Positions 1 to 64,000 of a DNA stretch of 64,000 nt are shown piece by piece. The translations under genes were made by a program, and so were the position numbers. The stretch covers positions 3,986-67,985 of the forward strand of contig JAUMWL010000002.1 of the NCBI GenBank assembly GCA_030529665.1, given 5' to 3'. A model generated the notes under the pieces. It made no database searches. It was not told the DNA's origin and saw nothing but the letters and a program-made list of their open reading frames with translations. Source of the DNA: Coriobacteriales bacterium (GTDB lineage: Bacteria > Actinomycetota > Coriobacteriia > Coriobacteriales > Atopobiaceae). Positions within the stretch are counted from its first letter, which is position 1. Every line of letters starts with the position of its first letter.

Positions 1-731
1 AGAAGCGTTCCTTCATCGAGCTGGACGACGAGGAGGAGGTAGCATTCCGCACAGCCCTACTGCGAAAGAACATCGACGTGCTCAAGAATCCGTCTGCGGG
101 AGGCACCCTGGAGCATGAGGACATCTCTGAGCATGCCAGAATCTTACGCATCCTCCAGTCGAGTGACCGGAGGTTGAGGGCGGGGGAACTCGTTGCGACC
201 TACAGGAAGAGGAACGGAGCCCTCAGTTCCGAGGCGGCACTTGAGATTGCGCTTATCAGGCAGCTCTGGGTCGATAAGGACCAGGCAACCGCAGCTGTCT
301 TCGGTGATTGGGACTACATCAGCCATCAGGTGGCCGCATCCCCGGCCAAGTCCATCCAGTATATGGACCGCATGGATGTCTTCGGCTACCGGTGGCTCGA
401 CCCAAACGACCGCATCATCGAGAAGTACTTTGTAGTCGAGCTAAAGAAAGACACGGTACGTGGTGATGATTTGCAGCAGCTCATGAAGTACGTCGATTGG
501 GTCAAGGAGGAGTATGCCAACGGCGACTACTCGCTCATTAGCGCGTTCCTGGTCGGGCACGGCATCGATGAGGCGTCGGTCGGGGCGGTGCTTCCAACCG
601 CAGAGCGCTACAGCTTGGCCGGGTATCGCCCTCCTGTGCCGTGCCGCTGGCTCGACGTAACGCTATTGAGATACTCGGCGGATTCGAATGGGTACGTCTC
701 ATTCTCCGAGGCACGGATTACCAATTCTTGA
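1..731 (+). CDS. PD-(D/E)XK restriction-endonuclease-like protein; 5' end probably runs off the window
   Basis: The reading frame is open from nt 3, with no stop before the GTG at 78, so the gene is likely cut by the window edge. The motif MDVFGYRW...FVVELKKD fits a D...(D/E)XK nuclease core. The stop at 729-731 lies about 25 nt upstream of a C5 DNA methyltransferase gene on the same strand. Confidence 0.5.
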   Translation, partial: KRSFIELDDEEEVAFRTALLRKNIDVLKNPSAGGTLEHEDISEHARILRILQSSDRRLRAGELVATYRKRNGALSSEAALEIALIRQLWVDKDQATAAVFGDWDYISHQVAASPAKSIQYMDRMDVFGYRWLDPNDRIIEKYFVVELKKDTVRGDDLQQLMKYVDWVKEEYANGDYSLISAFLVGHGIDEASVGAVLPTAERYSLAGYRPPVPCRWLDVTLLRYSADSNGYVSFSEARITNS

Positions 732-755
732 TCTTGTCCACCCGATTGGCTATGA

Positions 756-2066
756 TTGTCGTTAATCGAATCAGTCCACAGCAGCGATTGGAGAAACGTG
801 GACACGAAAGCGACCATAAGGGTCGCCGAGCTCTTCGCGGGCGTCGGCGGCTTCCGTCTGGCATTGGACGGCTACACCAATGCAGATCACCCCGAGTTTG
901 AGATGCCTCCTGCGGGTCCGTACGAGACCGTGTGGGCGAATCAGTGGGAGCCGCCGGGGACCGCTTCCAAGCAGTTCGCATGGCGATGCTATGAGGAGCG
1001 CTTCGGCAAGGGCTCCTGTGTCAACGAGGACATCGCCGTGGTTCTGGACAAGTACGAGGCAGGCGAGCTCGACATCCCTGACGTTGACATGGTCGTGGGC
1101 GGCTTCCCTTGCCAGGACTACAGCGTGGCCAAGCCGCTCTCCCAGGCTGGCGGCATCGAGGGCGAGAAGGGCGTGCTGTGGTGGTCCATCTACCGTTTCC
1201 TTATGCTCAAGCTCAAGAAGCCAAAGTACTGCATCTTTGAGAACGTCGACCGTCTGCTCAAGAGCCCGGCCAGGCAGAGGGGGCGTGACTTCGCCATCAT
1301 CCTCTCGTGCCTCAGCAGCCTCGGGTACTCCGTCGAGTGGCGCGTGGTGAACAGCGCGGAGTATGGGTTCCCCCAGAGGCGCAAGCGCGTGTTCATCTAC
1401 GCTGAGCGCGACGCCGGCGAGTGGGACCTGCACGGGCGCATGATTGCGGGCGTCATGGCGCGGGCGCTTCCCATCATCCCGCCCGACGAGCTGCACGGCG
1501 TGGACGTCAGCGAGGACCCATACGAGATCACGAGGTCCTTCAACGCGGGGGGCGGCAGAAGCCCGTTCGAGAACGCCGGCGTAATGCAGGGAGGCGTCGC
1601 GCTGACGGGGTCCGTGACGGAGAGCTACGACGGACCGAGGGGGTGCTTGGGTGACGTGCTCGTTCCCGAGGCGGAGGTTCCGGAGGAGTACTACGTCCCC
1701 GACGATCAGCTCGGGCAGTGGAAGTGGCTCAAGGGGTCTAAGCGCATACCGCGCAAAAACAAGCGGACCGGTCATGAGTACATGTACTCGGAGGGGGCAA
1801 TGGCGTTCCCGGACCTCCTGGAGAACCCGTCGAGGACCATCCTCACCGGCGAGGGCGGCAAGGGCGCGTCGCGCTTCAAGCACATCATCCGGTGCGTGGA
1901 CGGGCGCTATCGCCGCCTCGTGCCTGACGAGCTTGACAGCTTGCAAGGGTTTCCCAGGGGATGGACCGACACGGGGATGACCGACGGTAGGAGGGCCTTC
2001 TGCATGGGGAACGCGCTCGTGGTGGGCGTGCCACACCTCATCGGAAAGGTTGTCGCGGACCGTTGA
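756..2066 (+). CDS. DNA (cytosine-5)-methyltransferase
   Basis: Canonical C5-MTase motifs occur in order: AELFAGVGGF (motif I, FxGxG), GGFPCQDYS (IV, PCQ), FENV (VI), QRRKRVFI (VIII) and GNALVVGV (X). The start is uncertain: TTG at 756 or an in-frame GTG near 798. Confidence 0.93.
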   Translation: MSLIESVHSSDWRNVDTKATIRVAELFAGVGGFRLALDGYTNADHPEFEMPPAGPYETVWANQWEPPGTASKQFAWRCYEERFGKGSCVNEDIAVVLDKYEAGELDIPDVDMVVGGFPCQDYSVAKPLSQAGGIEGEKGVLWWSIYRFLMLKLKKPKYCIFENVDRLLKSPARQRGRDFAIILSCLSSLGYSVEWRVVNSAEYGFPQRRKRVFIYAERDAGEWDLHGRMIAGVMARALPIIPPDELHGVDVSEDPYEITRSFNAGGGRSPFENAGVMQGGVALTGSVTESYDGPRGCLGDVLVPEAEVPEEYYVPDDQLGQWKWLKGSKRIPRKNKRTGHEYMYSEGAMAFPDLLENPSRTILTGEGGKGASRFKHIIRCVDGRYRRLVPDELDSLQGFPRGWTDTGMTDGRRAFCMGNALVVGVPHLIGKVVADR

Positions 2067-2225
2067 GACGCTCGACATGTCACCGATGTGCGCGAATCCA
2101 AGATGCGAGGACGACGCGTTCCGGAAGAGCAAGCTCGGGTCGAGGGTACTTCATGATGAATTCCCCGATATCGGCACGGAAAAGCGGGCTTTTCGGACGA
2201 ACGACTGTGGGGAGGATTACAGAGC

Positions 2226-5200
2226 TTGGGCGAGATTGATGAGCTCATGGCCGCATTGGCGGAGTTCAATGAAACGTTAGCCTTTCAGGGGTCGATTGCA
2301 GGTGCGGATTCAGCTTGGCGCGGATACGAGCTGCAGACCCTGTACATCTGCTCTCGAATCGTCGGCGACGCGAGCGGCGATGCGACATACTTTCCCGAAT
2401 CTGCCGAGGACCTCCTGATCCTCGGCGGAAACGATGGGCAAAAGCGCATCGAACTCGTCCAGGTCAAGGCGCAAGACCGCCCCCTCACCCTCTCCGACAT
2501 CGCCCCGAAGCAGAGGAACACATCGTACGGGAAGGATGACGCCCTGCTGGGACACACAAAGTTCTTCCTGGACAGGGGTTTCGACATGGACGTCCGAGTT
2601 GTCGTCTTCGGAGAGCTCGGGGAGGAGCTGGCGGGCTTCTCCTCCGGGGAATCCAGGTCAGAGGCAACGGTCCTGGAGAAGATTCGCTCCATGTATGGGG
2701 GTGGAATCGCGAGGTTCGCGAGGGAGCACATGTCGTTCGAGGCATTGGACGAGGCGGGGATAAGAGACTTGCTGCTTCGATACGTCGGATCCAGGCCGGA
2801 GGTCAGCGCATGTCCCCAAGTGCTTCTCCATCACCTAACGACGCGAGTGCGGGACTGCTCACGGCTAAGACAATACCTATCGATGCAAGGAATCAACGAG
2901 GATATCGTGGCCCTTGGCACCAGTCTCGCAGGGCTTACGGGGCTGTCGCGGCAGTACGGTAACACGGTGCTGCCTCTGTCTCAGATGCTCACGAACGATG
3001 CTAGCGTTGACATCACTGACGAGTATCGCGCGGGCATCAACGCCCGACCGGAGCACATCGTTGCCAACCTTGACGTTAAGAGGCCACGATGGATGAGCGA
3101 ACTGGACGTTGCACTTGAGGGGGAAAAGGTCGTGGTGGTCCGAGGGGCCTCCGGACAAGGCAAGAGTACCCTCTGCTACCGATACCTATACGACCGTGTC
3201 GAGGTCGGCGACTGCCACGTGATAACGGGCATAGACAGCGTGGAGACGGCCAGGGACGTATGCTCGTTCATCGTCGCCCTTTGTAACGCCCGGCACGACT
3301 CCGTGCAATACGCCTACTTGGACGGAGCGAGGGACGACGGATGGGCATGGCTCGCGGAGCAGGTCTACGCCCGTGCCGACGCAAACATCAGGCTTCTCGT
3401 GAGCATTCGGGAGGAGGACTACGGACGCTCGGACCTCTCGCCAAAGCGATTCCGCTGGCGGGAGGTGGCGCTGACCTTAGAAGAGGAAGAGGCGAGGGAA
3501 ATCTACGACGCATACGATTCCCCGCGCTACCCGTCATTCGAGGAATCATGGGCCAGCTTCGGAGAATCCGGGCCGCTGATGGAGTACACGTACTCGCTCG
3601 GCACAGGGTCGACGCTGCGGGGCATGCTGTCCGAGCAGGTCGGTCGACTGATTAGGGAGAAAGACGACGACTGGATCTACGCCCTGTACCTCGCTAGCCT
3701 CGCCGGGGCCGAAGGGTCCGTCTGTTCGATTCCGTCGCTCGGGAGGACGTCGGGATGCCGCTCGATGGCCGGCTTTGTCAGGGCGGTTGACCGAGAGCAC
3801 CTCCTGAGGAGGGACGGAGCGGGATTCGTTGGGCCGCTTCATCCCTACCGCTCGTCAATCATAGCGGACCTCCTCAGGGACTATTGCTTCCGCTCGATGG
3901 ACGAGGTTGCGGCAGGCCTCGTGGAATGCGCCGAGACGGGATGCGGGACGATGCTGGTCAACCTCCACGCGAGGCATGGCTGGAGGCCATCGAACGTCGG
4001 GCGGTTGACCGAATCGGTCGATGGCTCCTGGGGTAAGTTTTCCGAGCTTCTCAAGTTCGCGCTTTGGTCTGACGCGAGAGATACCTACGAGGAATGTGCC
4101 GACCTGCGACGGGATCTCTCGGGCTATAACGTGTCGTCGTGGCTCCTGTTCGCATTGGGCGGCGGTATTACCAAGGCGTTTGACGCAAGGGGGTCGGATA
4201 CCTTGCTCAGCCTGGCTACCGACGAGCATTGGCACGAGGTGCTGGAGTCGCTCATAGAGAGAGCCGGCAGTTACCGAATCGAGTACGCCTCCACAAGAGC
4301 CGTGCTTGCGGCAGTCGACCTGTCCAGATATTCGGTGCCCTCCAATTCGCGTGACCTAACATCCGCCGGCTTCTGTCTCGTGCAGTTTGTGACCTGCGGA
4401 ATTGTCGACAATTCGGTGTCGGCGGCCGCGCAAAGACTCTCGGACGCCTTCTCGCCGGTAGGACTCCCTCTTTCCAGCGCCCTCGACTTCGCTCTGGGCG
4501 TCCAGCTGTGCGGGTCAAGCTTGAGCCAGGACGCGTACGTGTGCCTCGAAAGGGCGATTGACAAGGCGGATTCAGTACTGTGGAGGGATACTTCTGGCTC
4601 GTCCATTGACCTCCTCCAGGCTCCACAGGGAGGCAAAGACAACCTGAATGACGAACTCATGGCTGCAATCCTAGACTACAGAAGGCTGTACCCGTGCAAG
4701 GAGTCGTACTGCGGGAGCCAGATTGGTGTGGACGTGTTCGTGCCGTCCGAAAGGATGCCCCCGGTCCAGAAGCACATTCCTGCGAAAAACCTTCCCATAC
4801 GCTGGCTGAACGTGGCCGACCTCATGTTCTACGCCATGTGCGAGTACGACGACTCCCTTGACGATTGGGCCACAACCATCCAGGTCGTGGAGAATTCCAT
4901 ATCCCTTCTCGAGAGGGTCGTCGTGGGGCTTACGCGCTGGTTGGACAAGGGCTTCGAGAAGGGATTGCTGGCGCAACCTCATAGGACGCTTTCGGCGGAC
5001 ATCCTTAAACTCGCCAAACGTGAGGATAAGAGCTGGACGCTTGTTGACGTCCCCAAGTCCGACCGCGATCCCCATGGCTTCAAGAGGCTCAGCTCTCCCG
5101 TTGACCGTAGGGCGACGAGGGTGGCAGACGAAGAACCGGTCGGCCTCGGCGGACGTAGGACGAACCCACTACACGGCGTCTCGAAGCTCCTCAACACCGC

Positions 5201-6200
5201 CGAGCCGTTCGGACAGAGGTGTTGCGATTTGATCTTATCCCTACGCAAGGGCGACTCGCATGGCGCTGAGCATGCCGCCAGATCTGCCGTCTTCCTGCTG
5301 AAGACGATCGTGGAGACCTTGGATGACTGCGGCAGCGAGCTGCCGTGTCTCCTCGAGAGGCACGTGATCGGAGAGAGAATTGAGCAAGAGATTCTTATAC
5401 TTTGCGGTGTGCTCAGCCGACTCGCCGAGCTAGGCATCAAACCAAGGCATTCGGTTGCGTATGAATCGAAGCTTCGAGCACGTTGCCTCAAGAAGGCTCC
5501 GTCGATGGTGGCCGAGAGGGCAAGTCGACTTCCTGGCATGGATTCCGAAGTCGAGGGGGACGGGGAGTTGACCCTCGCGATAGACTTGGGGTCTCCAGAA
5601 ATCAGTTCTATCGAGTCTGCTATTGCGAGAGTGGTCAGAGGCTTCTGCAAGGAGTTCGATGACACAAACCATCTGACCGAGTTCTTCCTCTTCCCCCACT
5701 ACTGTTCAAGGGTAACGATTGACCTGCTCAATGGCGGGGCATACTTCGCCTCAGTCGGGCTGACGGGCCATCAACTGGTGAGCATCGCAAGCGACGGCGA
5801 CTGCGACCGCGTATTATACGTTCCGGTTGATGCGTCTGACAGGTCCGAACGCTATAGGATGAGCCCTGAGCTTGGAGCGATTCGGTGGGCGATGGGCATA
5901 AGGCAGCTGATGCTATACGCCGCTTCCGTGAACCGCTCATTGACCTGCAAGGGCGGCGACACATCGAACCTCGATGCGGAGACCTACGCAATATGGGCTG
6001 AGGGCCTGGTAAGCTCGCTTGTCGACGTATTTGGCAAGTTGTCTGAGTCGTGCCAGCAGATACCCTCAAAACCCCAGTCTTTGAGCAGCGCAATCGAGTC
6101 GCTTGCGGCTTCCGTCAGGTTGGTGCCGTCGTCATCCGACGTCTCTGCCCACGTGCTCAGTATTGATGTGGTTTTGTCCGAGCTCATGAGCCTCGTCTGA
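2226..6200 (+). CDS. Large nuclease-NTPase defence-type protein (Cap4/DUF4297-like PD-(D/E)XK head, P-loop NTPase, long uncharacterised C-terminal region)
   Basis: The N-terminus has GYELQ...ESAEDL...VQVK, arranged like the DUF4297/Cap4 endonuclease core. Walker A VVVVRGASGQGKST lies at about nt 3131-3169. GGGGAGGA sits 9 nt upstream of the TTG at 2226. The composition looks like real protein, unlike the overlapping antisense ORFs. Confidence 0.7.
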   Translation: MGEIDELMAALAEFNETLAFQGSIAGADSAWRGYELQTLYICSRIVGDASGDATYFPESAEDLLILGGNDGQKRIELVQVKAQDRPLTLSDIAPKQRNTSYGKDDALLGHTKFFLDRGFDMDVRVVVFGELGEELAGFSSGESRSEATVLEKIRSMYGGGIARFAREHMSFEALDEAGIRDLLLRYVGSRPEVSACPQVLLHHLTTRVRDCSRLRQYLSMQGINEDIVALGTSLAGLTGLSRQYGNTVLPLSQMLTNDASVDITDEYRAGINARPEHIVANLDVKRPRWMSELDVALEGEKVVVVRGASGQGKSTLCYRYLYDRVEVGDCHVITGIDSVETARDVCSFIVALCNARHDSVQYAYLDGARDDGWAWLAEQVYARADANIRLLVSIREEDYGRSDLSPKRFRWREVALTLEEEEAREIYDAYDSPRYPSFEESWASFGESGPLMEYTYSLGTGSTLRGMLSEQVGRLIREKDDDWIYALYLASLAGAEGSVCSIPSLGRTSGCRSMAGFVRAVDREHLLRRDGAGFVGPLHPYRSSIIADLLRDYCFRSMDEVAAGLVECAETGCGTMLVNLHARHGWRPSNVGRLTESVDGSWGKFSELLKFALWSDARDTYEECADLRRDLSGYNVSSWLLFALGGGITKAFDARGSDTLLSLATDEHWHEVLESLIERAGSYRIEYASTRAVLAAVDLSRYSVPSNSRDLTSAGFCLVQFVTCGIVDNSVSAAAQRLSDAFSPVGLPLSSALDFALGVQLCGSSLSQDAYVCLERAIDKADSVLWRDTSGSSIDLLQAPQGGKDNLNDELMAAILDYRRLYPCKESYCGSQIGVDVFVPSERMPPVQKHIPAKNLPIRWLNVADLMFYAMCEYDDSLDDWATTIQVVENSISLLERVVVGLTRWLDKGFEKGLLAQPHRTLSADILKLAKREDKSWTLVDVPKSDRDPHGFKRLSSPVDRRATRVADEEPVGLGGRRTNPLHGVSKLLNTAEPFGQRCCDLILSLRKGDSHGAEHAARSAVFLLKTIVETLDDCGSELPCLLERHVIGERIEQEILILCGVLSRLAELGIKPRHSVAYESKLRARCLKKAPSMVAERASRLPGMDSEVEGDGELTLAIDLGSPEISSIESAIARVVRGFCKEFDDTNHLTEFFLFPHYCSRVTIDLLNGGAYFASVGLTGHQLVSIASDGDCDRVLYVPVDASDRSERYRMSPELGAIRWAMGIRQLMLYAASVNRSLTCKGGDTSNLDAETYAIWAEGLVSSLVDVFGKLSESCQQIPSKPQSLSSAIESLAASVRLVPSSSDVSAHVLSIDVVLSELMSLV

Positions 6201-6210
6201 GCTTCGCGTT

Positions 6211-6798
6211 TTAGCGCCTCTCCCTCTTCGGCAGGTCCATCTCGTGGGCGTGGGGCAGCTGCTCGCGTGTCTCGCCCCGCCAGTCGTACGTGCTTGCGTT
6301 CACGCCCTTGTCGAACCAGAGCATGCTGACGCTCTGGCTGAGCCAGTTGCCGTCGGAATCTCGTCCCGTGAAGTTCCGCGCGATGTCTACGGCGCACGCG
6401 ACGTCGGCGTCGGTCGCCTCGTTCGTGGTGAACACGTCGAGGCGCCTCACGACGCAGAGCCACCCCTCCTCGTCGCGGGTGCACTGGACGGCGGCGTCGA
6501 CGACGGCGTCCGGGTGGCGCCTCATCAGCGCGACCGCCTCGCGACCGAATCGGTGCCCGACGCAGAGCAGGCCCTTGTTGCAGAGTGCATCGATCACTTC
6601 GAGCCCTGCCTTCTCGTACCAGAGCGAGGCCATGGTCACGCCGTCCTCCATGAGGCTCATCGTCATGTCGCATCCGTCGCGACCGACGAGCTCCTCGTCG
6701 ATGGCGCGGTCAAGCTTGTCCGCTCCGAGCGTTCCGTCCGGCCCCCAGCGGAGCAGCGACACGTCGAACTCGTTGCCGTCTCTGTCTTGCAGTTGCAT
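6211..6798 (-). CDS. Hypothetical protein
   Basis: The minus-strand ORF has protein-like composition. An internal ATG at 6798 (MQLQDRDGNEF...) is preceded by GGGAGG, so the start is trimmed from 6864. The plus-strand ORFs 6244-6999 and 6290-6973 are Ala/Arg/Val/Pro-rich shadows. Confidence 0.55.
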   Translation of the reverse strand: MQLQDRDGNEFDVSLLRWGPDGTLGADKLDRAIDEELVGRDGCDMTMSLMEDGVTMASLWYEKAGLEVIDALCNKGLLCVGHRFGREAVALMRRHPDAVVDAAVQCTRDEEGWLCVVRRLDVFTTNEATDADVACAVDIARNFTGRDSDGNWLSQSVSMLWFDKGVNASTYDWRGETREQLPHAHEMDLPKRERR

Positions 6799-6982
6799 TA
6801 TGGTCCGCCTCCCGTGGCTCGGTCTTACAATCGGTGCAGGGAACGCCATGGTCAAATGTTGCAACCTTCCCGATCTATGGTTTCAGGTCTTGGGTCTGAC
6901 CGCGCTGATTGGCCTACGCCGAATACTAAGAATAGGGGGTTTCGCAGATTGGTACAATCGTTGGGCATGTTAGGAGGAGAAC

Positions 6983-7606
6983 GTGAGCTACATCCCTGAT
7001 GAGCGATTTGTATTCTCGAGCTGTGGACGGCGATTGAACGGAGGCAAGCCTGATCTTGAGGCATTCCTAAAGACGAGGGTGCGGAAGATAGTAAACTGGG
7101 GCACCCTCCTATACACCTCCAAGCACGTAGGGACCCGCTACGAACGCGGTACGTGGAACTACGACTTGGGGGAGGGGCTTTCCTACACGATGGAAAGTCC
7201 GGGAGGGCTTCTGTATAGGGACTTTGTCCTGACGGCCCGCAGCTTCATCGAAGTTCGTATCCCGGGGAGTAACGTACGCGGATGTCAATCGACTGATTTG
7301 TCGGTTCAGGAGGCCGTTGAAGGCTGGTGTCCAGAGGCGGGAACACTTCGCACCCTCCTCCTGTTTCCAGCCGCCCACGATGCCTACTTCTCCTTCTTGA
7401 ACCCGCTGTCGCTTGACCTTTATTCGAGGGAGAGCATCGGCCTGAGGTGCGACACGACCCCCTACGATAGGGAGCAGGCAAGCGTCGTCGATTACATCAC
7501 GATCGAGGCGAGAATCCATCCCGTGGGAATCAAGATGGCGGCTTTCCGAATTCGTGAGCGCGGGTGGCCATACAGCGCGGTCGAGGAATACGGGAACAGG
7601 TGGTAG
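6983..7606 (+). CDS. Hypothetical protein
   Basis: The GTG start at 6983 is preceded by TAGGAGGAG. The 207-aa ORF has balanced composition, and I recognise no motif in it. Confidence 0.5.
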   Translation: MSYIPDERFVFSSCGRRLNGGKPDLEAFLKTRVRKIVNWGTLLYTSKHVGTRYERGTWNYDLGEGLSYTMESPGGLLYRDFVLTARSFIEVRIPGSNVRGCQSTDLSVQEAVEGWCPEAGTLRTLLLFPAAHDAYFSFLNPLSLDLYSRESIGLRCDTTPYDREQASVVDYITIEARIHPVGIKMAAFRIRERGWPYSAVEEYGNRW

Positions 7607-7834
7607 CATGTCGCTTGGATCAGCCCGCAGGATAAGCCCGCCTTCTCGCGATGCGCTTTTTTAGCCAGGTCGACCGTTTGATAGGAACGCTCATCCGGAT
7701 GTCCCAGGCATTTCGACGAATGCGTTGTGTAGGAGCGACTACCACTCTCGCCACTTCCACTCCGTTTCTACGACACCCTGGAAGCCTGGCTTGAAAATGA
7801 GCTTTGCCAATCTTGGCGCACTGACTTCCCCGGA

Positions 7835-9244
7835 CTAGTCACCATCGTCCACGTAGTCCCTCAGGGGACGCCTCGCCTGCAGGGTTTTTCGAACTATCTT
7901 TCCGTTCTGGTCGACGGTGAAGCCACGAGAGAAGAAGCCTCCCTCCATCTGCCGTACGCGCTCGCGCGTGATTCCGAACTCAGCGGCAGTTTCGTCGAGG
8001 TTGTGTGGCTCTCCGTCTTTGAGGCCAAACCTGAACTCGATGATCTCCCATAGTCTGGGTCGATAATCCCTTATGCGCTTGCGAATCTCTTCAAGGCTCT
8101 CCTCCTCAAGGATTCTCTTCAGCGTTTCGTCCGAATACGAGGTGTCGCTCTCGCTTGCGCTCTCCAGAGGGATGACCTCGACCTGTCCCTCGCCTCCTTC
8201 CTCGCGCCGTTCGAAGTCTCCGGCGCCAGAGACACGGCTCGCGTCGCACAATGCCCGTGCGGCAGCGTTCCGCACCGCCCACCTCACCTCCCGCATTATC
8301 TGGTCGCAGACGGCGCGGCCGTCGCCCACTGCCGTGCTGGAAACCGACTGCCGCTCGACTGCGCGGACGAGCGCCTTGGTACCCGCCCTGATGATTCCAT
8401 CGGTATCAGTTGCCCTTCCGCGCGCACCGATGCGATTGACCATCGACATGACGAGCGCGGGTCTCCCCTCGAGGAGCTCCTCCCTGGCGAGGGTGCCGTC
8501 TCGGGCCATGCGCTCGAGGCGTGGCCAACCACCATGCGGGGAGTCGTCCTCGCTACCTGGGGTATCGAGCGCCCGTCGCGCCATGGCTCCCCGGGCGGCG
8601 AGCAAGAGGAGCTCCTCCTCCATGTCTGTCAACGCGTTCCTCTCGACGAGCAGCCTGACTCCGTCGCGTACGACCTCGGCGACCTCTGGCATTTGCCACG
8701 CTCCTCCTGACATGTGCGGTCTCCCTTCTGGTATGCGTGATTCCCATGCGAGCTGGTAGAGGTTGTCGAATCGCTGGCAGATTCCTGCAAGCGGTACTCC
8801 CGCGGCCGCGTCGCGAAACGCCTCGCCGTATTCGTCCAATGTGCCCGCGAGTCCCATGACGAAGTCCGTCAGGCCGTCTCCGACCGCCTCGAGCGCTGGC
8901 AGGGGACGTGAGTACGATAGGCAGAGCGCAAGGTCGGGCTGCCACGAGACGACCTTGCCGTGCTCCATGGACGTGATGTCGAACGTCGCGGACTTCTCCG
9001 CGTGGAGGTAGTTGGCCAGGGCCACGACGGTGCGGGCGCTGTCGGTGTCCGTCACCTCCTCGATTCCCAGGGGTATGGTCACGTGACAGAGCTCTTCGTC
9101 CATTGTGACGTACATCACCTCCTTCCCCTTGGTGACGAGCATGAAGTACCCTTCGCGCAGCTCCGCGAAGGCCTCGCTCCTCTCCTTGAGGTCTTGGATC
9201 TGGTCGCGGAATCCTCTGGTGAGCGTTGGCCTGCGAACGTCCAT
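7835..9244 (-). CDS. Sigma-70 family-like protein with a long N-terminal extension
   Basis: The C-terminus RLWEIIEFRFGLKDGEPHNLDETAAEFGITRERVRQME is a typical sigma-70 region 4 helix-turn-helix. LVMSMVNRIGARG...GIIRAGTKALVRAVER resembles region 2.1/2.2. The start is set at ATG 9244 (MDVRRPT...), preceded by GGGAGG; the ORF upstream of that point overlaps the neighbouring gene. Confidence 0.6.
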   Translation of the reverse strand: MDVRRPTLTRGFRDQIQDLKERSEAFAELREGYFMLVTKGKEVMYVTMDEELCHVTIPLGIEEVTDTDSARTVVALANYLHAEKSATFDITSMEHGKVVSWQPDLALCLSYSRPLPALEAVGDGLTDFVMGLAGTLDEYGEAFRDAAAGVPLAGICQRFDNLYQLAWESRIPEGRPHMSGGAWQMPEVAEVVRDGVRLLVERNALTDMEEELLLLAARGAMARRALDTPGSEDDSPHGGWPRLERMARDGTLAREELLEGRPALVMSMVNRIGARGRATDTDGIIRAGTKALVRAVERQSVSSTAVGDGRAVCDQIMREVRWAVRNAAARALCDASRVSGAGDFERREEGGEGQVEVIPLESASESDTSYSDETLKRILEEESLEEIRKRIRDYRPRLWEIIEFRFGLKDGEPHNLDETAAEFGITRERVRQMEGGFFSRGFTVDQNGKIVRKTLQARRPLRDYVDDGD

Positions 9245-9467
9245 CTTGCCTCCCGCATCTTGTGGCGCCTTGCGCGGTGCCCGTAAGCCGTCACTTGCAT
9301 AATAAAAGTAGAGCACGACACCTGTGGGGCGTTTGCGCAAATGAACCTGACCGTGAGGGAGGAGCACGCCACGCTTCCGTCGCGCAGCGTGCCCCTCTGT
9401 CGGATTGTGTTGAGGTGCCAGCCTGTCGCAAGCACCATATTTCATCGCGAGGCGTTTGGCCAGCTCG

Positions 9468-10202
9468 CTATTCCCCTGGAATGGGGTACAGTGTGACCTC
9501 GCCACCTCGCACGCGGTATCCGCCGAGGCGGTTCCCGCTGCGGTCCACCACCTCACACGCGGCGTCGATATCCTCGTGGACCGCATCGACGTCCGCCAGC
9601 TCGGACATGAAGAGGAGGGCGTCGTCCACGTCTAGAAACGCGGCGCGCGGGCGCCCGTCGTGGACCACGAGGTAGTGCGCTGTCCTCATGGCCGCGACCG
9701 AGATCGTCTGGATCGCGGCGTCCTCCTCGGTCGCGATTCCCATCTTGGAGGCCATGAGGGAGAAGATTCGCGTCGCAACCTGCATGGCCTCGTCGGCTGC
9801 CTCGCAGACCTCTCTTGCAGCTACCTCTGCCTCGTCCGCCTCCAACCTAGCGCCCTCGGAGTAGCCCTTGGCCTTCTCGAGCATGCGCCTGGGGCGTATA
9901 CCGTTCTCCGCGTAGAGAGCGTACTCTTCGGACCAGTGTTGGCAGCTCTCGGCCCACGTGCTTTGCTGCATCGCGCAGTAACAAGCCTTCCAGGCGTTCT
10001 CGCTCTCCCGCGTAAGCTCCTTGGCGAGGGCGTTGAGCCTCCTCACTTGCCTCCACGCCGCGAGTGCCGCCTCGCTTGCGCGCTTGGCGCGCGTCGCGTC
10101 TTGCTCCGTTTGTCGAGCGACCTCCCGCACCTGTCTCGCCACTGCGCCGTCCGTCAGCGCCTTCTCTACCGTCCGACCCACCCTCGTTGCCTTCTTTGCC
10201 AT
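9468..10202 (-). CDS. Hypothetical protein, Ala/Glu/Arg-rich helical (coiled-coil-like) N-terminal half
   Basis: The ORF is trimmed to ATG 10202 (MAKKATRVG...). It lies directly upstream of the sigma-like gene on the same strand. No catalytic motif was recognised. Confidence 0.5.
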   Translation of the reverse strand: MAKKATRVGRTVEKALTDGAVARQVREVARQTEQDATRAKRASEAALAAWRQVRRLNALAKELTRESENAWKACYCAMQQSTWAESCQHWSEEYALYAENGIRPRRMLEKAKGYSEGARLEADEAEVAAREVCEAADEAMQVATRIFSLMASKMGIATEEDAAIQTISVAAMRTAHYLVVHDGRPRAAFLDVDDALLFMSELADVDAVHEDIDAACEVVDRSGNRLGGYRVRGGEVTLYPIPGE

Positions 10203-10613
10203 GGCATGCTCCCTTCTTCGATCCTGTCGGTCGGCGCGCCAGCCGGGTGCGTGCTTGCCGGGCGGCTCGTCTCCCAGGGGGCAGTGCCTGGGTCTTTCGG
10301 GGTCGGTTCCCACGAGCTATGGTGCCCGACGGCCTTGCGGCCGACGCGTCGAGGCATGGCTGTCCTGTAGGCCATGCCATCCGATGGACCGTGGGAGATG
10401 TCGGTAGCTACAACATGGTTGTGTTCCCTTCGAGAAGCGGTTAATGAAGCTCTTATACCCGATAAAGCCGTCTTTCATGCGCGGCGCGTATGTTGGCGCC
10501 TTGCTTTTCGAGGTCATTATCGTGGAGAAGGCTGGGTGTCTTTGCGCAAAGCCGTTCATGATGACAGGTATCATAGAGGCTCGCGTTCCAGCTTTGTAGG
10601 AGGAGGGGTGACG

Positions 10614-11321
10614 ATGGGTCTGAGAAGGCTGACCGACCGCATCTGGTATCTGCCGTTCGAGAGGGAACTCGATCGACCGAACTTGTGCTACATACGTGGG
10701 AGCCGATTCTCTGTGGCGGTCGATGCGGGCCACTCGGAGGCGCACGTATCGGAATTCTATCGGTTGCTTGAGGGTGAGGGGCTTGCTCTGCCCGCACTGA
10801 CGATCATCACGCATTGGCACTGGGACCACTCCCTCGGGATGCACGCGACCCACGGTCTCTGTGTGGCGAACGCTCGCACGAACGACCACCTCCGGCACGT
10901 TCGGGACAGAGTGGCCCGAGAGGGGGCAGGCTGGCTACTCTCCATGGACGAGAGCATACGGAGGGAGTACGCGGGAGGGCGTCCGATCGTCGTCACGATG
11001 GCGGACGTCGTGTTCGATGGCGAGCTCACGCTGGACTTGGGCGACCGCACCGTACGGGCGTTCCAGGCCGAGTCGCCCCACACGGATGACGCGACCCTCG
11101 TGCACGTCCCCGAGGAGGGGGCGCTGCTCTTCGGGGACGCCAAGAGCGGCACATTTCCCACGTGGGTAAAGCTGGCGGCACCCTGCCGGAGGCTTGCCGA
11201 GGCTGTGGAAGCGACCGAGGCGGACGTCTGCCTCGGTGGACACTGGGAGCCGATGGTGATGTCGGAGCTTCTCGCGGACCTCGAGGGGGTGCGGGAAGAC
11301 GATGAGGCTAGGGACGAGTGA
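10614..11321 (+). CDS. Metallo-beta-lactamase-fold hydrolase
   Basis: HxHxDH metal-binding motif (ITHWHWDHSLG). The start is set at ATG 10614 (MGLRRLTD...), preceded by AGGAGGGG. Confidence 0.75.
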   Translation: MGLRRLTDRIWYLPFERELDRPNLCYIRGSRFSVAVDAGHSEAHVSEFYRLLEGEGLALPALTIITHWHWDHSLGMHATHGLCVANARTNDHLRHVRDRVAREGAGWLLSMDESIRREYAGGRPIVVTMADVVFDGELTLDLGDRTVRAFQAESPHTDDATLVHVPEEGALLFGDAKSGTFPTWVKLAAPCRRLAEAVEATEADVCLGGHWEPMVMSELLADLEGVREDDEARDE

Positions 11322-11584
11322 AGGTGATTATCCGCCGATAGCCGGCTGCTGATCGTTCGCTGCGGCAGTTCATCGGTGCGAGGCGGCCCTTGTCTCTAAT
11401 TCATGCGTAGAACCTGATCGCCGAGTCTTTGTGGCCAACTATGCCGTGTCTGTAAGAGGCGGGGCCATTCTCTCTGAGGAGCACGACCAGTGTGCTGGGG
11501 TGGAATAAGGCAGGTCCGAGCGGCTTTTGACTCAGGAGATTCATCGCTGCTGCTTGCGTTGGGTGCAAGAGGGATGGCCGAGAT

Positions 11585-12103
11585 CTATCCGTCGGGGCTC
11601 TTGCACAGATCAGTTCTTATTGCCCTAGCCTCGATGGAGATTGGATACTGGTAATAAGCTTCGTGGACGTCCCAACGAGACGGTCCGAAGTAGAGCGTGA
11701 TGTTGGATTCTTCCAGCATCTCTGACAGGCGGTCCATGAACAACTCGGAGCTTGCCATGTCATCGAAGCGCAGGAGCCACGGCTCGTTAGCGTTATCGCA
11801 ATTCGATAGCAGGCAGGCAATCACCCTGCTCGACATGTCGCCTGTGCCAGGCCCCTCTCCCACACGTAGCGCCAGAAACCCATCTGCAAACAGGGTCGTC
11901 GTGTTAGCCTGACCTGATAGCGGGTGTCCCAGCTGGTAAGTCCCGCGTTGCGACTCATTTTGCTCCACGTGGGACAAGCTGTCTGCTGATGCCTCCGTAT
12001 CGTGTGGGCGCGCATAGCGCAAACCATCTGCGACGATGCGCCTGACGATTGCTGCGACTTGGTACACGTCGACGGCGGCTATCACTTCCTCTTTGACGAT
12101 CAT
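11585..12103 (-). CDS. Hypothetical protein, translationally coupled to the upstream PP-loop ATPase gene
   Basis: Its ATG (12103-12101) overlaps the TGA (12102-12100) of the upstream gene in an ATGA arrangement. The 172-aa product has no recognisable motif. Confidence 0.55.
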   Translation of the reverse strand: MIVKEEVIAAVDVYQVAAIVRRIVADGLRYARPHDTEASADSLSHVEQNESQRGTYQLGHPLSGQANTTTLFADGFLALRVGEGPGTGDMSSRVIACLLSNCDNANEPWLLRFDDMASSELFMDRLSEMLEESNITLYFGPSRWDVHEAYYQYPISIEARAIRTDLCKSPDG

Positions 12104-12759
12104 TCTCGTTCTCCTCGATTGCGCTTTCGCTTCGTAGGGGTGTTGCTGGGCAGGCTGCTGCTGTCCGCATGGGTGTTAAGGCTCAGTAGGCGGGCGACCA
12201 TCAGTACCTCGTCACTGAATAGCAGTTTCACAGGCTCGACGAGTTCGATGCCGTCGCCGAGGGGTTCGTGGACCATGCTGTGGTGGCTCGGCTGGTTCCT
12301 CCTCGTCTTCAATATGTCAGGATATGTGGTGTCCGTCGCCACGAAGCGTGTGTTGTGTTTGATGGCAAGGTCACGAAAGGCCTCAACGAGGTATGCGCCG
12401 ATGACGCGGCTCTTCTCCTCGGGGGCGGACACCCCGTCGAGCAGGCACCCGATATCCGCTCTCGCGTCTATCACCTCGAGCTCTTGCGCTAACTGCCTTT
12501 TGTAGAGTTCGATCACTTGCGCCCTATCTCTGAGCCCGAGGTCAACGAATGCGCCGTTAAGCCTGTCGCCGATGGCCTCCCTGATGAGCGCGGCACAGAC
12601 GGTCGAACATACGCCTCCCGAGTAGGCGAGGACCACGCTTGCTTCACCGATTTCTGCCGACAGCTCTCGCACCCTCCTCTCGACGAAGCCTCTCGCAAGG
12701 GCTGGTGTCGTTATTCTCGGGAAATCATCGTGCCGTACGTTGCGTCTGTAATCATCCAT
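12100..12759 (-). CDS. Stand-alone GMP-synthase-type ATP pyrophosphatase (PP-loop) domain protein, truncated and divergent
   Basis: The protein is colinear with the GuaA ATP-PPase domain: VLAYSGGVCSTV (PP-loop SGGxDS with D replaced by C), IGDRLNGAFVDLGL, PEEKSRVIGAYLVEAF, TTYPDILKT, SHHS and LVEPVKLLFSDEV. It has no glutamine amidotransferase domain and no GuaA C-terminal dimerisation domain, and it ends in a basic tail (KRKRNRGERE). Confidence 0.7.
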   Translation of the reverse strand: MDDYRRNVRHDDFPRITTPALARGFVERRVRELSAEIGEASVVLAYSGGVCSTVCAALIREAIGDRLNGAFVDLGLRDRAQVIELYKRQLAQELEVIDARADIGCLLDGVSAPEEKSRVIGAYLVEAFRDLAIKHNTRFVATDTTYPDILKTRRNQPSHHSMVHEPLGDGIELVEPVKLLFSDEVLMVARLLSLNTHADSSSLPSNTPTKRKRNRGERE

Positions 12760-12894
12760 GTTCGCTCCTTAGTCTGCCCTCTTTACTCATGCCATTTGTA
12801 CGCGCTGGTCTACAAACGACCGACGGGTTTCCCATCGGTCTGGTAGTGCGGAAAACTACGCGATGATTCATCCAGGTCAGCATGTCCTTGGCGC

Positions 12895-14061
12895 TTAGCC
12901 GATGTACCCAGGTACGTCGCGCGCCGCCCTGAAGTCTCCTATCACAAGGCCGATTCCCGCAGCATCGTAGTATCTGTCGGCGGCACCTTCCGCATAGTCA
13001 CGGGCGCGGATTTCGGTGTCCTGCATCATGTAAGCGAACCAGTCGATGTATGCCTGATCGGGCGAGGAAAGCTCTCTTGCCCATTGTTCGGCAACGTCTG
13101 GTGTCATCGTCCCAAGGGGGCTGTCGTATGAGCCGGGAATCTTCCCAGAGACAACACAATGCTCGTACGCGTGCGCGCATTCGTGCGCGATAAGCTCGAT
13201 AAGCTCCTCCAGCGAACCTTCGTAGCCATCCGCAAACACCAGCGGGTTGACGCAGATTCGGTTTGACGTGGGGATGTAGGAGCCCGATGCCGTGCCGATA
13301 AGGCTGATAACCACCTGAGGTTCGTGCTCCACGATGCCGAGGCGTGCGGATTCGATATGAGCGAAGCGTTGCAGCGTATCCACGATTTCTTGGTATCCTC
13401 GCATTCTTAGGGGTGTTCCCTCGTGGAGATCGCGTAGCGTGTCAGAAACATCCCTTTCGCTAACTTGCTCTTGGGTTCCCAGCGAGACGCGGGATACCGC
13501 TATCGGCACTGTTCCCACGAGGCCAAGGACGAGGGTGAGGTAGGAAAACAGTGCGATGCAGATTGCCGATGTAGCTACCAGCCTCACGTAACTCTTCCTG
13601 AGGACCACATGCCACAGAGCGGTCAGGACGCAGACTGCAACCGTGGCTAGGAGCATGCCGCGATGGAACTGCAGGTATGGGCTTGCGTAGAGACCTATTG
13701 CCACCTCGGAGGTAGCCATCCCGTTCACGAAGCCGACCCCTTTGCCAAGTGTGATTCTGACAATCAGAACGGTTGTGCTGACTACGAGGCATATTGCTAG
13801 GAGCGCCGCGATTGAACTGTCCCTCTCCAAAGTGTGCGATTGGAAAGGCGCGAGGTAGCGGAAGATGTCCGTGAAGTGCGTCGCGATAGCGAAGAAACCT
13901 ATCGAGGCGGAGCCAGTCGCAAATCGAAGCGCATCAAATACGGGAAGCGTGGACCATTTCTCGCCGCGATTTGCCCGAAGGACGGCCGGGGTTAACCCCG
14001 AACTGTCATTGGACACCAAGTGCCATAAATCGTGTGAGGGAGTTCCTTTTCGTGTGACCAT
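12895..14061 (-). CDS. Polytopic membrane protein with a C-terminal HExxH zinc-metallopeptidase-like domain
   Basis: Several hydrophobic segments occupy the N-terminal two thirds. An HExxH motif (LIAHECAHAYEH) lies in the soluble C-terminal domain. GGAGGTGA sits 5 nt upstream of the ATG at 14061. Confidence 0.6.
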   Translation of the reverse strand: MVTRKGTPSHDLWHLVSNDSSGLTPAVLRANRGEKWSTLPVFDALRFATGSASIGFFAIATHFTDIFRYLAPFQSHTLERDSSIAALLAICLVVSTTVLIVRITLGKGVGFVNGMATSEVAIGLYASPYLQFHRGMLLATVAVCVLTALWHVVLRKSYVRLVATSAICIALFSYLTLVLGLVGTVPIAVSRVSLGTQEQVSERDVSDTLRDLHEGTPLRMRGYQEIVDTLQRFAHIESARLGIVEHEPQVVISLIGTASGSYIPTSNRICVNPLVFADGYEGSLEELIELIAHECAHAYEHCVVSGKIPGSYDSPLGTMTPDVAEQWARELSSPDQAYIDWFAYMMQDTEIRARDYAEGAADRYYDAAGIGLVIGDFRAARDVPGYIG

Positions 14062-14201
14062 CTAAATCACCTCCGTATTCATGTGATGGCTTCTCCTTTG
14101 CGTCTTTCGCAGCTCTTTGCCACGTCATCATGAGGTCTCGGATTTGCAGGAGGCGCTGCGACATCTCACTTTGAGGAGCTTCCCTTGGACAGCGTCAAGC
14201 G

Positions 14202-14846
14202 CTATCGAAGTATGGCCTGAAGGTCCTTGAGGTGAGGCGGTAGTAGTGGTGCGACGACGAAGACGAGGAAGATGGAGATGTAGATGGCGATTAGCGCCAT
14301 GAGGACGCGATCCCCCTCTATGAACGCGAGGAAAGAGCCGTTAGGCCCGATGTCGTCCGGAGGACTAGTTTCCTTAGTCCCGGGTGCTGGGAGTCTGGCG
14401 GGACTGGAGACGATTACGTGGCGGATGGACACGAATATCGCCGACGAGAGTGCGAGGAACGTCAAGATGGACGTTGGAAGACTCGCGGATTTGCCCCACG
14501 CCAGCATCGGAAGGGCGAACGCAGTCCCCAACAAGGTCATCTCTCCATGCTGAAGGATGCCGATATAGAGGAATGCGCGCTCGATGATGCCAGCCGTGAG
14601 TAGCGCACATGCGACCGTGGCAATCATGCTTGGCTCCATACCGTAGAAAATCGGAATGTTTGACCACTGCTCCAAATGTTCGAACCTCGACTGGAGTTCA
14701 ATCATGCCGAATACGACCCAAACCGCCCACGCCCAGAAATATGCTCGCCGTCCAGTGCTTAGCTTGCGACGGCCAACCTTTGTGGAGGCGAGGACGAGCA
14801 CAAGCTCGATAAAGAGCGCCCACTTCAGAATGCATTCCCGAACCAT
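14202..14846 (-). CDS. Polytopic membrane protein (unknown function)
   Basis: The 214-aa ORF is made mostly of hydrophobic helices. GGGAGTGA lies upstream of the ATG at 14846. Confidence 0.55.
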   Translation of the reverse strand: MVRECILKWALFIELVLVLASTKVGRRKLSTGRRAYFWAWAVWVVFGMIELQSRFEHLEQWSNIPIFYGMEPSMIATVACALLTAGIIERAFLYIGILQHGEMTLLGTAFALPMLAWGKSASLPTSILTFLALSSAIFVSIRHVIVSSPARLPAPGTKETSPPDDIGPNGSFLAFIEGDRVLMALIAIYISIFLVFVVAPLLPPHLKDLQAILR

Positions 14847-15006
14847 CTTTCACTCCCGTCTCGCATTGCCTCTTATGGGGACGGTTCTATCAAAACAGAG
14901 GGTGGGCTCTAAGTTTGCGCAAATGAGGGGGATGCCATCTGTATGCGGAAATGCGTGCAGGGAGGCGGGGCAAGGCTTGCGGACGTCCGAACCCGACCGC
15001 CCTGCT

Positions 15007-17553
15007 CTACTCGGCTGCGAATTGCCGGGCGAAGGCGGGAGATGCGAACTTCACATACTGGCTTGTGTCCCTGATCTGCGGAAACTCCAACCCGTCTCCG
15101 ACGTTGATGGTCATGTTGTCGTTGGCTCCGTCAAATGCGTAGCTGATTGCAGTGATTGAGGAGGTGTCCCATCCGCTGATGTCGAGATTCATAAGCGATG
15201 TGCAGTCCTTGAACATGTGGCTGAAGGTCCTCAACGACCTTGTGTCCCATCCGCTTAGGTCGAGCTCCCTCAAGCTCCTGCAGCCCGAGAACATCATTCC
15301 GAAGGTGGTGGCGCTGCCCGTTCGCAGCTCCTGGATGCCTGTGATTTCCTCGAGCGACTCGCAGCCTGAGAACATGCCGCCCATGTCCTGTGCCCCGTCC
15401 GTGTCCATGCCTGAGATGGACACCGTCTTGAGACTGCTGCAGTCCGAGAAGAGGTGCCATGTGGATGTGAGGGGGTGGTCGAGCAGCCCTCCGAGACTGA
15501 CCGTCTCCAGGCTCGAGCATCCCGCGAACATACTGGAGGGATGGGCGCGTTGCGGCTGGGAATACAGATTGTCGGCCTTCGGCTCGTCTGGGATGACGAC
15601 CTCCCTGATTGAGACGCAACCGCGGAACATGCTTTCGGTCCAACGGGTTCTCTTCATGCTGAAGTCCTGCCTAATCCATTCAAGGGAGGCGCAGGATTCG
15701 AACATGCTGGAGAAGCCGGTTGCCTTGTCGGTCCTGAAGCATGTCAGATCAAGCCCCGTCAGCGACGAGCAGCCGGAGAACATGGAGTCGAGGTACTGGG
15801 CACCGGACGTGTCGAGCACGCAAGCGAGCCCTTCGCGATTGAGGCCGCCCAGGCGTACGCACCCCTCGAAGAGCTTCCTGAAGCTGGCAACTCTTCCAGT
15901 GCCAAGGACTAGCCCAGCTTCGGAGAGAGGTTCGAGGAACGACATCTGCCGCAGGTGCTTGCAGCCGGAGAACATGCGTTCCATCGTCCTGACGCTCCCG
16001 TAGCTCCAGGTGTTCGGAAGCATCAGCTCGGAAATGGATGCGCAGCCTCTGAACAGGTCCGCCATGTCGCTCACGCGTGACGTGTCGATGCCGGCCAGGT
16101 CGAATTGCCGGACATTCCCCATCCCCTCGAACCAGCCGTGCATCGTGAGGGGGACAAGCCGCTTCACGTCCCCTTCTCTGTCAACCAGCACCGGGGCGAC
16201 AACCCGCCTGACCTCTAAGGCTCGCGACGACCACGGGTGGCTTGCGGCCTCGCTGCCGACGTTGATGTGCCTCCATTCCGCGATGACGGTCCCATGGGTG
16301 TACTCCTCTCGCCTCCGCTCGGCTCGAAACTCTGCGCAAGAAGGGCCGATTACGAGGGTTCCGTCCTCATGGAGCCAGGCGAGCCCGTCCTGTGCCGTCC
16401 GGACGGTCTCTACGCGGTCGCCGTTCGCGTCGTCTGCCATCTTCATGACCAAGCTGCGGAATGACATCGGCGTCGATAGGCGAATGAGCTCAGAGATGAT
16501 TTCGCTGTCGAGTTCGTCTTCGAGGTGCTGGCCCTTCCCGAGGGGCGGACGAATCGAGCTCTCCGCATGCCCCGTCAGGAGCGTCTCCATGCGCCGCGCC
16601 GCGCCCATGTCCCCGAAGTACCTCTTTGTGGGGTGGTAGTTCGTGAGCGTCCGGGCGATGGAGCCCAGCTCCATGTCGGCGACGGTAATCGGACGCCTCT
16701 GTTGCGTACCTGCGTCCGATCCGAGCTTTTTGAGGAGGGGTACCATCTGGTACGCGAAGCCACCGCTTTGCTCCATGGCGTTCGCCGCGACGCTGCAGGA
16801 GTACTCCATGGATAGGCGTGCGTAGACCAGCAGTGCACCGATGCTGAACAGGTCCGTGGCCGGCTTCTTCCGGTACTCGAGCATGGTGCCGGCGATGCCC
16901 TCGCGCATCTCCGGGCTCTCGAACAGCTTGGTGCCGCGCTGGCCACGCGTCTTGAAGTCCTCTGGCGCCTTATTTCTCCACCTTTCGGTCTGCTCCGCGG
17001 TGCCGAAGTCGACTACGACGACCTCGGGATCGTCGAGAAAGCCCCGCCTCACTAGAATGTTGGTGTCGGAAAGATCTCTGTGAACCACGCCCCTCTTGTG
17101 ACACGCCTCGATGGCCTTGGCAATGCCCATCCCGAGCCGCATGACCCATATGCCCGGGACATCGGCGACGCTCTCCGAGCCGTCGGCAATGTCGTTCAGC
17201 AGCTCCCTGAGGGTCGGCCAGTCCGTGGGGTCGAAGTACTCCATAGCGAATGCCGGCCTCTCTCGCAAGCTGTCCGAAACGAGTGTGCCTTGGCCATATG
17301 CCGTCGGCACAGGCGGTCCCGGTTCGGGTCTAGTGTCGCCCGCACCCAGACTCCTGAGGCAGTCATACTCTTTGCGCAGGAGCTCGCCTGCCTCCTCGCT
17401 GATCTCGTGCATCGCCTTGACCGCTATGGTCTGCGGCTCGCCCGCTCCCTGCCTCCGAGCCTTGTAGATTTGCCCGAAGCTTCCGCTGTCTCTTATGGCG
17501 GCGCTCTCGACCTCATATGGGCAGCTTCCGTCAGAAAGCCTGAATACTGTCAT
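15007..17553 (-). CDS. Ser/Thr protein kinase fused to C-terminal BspA/DUF285-type leucine-rich repeats
   Basis: The kinase motifs are intact: IAVKAM (beta3 Lys), HKRGVVHRDLSDTNILV (HRD...N), VVDFGTA (DFG) and FESPEM (APE-like). The C-terminal half holds about 10 repeats of the type MFxGCxSLxxLDLSGWDTSxxxxxxxMF. No TM segment or signal peptide is visible. The start is set at ATG 17553, 7 nt after GAGGAGGA. Confidence 0.85.
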   Translation of the reverse strand: MTVFRLSDGSCPYEVESAAIRDSGSFGQIYKARRQGAGEPQTIAVKAMHEISEEAGELLRKEYDCLRSLGAGDTRPEPGPPVPTAYGQGTLVSDSLRERPAFAMEYFDPTDWPTLRELLNDIADGSESVADVPGIWVMRLGMGIAKAIEACHKRGVVHRDLSDTNILVRRGFLDDPEVVVVDFGTAEQTERWRNKAPEDFKTRGQRGTKLFESPEMREGIAGTMLEYRKKPATDLFSIGALLVYARLSMEYSCSVAANAMEQSGGFAYQMVPLLKKLGSDAGTQQRRPITVADMELGSIARTLTNYHPTKRYFGDMGAARRMETLLTGHAESSIRPPLGKGQHLEDELDSEIISELIRLSTPMSFRSLVMKMADDANGDRVETVRTAQDGLAWLHEDGTLVIGPSCAEFRAERRREEYTHGTVIAEWRHINVGSEAASHPWSSRALEVRRVVAPVLVDREGDVKRLVPLTMHGWFEGMGNVRQFDLAGIDTSRVSDMADLFRGCASISELMLPNTWSYGSVRTMERMFSGCKHLRQMSFLEPLSEAGLVLGTGRVASFRKLFEGCVRLGGLNREGLACVLDTSGAQYLDSMFSGCSSLTGLDLTCFRTDKATGFSSMFESCASLEWIRQDFSMKRTRWTESMFRGCVSIREVVIPDEPKADNLYSQPQRAHPSSMFAGCSSLETVSLGGLLDHPLTSTWHLFSDCSSLKTVSISGMDTDGAQDMGGMFSGCESLEEITGIQELRTGSATTFGMMFSGCRSLRELDLSGWDTRSLRTFSHMFKDCTSLMNLDISGWDTSSITAISYAFDGANDNMTINVGDGLEFPQIRDTSQYVKFASPAFARQFAAE

Positions 17554-17826
17554 CGCCATATCCTCCTCGCGCATTCGGCCGTGCTGCCACCACTGTAGCA
17601 AGGAGCTTGGACGAAGGCCAGAGATGCGGCGCCGCTCGAGGGCGCCCGGACCCTCCGGTGGCGTGACGTCTGTGGGGATGGCCTGTGCCTGAGACGTGGC
17701 GCCTCATGCTGGGGATGCGCAAATCGACACATTCGTCCTTGGTATAAACAGTGAGGAAGCGCGTGGGTCCCTCCTCCGAACCTCAGAAGGAGGAGATTAG
17801 GGCTGGCGTGGGAGACAGGCAAAGAG

Positions 17827-18960
17827 ATGGGAGACAGGGTGAAGAACGAACCGATTGTGGAGGGAAAGGGGTGGCGAGAGGCGTCCAACGTGCGCCTCGT
17901 GCATGAGGGGGACCTGTTGGACACCCTCGAGGCCATCGGTGCACGTACAGTCCGATATGAGGATCAATGGATGTGGCGACGCTTCGAACCCACGGACATC
18001 GCAGGCGACGAACAGCTGCCGAGCGATCTGCTTGATGGGTTGCGCACCTACAGAGACGGGCATCTGGGCCCCATCTATGTCGCGGGCGTAGGAAGGTACC
18101 TCATCAAATGCTATGACTGGGACCGTCCGGTGGCAAGGGTCGGAGAGCCGCGTATCGAATATGAGTTGCTGTGCCTCGGACAGCAACGTGGGGTCCAGAC
18201 GATGCCTAGGGCGTATGCCGCAGGATACCTCTCGGTAGGTAGAAAGGGCGAGGAGCGTGGCGGCCATGTGACCACGGCGGTGGTAGAGGAGCGCATCGAC
18301 GGGACCAGCATCGCGGAGCTGCTGCGGTTTGTCGCCCCTGGCGATTCGGCGCGCCGATGGCTCCCCGCCAAGGATGTCGCGCGGGTATCGCTCGCCCTTG
18401 CCGAGGCCATCGTGGACCTGCGCGTCCTCAACGTCTCCCACTGTAACCTCTCGGTAGACAACGTCATCGTGAGGGGAGGCGTTATCGGCGAGTCTCCCTC
18501 CGTGGCGCTCACGGGGTTCGAGCACGCCATGCCGATACAGCCCAGCCCGTTGGTCGACCCCGTGTACGGCATCGACCCCGTCTACTCGGCGCCCGAGAGT
18601 TTCTTCTCGCGAATCCCTGTCAACAGGGTCACACTCGCCTCGGACGTCTGGTCGCTCGGTGCCATCGTCACCACGATGCTCGTGGGCTCCGAGGCGTGGT
18701 CGTGGGGTGCCTCCACGCGCCTTCGGGGGTCGCTGGCTCTGAGCGACCGGGAAATGGACGAGCTCGACAGGATCAGGCGTGAACCCATCGACGTCGCCGG
18801 GCTCGTTGCCCGTCGCGCTAGAGACACCGATGGTGAGGGGGAGCTTATAGCCGAACTCGCTCGCGTCGTAGAGGCGTGCACCGAGTACCGCGCACGCGAT
18901 CGCATCGGGGCTGAGGAGCTTGTCAATGCCCTGAGAGGAGCGCTTCTGAGAGCTGGCTAG
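17827..18960 (+). CDS. Protein-kinase-fold protein, predicted pseudokinase
   Basis: The kinase landmarks are present but the catalytic residues are altered. VSHCNLSVDNVIV replaces HRDLKxxN (Asp to Asn) and LTGFEHA replaces DFG. YSAPESF (APE) and SDVWSLGAIV are retained. The 747-aa minus-strand ORF covering this region is Arg/Pro/Gly/His-rich and was rejected. Confidence 0.7.
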   Translation: MGDRVKNEPIVEGKGWREASNVRLVHEGDLLDTLEAIGARTVRYEDQWMWRRFEPTDIAGDEQLPSDLLDGLRTYRDGHLGPIYVAGVGRYLIKCYDWDRPVARVGEPRIEYELLCLGQQRGVQTMPRAYAAGYLSVGRKGEERGGHVTTAVVEERIDGTSIAELLRFVAPGDSARRWLPAKDVARVSLALAEAIVDLRVLNVSHCNLSVDNVIVRGGVIGESPSVALTGFEHAMPIQPSPLVDPVYGIDPVYSAPESFFSRIPVNRVTLASDVWSLGAIVTTMLVGSEAWSWGASTRLRGSLALSDREMDELDRIRREPIDVAGLVARRARDTDGEGELIAELARVVEACTEYRARDRIGAEELVNALRGALLRAG

Positions 18961-19044
18961 GGGTGCCGCTTTCTGGCTTGGGGCCAAGATGATGGTAGCA
19001 TTGCAAGTGGGCGTGCCACCATGCGGCAGTGAGGGGGACTTTTC

Positions 19045-21756
19045 ATGAATAACACGCTCACCACTCTGGGAACCCTTCTCGGAGGACTTGGAGGACGGAC
19101 GGGAGATAGCGGAAAAGAGCTGCTTGGGCGCATCGCCCCGGGAAACTCGTTGGACTCGGAGTCGCTCGCCTTGGTGATGGGAGAGCTCGCGATCCGTGGA
19201 GAGGATATACCGCTGGAAGTGTCGGAGAAGCGCGAGGAGGGGTTGGCGTGCGCCAAGAGGGCCTTGGTGTCGGCAGTCGTTGGGCTTGACCCCGGCTCCC
19301 GGCATCTCCCGCCTCGGATAGCGCCCGCCTACGAGGCCCTCCTCGAGCCCAGCGGGGAGCTCAAGAATCGCGTCGGCTTGGATGACCCCGTCGTGATGGA
19401 GGCGCTTCGCGAGGCGCTTGGTCGGCTCGAGCTGCAAGGGGTCGAGGAGCTTGATGGCAAGTGGCTCATCTCCGCGCTGTGCGAGGCCTATGCCAGGGAG
19501 TACCCGAATGACGGAAAAAAGCCGACGGCGGCAGGACGCCTCAGGGAGTGCGTGAAAGCCTGCCTGGCAATCGCTGACGATGACGAGCGCCGGTGCGAGG
19601 CCCTGTGCCTCTTCCTCATGGCCGCCTTGGTCGGTCCTGAAGGGGTCGAGCTGTGCCGACGTAACGGGGACGCCAGGGGCATGGGCCACTACACGACGAT
19701 GGGAACGCTGATCAGGGAAATCAGGTACCACTTCTGGGACGGCAGGGATGATGGTGAGGATACGTCCCAGATGTACCGATACCTCACCGGGCTGTGGAGG
19801 CGCAACAACTCCCAGGTCTCCAGGATGCTGAATCTTGCGCCCAAGGACGGGTGGCGCTGGGATGCCGGGGACCGCCTGGGGCAGAAGTGGAAATTGGAGA
19901 GCAACAAGAAGCATGACGTGGTCGACATAGCACGTGACGCGGTCGACTCGGGGAGGGTCAGCGGTCCCCTCGCCGCGGAATTCCTGGGGATGTTGACCAA
20001 AACGGGGAGGCTGAATTATAAGAAGTACGACTACAGACATCCGACGATTCTGGAAGTCGTGTACCGCGCGCTGGACTACGAGCGGAACGCGGGTAGGGAC
20101 TTCTACCTCATGGAGCTGGTCGATACCGTTAGGGAGGCCATCTCTGCCGTCGGGGCAGACGGCGACGAGGTGGCTGCGGTCCGAGAGCTGCTCGACGAGA
20201 GTGGATTGGCGGACGACGGCTGCTCGGAGCGTGCCCCCGAGGTACTGGACGTCATGCGAGCCCTGCTCGTTCGCTTCGGCGGGAGGCGTACCGACGACAG
20301 GGATTTGGTGAGCATCATAAACGGCTACATAAAGAAGAAGAAGGTCATCGGAAAGGTTGCCAAGGACTTTCGGGCTCTGCTGGAGGAGGACGGCACACTG
20401 AAGGAAGGCAAATCACCCTACGACTCCGCAGTCGCTGAGGCGGCGTACGTGGCGCTTGACTACGAGCTCAACAAGGTCAAGAGGCACGCCCCCTGGATGC
20501 CGACCGGCCTTCTCGTGTGTGGCAGCGAGCCGTTCCTCGAGCCGGTCTACCAGGCGTACGCGCGCGAGTACGCGCAGACGGCTGAGGAGATGGGGGAGCG
20601 CGTCCGCGAGATCAGGAGCGCGGTCGTCGAGTGCTCGACGCAGGACGATGCCTACTCCAGGGCATGTGCCATCATGAGGACGATTGTGATGGCCGCGCTC
20701 TTCGGCCCGGATGGCGTCACGTGCTGCAGGTTCCGTATGAGCACGGCACAGGGCCATGCGCGCGGCGCGAGGAGCGTCACTGTCGGCGTCGCCCTAAGGC
20801 AGCTCTACGAGGTGGGGGGCGCGTTCGCGCTAGGGTTCGAGAGGGAGTACGGTGTCGACGAGGCCGTGCGCATCGGGAGGGGCCTCGAGGGACCACACGC
20901 GTTCTCGCCAATTACCCTGGACGGAGGGTATCCCAGTGCAGTTGGCCGCCACCATGCGGACCTGGTGCCGTCCGCGGAGAGGGACGGCTCCATCTCGTGG
21001 TACCTCTGCCCCCGAGACACGGAATACGGAACGGCGATACGTCGCGTCGGGTCAAGTCCGAGGGCCGTCAGGGACGGCGAGCGAGCGAGGCTCATCCCGG
21101 GTGACGAGATATGGCTTGCTCCTAGAGTGCTGGGCGACGCCATGGTCCAGGACTACCTTCAGGGTGCAGTCTTGCTCTTCGAGGAGCTCCACTCGTATTG
21201 GCGCCGCAGGGGCGATGCCGTGGTGGGGGCAGACGTCGACTCAGGTGACGAGTCCGTGGAGGCGGTCGAGGGGTTGCCGAAAACGCTGCGCAGCGAGACG
21301 GAGCGCCTCGTCGAGGACGACGAGCGTGACCCCTCGGACGCCGTCGGCTTCTCGCTTGTCCTCGAGGGCTCGCCCAAGGCCCGCGTGTTCGTCTATGACG
21401 AGCTTCCTCTGCACCACGAGCTGGGCATGGATTGGGAGGGCGTGTCCATCGGGCGCGACAAGGAGGGTGTGGACGTGCCCGTCGGGCTGTATAACCCCAA
21501 CGCCGCAGTGAGCAGACAGCACGGTAGAATTATGCACGCGGGCGGCGTCGTGCGATACGAGGACCACTCACTGAACGGATCGCGCGTGGTGAGGGAGGAC
21601 GACCCAAGAAATCCCCAAAGCCGCTCGATACGCGGCGGCACCATCGAGCTGCGGAACAAAGACGTCATCTGCCTGCCGGACGCTCACACGCCTGACGTGC
21701 GGATAAGGTTCAACTACCTCTACGACCATCTCGCCGTCTCGGAGTACTACGAGTGA
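19045..21756 (+). CDS. 903-aa FHA-domain protein with an internally duplicated helical region
   Basis: The C-terminal FHA signature is VSIGRDKEG...AVSRQHGRI...DHSLNGSRV. A possible second, degenerate FHA-like segment lies upstream (AVGRHHADL...ISWYLC...YGTAI). An internal duplication is visible: CEAYAREYPNDG...CLFLMAALVGPEGVELCR matches YQAYAREYAQTAE...RTIVMAALFGPDGVTCCR. GAGGGGGA lies upstream of the ATG at 19045. Confidence 0.8.
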   Translation: MNNTLTTLGTLLGGLGGRTGDSGKELLGRIAPGNSLDSESLALVMGELAIRGEDIPLEVSEKREEGLACAKRALVSAVVGLDPGSRHLPPRIAPAYEALLEPSGELKNRVGLDDPVVMEALREALGRLELQGVEELDGKWLISALCEAYAREYPNDGKKPTAAGRLRECVKACLAIADDDERRCEALCLFLMAALVGPEGVELCRRNGDARGMGHYTTMGTLIREIRYHFWDGRDDGEDTSQMYRYLTGLWRRNNSQVSRMLNLAPKDGWRWDAGDRLGQKWKLESNKKHDVVDIARDAVDSGRVSGPLAAEFLGMLTKTGRLNYKKYDYRHPTILEVVYRALDYERNAGRDFYLMELVDTVREAISAVGADGDEVAAVRELLDESGLADDGCSERAPEVLDVMRALLVRFGGRRTDDRDLVSIINGYIKKKKVIGKVAKDFRALLEEDGTLKEGKSPYDSAVAEAAYVALDYELNKVKRHAPWMPTGLLVCGSEPFLEPVYQAYAREYAQTAEEMGERVREIRSAVVECSTQDDAYSRACAIMRTIVMAALFGPDGVTCCRFRMSTAQGHARGARSVTVGVALRQLYEVGGAFALGFEREYGVDEAVRIGRGLEGPHAFSPITLDGGYPSAVGRHHADLVPSAERDGSISWYLCPRDTEYGTAIRRVGSSPRAVRDGERARLIPGDEIWLAPRVLGDAMVQDYLQGAVLLFEELHSYWRRRGDAVVGADVDSGDESVEAVEGLPKTLRSETERLVEDDERDPSDAVGFSLVLEGSPKARVFVYDELPLHHELGMDWEGVSIGRDKEGVDVPVGLYNPNAAVSRQHGRIMHAGGVVRYEDHSLNGSRVVREDDPRNPQSRSIRGGTIELRNKDVICLPDAHTPDVRIRFNYLYDHLAVSEYYE

Positions 21757-21759
21757 GCG

Positions 21760-21789
21760 CCGCCCATCGCAGCACTCTGCGATGGGCGG
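21760..21789. terminator. GC-rich hairpin between convergent genes (candidate bidirectional terminator)
   Basis: CCGCCCATCGCAG-CACT-CTGCGATGGGCGG forms a 13-bp perfect stem. It starts 4 nt after the FHA gene stop and lies 30 nt from the stop of the minus-strand pseudokinase gene. There is no clear U-tract. Confidence 0.55.
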
Positions 21790-21819
21790 GGGGGCGCTAT
21801 CGCTCTCTCGACTGCCCCA

Positions 21820-22872
21820 TCAAGACTGCCCAACACCTGCTCGATCCGCTCGCTTGAGTGCTTGACGACTAAACGGCATGGGCGCGTACGTCGAGGTCCT
21901 GGTGCCTGCGGCCGCCTCTAGGACGGACTTTACGGCGATGATGTCCGGTCGCAGCGACGGCTCCGCGTTGGTGCATGCCATGACCACATCGGCGACGCAC
22001 TCGGCGGTGGGAAACGTGCCGGGCACGGAGAAGTGGCCTGGCGCGAGCGAGCGCAAGTCGAGGGCCGAACGCTTGAGGGAACGTGCCATCGCAAACTCTG
22101 TGCTGCGAAGCGAGTCCGCCTTTCTTCCGTCCATCCATTCGTCCCAGAAGCGGCCAACCGCTGCGTAGCACACCAAAGATCCGTACACCCACATGTCGAT
22201 GGGGTCAGCGGGCGGCCAGTCGAATTCCTCGTCGGGCACCGCGAGCTCTGGCGGCGTGAACGGCAGCGGATCCAACGTGGGCTGGGGCACTCCCGACGAG
22301 GTTGGGGAGCTGAAGCCGACGGTCATGACGTCGCTGAACGTGATGCTTGGCGGCATGCGCGAGGGGCCGTCACCATCCCACTGGATGATGACGGTGTCCG
22401 GGGTGCGCACGCCGCAGTGGATGTAGTGGGCCCTTAGCTCGTGAAGCGTGTTCGCTAGGGCAAGGGCAAATCTGAGCAGCTCATCGGCCGACCGATCCTT
22501 CGGGAACGCATCGCGGGTCAGCCTCCCGTGGCCCATGTCGCACATTGTGGTGCCGCTGGACCTCTCCATGGCGATTGCGGGCAGGAGCGTCGGTCCGATG
22601 TCGAGGTGTCCCTGCGCGTATATGGTTGGAAGAGACTGCACTGGCTTTGCCGAGGTATGCCTGCCGTAGTTGACCGTGTCGAACTCGTATGTGCATTCGC
22701 TCTCGCCGCTTGGGCTAGTGAACACCTTTACGGCGAGCTTGTGGCTCTTGCCGGGACGGGCTATGAATCCCCGGCTCCCCTCGGAGATGACGGCGTAGGA
22801 TGTCGAGCTCAGCACTTCCGGCAATTCGTCGACTCCGCTCGCCAACCTCTCCGCTTTGAATTGGGCGTCCAT
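21820..22872 (-). CDS. Protein-kinase-fold protein, predicted pseudokinase
   Basis: The fold shows KLAVKVF (beta3 Lys), YIHCGVRTPDTVII in place of HRDLKxxN (catalytic Asp lost), no DFG (ITFSDVM), PPELAV (APE-like) and DMWVYGSLV. The start is set at ATG 22872 (MDAQFK...), 6 nt after AAGGAGAG. Confidence 0.65.
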   Translation of the reverse strand: MDAQFKAERLASGVDELPEVLSSTSYAVISEGSRGFIARPGKSHKLAVKVFTSPSGESECTYEFDTVNYGRHTSAKPVQSLPTIYAQGHLDIGPTLLPAIAMERSSGTTMCDMGHGRLTRDAFPKDRSADELLRFALALANTLHELRAHYIHCGVRTPDTVIIQWDGDGPSRMPPSITFSDVMTVGFSSPTSSGVPQPTLDPLPFTPPELAVPDEEFDWPPADPIDMWVYGSLVCYAAVGRFWDEWMDGRKADSLRSTEFAMARSLKRSALDLRSLAPGHFSVPGTFPTAECVADVVMACTNAEPSLRPDIIAVKSVLEAAAGTRTSTYAPMPFSRQALKRADRAGVGQS

Positions 22873-22982
22873 GGTGGCTCTCCTTTCGATAGGTTCCATT
22901 TCCTCAACCTAGTTGTCTCATGACTGGCGCTCAGTCTTGGCGTATTCGCGCTCGTGTCCAGCTGACGCTGGTTGCCGGTTTG

Positions 22983-23963
22983 TCATCCGGCTGGTGCCGG
23001 CTTTGTGGCTTCCCATGGGCGGGATGAGGTGCGGGCGGGAGCGATTTCGATTCCCAATGCCTCGAGCACGTTCGTCCTGTGGCCGTGGTTCGCTCCCTCA
23101 CCGCACGTCCTGCCCAGACGGTACCTGCGTCCGAGGTCGTGGTGGTCCGACCCGCAGCTCACGACCAGCCCGCGGGCCCTGGCGATGGCCTCGAGGGCGA
23201 GGCAGTCCGACTCCGGGAAGGCGCTGTAGAAGCACTCGACCCCGTCGAGCCCCATACCCTGCGTGAGGGCAACCCGCTCCTCTGCCACCGACATGGTTAC
23301 CAGACATCGTCTGGCCTCGTCCCGCAAGGGGTGCGCGAGGACGGCAAGCCCTCCGGCGGAGTGCCCCGCCTCGATGGCGCACTTCGCCGGAACGTATGCG
23401 TCTATGTTCGCGGTGGTGTCGTATCCGTCCCAGAGGGCGTGATACGCCGCGTCGACCGTCTCGAAGCACTCGCTCAGTACGAGCTCCCTCGCGATTTCCT
23501 GCTTGCCCCAGAACGCATGTGCGATTATGCGACCCTCAGCCTCGGGTCCGAGTGCATAGCCAAGCGAGGCGGCGTGGCCAAGACGGCGGCGCAGCTCCTC
23601 AATGCGTCTGACACGTAGCGACTCACACAGCGACGTGAGGCCCGTGTCGAACGGGTCGACTCCGAGGAGGACAATGTGCACGACGTCGGGCTTCCCGTCC
23701 CGTATGACGAAGGAGCTGATCTCGACGCCTGGTATGACGATGATGGAGGGAGCCTCACCTGTTCGTTCAAGGCGTTCTTGGTGGCGACCCCATCCGTATG
23801 CCCAGCGTGCTCCGTCCAAGACGTCATGGTCGGTCACCGCGATTGCGTCCAACCGCTCTGACATGGCAGCCTCTACGAGCTCGTCCATCGTCCCCAGACC
23901 GTCGGAGAACGCCGTGTGCGTGTGGAAGTCCGCACGCAACTTGTCGTTGTCGCTCATGCTCAT
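22983..23963 (-). CDS. PHP-domain metal-dependent phosphoesterase
   Basis: The N-terminal PHP signature is ADFHTHTAFSDG...AIAVTDHD, with a later CGSDHH. The start is set at ATG 23963, preceded by GGGGAGGA. Confidence 0.8.
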   Translation of the reverse strand: MSMSDNDKLRADFHTHTAFSDGLGTMDELVEAAMSERLDAIAVTDHDVLDGARWAYGWGRHQERLERTGEAPSIIVIPGVEISSFVIRDGKPDVVHIVLLGVDPFDTGLTSLCESLRVRRIEELRRRLGHAASLGYALGPEAEGRIIAHAFWGKQEIARELVLSECFETVDAAYHALWDGYDTTANIDAYVPAKCAIEAGHSAGGLAVLAHPLRDEARRCLVTMSVAEERVALTQGMGLDGVECFYSAFPESDCLALEAIARARGLVVSCGSDHHDLGRRYRLGRTCGEGANHGHRTNVLEALGIEIAPARTSSRPWEATKPAPAG

Positions 23964-24083
23964 GCCTGTCCTCCCCAACACCTGTGTGTCGCTTCTGATA
24001 TTGCGCGTGCCGGCGTTACGGACCCATCCGACGGGGCGGTAGTCCCCAAGGCCTTACCCCATCGGATGGGCCATGCGCGCTAT

Positions 24084-24599
24084 CTATCCGCAGAACAGAT
24101 AGCCGATTGACATCTCGCCAGCTTGTTCTCCGCCAAAGAGGTCGAGATCGACGTCTCCGCCAACCTGCTCGATGTCTACGTGCGCCAACGGTTGGTGCGG
24201 CCCGAAGTCCAGCGAAACGTCGCATCCCGTCAAACCTAGGTAGTTATGGATGGTGATGGTCTTCCCATATCCCGATACGGAGTCTTCCGCTGGCTCGAGG
24301 TCGTACGAACTCGTGAATCTAGCGCCACTAAGTGTGGTGATGTTGACGGTGTTCGGGTTTTCGCTGAAGTCGAACTCTGCGGGCGTGTCGCCTCCGCACG
24401 AGGAGAAGCCCGGATCCCACTCTGCGATTTTCCAGCCGAGGAGCATCGTGTTGGATGTCTTTTGGTGATATCTCAATCCCGCGAGCGTTAGCGAGACCCC
24501 TACGATTATCCCGATAACGACGCAGGCCGCGCAAGGAGCGATTGGGCTTTTAATGTCGCGTGCTAGGTCGGTTTCTGCCGCGTTCTTGTTGCCGTGCAT
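24084..24599 (-). CDS. Small membrane-anchored protein (unknown function)
   Basis: There is a single N-terminal hydrophobic helix (APCAACVVIGIIVGVSLTLAGL) followed by a soluble domain of about 120 aa. The start is ATG 24599 or the TTG at 24605. Confidence 0.5.
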   Translation of the reverse strand: MHGNKNAAETDLARDIKSPIAPCAACVVIGIIVGVSLTLAGLRYHQKTSNTMLLGWKIAEWDPGFSSCGGDTPAEFDFSENPNTVNITTLSGARFTSSYDLEPAEDSVSGYGKTITIHNYLGLTGCDVSLDFGPHQPLAHVDIEQVGGDVDLDLFGGEQAGEMSIGYLFCG

Positions 24600-24838
24600 C
24601 CTCAATCTTCCCTTCTCGATTGTCCGTTTGACTTGGCCGCATGGGCTAGCTTTCGCTTGTCCTCAGGGTAACGTAGGTGATATGCCTCTTTTGCGCATTG
24701 CGATGCGCCTTGATGGAGTCGTGATGCGGAGAGTGTGACTCCGGAGATCGGAGGCACAGCGCGTGCCACCATGCCGTCAGGTATTTGGCTACCACCAGGA
24801 CGGCGTGGCGGCACGCAGCTCTGAGCGAGATTCTCATC

Positions 24839-25249
24839 TCAGTTCTTGAGCGATCGCACGTACTCGACGAGCGCGTCGTAGAGGGTGTCGCCGAGGAGGA
24901 GCTCGAGGTTGTCCTCGACCAGGTCCTCGATGTTCTTGTCGATGTTGTCATCGCGGCAGATGTAGGCGAGTTCCCCGTCGTGCGTGTCGAGTCTTATGTT
25001 GACCGCGCGTTCGTCCTCGCACTCCCACACGAAGCGCTTGAACGGCTTCTTGTCACGCGCCCAGGGCGGGAGCTGATAGCCGGGGCTAAAGCGCAGGTAT
25101 GGTTGCGAGACCCCCTTCTCGTAGGTCACGCCGCAGACGCGCCCGTGGCGTACATAGATGGCATGGGCAGAGTCTTCGTCGGCCGGGACGAGTCGCTCCC
25201 CGCATATTACTTGGTTGTCGAAGGGCGTGGCCTTTTTGATAATGCTCAT
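24839..25249 (-). CDS. Hypothetical protein (136 aa)
   Basis: The ORF is trimmed to ATG 25249 (MSIIKKATPF...), preceded by AAGGGGAA. The upstream extension of ORF 24839-25621 is Ser/Thr/Arg-rich, overlaps the next gene, and is judged non-coding. Confidence 0.5.
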   Translation of the reverse strand: MSIIKKATPFDNQVICGERLVPADEDSAHAIYVRHGRVCGVTYEKGVSQPYLRFSPGYQLPPWARDKKPFKRFVWECEDERAVNIRLDTHDGELAYICRDDNIDKNIEDLVEDNLELLLGDTLYDALVEYVRSLKN

Positions 25250-25289
25250 GTCTGTTCCCCTTTGCTTCTCACTGTCATGGATTGCGTAA

Positions 25290-25901
25290 TCATGCGGTGT
25301 GCCTCTGCGGCGTCTTGCGCATGCTTTGCAGCAGGTCGCGCACCTCCTCGAGGCTCGGGACGCTCGTTCCCCCATCGTCGTCATCGTCGCCGCTGTCGTC
25401 GTAGTCTTCCTCGTAGAGATCGAGGAGGTCCCACGGCTCCGTGTCGGCCTCAAGGGCCAGTACCGACGAGGCGTAGTGGTGGACGGTCGAGAGCGCCAAG
25501 CCGCAGGCCTCGTTGGCGTCGAAGCGACCCGACACGGGGTCGAACGGAGCAGACTCGAAGACGAGCTTGCCGTCTTGTACCTTGAGACCCCTGAGTTTGA
25601 AGCGCACGTTCCATGACCCACAAAGCTTGCGCATGGCGTTCCAGTGCTCCTCGGGAACTGCTACAGAGGTGGCGCGCACCGTCGCGAAGCCGTCTGGTTG
25701 CAGCGTGAGGATGCACGACGAGTATCCCGCCCCGTTGCGGATTCCGGAGCGGTAGTAGGAGGTGCCGTCGCCGGAGATGTCGTAGTAGAAGGGCGCGTCG
25801 TCCTTGTCGAGGGCGCGACGGATGGCTTCCTTGCTTGTCTCAAAGTCGCTCTCCACCCTGTCGGACGAGTCGAATAGTTGCATGAATTTGCTGGCGTCCA
25901 T
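25290..25901 (-). CDS. Hypothetical protein with an acidic C-terminal tail
   Basis: ATG 25901 is preceded by AGGAAGGAAG. A globular N-terminal portion of about 150 aa is followed by the tail DLYEEDYDDSGDDDDDGG. No motif was recognised. Confidence 0.55.
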   Translation of the reverse strand: MDASKFMQLFDSSDRVESDFETSKEAIRRALDKDDAPFYYDISGDGTSYYRSGIRNGAGYSSCILTLQPDGFATVRATSVAVPEEHWNAMRKLCGSWNVRFKLRGLKVQDGKLVFESAPFDPVSGRFDANEACGLALSTVHHYASSVLALEADTEPWDLLDLYEEDYDDSGDDDDDGGTSVPSLEEVRDLLQSMRKTPQRHTA

Positions 25902-25936
25902 ATTTCTTCCTTCCTATATAGGGTATGCATGCCTCA

Positions 25937-27151
25937 TTAGAATCCAATCGTGCGCCGTCCCTTGCCATCGAACACTTGGTTGAGGGCTGCCCGCAGGTCC
26001 TTGTCGTAGATGGTCGCTTCATCGTGGGATGACGCAGCCTCGATGATGCTGTGATCGAGGAGCTTGCGCATCGTGCGGGCGTTGCTGAAGCCCTTGGATT
26101 GCCTGAGAATCCTCGCGCATGAGACCAGCTCGTCGTAGTTCTCAGTGGAGAAGCCCCTGCTGCTCGCCATGGCCTCGAAGATGTCGGCGAGCTCCTCGTC
26201 GTCGTACTCGGGGAAGGTGATGCGGAAGGGGAACCTGTCTCGGAGCCCTGGGTTGGAGTCTAGCAGTGCGTCTGTCTCCTTCGTATAGCCTGCGATTATG
26301 CAGACCAAGTCATGGCGGTGGGTCTCGAGTTGGTCTACGAGAGCGTCAATGGCCTCTTGCCCAAAGTGGGGAGCGCTCATGATGGCATACGCCTCATCGA
26401 TGAAGAGCACGCCACCGAGAGCGGACTCTACCACCCGGCGGACCTTGGGAGCTGTGTGGCCGACGTACTTGGCGACGAGATTGGCTTCCCCCACCTTCAC
26501 AAACCTTCCGCTTCCGTCTGTGATACCCAAGAGATCGAGGAGTGCTGGTGTGCGGGAGGCAAGTTCGGTTTTGCCGCTGCCCGGCGGACCGTCGAAGACG
26601 AAGTGAAAGGAGTCTATGGCCGCGTTGCCGTGCTTGGAGCGTGCGACGGCGAGCTTGGAGAACAGCTCCTGCTGTGGGGCCATCCCGACGAGTCCGTCGA
26701 ACGCCTCGTCCACGTTGCTTATCGCCTTGTGCTTCATGGTGGGCATGACGTCGGAGGTGCGTACCTCGCGTGCGGGCTCGGGGACGAGGGCGGCAAGGGA
26801 TGCGAGTGTTTCGAGGTCCGCCTTAGCCACGTCGATCTTTCTGGTGCCCACCAGCTCGTAGGGGGTCACGCGCGCGATTGCCTCGTTGGCTTTCGCGTCA
26901 CGTCCCATCGAGTCCTCCGCCGAGAAGAACGGGACCACCCAATCGCCTTGTTCGTTCTGGAAGGCCGTGAGGAACACCGCGTTGAGGCCGAGCCGTTGGG
27001 CGAATGCCATCCGCCTTGCGAATTCCTGCCAGTTGGGGGTCTCGCCGCTTGGGGCGACTCTTATCAGTCCGCATCTGAATGTGTCATCCACCGGATCTCC
27101 TTTCTGCGAATGGATGGGAATGGGGCGGTACCCCGGCATGGGGTGCCGCAT
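25937..27151 (-). CDS. AAA+ ATPase of the CbbX/SpoVK/EccA type with an unknown ~170-aa N-terminal domain
   Basis: Walker A is FDGPPGSGKTELA and Walker B is GGVLFIDEAYA. The family-typical segment is CIIAGYTKETDALLDSNPGLRDRFPFRITFPEYDDEEL. The start is ambiguous: ATG 27151 has no RBS, whereas GTG 27091 follows AAAGGAGA. Confidence 0.85.
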   Translation of the reverse strand: MRHPMPGYRPIPIHSQKGDPVDDTFRCGLIRVAPSGETPNWQEFARRMAFAQRLGLNAVFLTAFQNEQGDWVVPFFSAEDSMGRDAKANEAIARVTPYELVGTRKIDVAKADLETLASLAALVPEPAREVRTSDVMPTMKHKAISNVDEAFDGLVGMAPQQELFSKLAVARSKHGNAAIDSFHFVFDGPPGSGKTELASRTPALLDLLGITDGSGRFVKVGEANLVAKYVGHTAPKVRRVVESALGGVLFIDEAYAIMSAPHFGQEAIDALVDQLETHRHDLVCIIAGYTKETDALLDSNPGLRDRFPFRITFPEYDDEELADIFEAMASSRGFSTENYDELVSCARILRQSKGFSNARTMRKLLDHSIIEAASSHDEATIYDKDLRAALNQVFDGKGRRTIGF

Positions 27152-27168
27152 GCATGAGTGATGAGGCC

Positions 27169-28824
27169 CTAGTTGTCATCCGCGAAGAGGGCGTCGAGCT
27201 CCTCCTGTAGGCTCTGCAAGTCGAGGTCGTCGTGCGCAAGCGGTCCCTGAGGCTGTTCGTCTCCGTCGGGCCTGGCGCGCACCTCTTCTTCTGGGGTCTC
27301 GAGGGCGTCGTCTGCGGCGTCTTCCTTGGCGAGGATGGTGTCTATCATGTCGTCGAGGAGCCTCTCGGCGCCGATGTCCCACGGGCGTCCAGCGCACTCG
27401 TCCGCGTCGTGGAGGTCGAGCATCCGCTCAACCACGTCATCGCGACTGACCCTCGCCTTTCGTGGAGCGGGTGCGGCATGGAGGTCGAGGTGACGACCAT
27501 ACGCCTCAAGCGGTTCCATATGCGTGCCGACCATTGGCTTGCCGGCGACGCACACGTACGCGTCGCCCGGTCCCAGGCGCAGCATATGGCCTACGTCTAT
27601 TGCCCCTCCGCTCTTGAACTCAGCGTCACTTGCGATCTCATGAGAGATGTTGGACATATAAATGTTAACGGCAGCCTGTTCCAGAACCACGTTTGCCTCG
27701 GCGCGGGTGTAGAGGCCGCGTTCTAGGAATTGTGAGAAGGACTGCAGCGTGAGATACGCCGTGCAGTTTCGGCTGCGACCGGTGGCCATCAGGGCCAGTA
27801 TCTGCTCGCAGCGGGGTAGGCGCGCGAATTCGTCCACGATAAAGCACAGCCCGAACAGGTCCGTTCCTTCGAGATTGCGCCGTTCGAACTCGTCCATGTA
27901 CGATGCTGTCGCGTACTCGATCAGGTGGACGGTGTAGTTGCTGCACAGTTGGTTGTTGTCCGGGGAGATTACGTAGATGCAGGTGGGCCAACCGCTTCTG
28001 AAGAAGTCGGTCCTAAAGTCGATGTTCGAAGAAGCGGCCACGTGGCGTCCCGTGCTGGTGGCGTAGAAACCGAGCATGGCGCTTACCACGCTCTTGACGC
28101 ACGACCACGTGGTCTTTGCGTGTGTGAGGTCGAAGGAATCGAGTATGGCTTTAGGTGTCTCGTCGCCGAGGTGATCCGCGAGCCAACGCAGCTTGTTCTC
28201 GTCGTGAATGGCATCGCAGACGTCGGCGAGGGAGGGCTCCTCGTCCTCTGTCAGGCAGAGTGCCATGGAAACTGCCGAGATGAGATTCCACGAAACGGTT
28301 TCCCAGTAGGAATCCTTCTCGCTGTGGACCGAGGCGATCGTGGCGGCCTTGATCTTCGAGAGGGATGCCTCGGCCAGCGCGACATCACCCGTTTCCTTGA
28401 TGATTCTAAAAGCCTCGGTGAGCGGGCTCCAGCGTCCCTCACTCTTCGAGGACATGAGGTCGACGACCTTGACCTCGTAACCTTGGGACTTGAGGTACGG
28501 TGCGGTCTCGCGCCACATGGTGCGCTTGCTATCCACGATTACCATGGACTTTGGGTGCTCGCCCTTGCCGCGTCGGGTCCCGTTGACGATAACGGTGGGT
28601 TCGAGGCAGGAGCGCGTCTTGCCTGCGCCGGTGCGACCGACGACTACGGCGTGCTTCCCGGGAGGGGTACACCACGTGACGGACGAGGGACCGCCTCCGC
28701 AGACGAGGCCGGACGCCTTGCCGCCTTTGATGTCGTCCAGGGTATAGGGGACGAGGCCGGCGCTGTGTGGGTTGCTGGTCACGGTTTTCTTCGAGACCGC
28801 CTCTGCGTAACTGACAATCTGCAT
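27169..28824 (-). CDS. TraG/TraD/VirD4-family (type IV coupling protein-like) P-loop ATPase without TM segments
   Basis: Walker A is VVVGRTGAGKTRS and Walker B is LCFIVDEFARLP. This is followed by ALMATGRSRNCTAYLTLQSFSQ, as in T4CP/TraG-D_C modules. No N-terminal hydrophobic helices are visible. The ATG at 28824 is separated by 1 nt from the stop of the upstream gene. Confidence 0.75.
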   Translation of the reverse strand: MQIVSYAEAVSKKTVTSNPHSAGLVPYTLDDIKGGKASGLVCGGGPSSVTWCTPPGKHAVVVGRTGAGKTRSCLEPTVIVNGTRRGKGEHPKSMVIVDSKRTMWRETAPYLKSQGYEVKVVDLMSSKSEGRWSPLTEAFRIIKETGDVALAEASLSKIKAATIASVHSEKDSYWETVSWNLISAVSMALCLTEDEEPSLADVCDAIHDENKLRWLADHLGDETPKAILDSFDLTHAKTTWSCVKSVVSAMLGFYATSTGRHVAASSNIDFRTDFFRSGWPTCIYVISPDNNQLCSNYTVHLIEYATASYMDEFERRNLEGTDLFGLCFIVDEFARLPRCEQILALMATGRSRNCTAYLTLQSFSQFLERGLYTRAEANVVLEQAAVNIYMSNISHEIASDAEFKSGGAIDVGHMLRLGPGDAYVCVAGKPMVGTHMEPLEAYGRHLDLHAAPAPRKARVSRDDVVERMLDLHDADECAGRPWDIGAERLLDDMIDTILAKEDAADDALETPEEEVRARPDGDEQPQGPLAHDDLDLQSLQEELDALFADDN

Positions 28825-28825
28825 G

Positions 28826-29236
28826 TTAGTCTCCTTTCCGCTTGGCAGGTGATTGGGCAGGAAGCTCGCTGAACCCCGCTATCGCGAGGGCCTTCGCGAG
28901 CTCGGCCTTGCGCTCGGAAGACGCGGCGACCGCCACGGTGAGCTCGGGGCAGTCGAGGGCATCGCGCAGGTTGAGGCAGGCGAAGAGCGCATCGTCAGTG
29001 CAGGAGACTCCGAGTAGGCTTACCACGACGACGCCGTGGAAGCACTCGAGTGACAGTGCGTTGAGGCGCGTCGTCAGCGTGGCGGGGTTGTCGTTGACCC
29101 GATAGGGGAGGACGAGCAGGTTGTCTATGTCGTACTTGTCGAGTGCCTGGATGGTCTTCATGAGGGCGTCTACCGAGGTCACGCCCTCGTAGGCGAGTCC
29201 ATAGTTCGTTCCGTGGGATAGCTGCTGGTTGTCCAT
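28826..29236 (-). CDS. Hypothetical alpha/beta protein, first gene of the minus-strand operon
   Basis: The ORF is trimmed to ATG 29236 (MDNQQLSHG...), preceded by GGAAAGGAA. Alternating hydrophobic strands (LLVLPY, VVVVSLLG, LTVAVAAS) suggest a Rossmann-like fold. The stop TAA at 28828-28826 abuts the T4CP-like start. Confidence 0.5.
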   Translation of the reverse strand: MDNQQLSHGTNYGLAYEGVTSVDALMKTIQALDKYDIDNLLVLPYRVNDNPATLTTRLNALSLECFHGVVVVSLLGVSCTDDALFACLNLRDALDCPELTVAVAASSERKAELAKALAIAGFSELPAQSPAKRKGD

Positions 29237-29760
29237 TGACCGTTCCTTTCCTTCGCTGGATGCCTGGCTCATGGATGAATAATCATGGGAAAGGTTGTGT
29301 TTGTTGTTCAGTCATCTGTAACACCAGGTGACTGTGCGATGAACTGGTATTCGGTTTTCAAGGTTCTTCGTAGATGCTGTCTTGATTATGGGCTTCGCAC
29401 TTCGTGGCGTTTGCGCATTGAGTGCGTAGGTGGTGGCGTACCGGTCACATGATTAGTGCCCCGTCGCATCAGCTTCGGCTTTTCTAGGTCTTATGTAAGG
29501 CACGGCCATGTTGCATTGGGGTTGATATCCTCCTCTGCCTTACAGATATGTGCGCGGAGGAGGTGTCCATGCGCCATCAAACGCGTTTTCGAAGTGTCGA
29601 GAATCTTGCCTTGCACAGGGGTTCGACTGTAATGCGCAATCCCCGCAGTTTGAGGCGGGTAGCATCTTCAGCAAGATCAGAGCGCCTCGTTTGGGGACAA
29701 ATGATCGGAAATGGCCGCAGCCAATCAGGGTGACTGCGCATGACAGAAAGGGAGAGAGTG
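29237..29760. promoter_or_regulatory. Divergent intergenic control region between the two operons of the kinase/vWA supercluster
   Basis: This is about 520 nt without a convincing gene, noticeably more AT-rich than the flanks, and it separates oppositely oriented operons. It contains a strong SD (GGAGGAGG, 29557-29564) 5 nt upstream of an ATG at 29569. That ATG opens a 54-codon Arg-rich ORF ending at 29733. Confidence 0.45.
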
Positions 29761-30429
29761 ATGGCGATTGAGTTTCCTAGGGGCGGATTTGACAACGAGC
29801 TTCCCACCGGTGCGAAGAAGCTGCCCTGCGCGCTGCTCGTCGATACGTCGGGTTCGATGGGGGCTTACGAGGACGACCTTAAGGTGGGTGTTAAATCTCT
29901 GATCGATGCATTGCAGGGCGACTTTGCGACCGCCGCCGTGGTGGAGGTCATGCTCGTCTTCTTCGACGACAGCGCTCGTATCGTCCACCCCTTCACGAAC
30001 GTGCGCTCCCTCGAGGTCCCCGAAATCGAGACTGGCGGCACCACGCACATCTTCGAGGCCCTCGACCTGGCCTACTCGGAGATTCGAGTGCGCCAGGAGC
30101 AGTATAAGAAGTCTGGCATCAACAGCTATGCGCCGTTCATCGTAGTCCTCACCGACGGGCATCCCGTGGGTGACACCGACATGGGCATTGTGTCCGCGAT
30201 TCGCAAGCGCAACGAGGACAAGAAGCTCGTGCCCTACCCCTTCGCCATGGGCGGCGAGGCGGACGAGGCGCTCCTCAAGAGCCTGCGCAACGACGGGATG
30301 GCGTTCCGTGTCGACATGGAGAACCTCAAGGATATCTTCGAGTTCGTGAGCGTCTCCCTGTCCAGCATTGCAAGCGACGTGACGAGCGTGACGAACGACC
30401 AGCTCCCGGCGACGATTTCGATTATCTAG
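29761..30429 (+). CDS. TerY-type von Willebrand factor A (vWA) domain protein
   Basis: The MIDAS motif is LLVDTSGSM (DxSxS). Downstream are GGTTHIFEAL and FIVVLTDGHP, as in TerY-like vWA proteins. The start is set at ATG 29761 after AAGGGAGAGAG; an alternative ATG lies at 29740. Confidence 0.85.
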   Translation: MAIEFPRGGFDNELPTGAKKLPCALLVDTSGSMGAYEDDLKVGVKSLIDALQGDFATAAVVEVMLVFFDDSARIVHPFTNVRSLEVPEIETGGTTHIFEALDLAYSEIRVRQEQYKKSGINSYAPFIVVLTDGHPVGDTDMGIVSAIRKRNEDKKLVPYPFAMGGEADEALLKSLRNDGMAFRVDMENLKDIFEFVSVSLSSIASDVTSVTNDQLPATISII

Positions 30430-30515
30430 GAAAAGGGATTGGTCCACTCTGGTGCCGGCGTGTCCGATCCGTGTTGGTACCGTTTTGACCACGAAGTGAT
30501 AGGAGGTGGGATAAA

Positions 30516-31748
30516 GTGCTCTGCGAGTTCAGCGTAACCCAAAAGGGCGAGAGCCATATAAAGCATGACCTGCCCTGCCAGGACCACAGCGACTCGTTCG
30601 CCGTACCCGCTACGGGCGAGCCCAAGTACGTCGCCGCGATCGTGGCCGACGGCGTGGGAAGTGAGGAGTACAGCGACAAGGGGTCGAAGAGCGCTGTTGA
30701 CGTCGTGTCGAAGTGCCTGAAAGGGCGGCTTGCCAGTACTGAGTCGCACGACCACATGCTGGATGTCATCGAGGACGCCTTCGAGGAGGCGTTGGATGCC
30801 GCGCTGGATATGGCTGATGACATGCAGGAGCCCTTCACTAAGTTTGCCACGACTCTCACGGTCGCCGTATTCGACGGCCGGACGCTTTGGTACGGGCATG
30901 CGGGGGATGACGGCATCGTAGCCATGCGGCGTGACGGCACGTATGGGATGGTGACCGAGCGGCACGAGGGTGATCTGGCAAACAGCGTCGTCCCGTTCGG
31001 ATCTCGGCGTTGGCAATTCGGCGAGGAGGCAGACGTAGCTTCCTGCGTGCTGATGACCGACGGCATCTTGGATTACTGCGTCAAGGACCAGCTCGAGGGA
31101 AACCGGGTAAAGCTTCCGTTCCTCAAGCCCCTACTCTATGCGGTGCTGGAGACGGTTGATGAGGTGCAGACGGCACGGGCGGATTGGGACGAGTTCCTGA
31201 TGGCATCGAGGGACGAGGGCCAGGCAGACGGAGACACCGTAGTACGGACGGTGTTCCGAGACCTCGTGAGGGACGATCTTTCAATAGCGCTGCTCTCCAA
31301 CCCCGAGGCGGTCGCAAACCTGCCGGCGTACTCTTTCGACCTTGATGCTTGGAATGCGGACTCGGACTATTACGAGGCCGCACGCGAGGAAGGCCTGGCG
31401 GAGTTGGACCGGGTTCGGCTCGAGGAGGATTCCGAGTATCGTGAGCGGGTTCGGCTCGGGAAGGAACGCCATCCTCGTCAGGGCAGGCAACTGCGCTCGT
31501 CCTCGATGGAGGGCGTGGCGCCAGCTACCGATGCGAAGCACGATTCCGCTATGCCAGTTCCGCTAGGAGTTCCTGCAAAACGCGAGGCGCAGGCAAGGGA
31601 AGCGAGTGCGCCTTGCTCCTTGGGTGACCAGGGAGGTGGCGAGTGGCCTCAGGTGTTAGCCGACGGCGCATGCGTCGTCGTCAGAGGAATCGGCATCATC
31701 GGCGACGCGATCGAGGATGCGGTGCAGGAGATGTTCAAGAAGACGTAA
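30516..31748 (+). CDS. PP2C-family Ser/Thr phosphatase with a C-terminal extension
   Basis: PP2C landmarks are PCQDHSD, AAIVADGVGSEEYSDKGS, WYGHAGDDGIV and VLMTDGILDY. The GTG start at 30516 is preceded by AGGAGGTGG. Confidence 0.8.
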   Translation: MLCEFSVTQKGESHIKHDLPCQDHSDSFAVPATGEPKYVAAIVADGVGSEEYSDKGSKSAVDVVSKCLKGRLASTESHDHMLDVIEDAFEEALDAALDMADDMQEPFTKFATTLTVAVFDGRTLWYGHAGDDGIVAMRRDGTYGMVTERHEGDLANSVVPFGSRRWQFGEEADVASCVLMTDGILDYCVKDQLEGNRVKLPFLKPLLYAVLETVDEVQTARADWDEFLMASRDEGQADGDTVVRTVFRDLVRDDLSIALLSNPEAVANLPAYSFDLDAWNADSDYYEAAREEGLAELDRVRLEEDSEYRERVRLGKERHPRQGRQLRSSSMEGVAPATDAKHDSAMPVPLGVPAKREAQAREASAPCSLGDQGGGEWPQVLADGACVVVRGIGIIGDAIEDAVQEMFKKT

Positions 31749-31827
31749 GCCCTTAGAAACGGCCGGCGTCGTGGCGCTTCGACCCGCTCCGCTTCTTTGT
31801 TGGCATGTTGATGACAGGAGGTTTGTT

Positions 31828-33279
31828 GTGGTTACCTATTTTGGCGAGAATGGAGCTTCCGCGAATGGTCGGGGCGTCACGTACGTTCTGGGCGACCAAA
31901 TCAAGCACGGCACCGAGGGAACGGTGTACAGCATCGAGGGAAATCCCGGTATGGTCGCCAAGGTGTATGCGCAGAAGCGCTACGACGAGGTATCGGATCG
32001 ACGACAGGGGCGTCCCGACGGGCGCGCATTCATGCATGCCAAGCTGCGTGAGATGGTTCGTCAAGGAAAGTCCGTGAACTCCCAGCAATGGTCCTCAGTC
32101 CATGGTCACAGCTTCCTCGCTTGGCCTGCCGACACGCTTGTGGACGCGAACGGACGCTTCTGCGGATATGTGATGCCGCGCGTGAAGGGAAAGGGCAACC
32201 TCTACGCCGCAATAGACGAGGGAGCACACGACGGCTTCTTCGGCCCGGGAAACTACACCTGGAGAACCGCAATCAAGATTGCGAAGCAGCTGGCGTATGT
32301 GGTCGGAAAGCTCCACGACGCCGGAATCGTGGTAGGCGACTTCAACCCGCAGAACTTCCTGATTGACAGCAACGGTTTCGTCTCCTTCTGTGACACCGAC
32401 TCGTACACCATCTCGCCGAAATACAAGACCTTTGTGGCCTTTCCCGGCTATGTGGCCCCCGAACTGCAGGGAAAACCCTGGTCGATGACGAGGCCGGACT
32501 GCCAGTTCACGAAAGAGAGCGACGTGTTCAGCCTCTCCTGCCTCATATTTCAGCTGCTTACCGGCAAACACCCGTTCAACGGAATCGTGATGAGGAGCGG
32601 AATGAACTCCGTCTCTCAATCGAGCGAGGAGCGAAACATCACCAACGGGGACTGCCCGTACGTCCATCATGGCATAGCGGTGCGACAGCCAGATGCTCCG
32701 GACGTGTACGGCCTGCTTTTTCCGCCCGAGCTGCGCGACCTATGCAACAGGTGCTTTGACTACACGGTGAAAGACGCTAGGAACCCGAAAACGATAAGCC
32801 GACGTCCGACCGCAGCGGACTGGTACTTCGCGCTCGATGCCCTTAGTGAAACGGGCTACTCCGGAAACAGGCTCACTTGCTGCAAAAGCAATGCGCAGCA
32901 TTACTACCTTCCTGGCGCTGGCATAAGCAGAAGCAGTCGGTGCCCTTGGTGCGAGCGTGACGAGCATTTCGCGAGCGCGAGCGCCGCGTTTCGCTCTGGC
33001 GCGGACGGAGGTGGTATCGCACCAAACACTGCCACCTCAGTGATCTCGTCTCCGAACATGGTAAGCGCGAAGAATGCGGGTGGCCCTGTAGTCCAGAAGC
33101 CCAATGCGAACACGCAGACGACTCAGGGCTACGGACTTACCCCCAATGCAGCCAAGTTCTGCAAGACCGCGCTTAAGTGGGCTGCGTGTGCTGCTGTCGT
33201 TGTTACGTTGATCGCGCTCGTCCTCAACGTGTGGCCGATAATCCCTATCGCTCTCATTTTGGCATGCTTGCGAAAATGA
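31828..33279 (+). CDS. Atypical protein kinase with a C-terminal zinc ribbon and TM anchor (kinase of the TerY-P-type triad)
   Basis: Motifs are GTEGTVY (G-loop-like), MVAKVY (beta3 Lys), LHDAGIVVGDFNPQNFLI (D...N catalytic loop without HRD), FCDTDSY (DFG replaced by DTD) and YVAPEL (APE). These are followed by CCKSN...CPWC and a hydrophobic C-terminus (AACAAVVVTLIALVLNVWPIIPIALILACL). The GTG start at 31828 follows AGGAGG by 7 nt. Confidence 0.8.
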   Translation: MVTYFGENGASANGRGVTYVLGDQIKHGTEGTVYSIEGNPGMVAKVYAQKRYDEVSDRRQGRPDGRAFMHAKLREMVRQGKSVNSQQWSSVHGHSFLAWPADTLVDANGRFCGYVMPRVKGKGNLYAAIDEGAHDGFFGPGNYTWRTAIKIAKQLAYVVGKLHDAGIVVGDFNPQNFLIDSNGFVSFCDTDSYTISPKYKTFVAFPGYVAPELQGKPWSMTRPDCQFTKESDVFSLSCLIFQLLTGKHPFNGIVMRSGMNSVSQSSEERNITNGDCPYVHHGIAVRQPDAPDVYGLLFPPELRDLCNRCFDYTVKDARNPKTISRRPTAADWYFALDALSETGYSGNRLTCCKSNAQHYYLPGAGISRSSRCPWCERDEHFASASAAFRSGADGGGIAPNTATSVISSPNMVSAKNAGGPVVQKPNANTQTTQGYGLTPNAAKFCKTALKWAACAAVVVTLIALVLNVWPIIPIALILACLRK

Positions 33280-33347
33280 CTATCGCGGCGCTTTGACGGT
33301 TCCTACACGGGATGTTCAGGATGTTCGGAGCGCGCGAAGGGAGTAAT

Positions 33348-34004
33348 ATGCGAAGAGTTCAGCTTGCTACCGCAATCGGCGACATCGCGACGGTTCGCGG
33401 GGTCGTCCAGAATTACACCAACACGTCTGTCTCCGGCGGGACGTATCGCAGGTCATCCCCACGGCGTCTCTTTGAGGCCCTGTGCTACGGGCAGCACGTT
33501 GAGGATTGCTTGCACATGTTTGTATTGCGCACAGCCAATCCGGACCCTGCCGTGGGTGGGTATCTAAACGTGCCGATAAACGTTCATGGGACCATTTCGG
33601 GTGGCGTTGCATTGACGAACGGCGTGAATGTGGAAGCAACCGGCAGGTACAGAAACGGCGTGCTGATGGCAAGTCTCATCGAAGTCGAATGCGGATCACG
33701 GCGCACCGAAGTGCAGTTTCAGCACGACGCTGGCGAAGCATTGCGAGTCTTTGGCCCCCCCACCATCGTACTCATTTTGCTGCTAAGCCTCGGGTCTGGG
33801 GATGGGCTTCTTGGTGGTTTACGGCAGTTTACGTCGGCATGGCTGGTGACAACGTTCGTGCTTGCTGTCTTGTGGGCTGCCCTAATCTCCCGCCTGGGAG
33901 TGGTGCCCCTTCTTCTGCTGTGCGGCAACGGAAGAGGTGGAATGAGGACGATGTTACTGCTCATTCTGGTCATCGGCCTCTTTATAACAATGGCGTATTG
34001 GTGA
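33348..34004 (+). CDS. Membrane protein (soluble N-terminal domain plus 3-4 C-terminal TM helices), last gene of the triad operon
   Basis: ATG 33348 follows GAAGGGAG. The hydrophobic C-terminal third includes PPTIVLILLLSLG, AWLVTTFVLAVLWAALI and MLLLILVIGLFITMAYW. Confidence 0.55.
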   Translation: MRRVQLATAIGDIATVRGVVQNYTNTSVSGGTYRRSSPRRLFEALCYGQHVEDCLHMFVLRTANPDPAVGGYLNVPINVHGTISGGVALTNGVNVEATGRYRNGVLMASLIEVECGSRRTEVQFQHDAGEALRVFGPPTIVLILLLSLGSGDGLLGGLRQFTSAWLVTTFVLAVLWAALISRLGVVPLLLLCGNGRGGMRTMLLLILVIGLFITMAYW

Positions 34005-34008
34005 CGTC

Positions 34009-34046
34009 GCGCTTCAGCGTCGTCATCACCGACGACGTTGAAGCGC
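34009..34046 (+). terminator. Hairpin immediately after the triad operon
   Basis: GCGCTTCAGCGTCGTC-ATCACC-GACGACGTTGAAGCGC forms a 16-bp stem with one mismatch. It starts 5 nt after the stop at 34004. Confidence 0.5.
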
Positions 34047-34162
34047 TTGGGACGGTAGCCAAGCGCCAGCAAATTGCGATGCTGCATATGACGGATCCCT
34101 CGGGGTTGGCACGACAGGTCCGCGCCGGCTCCGAGGGATCCGTCCGGTAAATCTCATTGTGG

Positions 34163-34858
34163 CTATGCGTATGCCATTGTGTCTTGGCTTGCAAGGTTAG
34201 CGAAAAGTTCGGCGAGGCCGGACCCACAGCGATCGGCTATGCTGGCAGTGCAGGAGTTCTCGTGTGCATCATGCGTCACGCTACTTTCGAGCACGCGCCG
34301 CTGTTCGGCGCATTCTCCAGTGGCAGCCATATGGAAGATCTGTCCGGTCGCACGTGCGTCGTACACCGCCCGATGGCGCTTGTCGAATTCGATCCCGCAC
34401 CAGTCGGCGGCCTCCCCCAGTGCCACCTGGCGACGCCGCGTTCCCATAATTCTGGGATAAAGCTTCTGCAAGTCGAGCCAACGCTGCTTGGAGAGTCGTG
34501 ACTCTATTCCCTTGGCACTGCATTCGCGCAGTATCTGTGTGCGATCGGTGTTGTCCCAAGTAATCATGCGTGAGCGTCCGCTTCCAACCCACTCCTCCAG
34601 GCTATGCAACACCTCCTCGAAGGAGCGGGCTTCGGTGAGGTCCCTGTTTCTGATTCCCGTGATGCGGCGGACCCTACGCGTGATGCCGTTCGCGAAGTCT
34701 GGCTTGACAAGCTCTGAGAAGGTGTCCAGCTCCCTCCCGTCTGGGCCGAGCTTGGCCGCTCCAATCTCAATGATTTCCTGGCACAGCCCCTCTGGCCTGT
34801 CGGTGCCGAATATGGGCGTCCATTCGAGGTCTATTGCGATGTTGTAGTCGTACTTCAT
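34163..34858 (-). CDS. DEDDh-type 3'-5' exonuclease (DnaQ/ERI-1/KapD-like)
   Basis: Exo I is IAIDLEWT, an Exo II-like segment is MITWDNTDRTQIL, and Exo III is RHRAVYDARAT (H-x4-D). The start is trimmed to ATG 34858 (MKYDYNIAIDLE), 7 nt after AGGAG. The upstream part of ORF 34163-35341 is low-complexity. Confidence 0.75.
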   Translation of the reverse strand: MKYDYNIAIDLEWTPIFGTDRPEGLCQEIIEIGAAKLGPDGRELDTFSELVKPDFANGITRRVRRITGIRNRDLTEARSFEEVLHSLEEWVGSGRSRMITWDNTDRTQILRECSAKGIESRLSKQRWLDLQKLYPRIMGTRRRQVALGEAADWCGIEFDKRHRAVYDARATGQIFHMAATGECAEQRRVLESSVTHDAHENSCTASIADRCGSGLAELFANLASQDTMAYA

Positions 34859-35102
34859 TGTCAGCTCCTGTTCTGTGGTTAGCCGGAGCGTATCAACCGC
34901 CCCTCCTATGTTGCGATTAGAGTAAGGCGCGCCGATTTGCCTCATTGCGTATTGGCGAACTCCAAGAAGCGTGTGCCTCACGAACGCGCTCGGGGGGCAT
35001 TGCGTAAACCGCATTGTTGCGTGGTGTTGGAATGTTCTTGTCCGGCAAGAGTGAGAGCGACGCGGCGCAACCGGACGGCGACCGTGAGCAAGGAGCACGA
35101 AA

Positions 35103-36772
35103 ATGGGCAAGAGAGTCACTGAAACGGGGACTCGCACGGACTTGGCGATTGCGACCTTTGTGTTGTCGGCCTCGCTGATGGGTGCCGCACTACCCTTACC
35201 TGCGCGCATGGCGCTGGCGGAGGAAGGCACCACGGTAATCGAGGAGGAGAGGACAGGCGACGATGAGGCCATTGCTGAGGCGGTTTCTGAAGAGGACGTC
35301 TCAGCTGACGACGCGTTGGAGGCGATTCCCGAAGTGGACACTCCAGCAGACGCGTTGGTAGCAGAGCTTGGTGGGGACGCAAGCCTACCACTCGAGGAAG
35401 ACGAGTCCGATACCGTCGAGGAAGCCCAAGCAGAGGAACCGTCGGTGACGTATCAGGCACACGTGAAAAACGTCGGTTGGATGGACTGGGCAGCAAACGG
35501 CGAGACGGCCGGCACCGAGGATGGTCGCTCCAAGTCGAGGCGATAAACGTGAAGGTGAGCGGGCTGGCAGAAGGCTCCGTCCGCTACCGCACCCACCTGC
35601 AGGACATCGGCTGGCAGGGTTGGAAGGGCGACGGCGAGGTTTCGGGCACGGTCGGTCAGTCCCGCAGGGTCGAGGCCGTACGTATCGAGCTCACAGGCGA
35701 CGCCGCCTTGAAGTATGACGTGATCTACCGCGTGCACGTCCCGAACATGGGATGGCTCGGATGGGCCAAGAACGGCGAGGTCGCGGGCTCGGAGGGCATG
35801 GCCCTTCGCATAGAGGCACTGCAGGTAAGAATAGTACCCGCAGGCACGGGAGAAACCGGGCTCTCCGCGCTCTCCAAGCCGGAGCTGCGCGTCAAGGCCC
35901 ACTCCGCCAACGTGGGCTGGCAGGCTTCGGTTGGCGAAGGTGCTTCGGCGGGGACGACTGGCAGGGCGCTGCGCCTCGAGGCACTTAAGCTTACGATGCC
36001 AGGCTTCGACGGTGTCGGCGGGGCGATTTCCACACGTGCGCACGTCAGCAACGTCGGCTGGATGAACTGGACCGCATCAGGGGAGGTCACCGGCACCACG
36101 GGTCGTGGCCTCGCGATGGAAGCGGTTCAGATAAACATCATCGGCAATGTCGCGAGCTTCTTTGACATCTACTACCGCGCCCACGTCAGCAACTACGGGT
36201 GGCTCGGATGGGCGCGCAACGGCGAGACGGCAGGCAGCACCGGCATGTCCCTTCCCATGGAGGCGGTCGAGGTGCGCGTCGTGCCCAAGGGATCGTCATT
36301 CGACTGCGGTAGGTCCGCGACTGTGCAGCCGGCCCCGCAGCCGCAGCCTTCCGCACCCGCCCAGACATCTTCGTACGTCGCCGAGATAAATGGCTTCCTT
36401 GTCGACTCGCGGTGGGCAAACGGAACCCGCTGGGCGTCGGGCCAGCGTCCCAAGATCTCAGGCTACGGCGCTTCCGGATGCTGTGCGTACGCAGTGGACT
36501 TATGCAAGTACGTCTTCGGCGCGGACAGCTACCGCGAGGGGGAGGAGTTCCACGACCCCAGCGAAATCCGTGCAGGTGACGTCATCAAGGTGACGGGAAG
36601 CCAGCACTGGTTCGTGGTGCTTGGCAGAGATGGCGACTCCCTCTGGACCGCAGAGGGCAACTGGGGCGGCAAGGTCGTGGTGGCCGACGGCACGTACACG
36701 GTGCGCGGGAACACGCTTTGCCGCAACGGATCAAAGTTCCGCACCTTCAGTGCTGGTTATCACATGCAATAG
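35103..36772 (+). pseudogene. Secreted ChW-repeat protein with a C-terminal papain-like (NlpC/P60- or CHAP-type) domain, interrupted by a 1-nt frameshift
   Basis: A signal peptide (LAIATFVLSASLMGAALPLPARMALA) is followed by about 6 ChW-type repeats (Y.AHV.N.GW..WA.NGE.AG[ST].G..L..EA). The first repeat breaks at about nt 35517-35522. Frame 1 reads AGTEDGRSKSRR-stop, while the next frame continues GWSLQVEAINVKV. Restoring one G would give AGTEGWSLQVEA, which matches the repeat consensus. The C-terminus has ASGCCAYAVDLC...SQHWFVVLG (Cys/His). Confidence 0.7.
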
Positions 36773-36813
36773 AACAGCGTCGAGAACTGTGAGCGTGAGG
36801 AGGTGAAAACACA

Positions 36814-36840
36814 GGGTGCTCGCGTGCAACGCGAGCACCC
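36814..36840 (+). terminator. Perfect hairpin downstream of the ChW gene
   Basis: GGGTGCTCGCG-TGCAA-CGCGAGCACCC forms an 11-bp perfect stem 42 nt after the stop. No U-tract follows. Confidence 0.5.
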
Positions 36841-37033
36841 GCCCCACACTTGCTGTATCAGTTCGATACGCATCATGTTCGGTCGCTGTCCTCGAGGAGG
36901 ATTGCCTCATTGGCATACGGCCATCACGTTCTCCTCATTTGATATCGTTCACGGCTAAAGCTATATATGCCGAGGCAATTAACCCATGGGGTATCATTTC
37001 CTCACCCAACCAAGATTCTAGGAAGAGATTGTT

Positions 37034-39730
37034 GTGTGTACCTGCCTGCATTGTGAGTCAAACATCGTCGAGGAAAGCGTCTTCTGTCCGTTCTGCGGGG
37101 AGCCGACCGGCCTTTGCCCAGAGCGGAGCGACTACGAATACGAGGCATTCATAAGCTATCGCCACCTCCCGCTCAGCTCAAAGGTCGCCAGACGCATGCA
37201 GCACGACATCGAGGGATTCCGCATACCCAGGGAGCTGCGCGGCGAGGATGGAAAGGTGCGGCTGGGCAGGCTCTTCCGCGACGAGGACGAGCTGCCCGCG
37301 TCCACGTCCCTGAGCGACCAAATCCGAGAGGCGCTCGCCCGCTCCAGGTTCCTCATAGTCGTCTGCACGCCGGAGACGAGGGAAAGCAGATGGGTGGAGC
37401 GCGAGATCGAGCTGTTCGCCTCCCTGCACGGTCGCGACAACATCCTGGTCGCCCTCGCAGAAGGGGAGCGTTCGAAGTGCCTGCCAGACGTGCTGCTGTA
37501 CCGCAAGGTCGTGACGGCGAATGGCTCGGTTGTCTCTGAGCCTACGGAGCCGCTTGCGGCTGACTTCCGTGTCTCGTCCCGCAAGAGCCGCTGCGACGAG
37601 ACCCTGCGCATTGTCGCGGCGCTCCTTGGCTGTGGATTCGACGACCTGCGGCAGCGCGAGCGTGCGAGGAGAAACGCGTTTGCTGCGAAGGTTGCCATTG
37701 GTGTGACGCTGGCGATTACGGCGTTCCTCGGGACGGCGCTCCACCAGCAGGGACGGATCATCGGGCAGAAGCAGCAGATCATCGACCAGCAGGAGGAGCT
37801 GCTCGGGAAGGAGCGAGAGCTGCAGGTCAACCAGTCGCGTTACCTCGCGAAGGAAGCCGACGAGCTTCTGGCTCAGGGAGACCGGACGCAGGCGGTGCAG
37901 GTCGCCTTGGCCGCCCTCCCTCAGAGCTCTACGAGCGCCGACAGGCCCTACGTCCCAGAGGCGAGGGCCGCGCTCGAGCGGGCGGTTCGGACGTTTCCCA
38001 CGGAGGACGGGTGGTACCCCTCGTTCTCGCGTGGCGAGGGGGCTGTCGTCGACGTGGCGACGTGCGACTCGCTCGGAAGATATGCCGTCCTGGACTCCAT
38101 GGGAAGGCTGAGGGTCTACTCGATAGACGACGGGAAAGTCATGGACGACATAGATCTCGCAGACGTGCTCGGGGACGACATTTCTCCGAGTGGTGCCGAG
38201 GCATGGATGCTTGATAACGGCGCGGTCGTCGTACGCAAGGACAACGAGGTCCTCTGCGTAGGTCAGGGACAAGCCGAGGGTGACAGCGGCATCGCATGGT
38301 CCTTCGACTGCGACGCGGATGGCTTGTACGTCAATTGTGTCGACGTGTCCGAGGACGGCTCGGCAATCGCCCTTTCCGGATCGTCGACGGAATGGGCCGA
38401 CGACCCCGACTTCATAGAAAAGGCATGGATAAAGCTTCTCGATCCCCGCACGGGAGAGGTCACGGGTTCTTTTGATCTGGCAGAAGGGCAGGACGTATCC
38501 AACGCAGAGGCGATCCGCCTCGATCGGACCGGAGGGTGGGCCTTCGTCGCGTTCGGACAGGATGCCTACATCATTGACGTCGAGTCCAAGGCCGTAGCCA
38601 AAGCAAAGCTCGCGAATCCCGGCTGTGAGGGAGTAACCTGGACCGGGAACAGGGTCGTTGTGGCAACGCAGGACTTCTCTCAGCCATCTCCCGTTCCATA
38701 CGCCATACAGTGCTTTGACACCAAGGGCACTGAGGTGTGGCGGACGGAGGGAGGGATTTCGCCTATGTCCTCAAACGGTGTCGCATACGACGGGACAGCA
38801 GGCCTGTGGGCGCGGCTAAAGGGACTCGGCGACCACGGCGAGTGCCTGGTTGCCTCTTTGGGCGGGCGCCTGGTGACGCTGGACCTTCAGGACGGTTCAC
38901 AGCAGGCTGTTGCCACCATTGACTCGCCCATCGTTGCATGCCAAGTGCTCGACGAAGGGGACTGTCAGAGGCTCAACGTATGCTTGGCCTCTGGGACGCT
39001 CATGTATTTGACCTCGGATGAGGATGGAGTGGCCTCGGGTAGCTCAATTGACGCGAGCGTGGGAAACGTAAAGCATGCCTCGTTCCTGCGGACTAACGAT
39101 GTGACATATCTTGTGGCGAAATCCTCACTCGACGAGAGTGGCAACGACAAGGTGTCCGTATGGGAGCTAAGTTCTACGGGACACCTTCGAGAGGGAGCAG
39201 ACGACGGCAGCGCCTGGTCGAGACCAGCTGATGGCCCCGAGATTGAGGAGAGCCTTACAAAGACCGTCGCTCGCCTCAAGGACGTGAGGCTCGCTATGCA
39301 AGTTCCAGAGTCGACTTCGGCAGTTGTGCAATCTGAAGGTCATCTCTTGCTCATCGATACCGAGACTGGCGACACTCTAGCAAGGTCTTTGGGCGTATAC
39401 GAGGAAGCTCATGGTTGCGGCTTCGCGGAAGATGGCAAGACTTTCTATGTTCAGGTTCCCATAGTGGACGACTACAAGGGGCGTTCCTGCCTATACGTGT
39501 TCGACCTCACATGCGGTACCCTCGCTCCTCAAAGCGTCATCCCGTTCGGCGTTATGGTTTCAGAGGACGGAGGAAAGGTCCTTTTGGACGATGGCAGCAC
39601 GTTGCGTGCGCCAACATGGGTTATGGACTACCCCACGCTTGACGAGCTCCTGGAACGAGGACGGGAGCTGTGCCAGGGATTCGAGCTGTCTCCCGACGAG
39701 AGGGAGGCCCTCTTCGTCGAGGCCACCTAG
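37034..39730 (+). CDS. Zn-ribbon - TIR - single TM - coiled coil - beta-propeller protein
   Basis: The N-terminal zinc ribbon is CLHC...CPFC. The TIR signature is YEAFISYRH...LFRDEDELP...SRFLIVVCTPETRESRWVEREIELF, with a candidate catalytic Glu in WVERE. One TM helix (FAAKVAIGVTLAITAFLGTAL) is preceded by RQRERARRN, which by the positive-inside rule places the TIR in the cytoplasm. Then comes a Gln/Glu-rich coiled coil and about 550 aa of blade-like repeats (GRLRVYSIDDGKV, LLDPRTGEV, CFDTKGTEVW, GGRLVTLDLQDGS). The GTG start at 37034 follows AGGAAGAG. Confidence 0.8.
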   Translation: MCTCLHCESNIVEESVFCPFCGEPTGLCPERSDYEYEAFISYRHLPLSSKVARRMQHDIEGFRIPRELRGEDGKVRLGRLFRDEDELPASTSLSDQIREALARSRFLIVVCTPETRESRWVEREIELFASLHGRDNILVALAEGERSKCLPDVLLYRKVVTANGSVVSEPTEPLAADFRVSSRKSRCDETLRIVAALLGCGFDDLRQRERARRNAFAAKVAIGVTLAITAFLGTALHQQGRIIGQKQQIIDQQEELLGKERELQVNQSRYLAKEADELLAQGDRTQAVQVALAALPQSSTSADRPYVPEARAALERAVRTFPTEDGWYPSFSRGEGAVVDVATCDSLGRYAVLDSMGRLRVYSIDDGKVMDDIDLADVLGDDISPSGAEAWMLDNGAVVVRKDNEVLCVGQGQAEGDSGIAWSFDCDADGLYVNCVDVSEDGSAIALSGSSTEWADDPDFIEKAWIKLLDPRTGEVTGSFDLAEGQDVSNAEAIRLDRTGGWAFVAFGQDAYIIDVESKAVAKAKLANPGCEGVTWTGNRVVVATQDFSQPSPVPYAIQCFDTKGTEVWRTEGGISPMSSNGVAYDGTAGLWARLKGLGDHGECLVASLGGRLVTLDLQDGSQQAVATIDSPIVACQVLDEGDCQRLNVCLASGTLMYLTSDEDGVASGSSIDASVGNVKHASFLRTNDVTYLVAKSSLDESGNDKVSVWELSSTGHLREGADDGSAWSRPADGPEIEESLTKTVARLKDVRLAMQVPESTSAVVQSEGHLLLIDTETGDTLARSLGVYEEAHGCGFAEDGKTFYVQVPIVDDYKGRSCLYVFDLTCGTLAPQSVIPFGVMVSEDGGKVLLDDGSTLRAPTWVMDYPTLDELLERGRELCQGFELSPDEREALFVEAT

Positions 39731-39762
39731 ACGACATGAGGAGCTTCATCGTATCCAGGTAG

Positions 39763-39933
39763 ACCACCGCCAAGGCCAAGAGCTTCTTCACCGTAAACAA
39801 GACGAGTGGCAAGGTGACCGTGAAAGGCATGCCAAAGAACATGTACCAGTTCCAGATCAAGAGCACCGCGAGTGCGGGCGCCAACCACAACGCTGGGTCC
39901 AAGACGGTGACGGTCACGATCGTCGTCAAGTAG
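39763..39933 (+). pseudogene. Orphan 3' fragment of a cell-surface Ig-like-repeat protein gene
   Basis: The 56-codon frame has no start codon and an in-frame TAG immediately upstream. It reads ...KSFFTVNKTSGKVTVKGMPKNMYQFQIKSTASAGANHNAGSKTVTVTIVVK-stop. That matches the stereotyped last repeat of Gram-positive surface proteins. Confidence 0.5.
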
Positions 39934-40064
39934 CACCATCGGGAGTCGAGCCACGGCGAGACAAAATAGAGTGTCGCCGTCCAGAGCGTGCTCGGGCGAC
40001 GGCGCTCGCAGGCGGCGTGTTGTGGAGTCCGTACCTCGCGTGGTATAGTCCATCACGTCTTGGA

Positions 40065-40787
40065 ATGATGTCAGGTGGGTGTTCGGCTATGTACGACGGT
40101 ACCCTCGATGGTCTTATGGAGCTTGCGCTCGACAACGACGGGCTGCTCACGACTGCGGAAGACAGTCCTTTCAACGATCCTGTTTTCGGGTTCCTCTTCC
40201 GCATTGCGTGGGCACTGTTCGGGCTTGGCGGCTCGATTGCGAGCAGGCTGGGCCTGCACGGTTTTGACTGGTCACTGTTCTTTGCGGGGCTGGTGGCGGT
40301 AGGTACCCTCTTCATCGTCTACGTCGCCTTCAGGGCGACTCGCATGCTCCTCGGTCGCGATGTCGAGTTCGAGTACTGGAAGTATCTGAGGACGTGCGAA
40401 GCATGCCATGTTGAGCCGAGCACCTCCTCGTTCGCGTTTCGCCCCCAGAAGTCGTTTCTCGTCATCGTGCTGTCGCGATTGCGCCCCTTAGCCTTTGCTT
40501 TCGTGGCGCTACTCCTGTTTCTTGCGCTATCCAAGTTCGCTGTTGCGATGGCCCCCAACACGGTCTTCGGTAGCGATCCTTTGGGTAGCCACGCGCGGTA
40601 TCTTGCCGACTTTGCGTTGACGCTCATTCTCCAGATTGCCATACGATTGTTGGTGGTCGTTCTCGTAATGTGGGTGTCATACGTCGTGTTTCGACGAATC
40701 GTGTCGGCACTGTCGAGGACGGCCCTATACGCCACAATCGAACGCCGTATGTCAAAAGGCCGCGCAAAGGTGGTGCGGAACCGATGA
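40065..40787 (+). CDS. Polytopic (about 4 TM) membrane protein, translationally coupled to the downstream STAND NTPase
   Basis: Four hydrophobic segments are FGFLFRIAWALFGLGG, SLFFAGLVAVGTLFIVYVAF, LAFAFVALLLFLALSKFAV and LILQIAIRLLVVVLVMWVSYVVF. The start is uncertain: ATG 40065/40068, or ATG 40089 preceded by AGGTGGG. Its TGA (40785-40787) overlaps the next gene's ATG (40784-40786). The N-terminal 158 codons of ORF 39591-40787 are judged non-coding. Confidence 0.6.
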   Translation: MMSGGCSAMYDGTLDGLMELALDNDGLLTTAEDSPFNDPVFGFLFRIAWALFGLGGSIASRLGLHGFDWSLFFAGLVAVGTLFIVYVAFRATRMLLGRDVEFEYWKYLRTCEACHVEPSTSSFAFRPQKSFLVIVLSRLRPLAFAFVALLLFLALSKFAVAMAPNTVFGSDPLGSHARYLADFALTLILQIAIRLLVVVLVMWVSYVVFRRIVSALSRTALYATIERRMSKGRAKVVRNR

Positions 40788-43700
40788 GGCGGAAGACCTT
40801 CAGGCTGTTTGTAAGCTCCACATTCCTCGACTTCGTAAATGAGAGGTCCATTATTAACGAGCGACTGTCCACACGGCTGGAGTCATACTGCGAGCGCTAC
40901 GGGTACGGCTTTGAGGTGGTGGACCTTCGTTGGGGAATCGGAGAGATCGCATCGGAGAATCAACTGACGCTCGACATATGCCTGAATGAAATCGCGCGAT
41001 GCAAGCTCTATGCCCCACGACCGCACTTCCTTTTGATGCTTGGTGGAAGGTACGGTTCCATACCGTTGCCCACCGAGCTGGCGCCGAACGCATACGAGAC
41101 GATTGTCTCGACGTTGGAGGCAGAAGAAAGCAGTCTTGTCCGACATTGGTACGAGTTCGACGACAACTGCTTGGGCGGGACGTACAGGCTCAAGCCACGG
41201 AAGGGTAGGTTCAGGGACTATTCCGACTGGTCAGGCGTTAAGCGTGGGCTCCTCACGGCAATCGGTTCGGCAATTGACGCGAATCCGGCAATGGCATCCG
41301 ATGGCCTTACGCTCGCCTCGATGACCGAGCATGAGTTCAATGCGGCGCTACTGAAGCACGACATGTGCGAAGGCTCCGTGGTGGTGCTGCGGGAAGGCGG
41401 GGAGAACGAGGAGAAGGCGCACGAGCTGAGAAAGCGCGCTGCGGAACTCATGAACTCAAAGGGGCTTGCCGATAGAGTGGTCGAACTCCGCCAAGGGGAA
41501 CCCGGATATGAGCAGAGTTTCGAAGACGAGGTGTTCCGCCTGCTGACGCAGCTCGTCGACTCGGAGGTAAGAGCGTCCGCTCGTGATGATGCCGACACGA
41601 TCCTTCCTTCACGCGAGACGAGCCGGGTTTTCGTGGGAAGGGAGCACGAGATTGGGCTCCTGCGCGAATATGCGTCCTCATCGAGCCGGTCCGTCCTATG
41701 GGTTCATGGACCCTCGGGGAGCGGCAAGACCTCGCTGCTCCAACGATTCGTGGACGAGTATCCCCATCGCAAGGCGTTCGTGTCCTACGGCAGGTCTGAA
41801 GACACGTTCACCATGGGTGGCGCGGTTCGCGAGATCCGACGCCAACTCGCGGATGGAAACGGTGCCGAAGTCGTGCCTTACGTCGATGGCTCGAACCTTC
41901 CCGAGGCACTTTTGAGCGAGCTGTCCGCGAAGGCCAACGAGCATGCCCCTCTGCTCGTCGTCATCGACGGTCTCGAGAGCTTGATGAACAATGGGGACGT
42001 GAATGAAAACGTCTTGCCCTCCACACTGCCTGCGGGGGCGAAACTCGTCGTCTCTTGGGCGCATGAGGACGCCCGTCCTTTCGCATTGCCCTTTGCGGGC
42101 CAAGAGCTCGTGCTGGGGGCACTCTCAGACGAAGAGGCGCTTCTTGCCGTCGATGCCCGCCTCGCGTTGGGCGGACGACGCGTTGCGCCCGATAATCAGA
42201 GAGAGGCCATACGCGACTCATTCCGTGTCGCCGCTACCCCCTTGCAGGCCACATTGATATCAAATATCGTGTCGCGCTGGTCGTCGGGATTCCGGGACAC
42301 CGAGCTTCCCCTGACTCCAAGGGAAGCAGCGCTGGCATATATCGATGGCGCGTTCCTGCTTCTGGGGCACGGGCGTGAACTCGTTCTGCATTCAATGGCG
42401 CTGGTTTGCGTCGCCCCTTTCGGGATTTCCGAGCGGGAGATCCTTGACGTCCTCCAATCTATTGGGGGGGTGCGGGAGGAGTTTCTGGGGCAGGATAGAT
42501 ACGGGCACTCCGGTGATAAGCTGCCATTCGTGGTGTGGTCCCGGCTATATTACGATTTGCGGGAGTGCCTTGAGACCGTGCTCTTCAAGGGCGTGCCCGT
42601 GGTGAGGTTTGTCCACAGCATATTCAAAGATGCCGTGCATTCAGCCCATGAACCATACTGCAAGAGGGCGGTAGAGGCCCTGCTGCGATACTACTCCTCG
42701 CGACCGGCGCATGTGGACGCTCCATGGACTGCGCCGGACACGATGCGAGCGGCGAATCTACCGGCGCTCCTGGGAACGGCGGGAAGAGACGACGAGCTTG
42801 CGGAATTGCTCTGCGCAAGCGAAGAGCTCGATGCCGTGCTCCAAATCGGCGATTACGAGCGCGCGCTGGACGCGCTGGCACGACTTGGCGGGCGACCGGA
42901 CGGCCTGCTTCGGGAAGACGTCGTTGCAATGTCTTGGTACCTGAGAGCGCATAGGGGGACTCTCTCCTGCTTTCCAAGGTCTCTACCTGCCGCCATGTCA
43001 CATGAGCTGGGCGTCGACAGAAGGAGCAGGCTCGGCCGCGGAGCGAATGGTTTGGCGGATTCGAGTGGGTCCCTCATTCCCGTGCCGCACCCGCCGAACT
43101 CGGGGATCGCCTTGTCCTTGGACGGCGACGAGATTGCGATTTGGCACGGCCCTTGGGTATACGTGTACGGACCGGGACTGACCGCAAACTGTCGGATTTA
43201 CAACACTGCAGATTCCGGAGCGGGACTCGTGATCACCTCCCTGTGCTGGCTTGCCGGCAGCGAGCTGGCGGTTGGGCTTTCAGACGGGAGGATTGTGACC
43301 TATGACGTACACGTGCCGCCTCCCTCGCTGGTCGTGAGTGTCGCCTTGGAATCCCCCGAGTACCTGAGTTATTCGTCCTGTCTTGATGTGGTGGTTGCCT
43401 CAACAAAGAGCTCGCTGGTTGCAATTGACGCTCATCGGACGGACGTCAGGCTCCTAGCCGAATTGCGGGAAGAGAGCTCGTGGTGCATGTCAGCCGACGG
43501 GCTTGCCGTTCACGTGCGCGACCGCCGCAGCGTGAGGTCGATAGCAATAGTGGATGGCACCACGATTACGGAGCGAAGGGTGCATGCTGATGGACACCTC
43601 GTGGGAGAGCTCCCGGACGGTAGACTTCTGCTCGACGGTTATTCCATCATCGACGCGCACGGGACCGCGGTTTATTTCAAGGTTCCTCGGCAGGCGGAGA

Positions 43701-45010
43701 TTGTGTCCTCGCTTCTGTCGCGTGACGTCCTGGCATGCACGTATCCAGACGGGGTTTTTGTCATCCGGCCTGCCGTGGAGACCGCTGGACACTGGATTTC
43801 GGTACCGCATACGGGAACGTCCTCGTTGTCTGCCACCGGGGATACGCTTGCGGCCTTGTCGGATTACGGCCTCGCAATTCGTTCGACAGCGCACGAGACG
43901 ATGGAGAAGCTGCGAGCAATCCCCGTCTTCGTGAGCCGTCGTCCCATCGACTACGAGCGAGGGATGCTCTCCTTGTTGCCACGGCTGGTGGCATCATTCG
44001 TCAGGATGGACATCGCGCTTCATACGGCTCGTAGCTGGGCAAATCTGCGCCTCAATGCTCTCGGGGAGGCCGTAAAGCGCTGGGGAATCGGTGCGCTACG
44101 CGATGGTGGCGCGGTGCCAGGCATCGGCAGGGCGACTCTTGTCGTACAGTCTGTGGCCGGGTGGACTGCCGTGGCCTACGAGTTCTCCGACACGGTTGCC
44201 CTGTATGACTTAGGGTGGAGCGAGCGCATGCGAGTGGATCGGCTGAGATTTAGCGCGTTTGACCCTCTGTTGGGCATGGACCTGTCTGCGGATGGCGGGC
44301 TTCTCCTGATTTGCCGACCGTCATCGGTCACCGTCTATCGCACGCATGATGCAAGCCGAGCGCTCGAGATCAACCTCACGGGTGGTACGCTCGTGTCGGC
44401 GGCATTGGAGGAGGGTGGAATAGTTGAACTGTATGGACTTAGCGGAACGACTCGGCGATTCCAGGTTGGGAATCGACCAAAGCGTTGCGAGGTGGTCGAT
44501 TGGCCAACATATCCACGAGACGACGTAGCTGCGACCGTGCTCTACCCCACCGCTTCCGGAGCAGAATGCGTGGTCGTCAAGGCCCGCAAGGGCATAACGA
44601 CCACTACCTACGACACGTCTTACTATTGCGGGAAGAATCATAGCTTGCTCTACTGTGACGGAGCCTTTTTCCTCGATGGCGACAAGTCAAAACCCTTCCT
44701 ATCGTCGGAATACGATTTCGGCCAGTGCCTACGGGAGGAGCGTCAAAAAGAGCCCGACGACTTGATTCGGTTCATTAGGGAGAAGAACGATTTGACGAGT
44801 AGCCTTTATGACCTCGACGAACGTTTTCTGCTACTCGTCTGCAAGAGGCTCTCGTCGGTAATCCTGTTCGACATCGACTCTCTGTCGGTTGCCGATGCCT
44901 ACAGGACCCAAGATGAAATAATAGGCTCCCGCTTTGATGCCGACGCAAGCGAGGTACTTTTGTTCAGTAACTCATCACCACACATTTCAAGACTGAGATT
45001 GACGATCTAG
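40784..45010 (+). CDS. DUF4062 (TIR-like) - NACHT/STAND NTPase - beta-propeller-like repeat protein
   Basis: The N-terminus is FRLFVSSTFLDFVNERSIINERL...GYGFEVVDLRWGI (DUF4062 signature). Walker A is LWVHGPSGSGKTSLLQRF and Walker B is PLLVVIDGLESL. The C-terminal ~650 aa has WD40-like blade motifs (e.g. ITSLCWLAGSELAVGLSDGRIVTYDV). The start is ATG 40784 (MRRKTFRLF). Confidence 0.8.
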   Translation: MRRKTFRLFVSSTFLDFVNERSIINERLSTRLESYCERYGYGFEVVDLRWGIGEIASENQLTLDICLNEIARCKLYAPRPHFLLMLGGRYGSIPLPTELAPNAYETIVSTLEAEESSLVRHWYEFDDNCLGGTYRLKPRKGRFRDYSDWSGVKRGLLTAIGSAIDANPAMASDGLTLASMTEHEFNAALLKHDMCEGSVVVLREGGENEEKAHELRKRAAELMNSKGLADRVVELRQGEPGYEQSFEDEVFRLLTQLVDSEVRASARDDADTILPSRETSRVFVGREHEIGLLREYASSSSRSVLWVHGPSGSGKTSLLQRFVDEYPHRKAFVSYGRSEDTFTMGGAVREIRRQLADGNGAEVVPYVDGSNLPEALLSELSAKANEHAPLLVVIDGLESLMNNGDVNENVLPSTLPAGAKLVVSWAHEDARPFALPFAGQELVLGALSDEEALLAVDARLALGGRRVAPDNQREAIRDSFRVAATPLQATLISNIVSRWSSGFRDTELPLTPREAALAYIDGAFLLLGHGRELVLHSMALVCVAPFGISEREILDVLQSIGGVREEFLGQDRYGHSGDKLPFVVWSRLYYDLRECLETVLFKGVPVVRFVHSIFKDAVHSAHEPYCKRAVEALLRYYSSRPAHVDAPWTAPDTMRAANLPALLGTAGRDDELAELLCASEELDAVLQIGDYERALDALARLGGRPDGLLREDVVAMSWYLRAHRGTLSCFPRSLPAAMSHELGVDRRSRLGRGANGLADSSGSLIPVPHPPNSGIALSLDGDEIAIWHGPWVYVYGPGLTANCRIYNTADSGAGLVITSLCWLAGSELAVGLSDGRIVTYDVHVPPPSLVVSVALESPEYLSYSSCLDVVVASTKSSLVAIDAHRTDVRLLAELREESSWCMSADGLAVHVRDRRSVRSIAIVDGTTITERRVHADGHLVGELPDGRLLLDGYSIIDAHGTAVYFKVPRQAEIVSSLLSRDVLACTYPDGVFVIRPAVETAGHWISVPHTGTSSLSATGDTLAALSDYGLAIRSTAHETMEKLRAIPVFVSRRPIDYERGMLSLLPRLVASFVRMDIALHTARSWANLRLNALGEAVKRWGIGALRDGGAVPGIGRATLVVQSVAGWTAVAYEFSDTVALYDLGWSERMRVDRLRFSAFDPLLGMDLSADGGLLLICRPSSVTVYRTHDASRALEINLTGGTLVSAALEEGGIVELYGLSGTTRRFQVGNRPKRCEVVDWPTYPRDDVAATVLYPTASGAECVVVKARKGITTTTYDTSYYCGKNHSLLYCDGAFFLDGDKSKPFLSSEYDFGQCLREERQKEPDDLIRFIREKNDLTSSLYDLDERFLLLVCKRLSSVILFDIDSLSVADAYRTQDEIIGSRFDADASEVLLFSNSSPHISRLRLTI

Positions 45011-45036
45011 GCAAGAACCCTGCGATACAGCGAAAT

Positions 45037-45075
45037 GCGCGGGCTTGCGGCAATGTGTTTGTCGCAAGCCCGCGC
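45037..45075. terminator. Hairpin between convergent genes
   Basis: GCGCGGGCTTGCG-(13 nt)-CGCAAGCCCGCGC forms a 13-bp perfect stem. It lies 27 nt after the STAND gene stop and about 90 nt beyond the stop of the minus-strand repeat-protein gene. Confidence 0.55.
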
Positions 45076-45163
45076 TAGTGACGGTTATAATTGGAATCGT
45101 CTTTGCTGCCATGAGTTGAACTCTGGCTAACCACATTGGAGTCTTCGTGCTTCTCGTACAGGA

Positions 45164-45373
45164 TTAGTAAGACCAGCGTCCTTGGGAGTCCTGGAACCGT
45201 TCCCCGGGACGACGCCAGTTGCCTTGGCCGTCAACGAAGTCCTCACCAGGCTTGCGCCAATTGCCACCTCCGTCCACGTAGTCTTCTCCCGGCCTGCGCC
45301 AGTTGCCGCCCCCATCAATGTAGTCGTCACCATCGTTGCGCCAATAGCCTGCGCCGTCGTAGAATCCGCCCAT
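45164..45373 (-). CDS. Small Gly/Trp/Asp-rich tandem-repeat protein (69 aa)
   Basis: The sequence is MGGFYDGAGYWRNDGDD / YIDGGGNWRRPGED / YVDGGGNWRKPGED / FVDGQGNWRRPGER / FQDSQGRWSY. A purine-rich SD (GAGAGGAGAGGGAAGAAGGA) precedes the ATG at 45373. Confidence 0.6.
   Translation of the reverse strand: MGGFYDGAGYWRNDGDDYIDGGGNWRRPGEDYVDGGGNWRKPGEDFVDGQGNWRRPGERFQDSQGRWSY
45171..45373. repeat. About 4.8 degenerate tandem copies of a 42-bp coding repeat
   Basis: Unit boundaries read directly from the sequence are 45171, 45213, 45255, 45297 and 45339. Each full unit starts CGCCA[GA]TTGCC on the plus strand and encodes the 14-aa unit above. Confidence 0.8.
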
Positions 45374-45434
45374 TCCTTCTTCCCTCTCCTCTCATGGTGC
45401 TAATGCGTAGGTGTTTTTCTGCAGCCTGCTTGGC

Positions 45435-45755
45435 CTATTCCTCTTCAGAGAGGATTGATCGTGCCAGCACGTCGATTGCGGTGTCGAAGTTAGCTTGCTT
45501 GGCCTTTGAATCCTCTCGTTTGAGACGGATGACTTGCAATGTGCCACCGATAATCGCACAAAGGATGCAAACTGGCACTACTCCACCGATTGCCAACCAC
45601 GGGAACAGGTTATCAATGGCGGCTTGCCCGAGGAAGCCGACTAGAAGCCCAAGGAGCCCACCGATAACCATTCCCTTTGCTATGGCTGTGGCGTATTCTC
45701 CCTTCGAATGCATCCAATAGTAGTCAGCGGGCTTGTAGTTCGAAATTTCTGACAT
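45435..45755 (-). CDS. Small membrane protein (2 TM)
   Basis: ATG 45755 follows GAGAGGTGA. The hydrophobic helices are GMVIGGLLGLLVGFLGQAAI and WLAIGGVVPVCILCAIIGG. Confidence 0.55.
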   Translation of the reverse strand: MSEISNYKPADYYWMHSKGEYATAIAKGMVIGGLLGLLVGFLGQAAIDNLFPWLAIGGVVPVCILCAIIGGTLQVIRLKREDSKAKQANFDTAIDVLARSILSEEE

Positions 45756-45794
45756 GGATTATTCACCTCTCAAGTTCCATCTATCGACGATTTC

Positions 45795-46022
45795 CTACAT
45801 CCTGCTCATGATTCCCAGGAACCCGAGAACCAGCTTGAGGACGGCCAATGCCGCAAATAGCCAAGAAAAGAGCAGAGAGCACAAAGCCTTGACTGCGATG
45901 CTCGCGGGCTCCCTTCGATCAAGCCACTCGTTCCTACCGGTCATAAACTGCCACCCTTTGTACGCTCCCCACGCGCAGATTGCGAGGAGGGCTACCTCCA
46001 GTACTCCGCCGTTTCCGCCCAT
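45795..46022 (-). CDS. Small membrane protein (75 aa, 2 TM)
   Basis: The ORF is trimmed to ATG 46022 (MGGNGGVLEVALLAICAWG...), 8 nt after AAGGAGG. The second helix is LCSLLFSWLFAALAVLKLVLGFLG. Confidence 0.5.
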   Translation of the reverse strand: MGGNGGVLEVALLAICAWGAYKGWQFMTGRNEWLDRREPASIAVKALCSLLFSWLFAALAVLKLVLGFLGIMSRM

Positions 46023-46217
46023 GCAAGAACCTCCTTCTCGTCTTGCGCTCCGTCTGCCTGCGGTTGCGCGACCCTTATCATGGCTATCATTATCCGATGG
46101 GTCTGTGTCGCCATTTGCGCAATGCATCACGGCCCAATTTGCGGATTCTCGTATAAGCGCATCGATTGTCTCGGCCCTTTCCCCTACACATGCACACGAT
46201 TCATGACGGGCATTGCC

Positions 46218-46286
46218 TGAGTGGTAACCGCTTCTGGTACCGCTCTAAACGTTTTGAGTTGCGGTACCAGAAGCGGTTACCACTCA
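46218..46286. repeat. 26-bp perfect inverted repeat (69-nt hairpin)
   Basis: TGAGTGGTAACCGCTTCTGGTACCGC-(17 nt: TCTAAACGTTTTGAGTT)-GCGGTACCAGAAGCGGTTACCACTCA. It lies in the intergenic space between two minus-strand small-membrane-protein genes. Confidence 0.85.
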
Positions 46287-46416
46287 CATTGCCGCTGACG
46301 CAATACGACTCTCACACTATTCAATCTGCTGACACACTGTCGCATTGATTTCATCAACATGAAGTGCAAAACGTATATCCCTTTGCTACACGCGTTGGCG
46401 ACACGGATTGTCTCAT

Positions 46417-46728
46417 CTATACCGGCCATAAGAGCCAAAGAAGCCCTCTGAGCAAATCGATACCATGCACTTGCGAATTCGTGAGCAGTAATCTGACGAG
46501 ATGATAAGACATGTGACTCATTAGGATGCCCATGATGATGCCGCCGATCATTTCGGAGGCCGTCGATTCGCTAGCGAAGGCGAATGTACCAATCCAGCAT
46601 AGCAACGTGCTGATGACAACGACCACTGCGATAATCCACGCCACGGTTGTTATTTCCATTCCGAGCAATCCAAGAAATACGAACGCAGCAATTAGCAGCA
46701 AGAATTCAATCGGGTATATGATGTACAT
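46417..46728 (-). CDS. Small polytopic membrane protein (103 aa)
   Basis: ATG 46728 (MYIIYPIEFLLLIAAFVFLGLLG...) follows TAGGAGGAG. The protein is almost entirely hydrophobic. Confidence 0.55.
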   Translation of the reverse strand: MYIIYPIEFLLLIAAFVFLGLLGMEITTVAWIIAVVVVISTLLCWIGTFAFASESTASEMIGGIIMGILMSHMSYHLVRLLLTNSQVHGIDLLRGLLWLLWPV

Positions 46729-46866
46729 GTCTCCTCCTATCAATCTCGATGAAGGGATCTTCCCTTACAAGAAAAATCGTACTAGTACCCGTGGGTTGTG
46801 GTTACGCAATGCCTTCCTCCTAAACGACTGGACGAGGATTGTGGGGACAATGGCTGCCCTTTGCGT

Positions 46867-47043
46867 CTAACAGTCAACCAAACGGGTGATGATTTGGACG
46901 GACATTGGGCTCCTACCTGCAGAAGAGCTCGATGATCTTCTTGATGAGGCGGTCGCCAGCGGAAAAGGCTTTATCTGTAGGGACGGTGCACATCAGCGCG
47001 GGCTAGGGGCATTATTACCATCACCCGTTTGGCTGACTGTTAG
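46867..47043. mobile_element. 177-bp element bounded by ~25-bp imperfect terminal inverted repeats (MITE-like or IS-end relic)
   Basis: The left arm is CTAACAGTCAACCAAACGGGTGATG (46867-46891). The right arm is CATCACCCGTTTGGCTGACTGTTAG (47019-47043). There is one mismatch. The element lies about 90 nt upstream of an ISL3 transposase remnant. Confidence 0.5.
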
Positions 47044-47135
47044 GCTTCAGTTAACTATCCTCTTATCTGGGAATTCGTCATCGGTATTCTGGGTTAACGG
47101 GTAGTGGTGGTAGCTGTACTGTGCATAGCGTTTGA

Positions 47136-47622
47136 TTGTTCCATACCATAATGGCACTCGTTTCAGGACGTCGGTCAGGTGCTCCAGACACCGGCTCCAG
47201 TTTCAGTGGCAACGAGTTTTTCAACAAACCGGAGGTGACGCAGCGTGGAGGGATTCGGAGGAGGTACGAGGAGCTGCTGTCCCAGAACGAGCTGCTGGCC
47301 ACGTGCGACATCGTGAAGGAGATGCTCTTCAGAGTCTACTTCTACAGGCAGGAGAAGGGCATGAGCGACCGTCGCCGAGGTCTGCCGCGGAACCGGGAAC
47401 GGGAACTTCGAGTGGTTTGCGCGCCTCGTGCAGAACCTCATGGACGGAATCGTCGCCCACGCCAGGCACCAGATCTCGTCCGGCAAAGTCGAGGGAACGA
47501 ACAACATGATCAGGTCTCTCAGGAGGGCCGGGTACGGCTACCCCGACGACGAGTACTTCTTCCTCAAGACCTTCGATTCGAGCAGGCGCTACTCACCAGG
47601 CAGGGAGGCGGTGGTGAGGTAG
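47136..47622 (+). pseudogene. ISL3-family transposase remnant (C-terminal ~160 codons, one frameshift, N-terminus missing)
   Basis: Frame A reads ...YEELLSQNELLATCDIVKEMLFRVYFYRQEKG. After a shift near 47360-47375, frame B continues NFEWFARLVQNLMDGIVAHARHQISSGKVEGTNNMIRSLRRAGYGYPDDEYFFLK. The latter is the conserved ISL3 C-terminal block (SNGxxEGxNNxIKxxKRxAYGY). Confidence 0.7.
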
Positions 47623-47654
47623 AGCCTACCCACAGGTTTCTGACTTGAGCCAAA

Positions 47655-48542
47655 TCAAGACCGTGTGTTGCACTTACCAAGGGTGTCCTCGAAGGTGCGA
47701 AAGGTGTGCTTGTCGTGAGTGCGGTCGAGCACCGCGAACACAGCGATTAATGGTGCACTGCTGGTGTTCTGCACCTCCATGAGGGCCTCGCGGAAAGCTC
47801 GGGCAACGAGATGAGGGCTGTTTCCAAAAGCGCCGCAGCCCCAAGCGCCTAGCACTAGAGCACGGTAGCCATTGCTGGTGGCGAACAACAGCATTCCAGC
47901 AATTCGTGCCTTAATCGTCGCAAAAAGCTCCGTTTCCGTTATGGAATCGAGCTCAGGGACGAACGGTGCGGCACATGTGAGAACCGCAATCTCACGAGGT
48001 GTTCCCAGGTATTCGTAGTCTGAGTTGCGAAAGACCTCCACGTACGGTGATATCATCATCGCGTGGGAGAACAAGTAGGTGCCCGACTCCTTGTTCGTTC
48101 TATAAAATGCTTGAGCTTCATCGGATGTGAGCGAGGCGTAAACGGTTGTCCTACGACAAAGATCCTCCTCTTGGACAATGGACCCGTGCATTTTTCCGCC
48201 CCCTGGTTCGTAAGGGTTGGCGAAGTTTAGCACAAGCGGTGGCCTGTGTTCCTTCGTATAACGGTCCGTGATGCTCTTTGCGAGTTCCGCGCCCTCAAGT
48301 GAGTCTACGTTTTTGACAACGACTGCGGTCTCGCCAGTTACCGTTGAGTTTGAATCGGGTACTTGTCCATCAGCCGTTCGGGCGATTTCAGCGGGGGTAG
48401 CCACTATTGCGGACTGATGCATCTCTGGAGACTGACTAAACGTTACTTGATTACACGCATCGACATACATGTTTGCCTCTATGTCTGCCTGCGTCTGGAA
48501 GAAAACACTTCTGAGTCGTTCAACCGTTCTCGAGTCCATCAA
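47655..48542 (-). CDS. Bacterial PARG-type macrodomain protein (TIGR02452/DUF2263-like)
   Basis: The PARG signature GGG-x7-QEE is present (LNFANPYEPGGGKMHGSIVQEEDLCRRT), and GAWGCGAFGN lies near the C-terminus. The start is TTG 48542 or ATG 48539, just downstream of the radical-SAM gene stop at 48549. Confidence 0.75.
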   Translation of the reverse strand: MMDSRTVERLRSVFFQTQADIEANMYVDACNQVTFSQSPEMHQSAIVATPAEIARTADGQVPDSNSTVTGETAVVVKNVDSLEGAELAKSITDRYTKEHRPPLVLNFANPYEPGGGKMHGSIVQEEDLCRRTTVYASLTSDEAQAFYRTNKESGTYLFSHAMMISPYVEVFRNSDYEYLGTPREIAVLTCAAPFVPELDSITETELFATIKARIAGMLLFATSNGYRALVLGAWGCGAFGNSPHLVARAFREALMEVQNTSSAPLIAVFAVLDRTHDKHTFRTFEDTLGKCNTRS

Positions 48543-48548
48543 AGGGGG

Positions 48549-49586
48549 TCATCCTCCCTTCTGGTTATGCCCGCGTATCCCTTCCGGGACACTACGAAAG
48601 ACTAGGCATCCGCCCATGCACTTTCCTTCGGAGCGCTTATCACATTCGTTGCACTCTGGTCGAAGCGGCATCGTATACGCGTCAGCGTCTATCGTTCGAA
48701 CGTAATAGTCGGCCAATGCACCCATGCCATCAAAATCGGCGATGTTTACCTTAGTTGTTGAAGACAGGCCGAAGCATCGTGCTGCGACTAGGTCCTGTCC
48801 AATTACGATAGACGGCTCGCAGCGGTTGAGACCATTGAAGAGGTTGCTTGTGTGAAGTGCTTTCCATCCTTTCGGATTGGCTTTGTATCTGCTGCAGAAT
48901 TCTTTCTCGTCGTCCATCAATAGGCAGAACGGTATTTTATTGCAGTCAAAGAAGGGGACCACCCCTCGGTCGAAAACCTCGCGGCAGAAGTATAGCGTTA
49001 CGGGCTTCATACGCTCGAAGAATGCGAAGGCATCTTGGTTCTCCCGCCTCTTCACGTCGGGAACGGTGACGGACACTCGGATACTGTCGGTTGGATATCT
49101 ATCAATAAGGTCGAGCATAAATCCATAGTCTGCGTTCTCTCCGAAGAGGTTGATGCCAAGGCCGATATGGTTCCAGTCGCAGCGTTCCCGCACCAAGCCA
49201 ATGTTGTTCCGTAAGCGTCTGTAATTCGTTTGTCCGATGGCGTCTGGGCTGTTGACGTTTATGAGCATGTGGAACTTCTTGTTGCTGAGCACATTGATAA
49301 AGCGATCGATTAAGAGGCCATTCGTGAAGAGGTCGACGTCCTCAATGCGTTCGTCCTCGACGAGCTGACGCATGAGGGCGCAGAAATCCGGGTGGGTCGT
49401 CGGCTCACCTCCGATTATGCCGACGTGATGATACGCATTGCCTTTGCCAACGATGAAATCGACCGCCTTCTGAAAGTTCTCCTGAGAGATATCACTCTGC
49501 CTCTCGCAGGAGAACTCATCCGAGAAGCAGTACGGGCAGCTTAGGTTGCATGCGCCCGTGAGCATAATGTTGCCTGCTATCATCAC
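48549..49586 (-). CDS. Radical SAM / SPASM-domain maturase
   Basis: The CxxxCxxC cluster is ACNLSCPYCF. The C-terminal Cys-rich SPASM-like region is CEPS...ARCFG...CNECDKRSEGKCMGGC. Confidence 0.85.
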   Translation of the reverse strand: MMIAGNIMLTGACNLSCPYCFSDEFSCERQSDISQENFQKAVDFIVGKGNAYHHVGIIGGEPTTHPDFCALMRQLVEDERIEDVDLFTNGLLIDRFINVLSNKKFHMLINVNSPDAIGQTNYRRLRNNIGLVRERCDWNHIGLGINLFGENADYGFMLDLIDRYPTDSIRVSVTVPDVKRRENQDAFAFFERMKPVTLYFCREVFDRGVVPFFDCNKIPFCLLMDDEKEFCSRYKANPKGWKALHTSNLFNGLNRCEPSIVIGQDLVAARCFGLSSTTKVNIADFDGMGALADYYVRTIDADAYTMPLRPECNECDKRSEGKCMGGCLVFRSVPEGIRGHNQKGG

Positions 49587-49605
49587 TTCTCCTTATGACA
49601 CGTAG

Positions 49606-50466
49606 CTACAGACTGTTCGCTACTTTGCTCAAGGCAGACTCAAAGAAGTCGTCTTCGGCCTGTTGCTCGGCAGCGGTGCGCGCCCTTCCGTTTGGCGACC
49701 AGTTGCGGGCGAATTCCGCTTGCGCACGAACTCGATCCTCGTAGTCCGCAAGCTCAAGCTCGTTATACCGATTGTCCTCTGACTTGTGGAAGAAACGGAC
49801 CTTGATGAGCTCAGGTTCGCGAAGTGGCCTCAGGCCGTCGTGGTCAAGGCCGAAACTTTTCCGAGTAACGAGTGGATTGTTCTCGATGTCTCGTATAACA
49901 GCACAACCCGGATATTTCCTCTTCAGGCTTCGGTAATTGACGTCATATGGATCCCATGGCCTTACATGGTAACCATGAGCACGTAGGACTCTCATTGCCT
50001 GGACGTCGTCGTTTGCGCAAATGGCATCTGCTAGCCCGGAATGGTAATCTCCAACATTGAAGAAGTCTCTTTGGAAGCCCCGAGACGCTAGCAGCTCCAT
50101 GCATTCGAGTGACCCATAGTACCAAGCAAGCGCGAGTGGCCCAGATGCGCGCCCGTCTGGTCCGTAGGTCTCGTCACCATAGAATCCGTCCGCGCCATGC
50201 CTGAGGTCATAGCTTCCAAATAGACCGTGGTTAACAAGCCAGTGCATAGTCTTGTATTCGCCAGCGACATGGTACAAGGCTCTTTTCAATGTGGTCTCAT
50301 CGCATCGGCTCAACCGGGCACCCGCATGGTACAGCCGGTCTAGACTCGCATAGTCGTTTTCGAGAATGGCCTTAATGAGGGGGTTTACGATTGGGCGGGG
50401 GGTGCAAAAGCTATCGCCGTTCCATCCAAGCGTCCAGTTATAGCGAATCGGATCGTTGACACCCAT
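49606..50466 (-). CDS. Ankyrin-repeat-like protein
   Basis: Three ANK-like units were seen by eye: PLIKAILENDYASLDRLYHAGARL, LALAWYYGSLECMELLASRGF and LADAICANDDVQAMRVLRAHGY. It sits between the two radical-SAM genes on the same strand. Confidence 0.45.
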   Translation of the reverse strand: MGVNDPIRYNWTLGWNGDSFCTPRPIVNPLIKAILENDYASLDRLYHAGARLSRCDETTLKRALYHVAGEYKTMHWLVNHGLFGSYDLRHGADGFYGDETYGPDGRASGPLALAWYYGSLECMELLASRGFQRDFFNVGDYHSGLADAICANDDVQAMRVLRAHGYHVRPWDPYDVNYRSLKRKYPGCAVIRDIENNPLVTRKSFGLDHDGLRPLREPELIKVRFFHKSEDNRYNELELADYEDRVRAQAEFARNWSPNGRARTAAEQQAEDDFFESALSKVANSL

Positions 50467-50527
50467 AACTTACAGACTCCTTTCCTTGCTCTTATCGTCG
50501 AGCCGGATTTGTTGGCATTTCGGGATA

Positions 50528-51646
50528 CTAATTATTGGCGAGTAAAGCCTTGATATGCTCGTCAACAAATTCCTTGCGTAGCTCTGCGACCCTGCAGAAG
50601 AAGGGGTCCACGTGTTCCTCGTCGCCATAGGCAAGCTTGAAGTTTGCCACACAGTGCTCGCAGTATCGAATCTTATTGCAGGTGATGCAGGGGTATCTGT
50701 CAGTTGCCTTCTTGTCCACGAACTCGCGTTGCAGGTGTTGCCAGCCCTCGTCGAAGGAGCCGTGGCGGAGGTCGAACTGACGATACGAGGCTCGAACGCA
50801 ACCCTGCATCTTGTAGTCGGACGTAATGAACACGTGTTGATTTGCAATGGAGCAGGGATAGAGGTAGCCGCCTCCGAAGCGCTCGACCGTCTGACGCGGC
50901 CGGGTGTCTATCTCCCCCTCGAGCAACTGACGGGCTACGTCCTCCCAGAAGGTTCGGCGCCCCATGTCCTTAATGTCGAAGTCGAACGCCTCCTCGGGTG
51001 TAAGGCGGAAGTCCATAGGTTTGGTGGAGCCGTCGCTCATGGGATGCACATCAAGGATGATGACCATGGGCACGCCAATCTGGTTGCCGAACTCGCGTAC
51101 CTTGTAGAGGTCGTCGATGTTTTGCTCCATTGCGACGAACTTGAGCTCGAAGGGTATTCCATTCGCACGTAACAGGTCGAGAGCGTCCATGAACTTTCGG
51201 TAGCTGCCTTTGACTCCAGTGACGGCTTCGTAAGACTCCTCGGAGTAGCCGTACATGCTGGTGCTGATCACCTCGGGTGGCAACTCCTTAAAGAGTTCGA
51301 TGTGATGCTCGTTCAGCAGGGTGATATTGGTGAGCAACGATACGAGCACGCCTTTACCCTTGATATAGCGGTACAGCTCTTCGAAGTCCTTTCTGACAAG
51401 GATTTCTCCTCCTGTAAGGTAGGCATCAAGCAGACCTCGCTCGCACAATATATCAACGATGTCCTTGAACTCCTGCGTGGTCATGTCATCATGGCCACGA
51501 CCTGGTTTCGCGTAGCAGTGTACACAGTTGAGGTTGCACTTTGCCGTGAGTTCGAATCCAGCGGTGAAGGGTGCCCGGATACCCTCGAAGTGCTCGTCAA
51601 TGAAGTCGTTCATCTTTTGCGAATGCATGCAATAGGACTCAGCCAT
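50528..51646 (-). CDS. Radical SAM / SPASM-domain maturase
   Basis: The CxxxCxxC cluster is KCNLNCVHCYA. The C-terminal auxiliary-cluster cysteines are YPCS...QGCVR...YPCITCNKIRYCEHC. The ATG at 51646 lies 2 nt after the PqqD-like gene stop. Confidence 0.88.
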   Translation of the reverse strand: MAESYCMHSQKMNDFIDEHFEGIRAPFTAGFELTAKCNLNCVHCYAKPGRGHDDMTTQEFKDIVDILCERGLLDAYLTGGEILVRKDFEELYRYIKGKGVLVSLLTNITLLNEHHIELFKELPPEVISTSMYGYSEESYEAVTGVKGSYRKFMDALDLLRANGIPFELKFVAMEQNIDDLYKVREFGNQIGVPMVIILDVHPMSDGSTKPMDFRLTPEEAFDFDIKDMGRRTFWEDVARQLLEGEIDTRPRQTVERFGGGYLYPCSIANQHVFITSDYKMQGCVRASYRQFDLRHGSFDEGWQHLQREFVDKKATDRYPCITCNKIRYCEHCVANFKLAYGDEEHVDPFFCRVAELRKEFVDEHIKALLANN

Positions 51647-51648
51647 GA

Positions 51649-51930
51649 TTAGACCCCTTTCCCGTCATCAAGCAAGACGCCCATCTCTGCTAACTGGTCA
51701 ACGAATGAGGACACAGCCATCTTCTCTGGCGAGCCTTCCTCGAGTCCATACTCGGATGCAACGCTGGCAACGAGGTCGGCAGCGGTGGTGCAGTCGTTGG
51801 CGGCCCTCCAGATATCGGCACCAACATCATTGAGCGCAATGGGGTCATCGCTAGCGTCGTTCTTCCTTACTGGCATGAGGATGTGATGCCCGTATAGGTC
51901 ACGCATGACGAACGCGTCGTTCTGTTTCAT
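51649..51930 (-). CDS. PqqD-family RiPP recognition element protein
   Basis: The sequence MKQNDAFVMRDLYGHHILMP...LNDVGADIWRAANDCTTAADLVASVASEYG...FVDQLAEMGVL has the size and pattern of PqqD-like peptide chaperones. The start is set at ATG 51930 after GGGAGAGGAA. Confidence 0.7.
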   Translation of the reverse strand: MKQNDAFVMRDLYGHHILMPVRKNDASDDPIALNDVGADIWRAANDCTTAADLVASVASEYGLEEGSPEKMAVSSFVDQLAEMGVLLDDGKGV

Positions 51931-52147
51931 TTCCTCTCCCTGAAATAGCATCTCAGAGCCGCTACTTAGGATGGCGCTGACGCAGCTTAGCGCAAGCTCA
52001 AACTTGTGGCATCTCCTTGACGTCGACACACGCTCTTTTTGTGGTCCGTCCAGAATACTGGAGCACAGCTAGAGCGGCTGGGTTCTACCAAGGATTCATC
52101 TCACGTCGCGAAGTATTCCAGCTGTAGCGACTGTAATCTTTTGTAAA

Positions 52148-52172
52148 GGGGCACGAAGCGTACTCGTGCCCC
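52148..52172 (-). terminator. Intercistronic hairpin between the precursor gene and the PqqD gene (candidate attenuator)
   Basis: GGGGCACGA-(7 nt)-TCGTGCCCC forms a 9-bp stem. On the transcribed (minus) strand it is followed by TTTACAAAAGATT. It lies 29 nt downstream of the precursor stop. Confidence 0.5.
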
Positions 52173-52200
52173 AGGTTGTGAGCCTCAGAGCTCGCCTGTG

Positions 52201-52320
52201 CTACTTGCCCTGGTAGCAGCACGCCTTGAACGTGCAGTGGTACGGGTTCTCCGGCCCGTAGGCGGCCTCCCTCGTTGATTTGCTGAGGACAGTCATCTGC
52301 GGATACTCAAATTTCTTCAT
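52201..52320 (-). CDS. RiPP precursor peptide (39 aa, Cys-rich C-terminus)
   Basis: The sequence is MKKFEYPQMTVLSKSTREAAYGPENPYHCTFKACCYQGK. ATG 52320 follows GAGGGGGTGA. It is the first gene of an operon encoding PqqD and two rSAM/SPASM enzymes. Three Cys lie in the last 11 residues. Confidence 0.65.
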   Translation of the reverse strand: MKKFEYPQMTVLSKSTREAAYGPENPYHCTFKACCYQGK

Positions 52321-52739
52321 ATTGTCACCCCCTCTCGCGTAACAGAAGTGTATCTGAATAACATCACGCATCGGAACAGCCAACTTTCATTATCAGCACA
52401 AGCATGACAATAATTCGTAGGCGGTTTCGGTGATGAAGCAGACGGGCGTGGCTCTAAGCGCCTGCCTGCTGTTAGGAACGATTATCCCAGAGCTCAGATG
52501 GTCTCATTGCGCAAACAGAGTGCGAGTCAACGTAGCGCTGTGCTAATGTGTGGAAAGTAGTCTTGAACGACGGAGGCCTGTCGCTTGCCAGAACCGTGGA
52601 GCCATCTGACTCTGGTTGTCGTAGGATTTGCGTTAGTGCCTACAGTGATGGTTGTCGGGGCCGCGTGCAGTCATATGAGTCGGTTTCCGAACGATAATCG
52701 TGGCAGCAATGTGCATGGGTTGTGTTTTGGGAGGACGTT

Positions 52740-54206
52740 ATGGACGAATGGTATCACTCTGGTATTGAGGGCTACTGTAAGGCAGCGGCTGACTTGTTGG
52801 GCGATCGGAAAGACGGAGACTCGGTACTCGGCCTCTGTCGGGACATGTTCCCAGACCGTGTTGCCGGCACAAGCCTTTCGCACATCTGGACCGCGTCGAG
52901 CCTTCGCAACGGTGACAGAAAATGTCGCCAAAGGGTCTTCGAGATGCTCTGGCTTAACGAGGTCGGCGTGGAGGTTTATCGTGCCGAGGCGGAATTGTTT
53001 GCCAGAGGAGAGTGTCCGGAAAGTGGGTTCCGGACAATCGACGAAGCATCATCATACGCAGAGTCTCTCAGAAGTTGCAAGGACGAGAAAGAGCGTTCGA
53101 AAGTTGCCACCAAGCAGTTTGAGTCAAAAGCAGTGCGGGCGCGCGTCTACATCGAAGAGGCGGACGGCTTCTCCATGAACGAAGAGCTTGAGGATGAGAA
53201 CCAAGGGTATGTGGGCGAGTATAGTACGATACCTTCTCATTCTGCCTACCGCGACAGACTTAAGGGCTGCCGAAGCAAAAATGAGCTTGAACAAACCGCT
53301 CTAGACCAGTGTGAGGGCGACGCAATTGAACGCTGCGTGCAGAGAGTCGTGGATCTTTACGAGAACGATGAGGCTGCCAACGTTTCGTACCTAGCGTTGT
53401 TGGTTGGCATTGAGGACTTCCCGGTGAGGTTCTTCACCAGTGTGGTTCCCGCCATCGAGAGCGGCCTGCGGTCGGAGCGACATCGTCCATCCGACATCCA
53501 AAGGTATATCCAGACGCTCAACGGTCTCATTTATATGGCGCACAGACGTCTTTCTGATGGCGATTTGAACTCTGTGGATCACCCGTTCCGTGAGTTTGCC
53601 ACGGCCTTGTTTGCTGGCTTGGTCTTCGGACCAAACGACCGCTTGGCGCTTGGACTCAACGAGGATACCACCCAGACGGAAACGGATTCAGGGTTTGGCG
53701 GAGCGGGCTTCGACGGCTACGACGGGCGCGAAAGCGCGATAATTCGACTGACGCAGGTCTTTGACGCCAGAGGTGCCCATACGGGATATTCGGAGCTGTT
53801 CCGTCCTTCGCAGGTTGTTTTCTTTGGCAGGAGTCCGGAAATCGACAAGTACCTTGCACGCTGCCGAGAACTATTCGCTGATGACAGCGAGACGATCGCT
53901 ACGGTGGATGACCGCGAACCGGTTGTGTTTCCCACGGTGCTACATCCGGCAGTTGGCCGCTGGCACGGAATGCTCCTGTGCGAGGATGACACTTGGCGGT
54001 ACTACGACCTCGCCTCAACCAACGGGTCCAGCATCGTGACAGCAGATGGTATCACGCCTGTCCAAACCCTGATCGAGCTACGGCCGGGGGATTACCTGAG
54101 GGTTGGTGCTTCCGCCAACGTGGACGTTCTGGATACGAACGCCTACGAGGATGCTGCGACTCTGTTTGTGTCGTCCCATGTCGATTTAACCGAGGACTAC
54201 GTTTAG
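52740..54206 (+). CDS. Protein with a C-terminal FHA-like domain
   Basis: The C-terminus reads VVFFGRSPE...VGRWHGMLLCEDDTWRYYDLASTNGSSIV...LRPGDYLRVG. This matches the FHA pattern G-R ... [ST]xxH-like ... D.xSxNG. The start is set at ATG 52740, 5 nt after GGGAGG. Confidence 0.6.
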   Translation: MDEWYHSGIEGYCKAAADLLGDRKDGDSVLGLCRDMFPDRVAGTSLSHIWTASSLRNGDRKCRQRVFEMLWLNEVGVEVYRAEAELFARGECPESGFRTIDEASSYAESLRSCKDEKERSKVATKQFESKAVRARVYIEEADGFSMNEELEDENQGYVGEYSTIPSHSAYRDRLKGCRSKNELEQTALDQCEGDAIERCVQRVVDLYENDEAANVSYLALLVGIEDFPVRFFTSVVPAIESGLRSERHRPSDIQRYIQTLNGLIYMAHRRLSDGDLNSVDHPFREFATALFAGLVFGPNDRLALGLNEDTTQTETDSGFGGAGFDGYDGRESAIIRLTQVFDARGAHTGYSELFRPSQVVFFGRSPEIDKYLARCRELFADDSETIATVDDREPVVFPTVLHPAVGRWHGMLLCEDDTWRYYDLASTNGSSIVTADGITPVQTLIELRPGDYLRVGASANVDVLDTNAYEDAATLFVSSHVDLTEDYV

Positions 54207-54299
54207 CGTAGTCGGAGACCTTGTGGCCCGCGCGCTCGTTTGGGCGCACGGGCCTTTCCCGTATCGAAGTACACGGATATCGCGCTGATTCGGAGGGAT

Positions 54300-55835
54300 T
54301 TAGGGCTTGGGTCTTACTACCATCAGCCGTGCACTTCTCACAAGGGGGATGAGTTGGCGGACGGCGTCACGGTCGTACTCCTTGATTCTTTCGCTCAGCC
54401 TGTCATACGGCACGAGGTATGGAGAGGTCTTCTTTTCCGGATCGCCGCCGCTAGAGCTCTTGTCGAGGGTCCAACCCGCCTCAAGCCTCTCCCTCATCCA
54501 CCTGTCGTGTTCTAGGCGTGCGAGTACCTCGATCTGCTCGTCCGTGAACGAGGTGACTTCCTCGTACTCGCTGGCCCGCTCCTCGGGCACAAGCAGGTAG
54601 CCGAGTGCGCGCACCTTGTTGGGAACGTGCTCCGCCTGAGCGTAGTTCGATCGCCGCAGGTCTAATGGCTGGTCCTCGACCCTCTCGTATATCACCTCTA
54701 AGCCCTGCTTGCGCCTCAGCGCCTTGTAGGTCTCGAACTTGGCGGCCACGATGCGGTCTACCATCTCGGTGAGTCGTGCCTCAGCTCCGTTCATGCAAGC
54801 TTTCATGTCTTCTCCGTCCAGATAGGGCCTGTGATAGCTCCGCGCATGCGCGAGGAGTGTTCTTGAGGCAAAGACTGTCTCATTCACTGGCGTGAGGCCG
54901 AGCCTCTTCGCTAGCGGGTCTATGTCAATCGCTTGGTTAAGGTGCCTAGCATACGGCGGTGCGGCGAGGCTTGAGTAGCTGAAGTACCCAACCGACTCTT
55001 CGAGGAAGTTGAGGAAGTCGTCGATTGCGTCGGCGGAATGTCGTATTCCGTTGAGTGGTAGGTCGTTGCGGATTAGGTGGTACTTCAGCGCGCCAAGGTA
55101 CCCCATGTCCAGTTCCAGCGGGTTTGGTTCAAGCATGCAGTGGGCGCCAACCACGTGCGACGGGATCTCGGAAAAGAGTGTGCCGAATAACGGCGCGCGT
55201 GCGACGAGTTCTCCTACCATTAGGGCCGCGCTCAACTCAAAATCAACGACCGTCGCGCGGATGTCTGCTGGTCTTTTGCCGAAGCGCCGTACGCATACGT
55301 TCTCGCATCGCAAGTCACGATGGTACACACCTGCCTGGTGCGCGTTATGCAGCTGTGCGTACACGTCGAACAGTATTTTGAGGTTTTCCAGCTCTCGCTC
55401 TGGGGTTCCGGGCGCGTGGAGGATTGGCCGTTCCCCGTGCTGACCGGCTTTGTTCCGTAGAATCTGGGCGAGGTTCTCGCCCGCGTCTCGCTCGACGATT
55501 ACGGGTGCCGCGACTCCGGTTCCGGTGAAGCGGTGTTGGGAGACTGCCAGCAGCTCCGGCCCGACGCCTAGGCTCGTGAGCAGGCCGAGATTGGCGCACT
55601 CGTCGCCGAAGGCGACCATAGATGTGGGCTCGAACGCCACTGCACACGCCGCCACCACTTCGCTTTGGACCCCGCTTTCGAAGGTTCCGCGATAGATTCG
55701 TTTCCGCTTGGATGAGACCAGTGGTGTCTGTGCGGGGTTGTACGTGAATCTCCAGTTCCCGTATGTGTCCTCGATTATGCCTGACTCTGCCGTCTGCGGC
55801 TTCGTGGATACGTACTTGGCCGTGGCGTTAATCAT
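54300..55835 (-). CDS. Protein-kinase-like domain fused to a C-terminal RyR domain
   Basis: The catalytic loop is GVYHRDLRCENVCV, and VVDFELS replaces DFG with DFE. I could not find a clear beta3 VAIK lysine. The C-terminus LARLEHDRWMRERLEAGWTLDKSSSGGDPEKKTSPYLVPYDRLSERIKEYDRDAV matches the RyR-domain consensus (W...GW.YG....K..P.LVPY..L.E..K..DR). ATG 55835 follows GGGAGGG and overlaps the PP2C gene by 8 nt. Confidence 0.75.
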   Translation of the reverse strand: MINATAKYVSTKPQTAESGIIEDTYGNWRFTYNPAQTPLVSSKRKRIYRGTFESGVQSEVVAACAVAFEPTSMVAFGDECANLGLLTSLGVGPELLAVSQHRFTGTGVAAPVIVERDAGENLAQILRNKAGQHGERPILHAPGTPERELENLKILFDVYAQLHNAHQAGVYHRDLRCENVCVRRFGKRPADIRATVVDFELSAALMVGELVARAPLFGTLFSEIPSHVVGAHCMLEPNPLELDMGYLGALKYHLIRNDLPLNGIRHSADAIDDFLNFLEESVGYFSYSSLAAPPYARHLNQAIDIDPLAKRLGLTPVNETVFASRTLLAHARSYHRPYLDGEDMKACMNGAEARLTEMVDRIVAAKFETYKALRRKQGLEVIYERVEDQPLDLRRSNYAQAEHVPNKVRALGYLLVPEERASEYEEVTSFTDEQIEVLARLEHDRWMRERLEAGWTLDKSSSGGDPEKKTSPYLVPYDRLSERIKEYDRDAVRQLIPLVRSARLMVVRPKP

Positions 55836-56655
55836 GCAACCCTCCCATTGTGGGTCTCCGTGTGCCGCGATGAAATCTAGCAACCAAAGCGGTCGAGTCG
55901 TCACGCGAGGGTCTACCAAGCACTATCTTTGCTGCGGTTTCCCTTGCGGTTATTTCCGTAGCGAGAAGTCTACCGATTTCCTCACGACCAGTAGCTCGCC
56001 ATGCGCCGTCGGTGCAGACTGCGATGCAGTCGACATCGTCGATACTATCACTGACAGTGACCATTCGTCCATCGTTGCTCTTTCCCAGTGGCGGGGTCGT
56101 GCCAAAGAGGTCTGCGTCGAGGCTCGAGACGACTTCGTGCGGCTCTCGTCCCCTCTTCAACACAAACAAGGCAGTATCGCCAGCCCAAGACGCTTCCAGC
56201 TTCTTGCCACGTAGGGCTATGACCACTAGGGACGTACCGCTTCTTAAAGAATCGATGTCCGACACGAACCTCATGACTTGGTCTTGTGCCGCAACGACTG
56301 CCAATTCCGTAGATCCATTCCTTTTGAGGACGCGCATTGCCGCGTGGCAGGCATACCGAGCCACGGCATCACCGAGTGGCGCGCCTCCAATTCCGTCGGC
56401 TACGCATGCGTACATTTTCTCTCCGAGAAGCACGTAGTCTTCGTTCGGTCGTCCATCCTTTCCGACGCTGCAATAGTCGATGTCGATTGCGATCGGATTG
56501 TGTGTCTCGCCCATCACGTCGAGCTTTTCCATAACAACCAAGGTGTCCTCCTCGTTCCACCGAACCTCGTGTTTTATCTGGCTAATCCATACGCCTTTCC
56601 ACCCGCAGACAGCACACGGCATTTGATGGCCTGCCAGTAACGCATGCGATTCCAA
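55828..56655 (-). CDS. PP2C-family phosphatase
   Basis: Motifs are NEDYVLL, YACVADGIGGAPLGD and IAVCTDGAW. The start is uncertain: TTG 56655, ATG 56622, or ATG about 56532 downstream of GAGGAGGA. Confidence 0.7.
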   Translation of the reverse strand: MESHALLAGHQMPCAVCGWKGVWISQIKHEVRWNEEDTLVVMEKLDVMGETHNPIAIDIDYCSVGKDGRPNEDYVLLGEKMYACVADGIGGAPLGDAVARYACHAAMRVLKRNGSTELAVVAAQDQVMRFVSDIDSLRSGTSLVVIALRGKKLEASWAGDTALFVLKRGREPHEVVSSLDADLFGTTPPLGKSNDGRMVTVSDSIDDVDCIAVCTDGAWRATGREEIGRLLATEITARETAAKIVLGRPSRDDSTALVARFHRGTRRPTMGGLHD

Positions 56656-57185
56656 AGCACATGCAAAAGATTTTGTCCGTACATCTCCTTACAAAGTGTT
56701 TCTTCCAGTGATTTGATTGATTCTGATCGTATGCATCGATTCGTCTTCGCATTACGCAATGCGAAGACAGTCCCTCACCTCTTGTGGTGTTTCCTGGTCC
56801 TTACGTAATTGCATGGGCTTGAATAGCTTGTGTAATGCTACAAAACGATTGTGTAGGCCAATCATGTTGGCATCACTTTGGTACTTTTGCGCAAGTCGCT
56901 TAGCCACTTGCGGATAGGTGCTTCGGGTCCTTCCGTCTAACAAGAAGCTAGAGTCAGGTTCTTTTGCGGGGAAACGCCTTCCCTGATCTGAGCCAACGAC
57001 AGGCAAGTTTCGATTACGCAAACGCTGCTGAAAACGTGATTGATACTATCTCTATGCTGTTTGGAGAGTTGTCGGTGGCGGGCGTTTCAGGACTTGCTGG
57101 TTTCTTGGGGCGTGCTTCAAAGGACGAACAATCTTGAAGACAGCTTAGAAGAAAACCGTGGCCAAAGGGAAGGGACGACGGAGAT

Positions 57186-60053
57186 ATGCGGTGCAACCAC
57201 TGTGGTGCCGAGAACAGAGACGATGCCAAGTTTTGTGGGACATGCGGTCTGCCTATTATCGACGACAGGAAGAGGCGTGGGCAAAGCGCTTTTCGAAGGA
57301 ATTTCGCCTTGGCAATCTCGGTGGCGCTGATAGCAGTCGTGGCGGTGGTCGCATTGCCGCACTTGGTACTGCGCGATGGTGAAGGCGACGGGCATTCAGA
57401 TGTTTCGTCGGTGGAGACAGATGGTAGACATGCGCATGAGCTGCGCCATAACTCGGAGGGCCTTCCTAGCTTCATCATGGGTGAGTTTACGACCAGAAAC
57501 GTAAAGGACAAGGATGACGCGCTTGACGCGGTCGTGGATGCTTCGGGGCTTTTGGAGGTCGATGAAGCCAGGGACCGTCTCAAGTTTAGTCGCGAGGACA
57601 CGGTTGGCGAGTTGACCTTCTACCGCTTTGACCAGTGCTATAAGGACATACCAGTATTCGGGCGCGATATCGTGGTCGTGGTCGATGGGACGGATGTCCC
57701 GAAGGCGTTGTCGGGGGCCATTTTTGCCGGATCAAGCATCGGGACAACACCCAAAATACGCGCTGATGAGCTTGACCCAAAATCTGACGTTGCTCCATAT
57801 CTCAGTTCGGCAGAACTCGTCATTTGGCCAAAGACGAACAATGACGGCGAGCTGTGCTGGAGAATCGAGACGCCGGATCACCTCTACCTCTACAGCGCGG
57901 AGACGGGAGAGCTGGTCGCAAGCTTTGGTACCGTGAGCTACGAGGGGGAGATGCGAAGGGGCAGGGCGAAGAACTATGGCCTTGAGCTTGACGCACTGTT
58001 TGAGGATGACCTCTACATTTCCGAGGACACCAGTCGAAACATACACGTCTTCGACGCGATGGTGCAGGAGATTGACCACGACAACAATTCGTCTCCGGGA
58101 AAGCGCAACGAGTCGGACTGCCCTCTCATGACAGACGAAGACAACGTTTGGGATCGTGATGATGTTGCGAAGGCCTTGGCGAACGTCGAGAGAGCGCACG
58201 ATGCGTATTCGAGATTTTATAGGAATGGCTATGACGACGGAAACGGCACCCTCAATGTTTTCATACGAGTGGGCTCCGACGCGGACAACGTCTCAAACGC
58301 ATGTTCTAACACCGCTGGCTGGGAGAGGGCCAGCAGTGATGGGAAAAGGGAGAGCGTGCCGGCCTTCATCGAGTTCAATACCCAGAATGGCATCTCGTAC
58401 GCCTGCACGCTGCACGAGTATACGCACCTCGTGCAGAGAAGCATATGCCCCATCAAGATGGATGTCATGGGGGAGTCAATACTCGAGGCATATGCCGACG
58501 TGATGGCGATCACGATTGACGAGCAGGCGTCATGGTCGTATGACGACAACTGCAGAAACATCGCCAATCCTCTTGACGAGAACACCTCGGAGGGCGGTCC
58601 CCACGCGATAAGCTACTCCGAAGGTGGTGCGTCCGGGTGGGGCAACGAGGCCCATCACAACAGCACTGCTATCAGCCACGCGGCGTATCTCATGTATGAG
58701 TCAGGCATGACATTCCACGAGCTGAGGACTCTTTGGTATTACTCCATGTTCCTTCTCAACCAGGACTCGGATGTATTCACCTGTCGCTCGGCAATCGAGG
58801 CCTCGGCTGTTCTGCTTGGGTATGACGACGAAAAAGTCACGGCGATAGGAAGGGCCTTTGATGAGGTGGGGATTCCGGAAGAGGTCGTGGAGACCACAAC
58901 CATACCGGGGAGGATCGAGCACTACGATGGCGAGGAAGAGGCGGTAGATAACGACCCCAGGGAGGTGGCAGCCGCTTTCGTCGGCATTTGGTACGACGAC
59001 TGGTCGTTCGACGGGTCAGTCGAGGTCGCGAATGATCGCTCCGTGGAAGACAGGTGCATGGCGCTCATAGACGAGTCCTCGGCGCTCTACGCATCGTTCG
59101 GCGTGGGCGACTACCAGAAGTCGGCGTACTCTGGCCTTGGCAGCGTGGAGACATGCGTGCTTGAGGAGCCGGTGGTGACGAGTGAGGACGGCAACACCTA
59201 CCGAGTCTCCCTGTGGTACACGAGCAAGCAGGAATCGAACGTATCTCCAGGTGCAATCGATCAGGAGAAGTACCAGTTCCTCGCCCAGAGCAGGCGCAGG
59301 GAGGCATCTTGGGATGTCACGGTGTCGGGAGACGGCAAGGTCTCGTCACTCTCGCTGGCACCTCGTGGGCCCTACGTTCTCTCGGGCGTGGTGAGGGTGC
59401 ACGAAGAGGATGTGTATGGCGAGAAGATCTCCGTGGTCTCACTGGCACTTGAGCAGCCGGTAACCTACCTCTATGAGTACAAGTGGACTGAAAAGGCGGA
59501 GGCGCGCGACGTGTTGCTCGAGTCGAGCCAGTCCAACTCTTTTGGCGAGTGGGCGGGGTATGACGGAAGTCCTGTGACGCTCGAGTGTGACGGCCTGCAA
59601 GGCGCATATCACGACACCTCTTTCCTCAACGTGGACTCAATCGCAACCGGCGACGTGCGTCTGATAAGCGCCGATGGCACGAAAAGGGGGACTGAGCACT
59701 CCACCGAAGACGTCGATGAGGTACAAGAGAACGGGCACGTTCCCTCCTCAGATTTTGACGGCAAGGACTACTGGGTCGTGTTCAAGGAGGGCTTCCGTGG
59801 GGGAAGAGTCGAGGCGTCGTCGTTCTCCGTAAGCGACGGGACGCCCGTCCTCGTCTGGGACAAGAGCCTCACGGTATCGGGCGCTGACGTCGAGGGCAAT
59901 GTCAGCCAATTCCGCCTCAACGACGAGGGAGAATGGGAAAAGATTGGCGAGTACGGCATCCCGACCGACTGGGCACTGGAGGTCCTCGCCTCCAATGTGC
60001 CCGTCGTCGATGCGAATGGAAGCAAAATTGAAGTACCAGATAGCCATGCCTAA
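57186..60053 (+). CDS. Membrane-anchored M4 (thermolysin-like) zinc metalloprotease with an N-terminal zinc ribbon and a ~400-aa C-terminal extension
   Basis: The zinc ribbon is MRCNHCG...CGTCG. The TM helix is FALAISVALIAVVAVVALPHL. An FTP/PepSY-like propeptide segment is TFYRFDQCYKDIPVFGRDIVVVV. The active site is HEYTH, with a Glu exactly 20 residues after the second His (ILEAYADV), as in thermolysin. HHNSTAISHAAYLM resembles the M4 C-terminal-lobe motif. Confidence 0.75.
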   Translation: MRCNHCGAENRDDAKFCGTCGLPIIDDRKRRGQSAFRRNFALAISVALIAVVAVVALPHLVLRDGEGDGHSDVSSVETDGRHAHELRHNSEGLPSFIMGEFTTRNVKDKDDALDAVVDASGLLEVDEARDRLKFSREDTVGELTFYRFDQCYKDIPVFGRDIVVVVDGTDVPKALSGAIFAGSSIGTTPKIRADELDPKSDVAPYLSSAELVIWPKTNNDGELCWRIETPDHLYLYSAETGELVASFGTVSYEGEMRRGRAKNYGLELDALFEDDLYISEDTSRNIHVFDAMVQEIDHDNNSSPGKRNESDCPLMTDEDNVWDRDDVAKALANVERAHDAYSRFYRNGYDDGNGTLNVFIRVGSDADNVSNACSNTAGWERASSDGKRESVPAFIEFNTQNGISYACTLHEYTHLVQRSICPIKMDVMGESILEAYADVMAITIDEQASWSYDDNCRNIANPLDENTSEGGPHAISYSEGGASGWGNEAHHNSTAISHAAYLMYESGMTFHELRTLWYYSMFLLNQDSDVFTCRSAIEASAVLLGYDDEKVTAIGRAFDEVGIPEEVVETTTIPGRIEHYDGEEEAVDNDPREVAAAFVGIWYDDWSFDGSVEVANDRSVEDRCMALIDESSALYASFGVGDYQKSAYSGLGSVETCVLEEPVVTSEDGNTYRVSLWYTSKQESNVSPGAIDQEKYQFLAQSRRREASWDVTVSGDGKVSSLSLAPRGPYVLSGVVRVHEEDVYGEKISVVSLALEQPVTYLYEYKWTEKAEARDVLLESSQSNSFGEWAGYDGSPVTLECDGLQGAYHDTSFLNVDSIATGDVRLISADGTKRGTEHSTEDVDEVQENGHVPSSDFDGKDYWVVFKEGFRGGRVEASSFSVSDGTPVLVWDKSLTVSGADVEGNVSQFRLNDEGEWEKIGEYGIPTDWALEVLASNVPVVDANGSKIEVPDSHA

Positions 60054-60284
60054 GGAAGGGGCTTCGCTGGCGGAGGCAACTGAATTGTCGGCGGATTGGT
60101 GATCGGGGTCTCGTGCGTGTCTGACCGCTCGGAATGAAAGGTGTTTTGTTGAGAAGGGTTTTAGCCCAGCTAGTGAGTAACACCTTTTATGATGCTACAT
60201 AGAGACGCGGTTCCCTACGATGACACGAGGACAACGTTCCGACTGAGACTGGTCATATAAAGCGCTGAAACGGAAGGCTCGGTA

Positions 60285-63200
60285 ATGAGGATCTTTATTA
60301 GTTACGGCCACGACCAAAATGTCCCAGTGGTCGACTTGATTCGGCGAGACTTGGAAAAGCGTGGCCACAGGGTCTTTATTGACGAGGCCGACATCAAGTC
60401 CGGCGACGACTGGAGATATTCCATCACAAAGGCCCTTCTTGAATGTGAGACGACGTTCTCGTTTGCTAGTGCCTACTCCGTAAGGGTGCCTGGCGTTTGT
60501 CTCGAGGAGCTATCGATTGCAGTTGGGGTAAAGGGTGCGCTAGTACAGTCAATCGTCCTTGAGGCGAATGTTCGGCCCCCCGCCACCGTTCGCTTCAGAA
60601 ACAGTATAGACATGATTGGATGGCAGTCCCATGTTGGTGACCGCGATGGCCTGGCGTGGTATAAAGATTGGGCCAAACGGCTGCACGATGCCGGGAGGAG
60701 CCCGCAGAGGAAAGCGGTCTTCTCGGAATACTGGGGGTCGTTCTTTACCGATTTCCTGTCCTGTGACGGCAGGTTCCAAGAGTGGTATAAGCCCAAGCTC
60801 GACCAAATCATTGCCGTGGTGGAGGATGCCAGGGTTGTCGAGTACGTTAGCCAAATGAACGAGCTGCGAGCGATTCTTTCCCCTGACGAGGACAATGTCA
60901 AGCAGCATACGTTTGAGAGGGAGGTCTACAACGGCCGTGCATGGCTCAAGGAAATGCTCGACGAGTGGATGGGGGATGAGCACGCTCCGAGAACGTTGCT
61001 GGTAACAGGGGCACCTGGTGTCGGCAAGTCTGCATTCGTAGCGCACGAGCTGTTGTTCAACGAAAGGGTGGGCGCTGCCGTCTACTGCGAGTGGAACAAT
61101 CCAGTGTCAAACAACCCAGAATGCGTGGCCAGATCCATTGCGTTCCAATTGGCAAGCAGGTTCCCAGACTACAGGCTGCGTCTTCTGAACTTGGTCAGGG
61201 GGGAACGCGCCCAGAAAGACAATCCCACGTCTAAGTGTGAAGGCACCGCTTTCGAACGTTACGTCATCAAGCCACTGAAGAACCTGATAAGTGTTTCCCG
61301 TCCTACGATGGTCATACTGGTAGACGGAATAGATGAGCTTGAACGCCCGGGAATCACCACGAAGTGGGATGAAACGATTCCGGGTATGATTGCCTTGCAC
61401 GAGCAGAACCTGCCTCCCTGGATTCGCTTCGTTGTAACTTGCCGAAGACATTCCGACGCAATCTCCCACCTTCGCAAATCGACCCGCGTAGACATTGAGG
61501 AGTCTTCGGGTGAGAACGTGCGGGACGTACGAGAGTACATTGCTCTACGGCTTGAGACCGACTTGAGTGACCGAAGGGTTGAACGCGTTCTCACGGCAAG
61601 CTCTGGCATCTTCCTTCACGCCAAGCTCTTATGTGACGAGATTACCTATGGTTGGGTTGACCCAGATGCCTTGCCACGAGTCCCTCAACCACTAGGCATG
61701 GTATACCGAAGGTACTTCGATCGCATGTTTTCTGATGCGGTTTCAGGTTATGTCGGCGAATCTTTCAAGGGGTATGCTGAGGCGTTTAGTGTTCTCTCTG
61801 TCTGCCCCGAACCGGTGCCGGTTCGGATACTGAGGATGTCGGCTGGTTGGAGCGACCCAGACTTTACGTCGTTCCTGATCCGTTGCGGTCATTTCGCTTC
61901 TGTAGCCGGTGGGTGCGTAACGCTGACGCACAAGTCGATTGCAGATTGGCTGCGTTCGCCGCTTGCCGGAGAATACCAAGTAGACACGGGCCTTGGTTTG
62001 CGGGCGCTCGCCACAGTATGCTTTACAGAGTACGAGAACGGTGTCATGAGGATGGGGGACTTCGGGCTGGCAAACCTGATCGGCTTCGTGGAGGACGCAA
62101 GGGCGTCGTGCTTGTCTCGCTCTGACGATCGCGAAACCTTTGCGCTCATGCTTGACCGTCTGATCTCCGACGTTATTTTGGCTAGGCTACTCCTGAAGAA
62201 GGCCAAGGACAGCATTGCGGTATGTCGATATGACACGGCAGAGTCGTTCTCTCGTGATGCGGTGAGGGTGTTTGGCGGACGACTCAGATCCGGTCGTGGG
62301 GACTCGGAAGACGTCGGGAAATTGGCCGAGGCATACCTTTCTCTTGCGGATTCTCTGGACCTTGCTGTGCGCCTTGAAGAGGCTGTCTCATGCTGTGACG
62401 AAGGCATTCTTGACCTCAGGACCGCGCAAGAGGTTCTCTTCGTCGATGGTGAGCCTGCGTCCCGAGGCATTGGGTATCTCGCCATGAAGCGGGCTTATGT
62501 GTTGTACCGCCTTGGATACCACTCTGACGATGTCGAGAAAGGGTATTGGTCTGCGTACCGATGCCTAAGAAAAGCGGACGAGGCGATCGGCGCTGCCGAA
62601 TCTCTCGTGCGACTAAGCGCCTTCTACCGACAAAACGGCAACAACGCTAAGGCAGCGGGTTGCGCAGACGCAGTCGAGGACTGCCTAGACCTTGCACAGT
62701 GCGCAAAGGATAAACCCGAGTTGTTCTGTTTCATCCGAATCTATCAAGGAGACGCCTACCTTAATGCGGAGAGATTCGATGATGCGGAGGCGTGTTTGCG
62801 CCAAGCAGAGCGGACGTCGTTCGAGCCGTGGGTAAACCTATCTGCTGCGATGAGAGCCCAACTACACTTCCAGCTGTCCTCTCTGTACTACCAACGAGGG
62901 GATTACGAAGATGCCGAAGCCCAAGCAGTGGACGCGCTACGCTTCGAACGTTTGGCATATGGAGAGACGTCCGTAGAATCGTGTAACGGGCTTAACCAGC
63001 TGGGCTGGTGTTTGATGGGTCGCGGCAAACCACGCGACGCACTGAAGCAGTTTGAGGAAAGCTATCGGATACGAAGAATCCTGTACGGTGACGACAATCC
63101 TCTCACGATCATCTCGCTGAGGAACTGTGCGTCTGCACGTATGGAACTGGGAGGAGAACACGTCGAGATGGCCGAAAGCGAGTTGAGCCGCATACTCGCA

Positions 63201-63548
63201 ATCAGAAAGACGATGTATACACGCTCTGACGAGCAAGGCAGGATCGCCGAGACGCTGCTCGACCTCTCAAGCCTGTATTTGAAGACCGGGCGTCACGACG
63301 ATGCGTTTGAGCATGCCGTTATCGCTGAGTCGCTGTATTGCGCGCTTCCAGATGCGATGGAAAACAACAGGCGTAGTATTGCGCGATGTTACGAGCTGAT
63401 TGGCGAAGCGATGAACTCAAAGGGAGAGACGGCCGAAGCCCTCGAGATGCTGGCCAAATCCTTAGATTTGTATGTGTCGGCGTATGGAGAGCACTCGGAG
63501 CATCGTAACGTGGTTCGAGTGCGCAAGCGAATTGCGGGTCTTTCGTGA
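60285..63548 (+). CDS. TIR - NACHT/STAND NTPase - TPR repeat protein
   Basis: The TIR N-terminus is MRIFISYGHDQ...VFIDEADIKSGDDW...VCLEELSIA. Walker A is LLVTGAPGVGKSAFV and Walker B is MVILVDGIDEL. The C-terminal ~450 aa consists of TPR-like helical repeats (e.g. LHFQLSSLYYQRGDYEDAEAQAVDAL, LNQLGWCLMGRGKPRDALKQFEES). Confidence 0.85.
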   Translation: MRIFISYGHDQNVPVVDLIRRDLEKRGHRVFIDEADIKSGDDWRYSITKALLECETTFSFASAYSVRVPGVCLEELSIAVGVKGALVQSIVLEANVRPPATVRFRNSIDMIGWQSHVGDRDGLAWYKDWAKRLHDAGRSPQRKAVFSEYWGSFFTDFLSCDGRFQEWYKPKLDQIIAVVEDARVVEYVSQMNELRAILSPDEDNVKQHTFEREVYNGRAWLKEMLDEWMGDEHAPRTLLVTGAPGVGKSAFVAHELLFNERVGAAVYCEWNNPVSNNPECVARSIAFQLASRFPDYRLRLLNLVRGERAQKDNPTSKCEGTAFERYVIKPLKNLISVSRPTMVILVDGIDELERPGITTKWDETIPGMIALHEQNLPPWIRFVVTCRRHSDAISHLRKSTRVDIEESSGENVRDVREYIALRLETDLSDRRVERVLTASSGIFLHAKLLCDEITYGWVDPDALPRVPQPLGMVYRRYFDRMFSDAVSGYVGESFKGYAEAFSVLSVCPEPVPVRILRMSAGWSDPDFTSFLIRCGHFASVAGGCVTLTHKSIADWLRSPLAGEYQVDTGLGLRALATVCFTEYENGVMRMGDFGLANLIGFVEDARASCLSRSDDRETFALMLDRLISDVILARLLLKKAKDSIAVCRYDTAESFSRDAVRVFGGRLRSGRGDSEDVGKLAEAYLSLADSLDLAVRLEEAVSCCDEGILDLRTAQEVLFVDGEPASRGIGYLAMKRAYVLYRLGYHSDDVEKGYWSAYRCLRKADEAIGAAESLVRLSAFYRQNGNNAKAAGCADAVEDCLDLAQCAKDKPELFCFIRIYQGDAYLNAERFDDAEACLRQAERTSFEPWVNLSAAMRAQLHFQLSSLYYQRGDYEDAEAQAVDALRFERLAYGETSVESCNGLNQLGWCLMGRGKPRDALKQFEESYRIRRILYGDDNPLTIISLRNCASARMELGGEHVEMAESELSRILAIRKTMYTRSDEQGRIAETLLDLSSLYLKTGRHDDAFEHAVIAESLYCALPDAMENNRRSIARCYELIGEAMNSKGETAEALEMLAKSLDLYVSAYGEHSEHRNVVRVRKRIAGLS

Positions 63549-63688
63549 TTCGTATGACCTTGCACAGACGTTTCTCGCTGGTACAACGATGCAGTTTCAG
63601 GCTTTGCGCAATGCGGGCAATGGTGCATCTCTATCATGACAATTACTTGGGATTGCCTTCAGTTGGGGCGGAATGGATGTGAGGACAC

Positions 63689-63970
63689 ATGAGTGATTTG
63701 AATAACATCATCGTCTTGCAAGACGATGAAGGCGGGGATGTCGAGTTCGAGTTTCTCGATTTAATTGAGTGGGAGGAATCCGAATACGTTGTGCTTCTTC
63801 CCGTCGAGGACGATGACAGTGGTCTGCCCGAAGTCGTGATTCTTAGAATAGAGGAAACCGACGAGGACGAAATTGAAGTGTACTCCTCTGTGGATGACGA
63901 AGCACTCCTTATGCGCCTATTCGAAGTGTTCAAAAGCAGATTTAAGGACACCTTTGATTTTATCGATTGA
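63689..63970 (+). CDS. DUF1292-family small acidic protein
   Basis: The sequence is IIVLQDDEGGDVEFEFLDLIEWEESEYVVLLPVEDDD...EVVILRIEETDEDE...DDEALLMRLFEVFK. This is the characteristic DUF1292 (UPF0473) pattern. It is probably core genome. Confidence 0.75.
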   Translation: MSDLNNIIVLQDDEGGDVEFEFLDLIEWEESEYVVLLPVEDDDSGLPEVVILRIEETDEDEIEVYSSVDDEALLMRLFEVFKSRFKDTFDFID

Positions 63971-64000
63971 GAAGCCCCGCAGGTCCGGTGTCTCCTAGAT

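Follow-up and report, generated by a model that had tools for sequence, protein, structure and literature searches.

The 15.0-34.0 kb region of the window (the whole 64-kb stretch of Coriobacteriales bacterium DNA that was analysed) is probably part of a defence (conflict) island assembled from separately inherited or mobile cassettes, not a single system. On this reading, which we favour with some reserve, the cassettes are a TerY-P-type triad (29.4-34.15 kb), a five-gene module (24.84-29.24 kb) and lineage-specific companions (15.0-24.6 kb). The conserved unit is most plausibly the module (24839-29236), an uncatalogued and undescribed combination of two ATPases and chaperone-like proteins. 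The comparison covers 11 distinct loci related to this one, all in other Coriobacteriia, of which eight carry the module, one a part of it and two the triad; many of these loci are short metagenomic contigs with flanks of at most 10 kb. An earlier, sequence-only reading had treated the region as one phospho-signalling supercluster. Its inventory holds for nearly all genes and domains, except that its FHA call is statistically unsupported and one of its pseudokinases is recognised through paralogy. The domain content is thus real, and the co-location of the genes over 19 kb is what a defence island would lead one to expect.

The module lies on the minus strand and seems to comprise two sub-blocks, gene A with a transmembrane-less T4CP-like ATPase, and a CbbX/EccA-type AAA+ ATPase with proteins D and E. 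Gene A (28826-29236) encodes a 136-aa alpha/beta protein directly upstream of the T4CP gene, with no match in Pfam, PDB, PADLOC or NCBIfam. The T4CP-like ATPase (27169-28824) has a VirD4/TrwB/Cagbeta fold according to Pfam (T4SS-DNA_transf, 1.4e-23; TraG-D_C; TrwB_AAD_bind) and to an AF2 model of pLDDT 77 (Foldseek: Cagbeta, 1.5e-15; TrwB, 1e-12). It contains no hydrophobic segment and no transmembrane domain, as had been proposed. The protein also carries an insert that is all-alpha, and its C-terminal tail is acidic. Its Walker A and B motifs (GxxGxGKT, DE) are intact, with residues invariant in 13/13 T4CP homologues, and the tails of clade-I members bear conserved motifs reminiscent of docking signals. 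The product name given to this protein by NCBI is conjugative transfer protein.

The second ATPase (25937-27091; annotated ATG at 27151) belongs to the CbbX/SpoVK/EccA clade of AAA+ proteins, in agreement with the earlier assignment. Its PDB matches are CbbX (1.1e-39) and EccA1 (3.2e-34), and its NCBIfam matches are SpoVK (3.7e-51), CbbX (1.7e-44) and EccA (4e-42), each under its own cutoff. Fold and family searches gave no match for the N-domain of about 145 aa, and the C-terminus carries an invariant GF. Gene D (25290-25901) encodes a 203-aa protein resembling YbjN and T3SS class I chaperones. The best Foldseek matches to its AF2 model (pLDDT 74) are DR_1245 of the YbjN family, SrcA, VecA, CesT and SycE, a weak fold match at E 0.03-0.9. 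Pfam YbjN hits 4 of 43 D-family members (best 1.7e-10), and the family forms 64 clusters at 50% identity. D also has a disordered, acidic linker, and an amphipathic helix (the tail motif) is conserved at its C-terminus. Gene E (24839-25249; 136 aa) stands beside D at every D-bearing locus and probably encodes a distant YbjN-like paralogue of it, as suggested by an hhalign comparison of the two families (E 2.4e-4 over 97 columns; controls gave 0.49-0.76). No effector domain and no transmembrane segment was found in any of the five core genes.

All five genes occur together in nine lineages (eight besides the window) at 40-76% identity, with T4CP identity to the window falling from 75% to 40% and identity ranks concordant among the five genes. 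Gene order is permuted into three different arrangements, and two pairings are invariant: A abuts the T4CP gene in all nine lineages, with a 1-nt gap in the window and an overlap in relatives, and D abuts E wherever both are present. The partial locus (L025-27) has the AAA+ gene, D and E without A or the T4CP gene. Gaps within the module measure 1, 17, 35 and 40 nt, the first two as previously described; the 17-nt gap becomes 77 nt from the alternative GTG start at 27091, which homologue alignment favours over the annotated one. Synteny in other genomes covers part of the 19-kb cluster, not the whole of it. In four lineages (L004, L014/L005, L009 and L007) the neighbours of the module include giant proteins of 3,100-3,270 aa, and clade III keeps a fixed companion set of its own in three lineages. 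A non-orthologous PP2C gene is divergent from the module in L012 and L025, a kinase gene accompanies the PP2C gene in L025, and a kinase-TIR gene lies nearby in L001. The recurrence of non-orthologous PP2C, kinase and FHA-like genes near the module may reflect a looser, thematic link to phospho-signalling.

The neighbouring cassette (29418-34154) is encoded on the plus strand and begins with a TerY-like vWA gene (29761-30429; Pfam VWA, 3.1e-11), whose MIDAS reads DTSGS (DxSxS). A PP2C_2 phosphatase with a C-terminal extension (30516-31748; 7.2e-30) and an atypical Ser/Thr kinase (31828-33279; Pkinase, 1e-15) complete the triad. The kinase has a zinc-ribbon-like CC...CPWC motif and a C-terminal transmembrane helix; its annotated product is 483 aa long, and the helix occupies residues 481-520 of the long ORF. 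Downstream are a gene for a multi-pass membrane protein (33312-34004), recognised by its hydrophobic segments, and a hairpin (34090-34144; inverted repeat I3, 24-nt arms, 83% complementary, 7-nt loop) that lies between the triad operon and a DEDDh gene, which converge on it. These features were all found as claimed. TerY-P is a triad of vWA, PP2C and STK-ZnR found beside many defence systems, and a related form of it has stand-alone defence activity (PMC11090510). Orthologues of the vWA, PP2C and kinase proteins occur at L021 (74%, 54% and 61%) and L024 (68%, 50% and 59%). The membrane protein has homologues at none of the related loci and is not conserved with the triad; its slot holds a transglutaminase-like gene in L021 and a TIR/beta-propeller gene in L024.

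On the other side of the module lie the companions, beginning with a kinase fused to DUF285/BspA-type LRRs (15007-17601, minus; DUF285, 1.1e-35; Pkinase, 9e-14; LRR_5, 2e-13), classed as an active Ser/Thr kinase from its HRD and DFG motifs. The pseudokinase psK1 (17827-18960, plus; Pkinase, 6.4e-9), in which HRD is replaced by HCN and DFG by GFE, is the first gene of a two-gene operon and is followed by a gene for a 903-aa protein (19045-21756, plus) that is internally duplicated and FHA-like at its C-terminus. The previous assignment of an FHA domain to this protein was not confirmed: Pfam, NCBIfam and PDB sequence searches returned no match of any kind, and the hints of FHA are a 'faint' precomputed match in a homologue and a GR...SRQH...NGS motif recognised by eye. 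The earlier call of two pseudokinases stands for psK1; the 359-aa psK2 (21820-22899, minus), for which Pfam and PDB searches were empty, is probably a pseudokinase by paralogy, matching a psK1 homologue in BLAST (25% identity, E 5e-10). The PHP phosphoesterase (22983-23981, minus; Pfam PHP, 8.3e-11) is by its sequence matches of TrpH/RNase AM (RNM) or pAp-phosphatase type and a facultative companion of the module; these matches include 3e0f (3.6e-14), the 5'-3' exoribonuclease 7ug9 (1.2e-12) and NCBIfam RNase RNM (1.2e-23, under cutoff). PHP adjoins the module in L018 (69%) and, on the opposite side, in L001 (67%), and is solitary in L021 (46%). TM173 (24084-24605, minus), a single-pass membrane protein with hydrophobic residues 17-47 and no family match, is separated from gene E by 233 nt. 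The only homologues of the kinase-LRR (61%), psK1 (63%), the 903-aa protein (55%), psK2 (61%) and TM173 (41%) are in L018-L020.

These distributions bear directly on the proposal of a single phosphorylation-gated machine spanning all 19 kb, in which the triad and an FHA/pseudokinase layer switch on both motors. In its favour, the genes all lie side by side, uninterrupted by any housekeeping gene, the triad operon is divergent from gene A at a distance of about 500 bp, and TM-less FtsK-type and SpoVK-type ATPase cassettes are known to adjoin TerY-like vWA genes (PMC11090510). However, triad and ATPases never co-occur elsewhere, a lack of synteny that the sequence-only reading had itself named as evidence against the pairing: the triad is absent at 8/8 other module loci and at the partial one, the module is absent at both other triad loci, and, as flanks are at most 10 kb at many of the loci, a triad farther off may exist. 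Moreover, in the closest relative, L013 (75% identity), the 4.7-kb cassette of triad and membrane-protein genes is cleanly replaced by an M23 peptidase gene, with DNA homology ending at 29417, 180 bp upstream of gene A, and restarting at 34155 at the DEDDh gene. In L018 (74% identity) the slot is filled by transglutaminase-like and DnaJ_C genes. The divergent intergenic region (29237-29760) holds the left edge of this variable slot, and neither promoter nor terminator motifs are significantly over-represented in it. The single machine is thus very unlikely, being largely refuted by the synteny data, and the triad is more probably a mobile cassette in a variable slot, an independent neighbouring TerY-P-type system and not the controller of the module. 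A clade-specific functional unit of 14 kb (15.0-29.2 kb), in which the active kinase and pseudokinase scaffolds would regulate the ATPases and the triad would have no part, is unlikely but less so. This block is complete and collinear in L018-L020 despite 41-77% amino acid and about 66-75% DNA identity, PHP accompanies the module in L001 as well, and the fixed companions of clade III offer a parallel. Yet just one other lineage has the companions together with the module, so that shared ancestry of the whole island segment explains their presence equally well. The kinase, pseudokinase, FHA-like and TM companions are missing from the other seven module lineages (L001, which has PHP, L004, L012, L013 and clade III), and the companions are set off from the tightly packed core by 83-233 nt gaps and by opposite strands.

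Two further explanations concern the ATPases themselves. The module could serve protein export with T4SS-, T7SS- or T3SS-like logic, as the arm that recruits substrates in the cytosol: D/E and the EccA-like AAA+ protein would bring a large effector or toxin to the T4CP-like ATPase, itself docked on a membrane partner. Its components follow a logic like that of T7SS (EccA AAA+, chaperone and FtsK-type ATPase) and of T4CP-adaptor complexes, giant proteins adjoin it in four lineages, and the tail motifs of D and of clade-I T4CPs look like docking signals. However, the core genes lack transmembrane segments, genes for a channel, WXG100 proteins or a T4SS are not conserved near the module, the giant neighbours bear AAA_16/AAA_22 STAND-type NTPase domains and not toxin domains, and T4CP mutants without the transmembrane domain are transfer-deficient (PMC7431656), which leaves an export function quite unlikely. 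The T4CP-like gene is very unlikely to be the coupling-protein gene of an integrative mobilisable or conjugative element, left over or hitch-hiking, with the remaining genes as unrelated cargo. Its best family matches are indeed conjugative (NCBIfam conju_CD1115, 1.4e-30; Pfam T4SS-DNA_transf), in line with its NCBI name, but the NCBIfam score of 106 bits falls far short of the 250-bit cutoff and identity to the closest plasmid T4CPs is 24% or less. Relaxase, VirB4 and other T4SS genes are absent from the 64-kb window and from every related locus, as expected if no ordinary conjugative element is involved, and the same holds for integrase and tRNA genes and flanking repeats. In addition, the gene keeps the same four partners and invariant catalytic motifs across 40-76% identity.

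The genomic surroundings agree with the conflict role first suggested for the region. TIR, STAND, RyR, PARG, radical-SAM and methylase genes crowd the whole 64-kb window, and TIR, STAND, RyR, DarT-NADAR, DEDDh or TatD genes are neighbours at all loci compared. PADLOC returned generic P-loop or kinase matches and none specific to the ATPase part, which is consistent with the earlier view that this part is uncatalogued; the MADS models underlying the mad8 match were built from HHpred/PDB alignments. By guilt by association with these island genes, the five-gene module is probably conflict-related.

A working scheme for the module can be inferred from its likeness to known ATPase and chaperone systems. 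The chaperone-like D/E pair would hold a client protein, and a hexamer of the CbbX-type AAA+ protein would grip D by its conserved acidic tail and terminal helix, and perhaps the T4CP-like protein by its tail, much as CbbX grips the RbcL tail. This grip would lead to remodelling or release of the client, in the manner of T3SS and T7SS ATPases that strip or engage chaperone-substrate complexes. The coupled partner A would restrain a soluble T4CP-like hexamer, as CagZ restrains Cagbeta, and this hexamer may bind or translocate nucleic acid or nucleoprotein of an invading element. The variable neighbours would then serve as lineage-specific effectors or sensors, namely a PHP nuclease or phosphoesterase in this bacterium and the STAND-like NTPases of 3,100-3,270 aa in other clades.

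The 19 kb of signalling and ATPase genes at 15007-34004 is a juxtaposition of cassettes. One of these is a five-gene module of two ATPases and chaperone-like proteins (24839-29236, minus strand), which is conserved, uncatalogued and so far restricted to Coriobacteriia. The window covers almost the whole of a 68-kb contig from a Coriobacteriales MAG, whose NCBI proteins (locus tags Q4A07_00475 to _00505) include exact (100%) matches to the T4CP-like protein, D and the kinase. An ORF listing with Pfam, NCBIfam and PDB searches reproduced the gene list of the sequence-only reading. The module consists of A (28826-29236), an alpha/beta protein with no family match; a T4CP-like ATPase (27169-28824) matching T4SS-DNA_transf (1.4e-23), TraG-D_C and TrwB_AAD_bind; an AAA+ ATPase of the CbbX/SpoVK/EccA type (25937-27091 or 25937-27151); D (25290-25901), which is YbjN-like or T3SS-chaperone-like; and E (24839-25249), placed by its alignment to the D-family profile. 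Beyond E, the minus strand continues with a single-TM protein (24084-24605), a PHP protein of the TrpH/RNase AM type (22983-23981) and a 359-aa protein, psK2 (21820-22899). The plus strand carries the triad of vWA, PP2C and atypical kinase and a membrane protein (29761-34004), followed by a hairpin with 24-nt arms (34090-34144), as well as a pseudokinase (psK1) with a 903-aa protein (17827-21756). An active kinase with DUF285/LRR repeats occupies 15007-17601 on the minus strand.

Homologues of the T4CP-like protein are rare. A word-indexed search of 5.8 billion proteins returned 14 clear relatives, at 38-100% identity, and a further three at about 23% that are marginal, and the 185,579 species-representative genomes contain two loci, both from Coriobacteriia. 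The T4CP profile gave one distant match in the JGI metagenomes and none in IMG/VR. The D-family profile is too diverse for a pattern scan of wider collections, and a homology search with a fused A, E and kinase query returned solely kinase relatives. The contigs of T4CP-like, D and triad kinase homologues were compared, and all window proteins were searched by BLAST against the ORFs of these related loci (L001-L027, from other Coriobacteriia). A, the T4CP-like gene, the AAA+ gene, D and E occur together in eight other lineages, in which the T4CP-like protein is 75% (L013), 74% (L018-20), 66% (L001-3), 54% (L004), 49% (L012), 43% (L007), 40% (L014/L005/L006, Collinsella sp. An7) and 40% (L009-11) identical. 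Identity ranks are concordant over the five genes, as co-inheritance predicts.

The module is found in three gene orders: A-T4CP-AAA-D-E, AAA-D-E-A-T4CP and D-E-AAA-A-T4CP. In every case A adjoins the T4CP-like gene, often overlapping it, and D adjoins E. The loci L025-27 carry AAA-D-E at 68-76% identity without A or the T4CP-like gene within about 7 kb, and the module is therefore composed of two separable sub-blocks. In L025 (8767-17276; also L026 and L027), this sub-block is followed by a 141-aa gene, which has no match, two HSP70-family genes and, encoded on the other strand, a PP2C and a kinase. Spacing in the window agrees with the boundary drawn by comparison, with gaps of 1, 17 or 77, 35 and 40 nt inside the module versus 83-233 nt to the downstream genes.

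The triad follows a different distribution. Its orthologues (vWA, PP2C and kinase, 50-74% identity) occur together in L021-23 and L024 without any module gene, and are absent from all module loci compared. The synteny check called for by the sequence-only reading, seeded here on the T4CP-like protein, D and the kinase, thus finds the five-gene module syntenic elsewhere and the triad separate. The proposal that the triad and an FHA/pseudokinase layer control both ATPases as a single device is not supported on this point, since triad and module never share a locus in the relatives compared. DNA homology between the window and L013 reaches 29417, 180 bp upstream of A, stops, and resumes at 34155. 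The slot so defined holds an M23-peptidase/ricin gene in L013 and transglutaminase-like and DnaJ_C genes in L018; the triad occupies a variable slot. The membrane protein at 33312-34004 has no homologue in any related locus. The AAA+ gene of L013 (8413-9237), from the 75%-identical relative, is split across three reading frames, either as a pseudogene or through an error in assembly.

Companion genes on the other side of the module are lineage-specific. The TM protein, PHP, psK2, 903-aa protein, psK1 and kinase-LRR genes are collinear with the module in L018-20 alone (41-77% amino acid identity). PHP also adjoins the module in L001, on its other side, and occurs without the module in L021. Upstream of PHP and the module in L001 (1-7951, Atopobiaceae) are genes for a 1,256-aa Tubulin_2 protein and for 748-aa and 827-aa proteins, the 748-aa one with a weak vWA match (2.5e-4); these may form another conflict cassette. 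The three lineages of clade III keep a 3,200-aa AAA_16/22 NTPase, a gene of about 265 aa and two divergent genes of about 550 and 640 aa. A weakly related 3,098-aa AAA_16/ATPase_2 giant lies divergently upstream of the module in L004 (clade I). These giants (L014 43-9843, with equivalents in L009, L004 and L007) are 3,100-3,270 aa long with a single AAA_16/AAA_22 NTPase domain and stand next to the module; in clade III (L014/L005, L009, L007) they are immediately upstream of it and co-directional. None has a PADLOC match, and they may be lineage-specific partners of the module.

Two members of the proposed FHA/pseudokinase layer also lose definition. The FHA domain assigned to the 903-aa protein (19045-21756) gave no Pfam match even at E<=5, and its C-terminal 136 aa gave no PDB match; the L018 homologue has a single "faint" precomputed FHA match. 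This protein contains an internal duplication, in which ...AYAREY...MAAL(V/F)GP(E/D)GV..C(R/C)R... appears twice, about 350 residues apart. The 359-aa protein had been called a pseudokinase; Pfam and PDB searches are negative, and BLAST provides its sole link to kinases, a match at 25% identity to the family of the adjacent pseudokinase (psK1). The observed gene content of the 19-kb cluster was largely right; the interpretation unifying it was mostly wrong.

The entire window looks like a defence island. RyR, PP2C and 494-aa, TIR/beta-propeller, TIR-STAND-TPR, ChW, DEDDh and DarT-NADAR genes recur, shuffled, around module and triad, which is a signature of a shared island gene pool. The Pfam and ORF scan of the window finds a DEDDh exonuclease among its other island genes. 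At 756-6200, a C5 cytosine methylase precedes a protein of 1,324 aa with a weak N-terminal match to LmuA/DUF4297 (3e-5), and the pair may be a restriction- or Lamassu-like unit. An 898-aa TIR and beta-propeller (PQQ_2) protein is encoded at 37034-39730. Its homologues in L001, L012 and L013 lie no more than 10 kb from the module, and in L024 a homologue comes straight after the triad kinase. Two STAND-type NTPases are encoded at 40670-45010 (N-terminal DUF4062) and 60285-63548 (TIR-NTPase-TPR); a homologue of the latter (51% identity) lies just downstream of the L012 module. A microbial PARG gene adjoins two radical-SAM genes and a gene for a 286-aa protein, all of them on the minus strand (47655-51646). 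The segment 52722-56655 encodes an RyR-domain protein, a short PP2C (the second in the window) and the 494-aa protein. This cassette recurs in L012 (1168-6888), L021 (13771-17432), L024 (327-4548) and L025 (6101-8507), in shuffled positions beside either module or triad, and homologues of its last protein give a weak FHA match; the cassette is possibly a small unit of its own, for signalling or defence. No integrase gene was present in the window ORFs scanned, no tRNA gene was found in the window, an Rfam search gave no match, and a promoter/terminator scan gave motif counts at or below shuffled expectation. None of the flanking repeats was convincing as a mark of cassette ends.

The TerY-P triad was defined by Anantharaman, Iyer & Aravind 2012, and an OB-fold variant of it is the stand-alone defence system of Gao et al. 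2020 (PMC11090510 summarises both). Judged by its domains, the triad at 29761-33279 fits the definition in that summary, with a putative zinc ribbon. Its vWA matches Pfam VWA (3.1e-11) and VWA_2 (6.4e-10) and contains DTSGS, a DxSxS MIDAS motif, and the PP2C (PP2C_2, 7.2e-30) and kinase (Pkinase, 1e-15) are encoded on the same strand. The order vWA-PP2C-kinase is the same in L021 and L024 at 50-74% identity. The triad shares with TerY-P a co-directional TerY-like vWA, PP2C and Ser/Thr kinase, and possibly the zinc ribbon, in the form of a Cys-rich motif at the C-terminal end of the kinase; its three genes are co-inherited (L021, L024) beside other defence genes. The zinc-ribbon-like motif, CC...CPWC, was seen by eye and has no supporting profile match; no OB fold was detected. 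Unlike TerY-P, the window kinase ends in a TM helix and is followed by the non-conserved membrane protein, and a defence role for the triad is putative. PADLOC models gave no match to the triad vWA and PP2C at E<=0.01 and generic ones to the kinase (mad6, PD-T4-6). The PADLOC library presumably includes TerY-P models.

The T4CP-like protein lacks an N-terminal TM domain; it was correctly read as TM-less, with no hydrophobic segment anywhere in it. Across 13 homologues, the Walker A (GRTGAGKT) and Walker B (DEF) motifs do not vary, and an all-alpha insert in its nucleotide-binding domain (NBD) matches TrwB_AAD_bind (5.7e-8). In the AF2 model (pLDDT 77) the N-terminus is built of short strands, the helices inserted in the NBD span roughly residues 136-275, and the acidic tail is disordered. 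Foldseek places Cagbeta (1.5e-15) and TrwB (1e-12) ahead of VirB4, HerA, DndH and DotL. In clade-I homologues the acidic tail carries an LxxxLDxLF motif (27169-27330 covers the C-terminus in the window). The AAA+ ATPase matches CbbX (1.1e-39) and EccA1 (3.2e-34), and among NCBIfam models SpoVK (3.7e-51), CbbX (1.7e-44) and EccA (4e-42), all below their equivalog cutoffs, so it is a member of the CbbX/SpoVK/EccA clade and not an orthologue of any. Profile searches assigned no family to its N-domain of about 145 aa. Its last residues, (I/V)GF (25937-25945), are invariant in all seven aligned homologues; they recall the C-terminal docking motifs of other ring ATPases.

D weakly resembles a YbjN/T3SS class I chaperone fold in its AF2 model (pLDDT 74). 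Foldseek matches to DR_1245 (YbjN family), SrcA, VecA, CesT and SycE are weak (E 0.03-0.9), and the top matches are all YbjN or T3SS chaperones. Pfam YbjN matches 4 of 43 D-family members, with a best value of 1.7e-10 and 0.0064 for the L005 homologue; the window D has no direct Pfam match. Among 1.84 billion representatives the family forms 64 clusters at the 50% identity level. In nearly all its members a Gly/Asp-rich acidic linker leads into a short amphipathic helix such as SLEEVRDLL or DLAALLARLL; the terminal pattern is (S/T)LxxhRxLL. The D tail and the clade-I T4CP tail could be shared docking or threading signals. E aligns to the D-family profile with an hhalign E of 2.4e-4 over 97 columns, versus 0.49-0.76 for two control profiles, which makes it a probable second protein of the YbjN-like type. 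When A, E and the AAA+ N-domain were searched as profiles against PDB sequences, the best E was 0.4, and no relatives of A outside the module were detected in Pfam, PDB, NCBIfam or PADLOC.

Several known systems share parts with the module. With T4CPs (TrwB; Cagbeta-CagZ, PDB 8dol; DotL-IcmSW), it shares an NBD with an all-alpha insert, an acidic C-terminal tail and, as in T4CP-regulator/adaptor pairs, a small partner gene, A, translationally coupled to the ATPase gene. Membership of an ordinary conjugative element, which an adjacent relaxase/VirB4/T4SS set would have indicated, was rejected: no such genes lie in the 64-kb window or any related locus, and the nearest plasmid T4CPs are at most 24% identical. 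An N-terminal TM domain, present in most T4CPs and required for transfer (PMC7431656), distinguishes these from the module ATPase, which also falls below the NCBIfam cutoff (conju_CD1115, the best model, 106.5 bits vs 250). Partner A, unlike T4CP regulators, is an alpha/beta protein matching no known family. The cytosolic apparatus of T7SS (ESX) likewise pairs an EccA/CbbX-like AAA+ ATPase with chaperone-like proteins and an FtsK/HerA-superfamily ATPase. In the module, the second ATPase is of a single-domain T4CP type and not a multi-domain EccC/EssC, the AAA+ N-domain is not recognisably TPR, and the chaperones are YbjN-like and not EspG; EccC/EssC multi-domain ATPase, WXG100 and EccB/D/E Pfam domains are missing from the window ORFs scanned. 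T3SS class I chaperones and YbjN resemble D, and probably E, in fold, and the module encodes these beside hexameric ATPases that could strip or unfold clients. Unlike in T3SS there is no injectisome, and D has a long acidic tail and terminal helix absent from classical class I chaperones.

Among defence systems, type III-A CoCoNuT loci offer a thematic precedent in their ATPase cassettes. The passages of Bell et al. 2024 (PMC11090510) that treat them describe TM-less FtsK/EssC-like, SpoVK-type AAA+ and VirB4-like ATPases beside TerY-like vWA genes, define the type by a CnuBC core resembling McrB/McrC and by ATPase cassettes between two TerY-like vWA genes, and judge the cassettes possibly stand-alone. 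The window scan finds no McrB/McrC domains and one vWA gene alone, which is not conserved with the module; CnuH/E and CARF genes are also lacking. The module ATPases belong to other subfamilies, and both types stand in one module together with YbjN-like proteins. PADLOC-DB 2.0 returned weak matches of mad8 to the T4CP-like protein (1.2e-10), of mad6 to the kinases and of IetA to the AAA+ ATPase (1.4e-7), a marginal one to D (0.008) and nothing for A or E. These matches are generic and none is specific to the module, so in PADLOC-DB 2.0 the system is not already catalogued. MADS models are built from HHpred/PDB alignments and are therefore generic. MADS requires Mad6, Mad7, Mad8 and a methyltransferase/specificity module (preprint), and this identity was rejected with mad7 and the methylase missing; unlike in MADS or IetAS, the cluster holds neither a methyltransferase/specificity subunit nor an IetS protease. 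Menshen was rejected as unrelated, its T4SS-DNA_transf fusion occurring in three NsnA proteins alone. The conflict-systems paper of Kaur et al. 2020 makes no mention of TraG, VirD4, CbbX, SpoVK or YbjN, and full-text literature searches returned no description of the module's gene combination.

The composition of the module parallels the cytosolic arms of secretion systems, with a chaperone pair, an EccA/CbbX-type AAA+ ATPase and a coupling ATPase, in a defence-island setting without a channel. The chances of a conflict role for the module are about even. CbbX engages the tail of RbcL. By analogy, D and E would hold a client, and the AAA+ ATPase would engage the conserved D tail such that the client is remodelled or released. 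Under the control of A (compare CagZ-Cagbeta, PDB 8dol), a soluble ring of the T4CP-like protein would bind or translocate invader nucleic acid or nucleoprotein, and variable neighbours would serve as effectors or sensors. This detailed mechanism is unlikely. A broader proposal, advanced tentatively and still rather doubtful, is that the module represents a new class of anti-mobile-element system, in which a soluble coupling-protein homologue would act as sensor or decoy for DNA or nucleoprotein entering the cell, such as conjugative relaxase-DNA or phage genome ends. The CbbX-type AAA+ ATPase would grip the acidic tail of the YbjN-like pair and thereby free or activate an effector specific to the lineage. 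The sub-blocks [A-T4CP] and [AAA+-D-E] would be exchangeable engines for differing sensors and effectors, such as the PHP nuclease, the giant STAND NTPase or kinase/pseudokinase sets.

The 19-kb "supersystem" gives way to a cleaner target, a 4.4-kb five-gene module conserved across Coriobacteriia. Where kinase, PP2C and FHA genes crowd together in these islands, they are independent cassettes that have been shuffled and not one signalling circuit, which is a caution for genome scans. Lacking a secretion channel, the module joins chaperone-like proteins to two ATPases, a soluble one of the conjugation type and one of the unfoldase type. If it serves in defence or against plasmids, secretion-system parts would here be put to intracellular use in a new way, and the immune repertoire of gut Actinomycetota, which is poorly charted, would gain a member.

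Follow-up and report, generated by a model that had tools for sequence, protein, structure and literature searches.

A family of predicted single-pass membrane TIR proteins with tandem beta-propellers, often encoded beside RyR-domain proteins

The TIR domain of Toll-like receptors is a scaffold that is not known to have a catalytic-type glutamate. The receptor kinases PknD of M. tuberculosis and PknB/Stk1 carry a cytoplasmic kinase at their N terminus, followed by one transmembrane (TM) helix and an extracytoplasmic C-terminal sensor, which is a six-bladed propeller in PknD and a PASTA sensor in PknB/Stk1. WD40-type propellers with a helical cap similar to the one described below are known chiefly from cytoplasmic STAND proteins. 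The known bacterial TIR systems in the literature that we consulted detect phage components in the cytoplasm. According to two preprints of 2026, Thoeris TIRs make cADPR isomers that are bound or cleaved by RyR domains, and the phage proteins RyDEP and RyR Tad bind or cleave 2'cADPR and 3'cADPR (PMC13232231; bioRxiv 10.64898/2026.06.04.730250). Tethering of the Dictyostelium protein TirC to the membrane has been proposed to restrain the activity of its TIR domain (PMC13142454).

The window, which is the whole stretch of 64,000 nucleotides analysed here, encodes an 898-residue protein whose sequence predicts a cytoplasmic Zn ribbon and TIR domain, one TM helix, and two propellers outside the cell. 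Its order is not that of a Toll-like receptor, as the TIR domain is N-terminal, the TM helix occupies residues 215-236 and the propellers are C-terminal. Pfam searches of the 898 residues match neither an LRR nor an NTPase domain (NACHT/NB-ARC) between the TIR domain and the repeats. In the AlphaFold2 (AF2) model this interval consists of the TM helix and further helices, not of an NTPase as in STAND/NLR-type TIR proteins.

Domain layout and predicted topology

The open reading frame (37034..39730, + strand) has 898 open codons, and its GTG start lies 7 nt 3' of AGGAAGAG. A protein identical over all 898 aa is present at NCBI (P0001, 'TIR domain-containing protein', from a Coriobacteriales MAG). 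The AF2 model of the whole protein has a pLDDT of 91.5 and a pTM of 0.73. The following features can be placed on the gene:

37034..39730, + strand: whole gene, Zn-ribbon-TIR-TM-stalk-tandem beta-propeller protein of 898 aa (ORF, translation, AF2)
37034..37108, + strand: Cys4 zinc ribbon, aa 1-25, with C4, C7, C18 and C21 (Cys conservation, pLDDT 94-96)
37130..37633, + strand: TIR domain, aa 33-200, with motifs FISYRH, FRDEDEL and S118-x-W120-x3-E124 (Pfam, PDB profile)
37634..37675, + strand: Arg-rich juxtamembrane motif GFDDLRQRERARRN, aa 201-214 (conservation among homologues)
37676..37741, + strand: single predicted transmembrane helix, aa 215-236 (hydropathy, charge bias, AF2)
37742..37879, + strand: Gln/Glu-rich stalk helix, aa 237-282, predicted outside (AF2 helix 237-280, sequence)
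37880..37993, + strand: conserved helical cap, aa 283-320, GDRxQAxQVALAALP...RPxVPEA..AL (conservation)
38009..39631, + strand: tandem beta-propellers, aa 326-866, about 52 strands and about 13 blades (AF2, Foldseek, Pfam)

The N-terminal ribbon (C4-x2-C7 ... C18-x2-C21), first noticed as a CxxC...CxxC pattern in a preliminary description of this DNA, is borne out by the family, in which each of its cysteines is conserved in 82-83 of 87 homologues. Many homologues match PF13240, a Pfam family that the window protein itself does not match at E<0.01. The TIR domain proposed in the same description is found in Pfam with scores above the curated cut-offs for TIR_2 (PF13676; 31.1 bits, cut-off 28) and ThsB_TIR (PF08937; 30.4 bits, cut-off 21.2), the latter being among the best Pfam matches of the protein. 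TIR_2 is also matched by all of 45 distant family members. A PDB search with the family profile of aa 30-214 matches almost exclusively TIR domains, among them the structures of TLR1, TLR2 and TLR6; the profile is needed here, since a single TIR sequence gives E values of 0.07-1.3 only. Among defence-system proteins catalogued in PADLOC-DB v2 the TIR protein has no significant match, only sub-threshold ThsB-like ones (PDC-S66, 8.6e-4; ThsB1, 2.2e-3), and NCBIfam is without a model for a TIR-TM-propeller protein.

The Trp-x-Glu motif that had been thought to be conserved needs correction, because its glutamate, E122, varies between A, Q, E and L. The invariant glutamate is E124 (codon GAG, 37403..37405), which forms W120-x3-E124 in 87 of 87 homologues, and FISYRH and FRDxDEL are likewise invariant. 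E124 aligns with the glutamate four residues past the conserved tryptophan (WxxxE) in Roq1 and TcpB. By its place in the motif it corresponds to the catalytic glutamate by which the enzymatic class of TIR domains is recognised (WxxxE, plant TIRs, TcpB).

Residues 201-214 are the most conserved segment (65% mean pairwise identity), with D203, L205, R208 and R212 invariant or nearly invariant. As the preliminary description had it, there is exactly one hydrophobic helix with an Arg-rich N-terminal flank: aa 215-236 is the only segment with a Kyte-Doolittle score >1.6 (19-residue maximum 1.86), and RQRERARRN stands on its N side. The sequence of this segment drifts (36% identity vs 55-65% in its flanks) and its position is fixed. 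Among 212 scanned family proteins of >=300 aa, only 2 lack a hydrophobic segment there, and in 8 others it falls just short of the 1.6 threshold (1.33-1.59). The flanks hold 6.05 K+R on the N side vs 1.57 on the C side (206 proteins), and 99.5% of these members show this positive-inside bias (N>C). Because of the K+R excess on the N flank, the TIR domain is predicted to lie inside and the propellers outside. AF2 leaves aa 215-236 unpacked rather than buried, and pLDDT falls below 50 only at 222-239, which answers the earlier concern that structure prediction might place a buried helix here. Fixed position, charge bias and unpacked segment together support the topology first proposed, with the TIR domain inside and the C-terminal part outside, and by hydropathy and flank charge the protein may be classed as a single-pass N-in/C-out membrane protein. 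A thermolysin-type protease encoded in the same window is preceded by the same Zn-ribbon, Arg-rich and TM layout and acts as an internal control for topology. Cysteine content is 1.7% on both sides of the segment; this lack of depletion in the ectodomain is neutral, being uninformative as an export marker for an anaerobe.

The Gln/Glu coiled coil that was expected after the TM helix takes the form of a single Gln/Glu-rich helix, which AF2 models as one long continuous helix (aa 237-280) and in which hydrophobic pairs recur with 7-residue spacing (I242/I243, I249/I250, L256/L257, L263/V265, Y270/L271, L278/L279). The helical cap beyond it has a mean pairwise identity of 57% vs about 20% for the propellers, and it is retained in Firmicutes members. 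The earlier prediction of a propeller stands as to its WD40/PQQ-type fold, which both Foldseek and PQQ_2 support, but not as to its being single: there are two in tandem, and the roughly 52 strands at aa 326-865 imply about 13 blades, a number estimated from the DSSP strands of the AF2 model. The best Foldseek matches (probability 1.0) are the tandem double WD40 propellers of AIP1, beta'-COP and Apaf-1. Because the propellers dominate these matches, a full-length Foldseek search is uninformative on the TIR domain. PQQ_2 matches aa 558-782 narrowly above its cut-off (28.8 bits, cut-off 27.6), and WD40/PQQ-type Pfam families occur in 45 of 45 distant family members. Identity between homologues is 19-22% in the propellers vs 55-65% in the cytoplasmic module. 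Divergence of the ectodomain against a conserved effector would be sensor-like evolution, the pattern of an immune receptor. The ectodomain might, as the preliminary description conjectured, sense phage adsorption, wall damage or competitors.

The family and its neighbouring genes

This protein is not an isolated case but belongs to a very large family. Its N-terminal 320 aa find 2,235 cluster representatives at E<=1e-30, and GTDB species genomes contain 359 loci in Coriobacteriia and Clostridia, with 2-3 paralogues per genome. Since hundreds of diverged proteins share the complete architecture, the features described above are far beyond chance. Some family genes lie in ordinary chromosomal settings, for example beside a SUF operon, and many have genes for surface proteins (ChW, LRR_5, transglutaminase-like) nearby. 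Coriobacteriia and Clostridia of the human and ruminant gut are rich in members of the family.

No family members were found among the 2.9 million viral contigs of IMG/VR, and a phage origin of the family was rejected for this reason. The literature that we searched, mostly non-subscription, describes neither a TIR + TM + propeller/WD40 architecture nor a host RyR effector, an absence that is not proof. The systematic Thoeris survey of 2025 lists 29 types, none of which has an RyR-domain, kinase or DHH partner. Neither source yielded a characterised example, in line with the earlier statement that none is known; the family is large, belongs to Gram-positive gut bacteria, and is uncharacterised.

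Likely downstream partners, which the preliminary description missed, are RyR-domain proteins. Of 81 non-redundant loci, 23, from both Coriobacteriia and Firmicutes, encode an RyR-like protein no more than 5 kb away, mostly at <100 bp or overlapping; its orientation varies and the other flanking genes are unrelated. Such neighbouring pairs turn up on the chromosomes of many species, amid differing flanks. A DHH/DHHA1 phosphoesterase occurs in 17 further loci and is the partner in most Lachnospiraceae loci, and 41 of the 81 have neither partner within the flanks fetched. Pfam and PDB searches confirm the RyR domain of the partners, which are 480-840 aa long and share only their C-terminal ~175 aa; their N-terminal modules vary, with a kinase fold, multi-TM segments and others. 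The EHxRW motif of these domains corresponds to the His and Trp that serve as ligand residues in phage RyDEP and RyR Tad. The RyR-like count includes, with caution, a class of ~1100-aa multi-TM neighbours (L010, L040 and others) that have an EHDRW motif, reach only E ~1e-3 with a purpose-built RyR HMM and have no Pfam RyR match. The RyR partners point to signal generation rather than simple NAD+ depletion, and genes that so often adjoin RyR proteins suggest that a TIR signal is the means by which the pathway reports events at the cell surface. Because both papers on RyR proteins concern phage anti-defence proteins, the RyR protein could instead be a regulator that removes the signal and not an effector.

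The window itself contains a candidate partner of this kind within a putative three-gene module:

52722..54206, + strand: convergent 494-aa protein with a weak C-terminal FHA match (E 0.0074, below cut-off), third module member
54300..55835, - strand: candidate downstream partner P0217, protein kinase-fold and C-terminal RyR (Repeat12-type), 511 aa (Pfam, AF2)
55828..56655, - strand: PP2C phosphatase, whose gene lies just upstream of the kinase-RyR gene and overlaps it (PP2C_2 E 7.2e-10)

The RyR domain of P0217 scores 45.7 bits in Pfam (cut-off 27.4), carries an EHDRW motif and matches Repeat12 of RyR1-3 at 2.6e-18 to 1e-12. The Pfam Pkinase score of its N-terminal module is below cut-off (14.5 bits); the AF2 model (pLDDT 86) retrieves protein kinases as 50 of its top 50 Foldseek matches, and the kinase residues K45, E79, H172-R-D174...N179 (HRDLRCEN) and D198 are invariant in 26 homologues. 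P0217 falls into the same BLAST cluster as proteins that adjoin family members elsewhere. Its pairing with PP2C is repeated in L090, L091, L092-95 and L097. L091, L092 and L094 each have a homologue of the 494-aa protein in the corresponding place (blastp 1e-50 to 1e-104), the L092 copy matching FHA at E 0.0019, and a more distant one occurs in L096 (4e-19).

Whether this module pairs with the TIR gene of the window is uncertain, because it lies 14.5 kb away on the other strand and a gene for a cytoplasmic TIR-NACHT-TPR protein is nearer to it (4.4 kb). In L090 a 45%-identical TIR-TM-propeller gene sits between the PP2C and kinase-RyR genes, and the module is also present in the genome of a 72% homologue and on the contig of a 41% homologue. 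Close relatives of the window gene co-occur with it in 4 of 4 cases. Elsewhere the module is paired with different TIR proteins, and one of these also has a TIR-TM-ectodomain layout. A reciprocal census of kinase-RyR loci in JGI metagenomes yielded one short 6-kb locus. Architecture, conservation of the catalytic-type glutamate, topology signals and gene associations are shown by computation, as are the folds of the TIR and kinase-RyR proteins.

Other neighbours were rejected as partners. The ORF directly downstream of the TIR gene (39591..40787, probably a ~240-aa 4-TM protein starting near 40065) and a DUF4062-STAND gene have no homologues near other family members. A PARG_cat_microb gene adjoins in L012 only and is 8 kb off in the window.

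A possible signalling mechanism and its rivals

The reading that we favour, with middling confidence, is that the protein is a single-pass N-in/C-out, ThsB-like TIR sensor of a Thoeris-like pathway that is read by RyR proteins. In the cytoplasm would lie the Zn ribbon and a ThsB-like TIR domain that is competent for catalysis, and on the cell-wall side the stalk, cap and two propellers. A ligand or mechanical event at the ectodomain might alter the oligomeric packing of the stalk and TM helices, and this repacking could bring the TIR domains into the multimeric arrangement that TIR enzymes require. Clustered in this way, they would convert NAD+ in the cytoplasm to a cADPR-type nucleotide, to be read by RyR-domain proteins with their varying N-terminal modules. 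In the genome of the window the reader may be the protein kinase, paired with the PP2C phosphatase and the FHA-like protein, and the cell could in consequence stop growing or otherwise protect itself against phage or other invaders. The whole would be a transmembrane version of a Thoeris-type sensor on a conjugative-element-like island. For the TIR protein we infer all function, namely enzymatic activity, the nature of the signal, its pairing with RyR, the ligand and the immune role.

More broadly, we suggest tentatively that in Gram-positive gut bacteria a widespread, undescribed class of single-pass TIR receptors converts outside events into a cytoplasmic NAD-derived messenger for RyR-domain proteins (kinases, membrane proteins and others). 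If so, bacteria would have an outside-in TIR-to-cADPR-to-RyR axis and, for the first time, a Thoeris-like immunity that senses the surface, a prokaryotic counterpart of the Toll-like receptor layout and of cADPR/ryanodine-receptor signalling. A surface-wired TIR would let bacteria raise a nucleotide alarm before genome entry or independently of it. The RyR link would give a cellular role to a domain characterised so far only in phage counter-defence and animal calcium channels, and it hints at effectors of new types, for instance a protein kinase that is gated by the signal and has its own phosphatase. Defence biology is barely explored in the gut Coriobacteriia and Clostridia in which the family abounds.

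A self-contained abortive-infection receptor is an unlikely alternative, in which surface clustering would activate a plain NAD+-depleting TIR toxin that uses no messenger and no partner (compare CBASS, Pycsar, SPARTA and Avs). NAD+-depleting TIR filaments are established, and amoeba TirC is a TM-tethered TIR NADase (PMC13142454). The invariant catalytic-type glutamate would fit such a toxin, and a conserved adjacent partner is absent from the window and from 41 of 81 loci. Half of the loci, from two phyla, nevertheless have an RyR or DHH partner, most often in a contact like that of an operon. Moreover, the kinase-RyR module accompanies close relatives of the window gene in 4 of 4 cases, and ThsB_TIR is among the best Pfam matches.

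We regard as rather unlikely a receptor outside immunity, a TIR counterpart of PASTA or beta-propeller receptor Ser/Thr kinases that would respond to wall fragments, host glycans or neighbours and pass an NAD-derived messenger to a kinase/phosphatase/FHA circuit. PknB- and PknD-type receptor kinases are generally known to have this N-in/TM/C-out layout, and a set of kinase, PP2C and FHA is typical of actinobacterial signalling. The great size of the family, its several paralogues per genome, its occasional ordinary contexts (SUF operon) and the surface-protein genes (ChW, LRR_5, transglutaminase-like) common nearby would also fit. However, in the window and in close relatives the gene belongs to an ICE-like island that also has TIR/STAND NTPases, GmrSD, toxin-antitoxin pairs and PARG, an ectodomain that diverges so extremely beside a conserved effector follows the pattern of immune receptors, and bacterial TIR signalling characterised so far comes from defence (Thoeris literature).

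It is improbable that the RyR association reflects hitch-hiking by anti-defence sponges or glycosidases of mobile elements, unrelated or antagonistic to the TIR receptor. Phage anti-Thoeris proteins are the only RyR domains characterised in the prokaryotic world, and the window and its relatives resemble conjugative elements and include a T4SS coupling protein; but the RyR proteins here have 480-840 aa with large variable N-terminal modules, they adjoin family genes on the chromosomes of many species, where the flanks differ, and the family is absent from the 2.9 million viral contigs searched. Even an antagonist, if tightly linked to its target, would count as a functional partner that brakes or resets it.

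Least probable by far is a cytoplasmic TIR-WD40 sensor, like TIR-STAND-WD40 proteins minus the NTPase, whose hydrophobic segment is no membrane helix: the modest hydropathy maximum (1.86), a Lys within the segment, the undepleted ectodomain Cys and 8 of the first 120 homologues just under the 1.6 threshold (1.33-1.59) would allow it, but hydrophobicity is kept at a fixed position despite sequence drift and reaches 2.5-3.4 in many members, the Arg-rich N flank is nearly universal, and AF2 leaves the segment unburied.

Comparison with known systems

Among the closest known systems are the Thoeris ThsB sensors (types I-XI), which work with signal-activated effectors and with which the protein shares a TIR domain with a catalytic-type glutamate and a ThsB_TIR match, as well as the joining of a conserved TIR to a variable sensing part. 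The effector logic may also be alike, in that a frequent neighbour combines a constant cADPR-isomer-binding domain (RyR) with a varying module. In the literature consulted, the ThsB proteins described so far are soluble and sense phage proteins in the cytoplasm, whereas the window protein is predicted to cross the membrane and to expose about 660 residues on the outside. In Thoeris the TIR gene adjoins an effector gene; a candidate of this kind, the RyR-like protein, is near the TIR gene in 23 of 81 family loci and in the close relative L090, but in the window 14.5 kb separate the kinase-RyR gene from it and a second TIR gene is nearer.

Toll-like and IL-1 receptors likewise cross the membrane once and join a cytoplasmic TIR to an ectodomain of the solenoid or repeat type. 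Their polarity is opposite, as the window protein has its N-terminal TIR inside, its C terminus outside and no signal peptide, and it has propellers in place of an LRR or Ig ectodomain and no MyD88-type adaptors. Its family, unlike Toll-like receptors, has an invariant catalytic-type glutamate, and the likeness would be one of layout by analogy, not orthology. The receptor Ser/Thr kinases differ in that their output is a kinase rather than a TIR, and the propellers here are tandem and WD40/PQQ-like. Phage RyDEP and RyR Tad share with the partner proteins an RyR Repeat12-type domain and the His/Trp ligand motif EHxRW; they are small anti-defence sponges or glycosidases, whereas the partners are host- or ICE-encoded proteins of 480-840 aa with fused modules. 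TirC, which is of bacterial origin, resembles the window protein in holding an active TIR at the membrane by a single helix, but it is eukaryotic and has an N-terminal anchor only, without the large ectodomain seen here.

[quoted passage not shown] These proteins have an NTPase where the window protein has a TM helix and stalk, and this replacement would therefore place sensor and effector in different compartments.

Architecture and predicted topology of the TIR protein

The open reading frame at 37034..39730 (+) has 898 open codons and a GTG start with AGGAAGAG ahead of it. A database protein identical over 898 aa, named 'TIR domain-containing protein', comes from a 68-kb contig of a Coriobacteriales MAG. 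The preliminary description had placed a TIR domain with a Trp-x-Glu motif inside the cell, followed by one transmembrane (TM) helix and an external coiled coil with one propeller.

Pfam matches of the window TIR protein
TIR_2: 31.1 bits, cut-off 28
ThsB_TIR: 30.4 bits, cut-off 21.2
PQQ_2/BamB-like, aa 558-782: 28.8 bits, cut-off 27.6

These matches, together with a sole hydrophobic segment in a Kyte-Doolittle scan (aa 215-236, with RQRERARRN on its N side), mean that all of the described elements are therefore present. The motif itself has to be reassigned: all 87 aligned homologues share W120 and E124, position 122 is A, Q, E or L, and PDB alignments place E124 on the WxxxE Glu of Roq1 and TcpB. 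The TIR domain is likely to be enzymatically active. An AlphaFold2 model built from the 87-homologue alignment (pLDDT 91.5, pTM 0.73) has ~52 strands at aa 326-865, or ~13 blades, and its top Foldseek matches are tandem double propellers, led by AIP1 (1.4e-16) and followed by beta'-COP, Apaf-1 and Utp21; the single propeller proposed earlier is replaced by two. The stalk helix is 44 residues long, with hydrophobic pairs at heptad spacing. The predicted layout shown computationally is a cytoplasmic Zn ribbon and TIR domain, the latter with its catalytic-type motif intact, then one TM helix, a stalk, a conserved helical cap and two divergent propellers.

The position of the hydrophobic segment is fixed across homologues. 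Exactly one segment above 1.6 on the Kyte-Doolittle scale, always near residue 215, occurs in 103 of the first 120 homologues and 83 of the next 92, and eight of the first 120 have a subthreshold segment in the same place (1.33-1.59). The 15 flanking residues contain 6.05 +/- 1.05 K+R on the N side and 1.57 +/- 0.91 on the C side (n = 206 proteins), and the N side is richer in 99.5% of these proteins. Identity between homologues is 36% in the segment and 65% in the juxtamembrane GxxDLRQRxRxRR, as would be expected, judging by sequence, where a lipid-facing helix adjoins a functional cytoplasmic motif. In the AlphaFold2 model, pLDDT falls below 50 only at residues 222-239 (as 222-233 and 235-239). 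The segment packs into neither globular part of the model, so the model does not show the buried helix that would have counted against the preliminary description. The two sides of the segment are alike in cysteine content, which is uninformative for an anaerobe.

The same layout of Zn ribbon inside, TM helix and domain outside is found in a second window protein:

57186..60053 (+): 955-aa thermolysin-family protease with an N-terminal Zn ribbon, an Arg-rich RRGQSAFRRN and a TM helix at aa 40-58, followed by an FTP propeptide motif and a thermolysin (Peptidase_M4_C) domain

Thermolysins are classic secreted enzymes. The N-in/C-out topology of the TIR protein is very probable, and the fixed segment, the flank charges and the unpacked helix of the model support its original proposal well in silico.

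Family spread, divergence and candidate partner genes

The window TIR protein is a member of a large family, with 339 homologues in a word-indexed search. These include proteins from Atopobiaceae, Eggerthellaceae, Adlercreutzia and Thermophilibacter, in length classes of ~735, ~890 and ~1100 aa. An exhaustive HMMER search with aa 1-320 matched 2,235 representatives of 50% identity clusters at E<=1e-30, and the TIR, TM, stalk and cap are all aligned in most of the best 150 matches. Scanning one genome per GTDB species gave 359 family loci, hosted by Coriobacteriia and Clostridia (Lachnospiraceae, Butyrivibrio, Blautia, Oscillospiraceae), with 2-3 paralogues in several genomes. TIR_2 and WD40/PQQ-type propeller models match 45/45 distant members tested. 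A search of IMG/VR viral contigs yielded no family member, and NCBIfam and PADLOC contain no specific model for the family.

Mean pairwise identity by region
TIR: 55%
Juxtamembrane motif: 65%
Helical cap, aa 283-320: 57%
Two propeller halves: 19% and 22%

Conserved output, fast-diverging input and paralogous expansion are, at the level of sequence, the pattern of a receptor family.

ORFs were called in 89 loci and the window (a family member is present in 85 of these 90 sequences), all proteins were clustered, and recurrent clusters near the family gene were counted. Two neighbour clusters stand out. One comprises proteins of ~480-560 aa with a RyR domain at the C-terminus (29-47 bits; Pfam cut-off 27.4). 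The other is a DHH/DHHA1 phosphoesterase of ~503 aa with a ~200-aa C-terminal part without assigned domain, whose nearest relatives of solved structure are exopolyphosphatase-related and NrnA proteins. An HMM of the common C-terminal region detects RyR-like proteins in 26 loci, and they lie <=5 kb from the family gene in 23/81 non-redundant loci.

Loci with a RyR-like protein <=5 kb away, by family length class
~730 aa: 12/21
~1100 aa: 6/28
~1020 aa: 3/26
~890 aa: 2/6

A DHH gene is equally close in 17 of the 81 loci, and in 16/26 of the ~1020-aa class, mostly Lachnospiraceae. Among L064-L089 (Lachnospiraceae/Butyrivibrio loci) it is directly beside the family gene in 17 loci, often overlapping it (e.g., L065 6471-7979). 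RyR and DHH occur together near the family gene in none of the 81 non-redundant loci. The partner genes are mostly <100 bp from the family gene or overlap it, their orientation varies (downstream, upstream or divergent), and the remaining flanking genes differ between species. These short distances, varied orientations and unshared flanks argue for functional linkage over inherited synteny. The clearest case is a two-gene operon of Adlercreutzia (L028/L041 type). Both associations with the family are new here. For the DHH/DHHA1 partners, breakdown of the signal and an effector role are both possible.

The RyR neighbours resemble each other only over their C-terminal ~175 residues, and their N-terminal parts are kinase-like, an unrecognised ~400-aa region or multi-TM. 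Thoeris effectors are organised in the same way, with a constant ligand-binding domain and variable modules beside the TIR gene. EHxRW is present in all RyR-like neighbours found. RyDEP (H75/W78) and RyR Tad (H129/W132), phage proteins that bind or cleave 2'cADPR and 3'cADPR, contact the ligand through a His-Trp pair spaced by three residues (PMC13232231; bioRxiv 10.64898/2026.06.04.730250). The kinase-RyR protein of the window, P0217, aligns to Repeat12 of RyR1-3 (E 2.6e-18 to 1e-12) with the EHxRW motif included; its RyR domain covers aa ~380-511, with H443 and W446 as the His and Trp of the motif. RyR-coupled signalling is a reasonably probable prediction for the family.

Larger neighbours of 740-975 aa accompany the ~1100-aa class (L010 4077-6590, L040 11223-13433 and seven other loci). 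The L010 protein has several hydrophobic helices at its N-terminus, and a C-terminal EHDRW is present in 4/4 checked (L010, L032, L033, L040). Pfam RyR does not match the L010 and L040 proteins, and the RyR HMM reaches only E ~1e-3 on those of L032, L033 and L040. A possible role for these large neighbours is that of membrane effectors whose RyR-like domain has diverged.

The kinase-RyR module and the surrounding island

The P0217 gene is part of a three-gene module 14.5 kb from the TIR gene and on the opposite strand:

52722..54206, convergent: 494-aa gene with a weak FHA match
54300..55835 (-): P0217, kinase-RyR, 511 aa
55828..56655: PP2C phosphatase gene, overlapping the start of the P0217 gene

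In the P0217 AlphaFold2 model (pLDDT 86, pTM 0.83) the N-terminal part has a protein-kinase fold; 50/50 top Foldseek matches are kinases, such as Nek7 (2.9e-8) and M. tuberculosis PknB (1.6e-7). All 26 homologues compared keep K45, E79, HRDLRCEN and D198.

The module goes together with TIR proteins. It recurs in L091, L092/93, L094/95 and L097, and L096 has a more distant relative of its third gene. In locus L090 an 890-aa relative, 45% identical to the window TIR protein, lies between the PP2C and kinase-RyR genes. The module is ~13 kb away on a 36-kb contig with a 41%-identical relative, and on another contig in a MAG with a 72% relative. A different, 363-aa TIR protein (L092 4011-5102, L093 4097-5188) stands ahead of the module, in an operon-like row with PP2C and kinase-RyR; with its TM helix, RPRRKR flank and ~185-aa acidic-linker/beta-rich ectodomain, it is a second, unrelated TIR-inside/domain-outside design. 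In L094/95 the module is paired with a soluble TIR protein. The window encodes a second candidate signal source:

60285..63548 (+): 1087-aa TIR_2-NACHT/NPHP3_N-TPR protein, NLR-like and cytoplasmic, 4.4 kb from the module

Either or both window TIR proteins may feed the module, and RyR-coupled signalling by the TIR gene of 37034..39730 is a tentative prediction, held at slightly less than even confidence.

The immediate neighbours of the TIR gene encode a ChW-repeat surface protein, a probable 4-TM protein and a DUF4062-STAND NTPase, none of them conserved beside other family members. Just after the ChW-repeat gene, at 36814..36840, the inverted repeat GGGTGCTCGCGT / ACGCGAGCACCC (12-bp stem with 9 G-C pairs, 3-nt loop) reads, by sequence, as a strong, terminator-like hairpin on the minus strand that would divide this gene from the TIR gene. 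Overall the region resembles a conjugative-element island, dense in genes of the conflict type: besides a T4SS coupling protein and an AAA ATPase it holds a vWA-PP2C-kinase triad, a PARG and radical-SAM cluster, and an RNase T-like exonuclease. The T4SS-type genes at 25937..29272 also flank TIR-protein relatives in L001, L090 and L091, which points to a probable integrative conjugative element.

Other window features
15007..17601 (-): protein kinase domain with DUF285/BspA-type LRR_5 repeats, 864 aa, no TM detected
17827..18960 (+): second kinase-like gene, opposite the preceding one
25937..29272 (-): T4SS coupling protein (TraG/VirD4-like), AAA ATPase and small ORFs
29740..33279 (+): vWA / PP2C / Ser-Thr kinase triad, the kinase with a C-terminal TM
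39591..40787 (+): ORF whose first ~150 codons look non-coding; coding from ~40065
~40065..40787 (+): next gene after the TIR gene; ~240-aa protein, about four hydrophobic helices
40670..45010 (+): 1446-aa DUF4062 (TIR-like) and STAND NTPase (AAA_16/nSTAND1), just downstream of the TIR gene
47655..52029 (-): microbial-type PARG (ADP-ribose glycohydrolase-like macro fold), two radical SAM proteins and a PqqD-like protein

The ~240-aa protein has no Pfam match and no homologue near other family members; the related contig L091 also encodes a DUF4062 + DUF1292 protein. Family members in L002, L035, L036 and L059 have homologues of the triad kinase nearby, and the contig of L002/L091 carries the full kinase-vWA-PP2C set. 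A family member in locus L012 is followed after 12 bp by a PARG_cat_microb gene (10016-11089), a hint of some connection with ADP-ribose chemistry. The genes at 15007..17601 and 17827..18960 are further kinase-plus-repeat conflict-style members of the island.

Proposed mechanism and relation to known systems

A sensing role of the predicted ectodomain is plausible. A ligand or perturbation at the propellers would re-pack the stalk and TM helices, and the TIR domains would then assemble via a composite active site, as is known for TIR enzymes, and convert NAD+ to a cADPR-type nucleotide. RyR-domain proteins would bind this nucleotide and have their own N-terminal module switched on. In the window this module would be the kinase, which the PP2C would reset and the FHA-like protein would read.

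A 2025 systematic survey of TIR signalling systems lists 29 putative types (I-XI validated) and leaves out stand-alone TIR proteins; the text and supplements searched name no RyR, kinase, PP2C, WD40, PQQ, propeller or DHH component. The literature searched, mostly outside subscription journals, contains no description of a TIR-TM-propeller architecture. The window TIR protein is read as the predicted transmembrane sensor of a TIR nucleotide-signalling pathway whose output RyR-domain proteins would read.

Its working mode is most like that of the Thoeris sensor ThsB, but it is predicted to span the membrane and has other types of partner. TIR-STAND-WD40 proteins are similar, except that a membrane helix takes the place of the NTPase in the window protein. 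Receptor kinases of the PknD/PknB type mirror it with a kinase in place of the TIR domain. The likeness to Toll-like receptors is in layout only: these have an LRR ectodomain, whereas the window TIR protein has reversed polarity, a propeller ectodomain and a catalytic-type TIR.

Follow-up and report, generated by a model that had tools for sequence, protein, structure and literature searches.

A membrane-protein gene coupled to a DUF4062-STAND NTPase gene in a Coriobacteriales genome: a candidate two-gene, membrane-linked NLR-like module

The gene pair and its products

The window (the whole 64,000-nucleotide stretch of Coriobacteriales DNA analyzed here) carries a gene for a small polytopic membrane protein directly followed by a gene for a large STAND NTPase, with the following features:

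40065..40787, + strand: partner gene, small polytopic membrane protein of 223-240 aa (hydropathy, positive-inside rule, homologues P0097 and P0098)
40767..40787, + strand: coupling junction, with the SD-like AAGGTGGTG (40767-40776) in the 3' end of the partner ORF, then ATGA
40784..45010, + strand: DUF4062(NIR)-STAND NTPase-beta-repeat protein, 1408 aa (Pfam, models, homologues)
40784..41503, + strand: N-terminal DUF4062/NIR TIR-like domain, aa 1-~240 (Pfam, PDB 11gz_A match, AF2)
41630..43018, + strand: STAND NTPase module, P-loop aa ~283-445, helical and winged-helix aa ~446-745 (Pfam, AF2, Foldseek)
43121..45007, + strand: C-terminal beta-rich repeat region, aa ~780-1408 (collinearity, weak Pfam matches, hhalign)

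The membrane ORF ends in a TGA stop codon that shares bases with the ATG of the STAND ORF, in the sequence ATGA at 40784-40787, as the first-pass annotation of this DNA had read it, and the SD-like AAGGTGGTG sits 8-16 nt 5' of the STAND start, within the membrane ORF. Junctions of -17 to +7 nt with an SD-like motif inside the partner 3' end occur at 10/10 partner-bearing loci; the proposed translationally coupled two-gene unit is thereby borne out, its near-zero junctions and SD-like motif being conserved in the STAND clade described below. The partner ORF has candidate ATG starts at 40065, 40068, 40089, or 40116, of which the last matches the database gene call (223 aa), and its homologues align from residue 33 onward only. 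Because this ambiguity lies at the 5' end, the 3' overlap is unaffected. A consensus scan around the pair detected neither a sigma-70 promoter nor a convincing terminator, a result that is uninformative in a G+C-rich host.

Hydropathy analysis of the partner agrees with the four-TM protein first described, giving four hydrophobic segments (aa 40-58, 71-89, 142-160, and 183-201 in the 240-aa reading), the first of which is weak (KD 1.66). The loop after TM2 is large and basic, with the motif GRDVEFEYWKY, and by the positive-inside rule this loop (~45 aa) and the basic C-terminal tail are predicted to be cytoplasmic; they are the only predicted cytoplasmic parts, and there is no ligand-binding domain among them. 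No Pfam or PADLOC family matches the window partner, no PADLOC family matches any partner protein, and no holin family was matched in Pfam at E <= 1, the general topology alone being holin-like. Likewise, the window partner and six other partners have no Pfam match to DUF4231/SLATT; the partner at locus L151 (361 aa, about six hydrophobic stretches by eye) has a sub-threshold DUF4231 match (17.9 bits vs. a cut-off of 24.7). In the partner at locus L084, a signal-anchor and a 3-TM core flank an LRR_5 domain (79 bits), which we infer to be an ectodomain, predicted to be extracytoplasmic.

The 1408-aa STAND protein has no predicted TM segment. Its N-terminal domain matches DUF4062 (PF13271, aa 7-95) at 35.9 bits, above the gathering threshold of 24.7, and contains an ~80-aa insertion (aa 97-178). 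The domain also matches PDB 11gz_A, the TIR-like domain of TEP1 (E = 1.2e-9, aa 4-98), has motif-level similarity only to KpSwz (10wc_A; E = 0.58), and is modeled by AF2 with pLDDT >90 throughout. Within the motif S179-x-T181-x-x-E184, the residue E184 (nt 41333-41335) is invariant in 47/47 homologues. It is the putative catalytic Glu, and from its position in the motif it would be equivalent to the published catalytic Glu of DUF4062 (E97 in KpSwz, E108 in PsAvs2, and E1008 in TEP1).

In the NTPase module, Walker A (G309-P-S-G-S-G-K315-T316; nt 41708-41731) and Walker B (hhhhD395; nt 41966-41968) are both intact, and AAA_16, nSTAND1 (29.3 vs. 27.1), and NPHP3_N pass their Pfam cut-offs. The AF2 model of this module (pLDDT 82.8, pTM 0.85) retrieves Avs3 (8dgc), Apaf-1 (1z6t/3sfz), ZAR1 (6j6i), NOD2, and NLRC4 in Foldseek, with probability 1.0 and E values of 1e-9 to 1e-6. 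The DUF4062 signature and the Walker A and B motifs called from the sequence alone were therefore correctly recognized, while the label NACHT holds only in part: Pfam NACHT (PF05729) reaches 19.9 bits in the window protein, below its cut-off of 26.7 and over the P-loop stretch only, and many of the homologues do have PF05729 matches, such that the family is probably NACHT-related even though the window protein fails the cut-off. Avs and bNACHT models, put forward as a check, gave no match in PADLOC-DB 2.0, where the only match is a weak one to the P-loop (STAND_TPR, E = 1.4e-9).

The C-terminal region is collinear with the full-length proteins L004, P0003, and P0004. The WD40-like blades noted at first pass are partly supported by hhalign, in which the C-terminus of the clade matches the WD40 repeats of its relatives (probability 82%, E = 1e-5) over aa ~1115-1213 (nt 44126-44422, the best WD40-like stretch); the Pfam family ANAPC4_WD40 does not reach its cut-off of 22.9 bits in the window protein (18.4 bits), whereas it does in L004 (24.4 bits). 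A COPA/B propeller match in L084 (29 bits) is below cut-off, and an AlphaFold model of the C-terminal 636 aa, built on a three-sequence alignment, was unusable (pLDDT 35.6). The region probably forms one or two divergent beta-propellers and is presumed to be the sensor. A sensor common to this protein and an upstream TIR protein was rejected, as the propeller region of the latter has no significant similarity to the STAND C-terminus.

Conservation and genomic context of the pairing

Together with its four closest full-length relatives (L001, L002, L004, and L084), the window STAND forms a clade that is monophyletic in 60/60 neighbor-joining bootstraps of the NTPase-helical region; a tree of the DUF4062 domain only (first 230 aa) does not resolve it. 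At 5/5 clade loci, a polytopic membrane ORF ends between -11 and +3 nt from the STAND start, in comparison with 2/139 other DUF4062-STAND loci (Fisher p = 4.4e-8), and the pairing is beyond chance. The expectation that the membrane gene would be found beside homologous STAND genes is thus upheld in the closest clade and fails in the wider DUF4062-STAND family. The same arrangement occurs at three more loci (L149, L150, and L151), and partner-bearing loci span a G+C content of 31-60%. A similar arrangement with an unrelated 4-TM partner has arisen separately in DUF4062-NACHT-WD40 genes of Neobacillus. The Neobacillus genomes are RefSeq records of named strains.

The partner is fast-evolving. 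In an exhaustive phmmer search of 1.84e9 representatives, the window partner had just two true homologues, P0097 (34% identity, E = 1.7e-22) and P0098 (31% identity, E = 3e-15); each lies directly 5' of a DUF4062-STAND gene, and their alignment with the window partner shows conserved motifs. A word-indexed search with the partner protein returned only itself, and a search with a five-sequence partner profile recovered just two of the sequences that it was built from. Pairwise BLAST between partners across the clade was not significant, an HMM of partner family A searched against 2226 ORFs missed L001, L002, L004, L084, L048, and L055, and aligning family A with family B in hhalign resulted in E = 0.02 and a probability of 2%, with the best local match at TM2 plus the juxtamembrane stretch. 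We therefore dropped the description of the partners as proven homologues and treat them as positional and topological counterparts; because their homology across the clade is not demonstrable, a single conserved partner function is an assumption.

Membrane segments also occur within the STAND proteins themselves. The clade members P0003 and P0004 add a hydrophobic helix and an ~800-aa extension, and fused C-terminal TM anchors are present in 6/106 other DUF4062-STANDs and in P0009. The distribution of the pair is patchy, and its neighborhood in the window is rich in defense-like genes; the pair lies within a defense island, on what is probably a conjugative element. No relatives were found in phage records or IMG/VR, and matches in the plasmid collection covered the DUF4062 domain only.

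Possible roles of the membrane partner

In anti-phage proteins, DUF4062 ("NIR") serves as a TIR-like NADase effector (10.64898/2026.05.01.722283; 10.64898/2026.09.04.749371), which bears out the TIR-like nature that the first-pass annotation had ascribed to it. NADase activity and defense have been demonstrated for the DUF4062 domains of PsAvs2, Vulcan, Vesta, Swarozyc, Evangelion, and TEP1. The fused DUF4062 domain, with its invariant E184, is likely the effector of the STAND protein described here, and since the STAND already has this effector, the membrane protein is not needed as one.

We give about an even chance to the reading that the pair is a two-gene NLR-like anti-phage module of the abortive-infection type, in which a NADase-STAND is combined with a membrane tether or co-sensor. 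The cytoplasmic STAND would be the sensor, its divergent beta-propeller region presumably binding the trigger; oligomerization of the NTPase would activate the fused N-terminal DUF4062/NIR domain, which is predicted to hydrolyze NAD+. The membrane protein, translated in coupling with the STAND, would be its tether or co-sensor, and its cytoplasmic juxtamembrane loop and basic C-tail may position the sensor at the cytoplasmic membrane, the site of phage genome entry, or gate it there. We infer both this role for the partner and the defense role of the STAND clade, and we do not think that the partner is the killing effector. A tether or co-sensor is preferred over an effector on the basis of the LRR_5 domain of the L084 partner, with its likely ectodomain, the hydrophobic helix and extension of P0003 and P0004, the C-terminal TM anchors fused to other DUF4062-STANDs and P0009, the lack of a ligand-binding cytoplasmic domain in the partner, and bacterial NACHT/STAND proteins on record with fused C-terminal TM segments (10.1101/2022.07.19.500537). 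A tentative extension, which we consider possible at best, is that this clade of NLR-like NADases forms a membrane-embedded surveillance complex, in which the hypervariable polytopic partner, in some cases bearing an ectodomain (e.g., LRR_5), would be a co-receptor that reports envelope or genome-entry events, upon which the STAND would deplete NAD+.

Several observations run against the tether or co-sensor reading: no PADLOC model matches the pair, the partners have no demonstrable homology across the clade, 3-4 TM segments with a basic C-tail are also typical of holin-like or 2TM/4TM membrane effectors, and the L151 partner has its sub-threshold match to DUF4231, the founding family of the SLATT predicted pore effectors. 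The last two of these, together with the small size of the partner and its tight coupling to the sensor gene, favor the alternative that the membrane protein is a second, membrane-permeabilizing effector (holin- or SLATT-like), which the oligomerized STAND or the breakdown of NAD+ would open; abortive-infection systems often use membrane effectors. The pore-forming role suggested at first pass survives in this form as a rival, although it is weakened by the apparently intact NADase effector domain of the STAND, and we regard it as unlikely. The partner lacks a sensor domain, nucleotide-binding or otherwise, and matches no effector family in Pfam or PADLOC, the DUF4062 domain of TEP1 yields ADPR and nicotinamide only, without a signaling derivative, and neither a predicted extracytoplasmic LRR_5 domain (L084) nor a 361-aa protein with some six hydrophobic stretches (L151) is typical of simple pore formers.

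A NADase is potentially toxic, and the partner gene comes first and is translationally coupled, as in many toxin-antitoxin pairs, by analogy with which the partner might be a negative regulator that holds the STAND-NADase inactive at the membrane and releases it upon infection. The partner gene of Vesta, which is dispensable for defense and for which prevention of toxicity has been suggested by analogy with Metis, is in keeping with such a role. However, STAND proteins are normally auto-inhibited through their own C-terminal repeats, and ~137/139 relatives have no partner, which makes this quite improbable. Least probable, to a degree that we would hardly expect it, is a co-transcribed pair of non-defense function (e.g., a membrane-associated signaling NTPase with another cellular role) or a functionally unrelated partner: the lack of matches to known defense models, the lack of relatives in phage and plasmid collections (apart from the domain-only plasmid matches), and the lack of NADase activity in vitro of human NWD1, NWD2, and NPHP3 are outweighed by conservation of the pair across the G+C range given above, its patchy distribution and defense-island, mobile-element context, and the occurrence of ~20% of prokaryotic DUF4062 genes near known defense genes (vs. 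3.9% expected).

Relation to known systems

The closest known proteins are the NIR/DUF4062 NLR-like proteins, including PsAvs2-type Avs and the bacterial TEP1/NWD1-like DUF4062-NACHT-WD40/TPR proteins, which share with the window protein the N-terminal DUF4062 domain with a conserved, putatively equivalent Glu, the central STAND NTPase of Apaf-1/NLR-like fold, the C-terminal repeats, and a defense-island context. These proteins are described as single-gene, whereas the clade here has an obligate-looking, translationally coupled polytopic membrane partner. The window protein also differs in that its repeats have diverged too far for the Pfam WD40 or TPR models, it is below the NACHT cut-off, and it has no PADLOC Avs/bNACHT match. 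The 2026 preprints on the DUF4062/NIR NADase do not mention a membrane partner.

Vesta (10.64898/2026.09.04.749371), composed of VstA (DUF4062) and VstB (alkaline phosphatase), likewise pairs a DUF4062 gene with a second gene that is strongly associated with it, but the second gene encodes a soluble phosphatase, and VstA, a small protein, has no STAND NTPase. In the fused-TM NACHT/STAND proteins, membrane association of an NLR-like NTPase is achieved as well, while in the pair described here a gene of its own encodes the TM module. In Kiwa (PMC11785009), KwaA is a 4-TM membrane protein that senses phage-induced membrane changes and KwaB is the cytoplasmic effector, and the gene for the small multi-pass membrane protein is likewise just 5' of the cytoplasmic defense gene. 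Kiwa has no sequence relationship to the pair in PADLOC, and its effector is a DNA-binding DUF4868 protein rather than a predicted STAND-NADase; the resemblance is one of functional analogy only.

Recurrence of the pairing in each close relative found suggests that the pair is a two-gene, membrane-linked form of a defense protein so far described as single-gene. The role of DUF4062/NIR as a NADase effector common to bacterial immunity and human TEP1/NWD proteins was recognized only in 2026, all described DUF4062/NIR STAND forms are single genes, and the literature searched describes no obligate membrane co-receptor of an NLR-type sensor in prokaryotes. If the tether or co-sensor reading is true, a required component may be overlooked by annotation that scores only the STAND gene, the pair would be a tractable two-gene system in which to ask how and at what site a STAND sensor encounters its trigger, and the coupled membrane partner would add a membrane-localized branch to bacterial NLR-like immunity.

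A membrane gene coupled to a DUF4062-STAND gene

The overlap proposed in the first-pass annotation, between a four-segment membrane ORF and the start of the STAND gene, is borne out by the coordinates: on the + strand the membrane partner ORF ends at 40787, the STAND ORF starts at 40784, and the ATGA is common to both. An SD-like AAGGTGGTG lies within the final codons of the partner ORF. The start codon of the partner is ambiguous (40065, 40068, 40089 or 40116); of these, 40116 corresponds to the gene call in the database, and the alignment of its homologs begins only at residue 33. Hydropathy delineates four hydrophobic segments, of which the first is weak. By the positive-inside rule, the K/R-rich loop after TM2 (9 K+R) and the C-terminal tail (10 K+R) are predicted to be cytoplasmic.

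The STAND protein (1408 aa) scores above the Pfam cut-offs for DUF4062, AAA_16, nSTAND1, and NPHP3_N, confirming DUF4062 at its N-terminus; the NACHT label falls below its cut-off (19.9 vs. 26.7 bits). PADLOC returned only a P-loop-level match to STAND_TPR for this protein, and none for the membrane partner. AlphaFold modeled aa 1-805 with confidence from a 47-sequence alignment (pLDDT 82.8, pTM 0.85), and the Foldseek matches of this model include Avs3, Apaf-1, plant NLRs, NOD2, and NLRC4 (E 1e-9 to 1e-6). At the N-terminus, the domain is similar to the solved TEP1 TIR-like domain (11gz_A; E 1e-9). Across the 47 homologs, the N-terminal residues S11-S12-T13-F14, D16, E20-R21, D47, R49-W50-G51, G91, and E184 are invariant, as are G309, G312, G314, and K315 of Walker A; D395 of Walker B is kept in 46. 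E184 occurs within an S-x-T-x-x-E motif, C-terminal to an ∼80-aa insertion, and from its sequence context is the probable equivalent of the catalytic Glu of DUF4062 domains. The C-terminal ∼630 aa, previously described as WD40-like, are beta-rich and collinear with the closest relatives; no usable AlphaFold model was obtained for this region, and its propeller identity is only weakly supported.

Conservation of the gene pair

A search of 5.8e9 proteins identified P0003 and P0004 (loci L001 and L002) as the closest STAND homologs (aligned over 60% of the query at 28% and 27% identity, respectively), each with a polytopic membrane gene directly 5'. The L001 partner (203 aa, 4 TM) overlaps its STAND gene by 11 nt, and the TAA of the L002 partner (256 aa) abuts the STAND ATG. 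With one genome scanned per species, 80 DUF4062-STAND loci were recovered; in the top match (L004, a Clostridia MAG; E 8e-105) a polytopic ORF ends 3 nt 5' of the STAND start, and among the remaining 79 a partner occurs only in two Neobacillus loci (L048, L055). Scanning of metagenomes also turned up L084 (E 1e-95), in which the partner shares an ATGA overlap with the STAND gene; this partner has an LRR_5 domain (79 bits) between a signal-anchor and three TM segments, and ends in a basic tail. In a neighbor-joining tree of 102 loci (458 columns of the NTPase-helical region), the window, L001, L002, L004, and L084 form an exclusive group in 60/60 bootstraps, to which the Neobacillus pair is added in just 4/60. 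The partner adjoins the closest STAND relatives, being present in 5/5 loci of this clade vs. 2/139 outside it (Fisher p = 4.4e-8), which supports the two-gene unit proposed earlier.

In the reverse approach, exhaustive phmmer of 1.84e9 representatives with the window membrane protein yielded two true homologs, P0097 (E 1.7e-22) and P0098 (E 3e-15), whose genes both lie directly 5' of sequence for a DUF4062-STAND N-terminus; the first overlaps it by 4 nt, and the second is separated from it by 7 nt. At one of these two loci, L149, the STAND N-terminus is 59% identical to that of the window. At a further locus, L151 (P0017), a polytopic partner of 361 aa overlaps the STAND gene by 8 nt. An SD-like motif occurs within the partner 3' end in 10/10 partner-bearing loci.

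The window partner clearly belongs to one family with P0097 and P0098, the shared motifs being GL[YH]G[YF][DH]W, GRD[PV][DE]x[EN]Y[WL]KY, YLxD, and a C-terminal [SA][KR]GR. The low-G+C partners have a loosely alike basic/aromatic stretch following a TM helix, and neither HMM nor profile-profile comparison supports their homology to this family. Searches of the partners against Pfam and PADLOC gave no family match, except for a sub-threshold DUF4231 match in L151. The partners are therefore alike in where they lie, in their coupling, in being polytopic, and in having a basic, predicted cytoplasmic tail, but not in sequence.

The Neobacillus loci come from RefSeq genomes of named strains (N. niacini, L048; N. 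vireti, L055). In each, a 180-aa 4-TM ORF (3460-4002) has a 17-nt overlap with the start of a DUF4062-NACHT-type STAND gene (1514-1515 aa), outside the clade; this partner is unrelated, and the pairing seems to have arisen independently here.

Genomic context

The window is rich in defense-like genes around the pair, including PP2C and Ser/Thr kinases (with PD-T4-6-like and mad6-like matches) and a DEDDh exonuclease.

Selected genes around the partner-STAND pair (window coordinates, strand, description)
27169-28824, -, TraG/VirD4-like T4SS coupling protein
37034-39730, +, zinc-ribbon-like/TIR/TM/propeller protein, 898 aa, 334 bp 5' of the partner gene
within 45164-46743, -, 69-aa ORF of G-N-W-R-[RK]-P-G-E-D-[YF]-V-D repeats, convergent with STAND
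within 45164-46743, -, three small ORFs (106-111 aa, 1-2 hydrophobic segments each), convergent with STAND
47655-51646, -, microbial PARG-like gene, two radical-SAM genes (weak pVip-like PADLOC matches), 286-aa unknown ORF
54300-55919, -, RyR-domain protein, also with a kinase-like region with PD-T4-6 matches
60285-63548, +, second NLR-like gene, TIR_2 - NPHP3_N/AAA_16 - TPR STAND, 1087 aa

The N-terminus of the 898-aa protein carries CxxC...CxxC (by eye, zinc-ribbon-like), followed by TIR_2/ThsB_TIR at aa 80-152, one TM segment (aa 215-233), and a beta-propeller region resembling PQQ_2/BamB; similarity of its C-terminal region to the STAND C-terminus is not significant. In the 334-bp gap between this gene and the partner, on the opposite strand, a candidate 102-aa ORF (39621-39929, -) with a strongly hydrophobic N-terminal half overlaps the TIR gene 3' end, and may explain the long open + frame 5' of 40065. 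A TIR-domain gene flanks the pair in three of the loci with readable flanks (the window, L084, and L151), and may be a third component or reflect defense-island clustering only. In L084, a TIR_2 gene (6900-7925, +) lies 110 nt 3' of the module on the same strand, and a RyR-domain protein (828-1139, +) also adjoins it; in L151, a TIR_2+FtsK_SpoIIIE gene (1-1768, +) lies 155 nt 5', on the same strand.

G+C falls from ∼0.60 to ∼0.53 past 45 kb. A TraG-like gene also occurs near the module in L002 (691-1521, +), and the TraG/VirD4-like genes in these two loci suggest that a conjugative element carries the module. Searches of phage records and IMG/VR gave no relatives, and those of plasmids gave matches to the DUF4062 domain only.

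Role of the membrane partner

DUF4062 has been established as a TIR-like NADase in Swarozyc and human TEP1 (10.64898/2026.05.01.722283), in PsAvs2, Vulcan, Vesta, and other NLR-like proteins, where it is termed "NIR" (10.64898/2026.09.04.749371), and in Evangelion (10.64898/2026.06.25.731849). According to these three preprints, all from 2026, defense requires the catalytic Glu and proceeds by NAD+ depletion; none mentions a TM or membrane partner. A bNACHT study describes C-terminal TM domains fused to some bNACHT proteins, and finds operons rare and poorly conserved (10.1101/2022.07.19.500537); a STAND survey contains nothing relevant on a membrane partner.

The window STAND already carries an intact effector domain, and the earlier suggestion that the membrane protein may be a pore-forming effector is revised accordingly: a holin/SLATT-like co-effector seems unlikely. 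With about even confidence, we favor a partner that would act as a membrane tether or co-sensor for the STAND, given this intact effector and several pointers to membrane association. Some DUF4062-STAND proteins have hydrophobic segments of their own: fused C-terminal anchors occur in 6/106 other loci (L007, L026, L044, L070, L096, and L124), the C-terminal half of P0009 is multi-TM, and the clade members P0003 and P0004 have a hydrophobic helix C-terminal to the repeats, with ∼800 aa beyond it. The LRR domain of the L084 partner is, in turn, predicted to be extracytoplasmic. Kiwa (PMC11785009) offers a precedent in pairing a small multi-pass membrane sensor with a cytoplasmic effector. An antitoxin-like regulator is improbable, and a non-defense or unlinked role more so still. 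Judged from sequence, the pair adds a new two-gene form to the known DUF4062/NIR NLR-like defense proteins, with a predicted function in defense.
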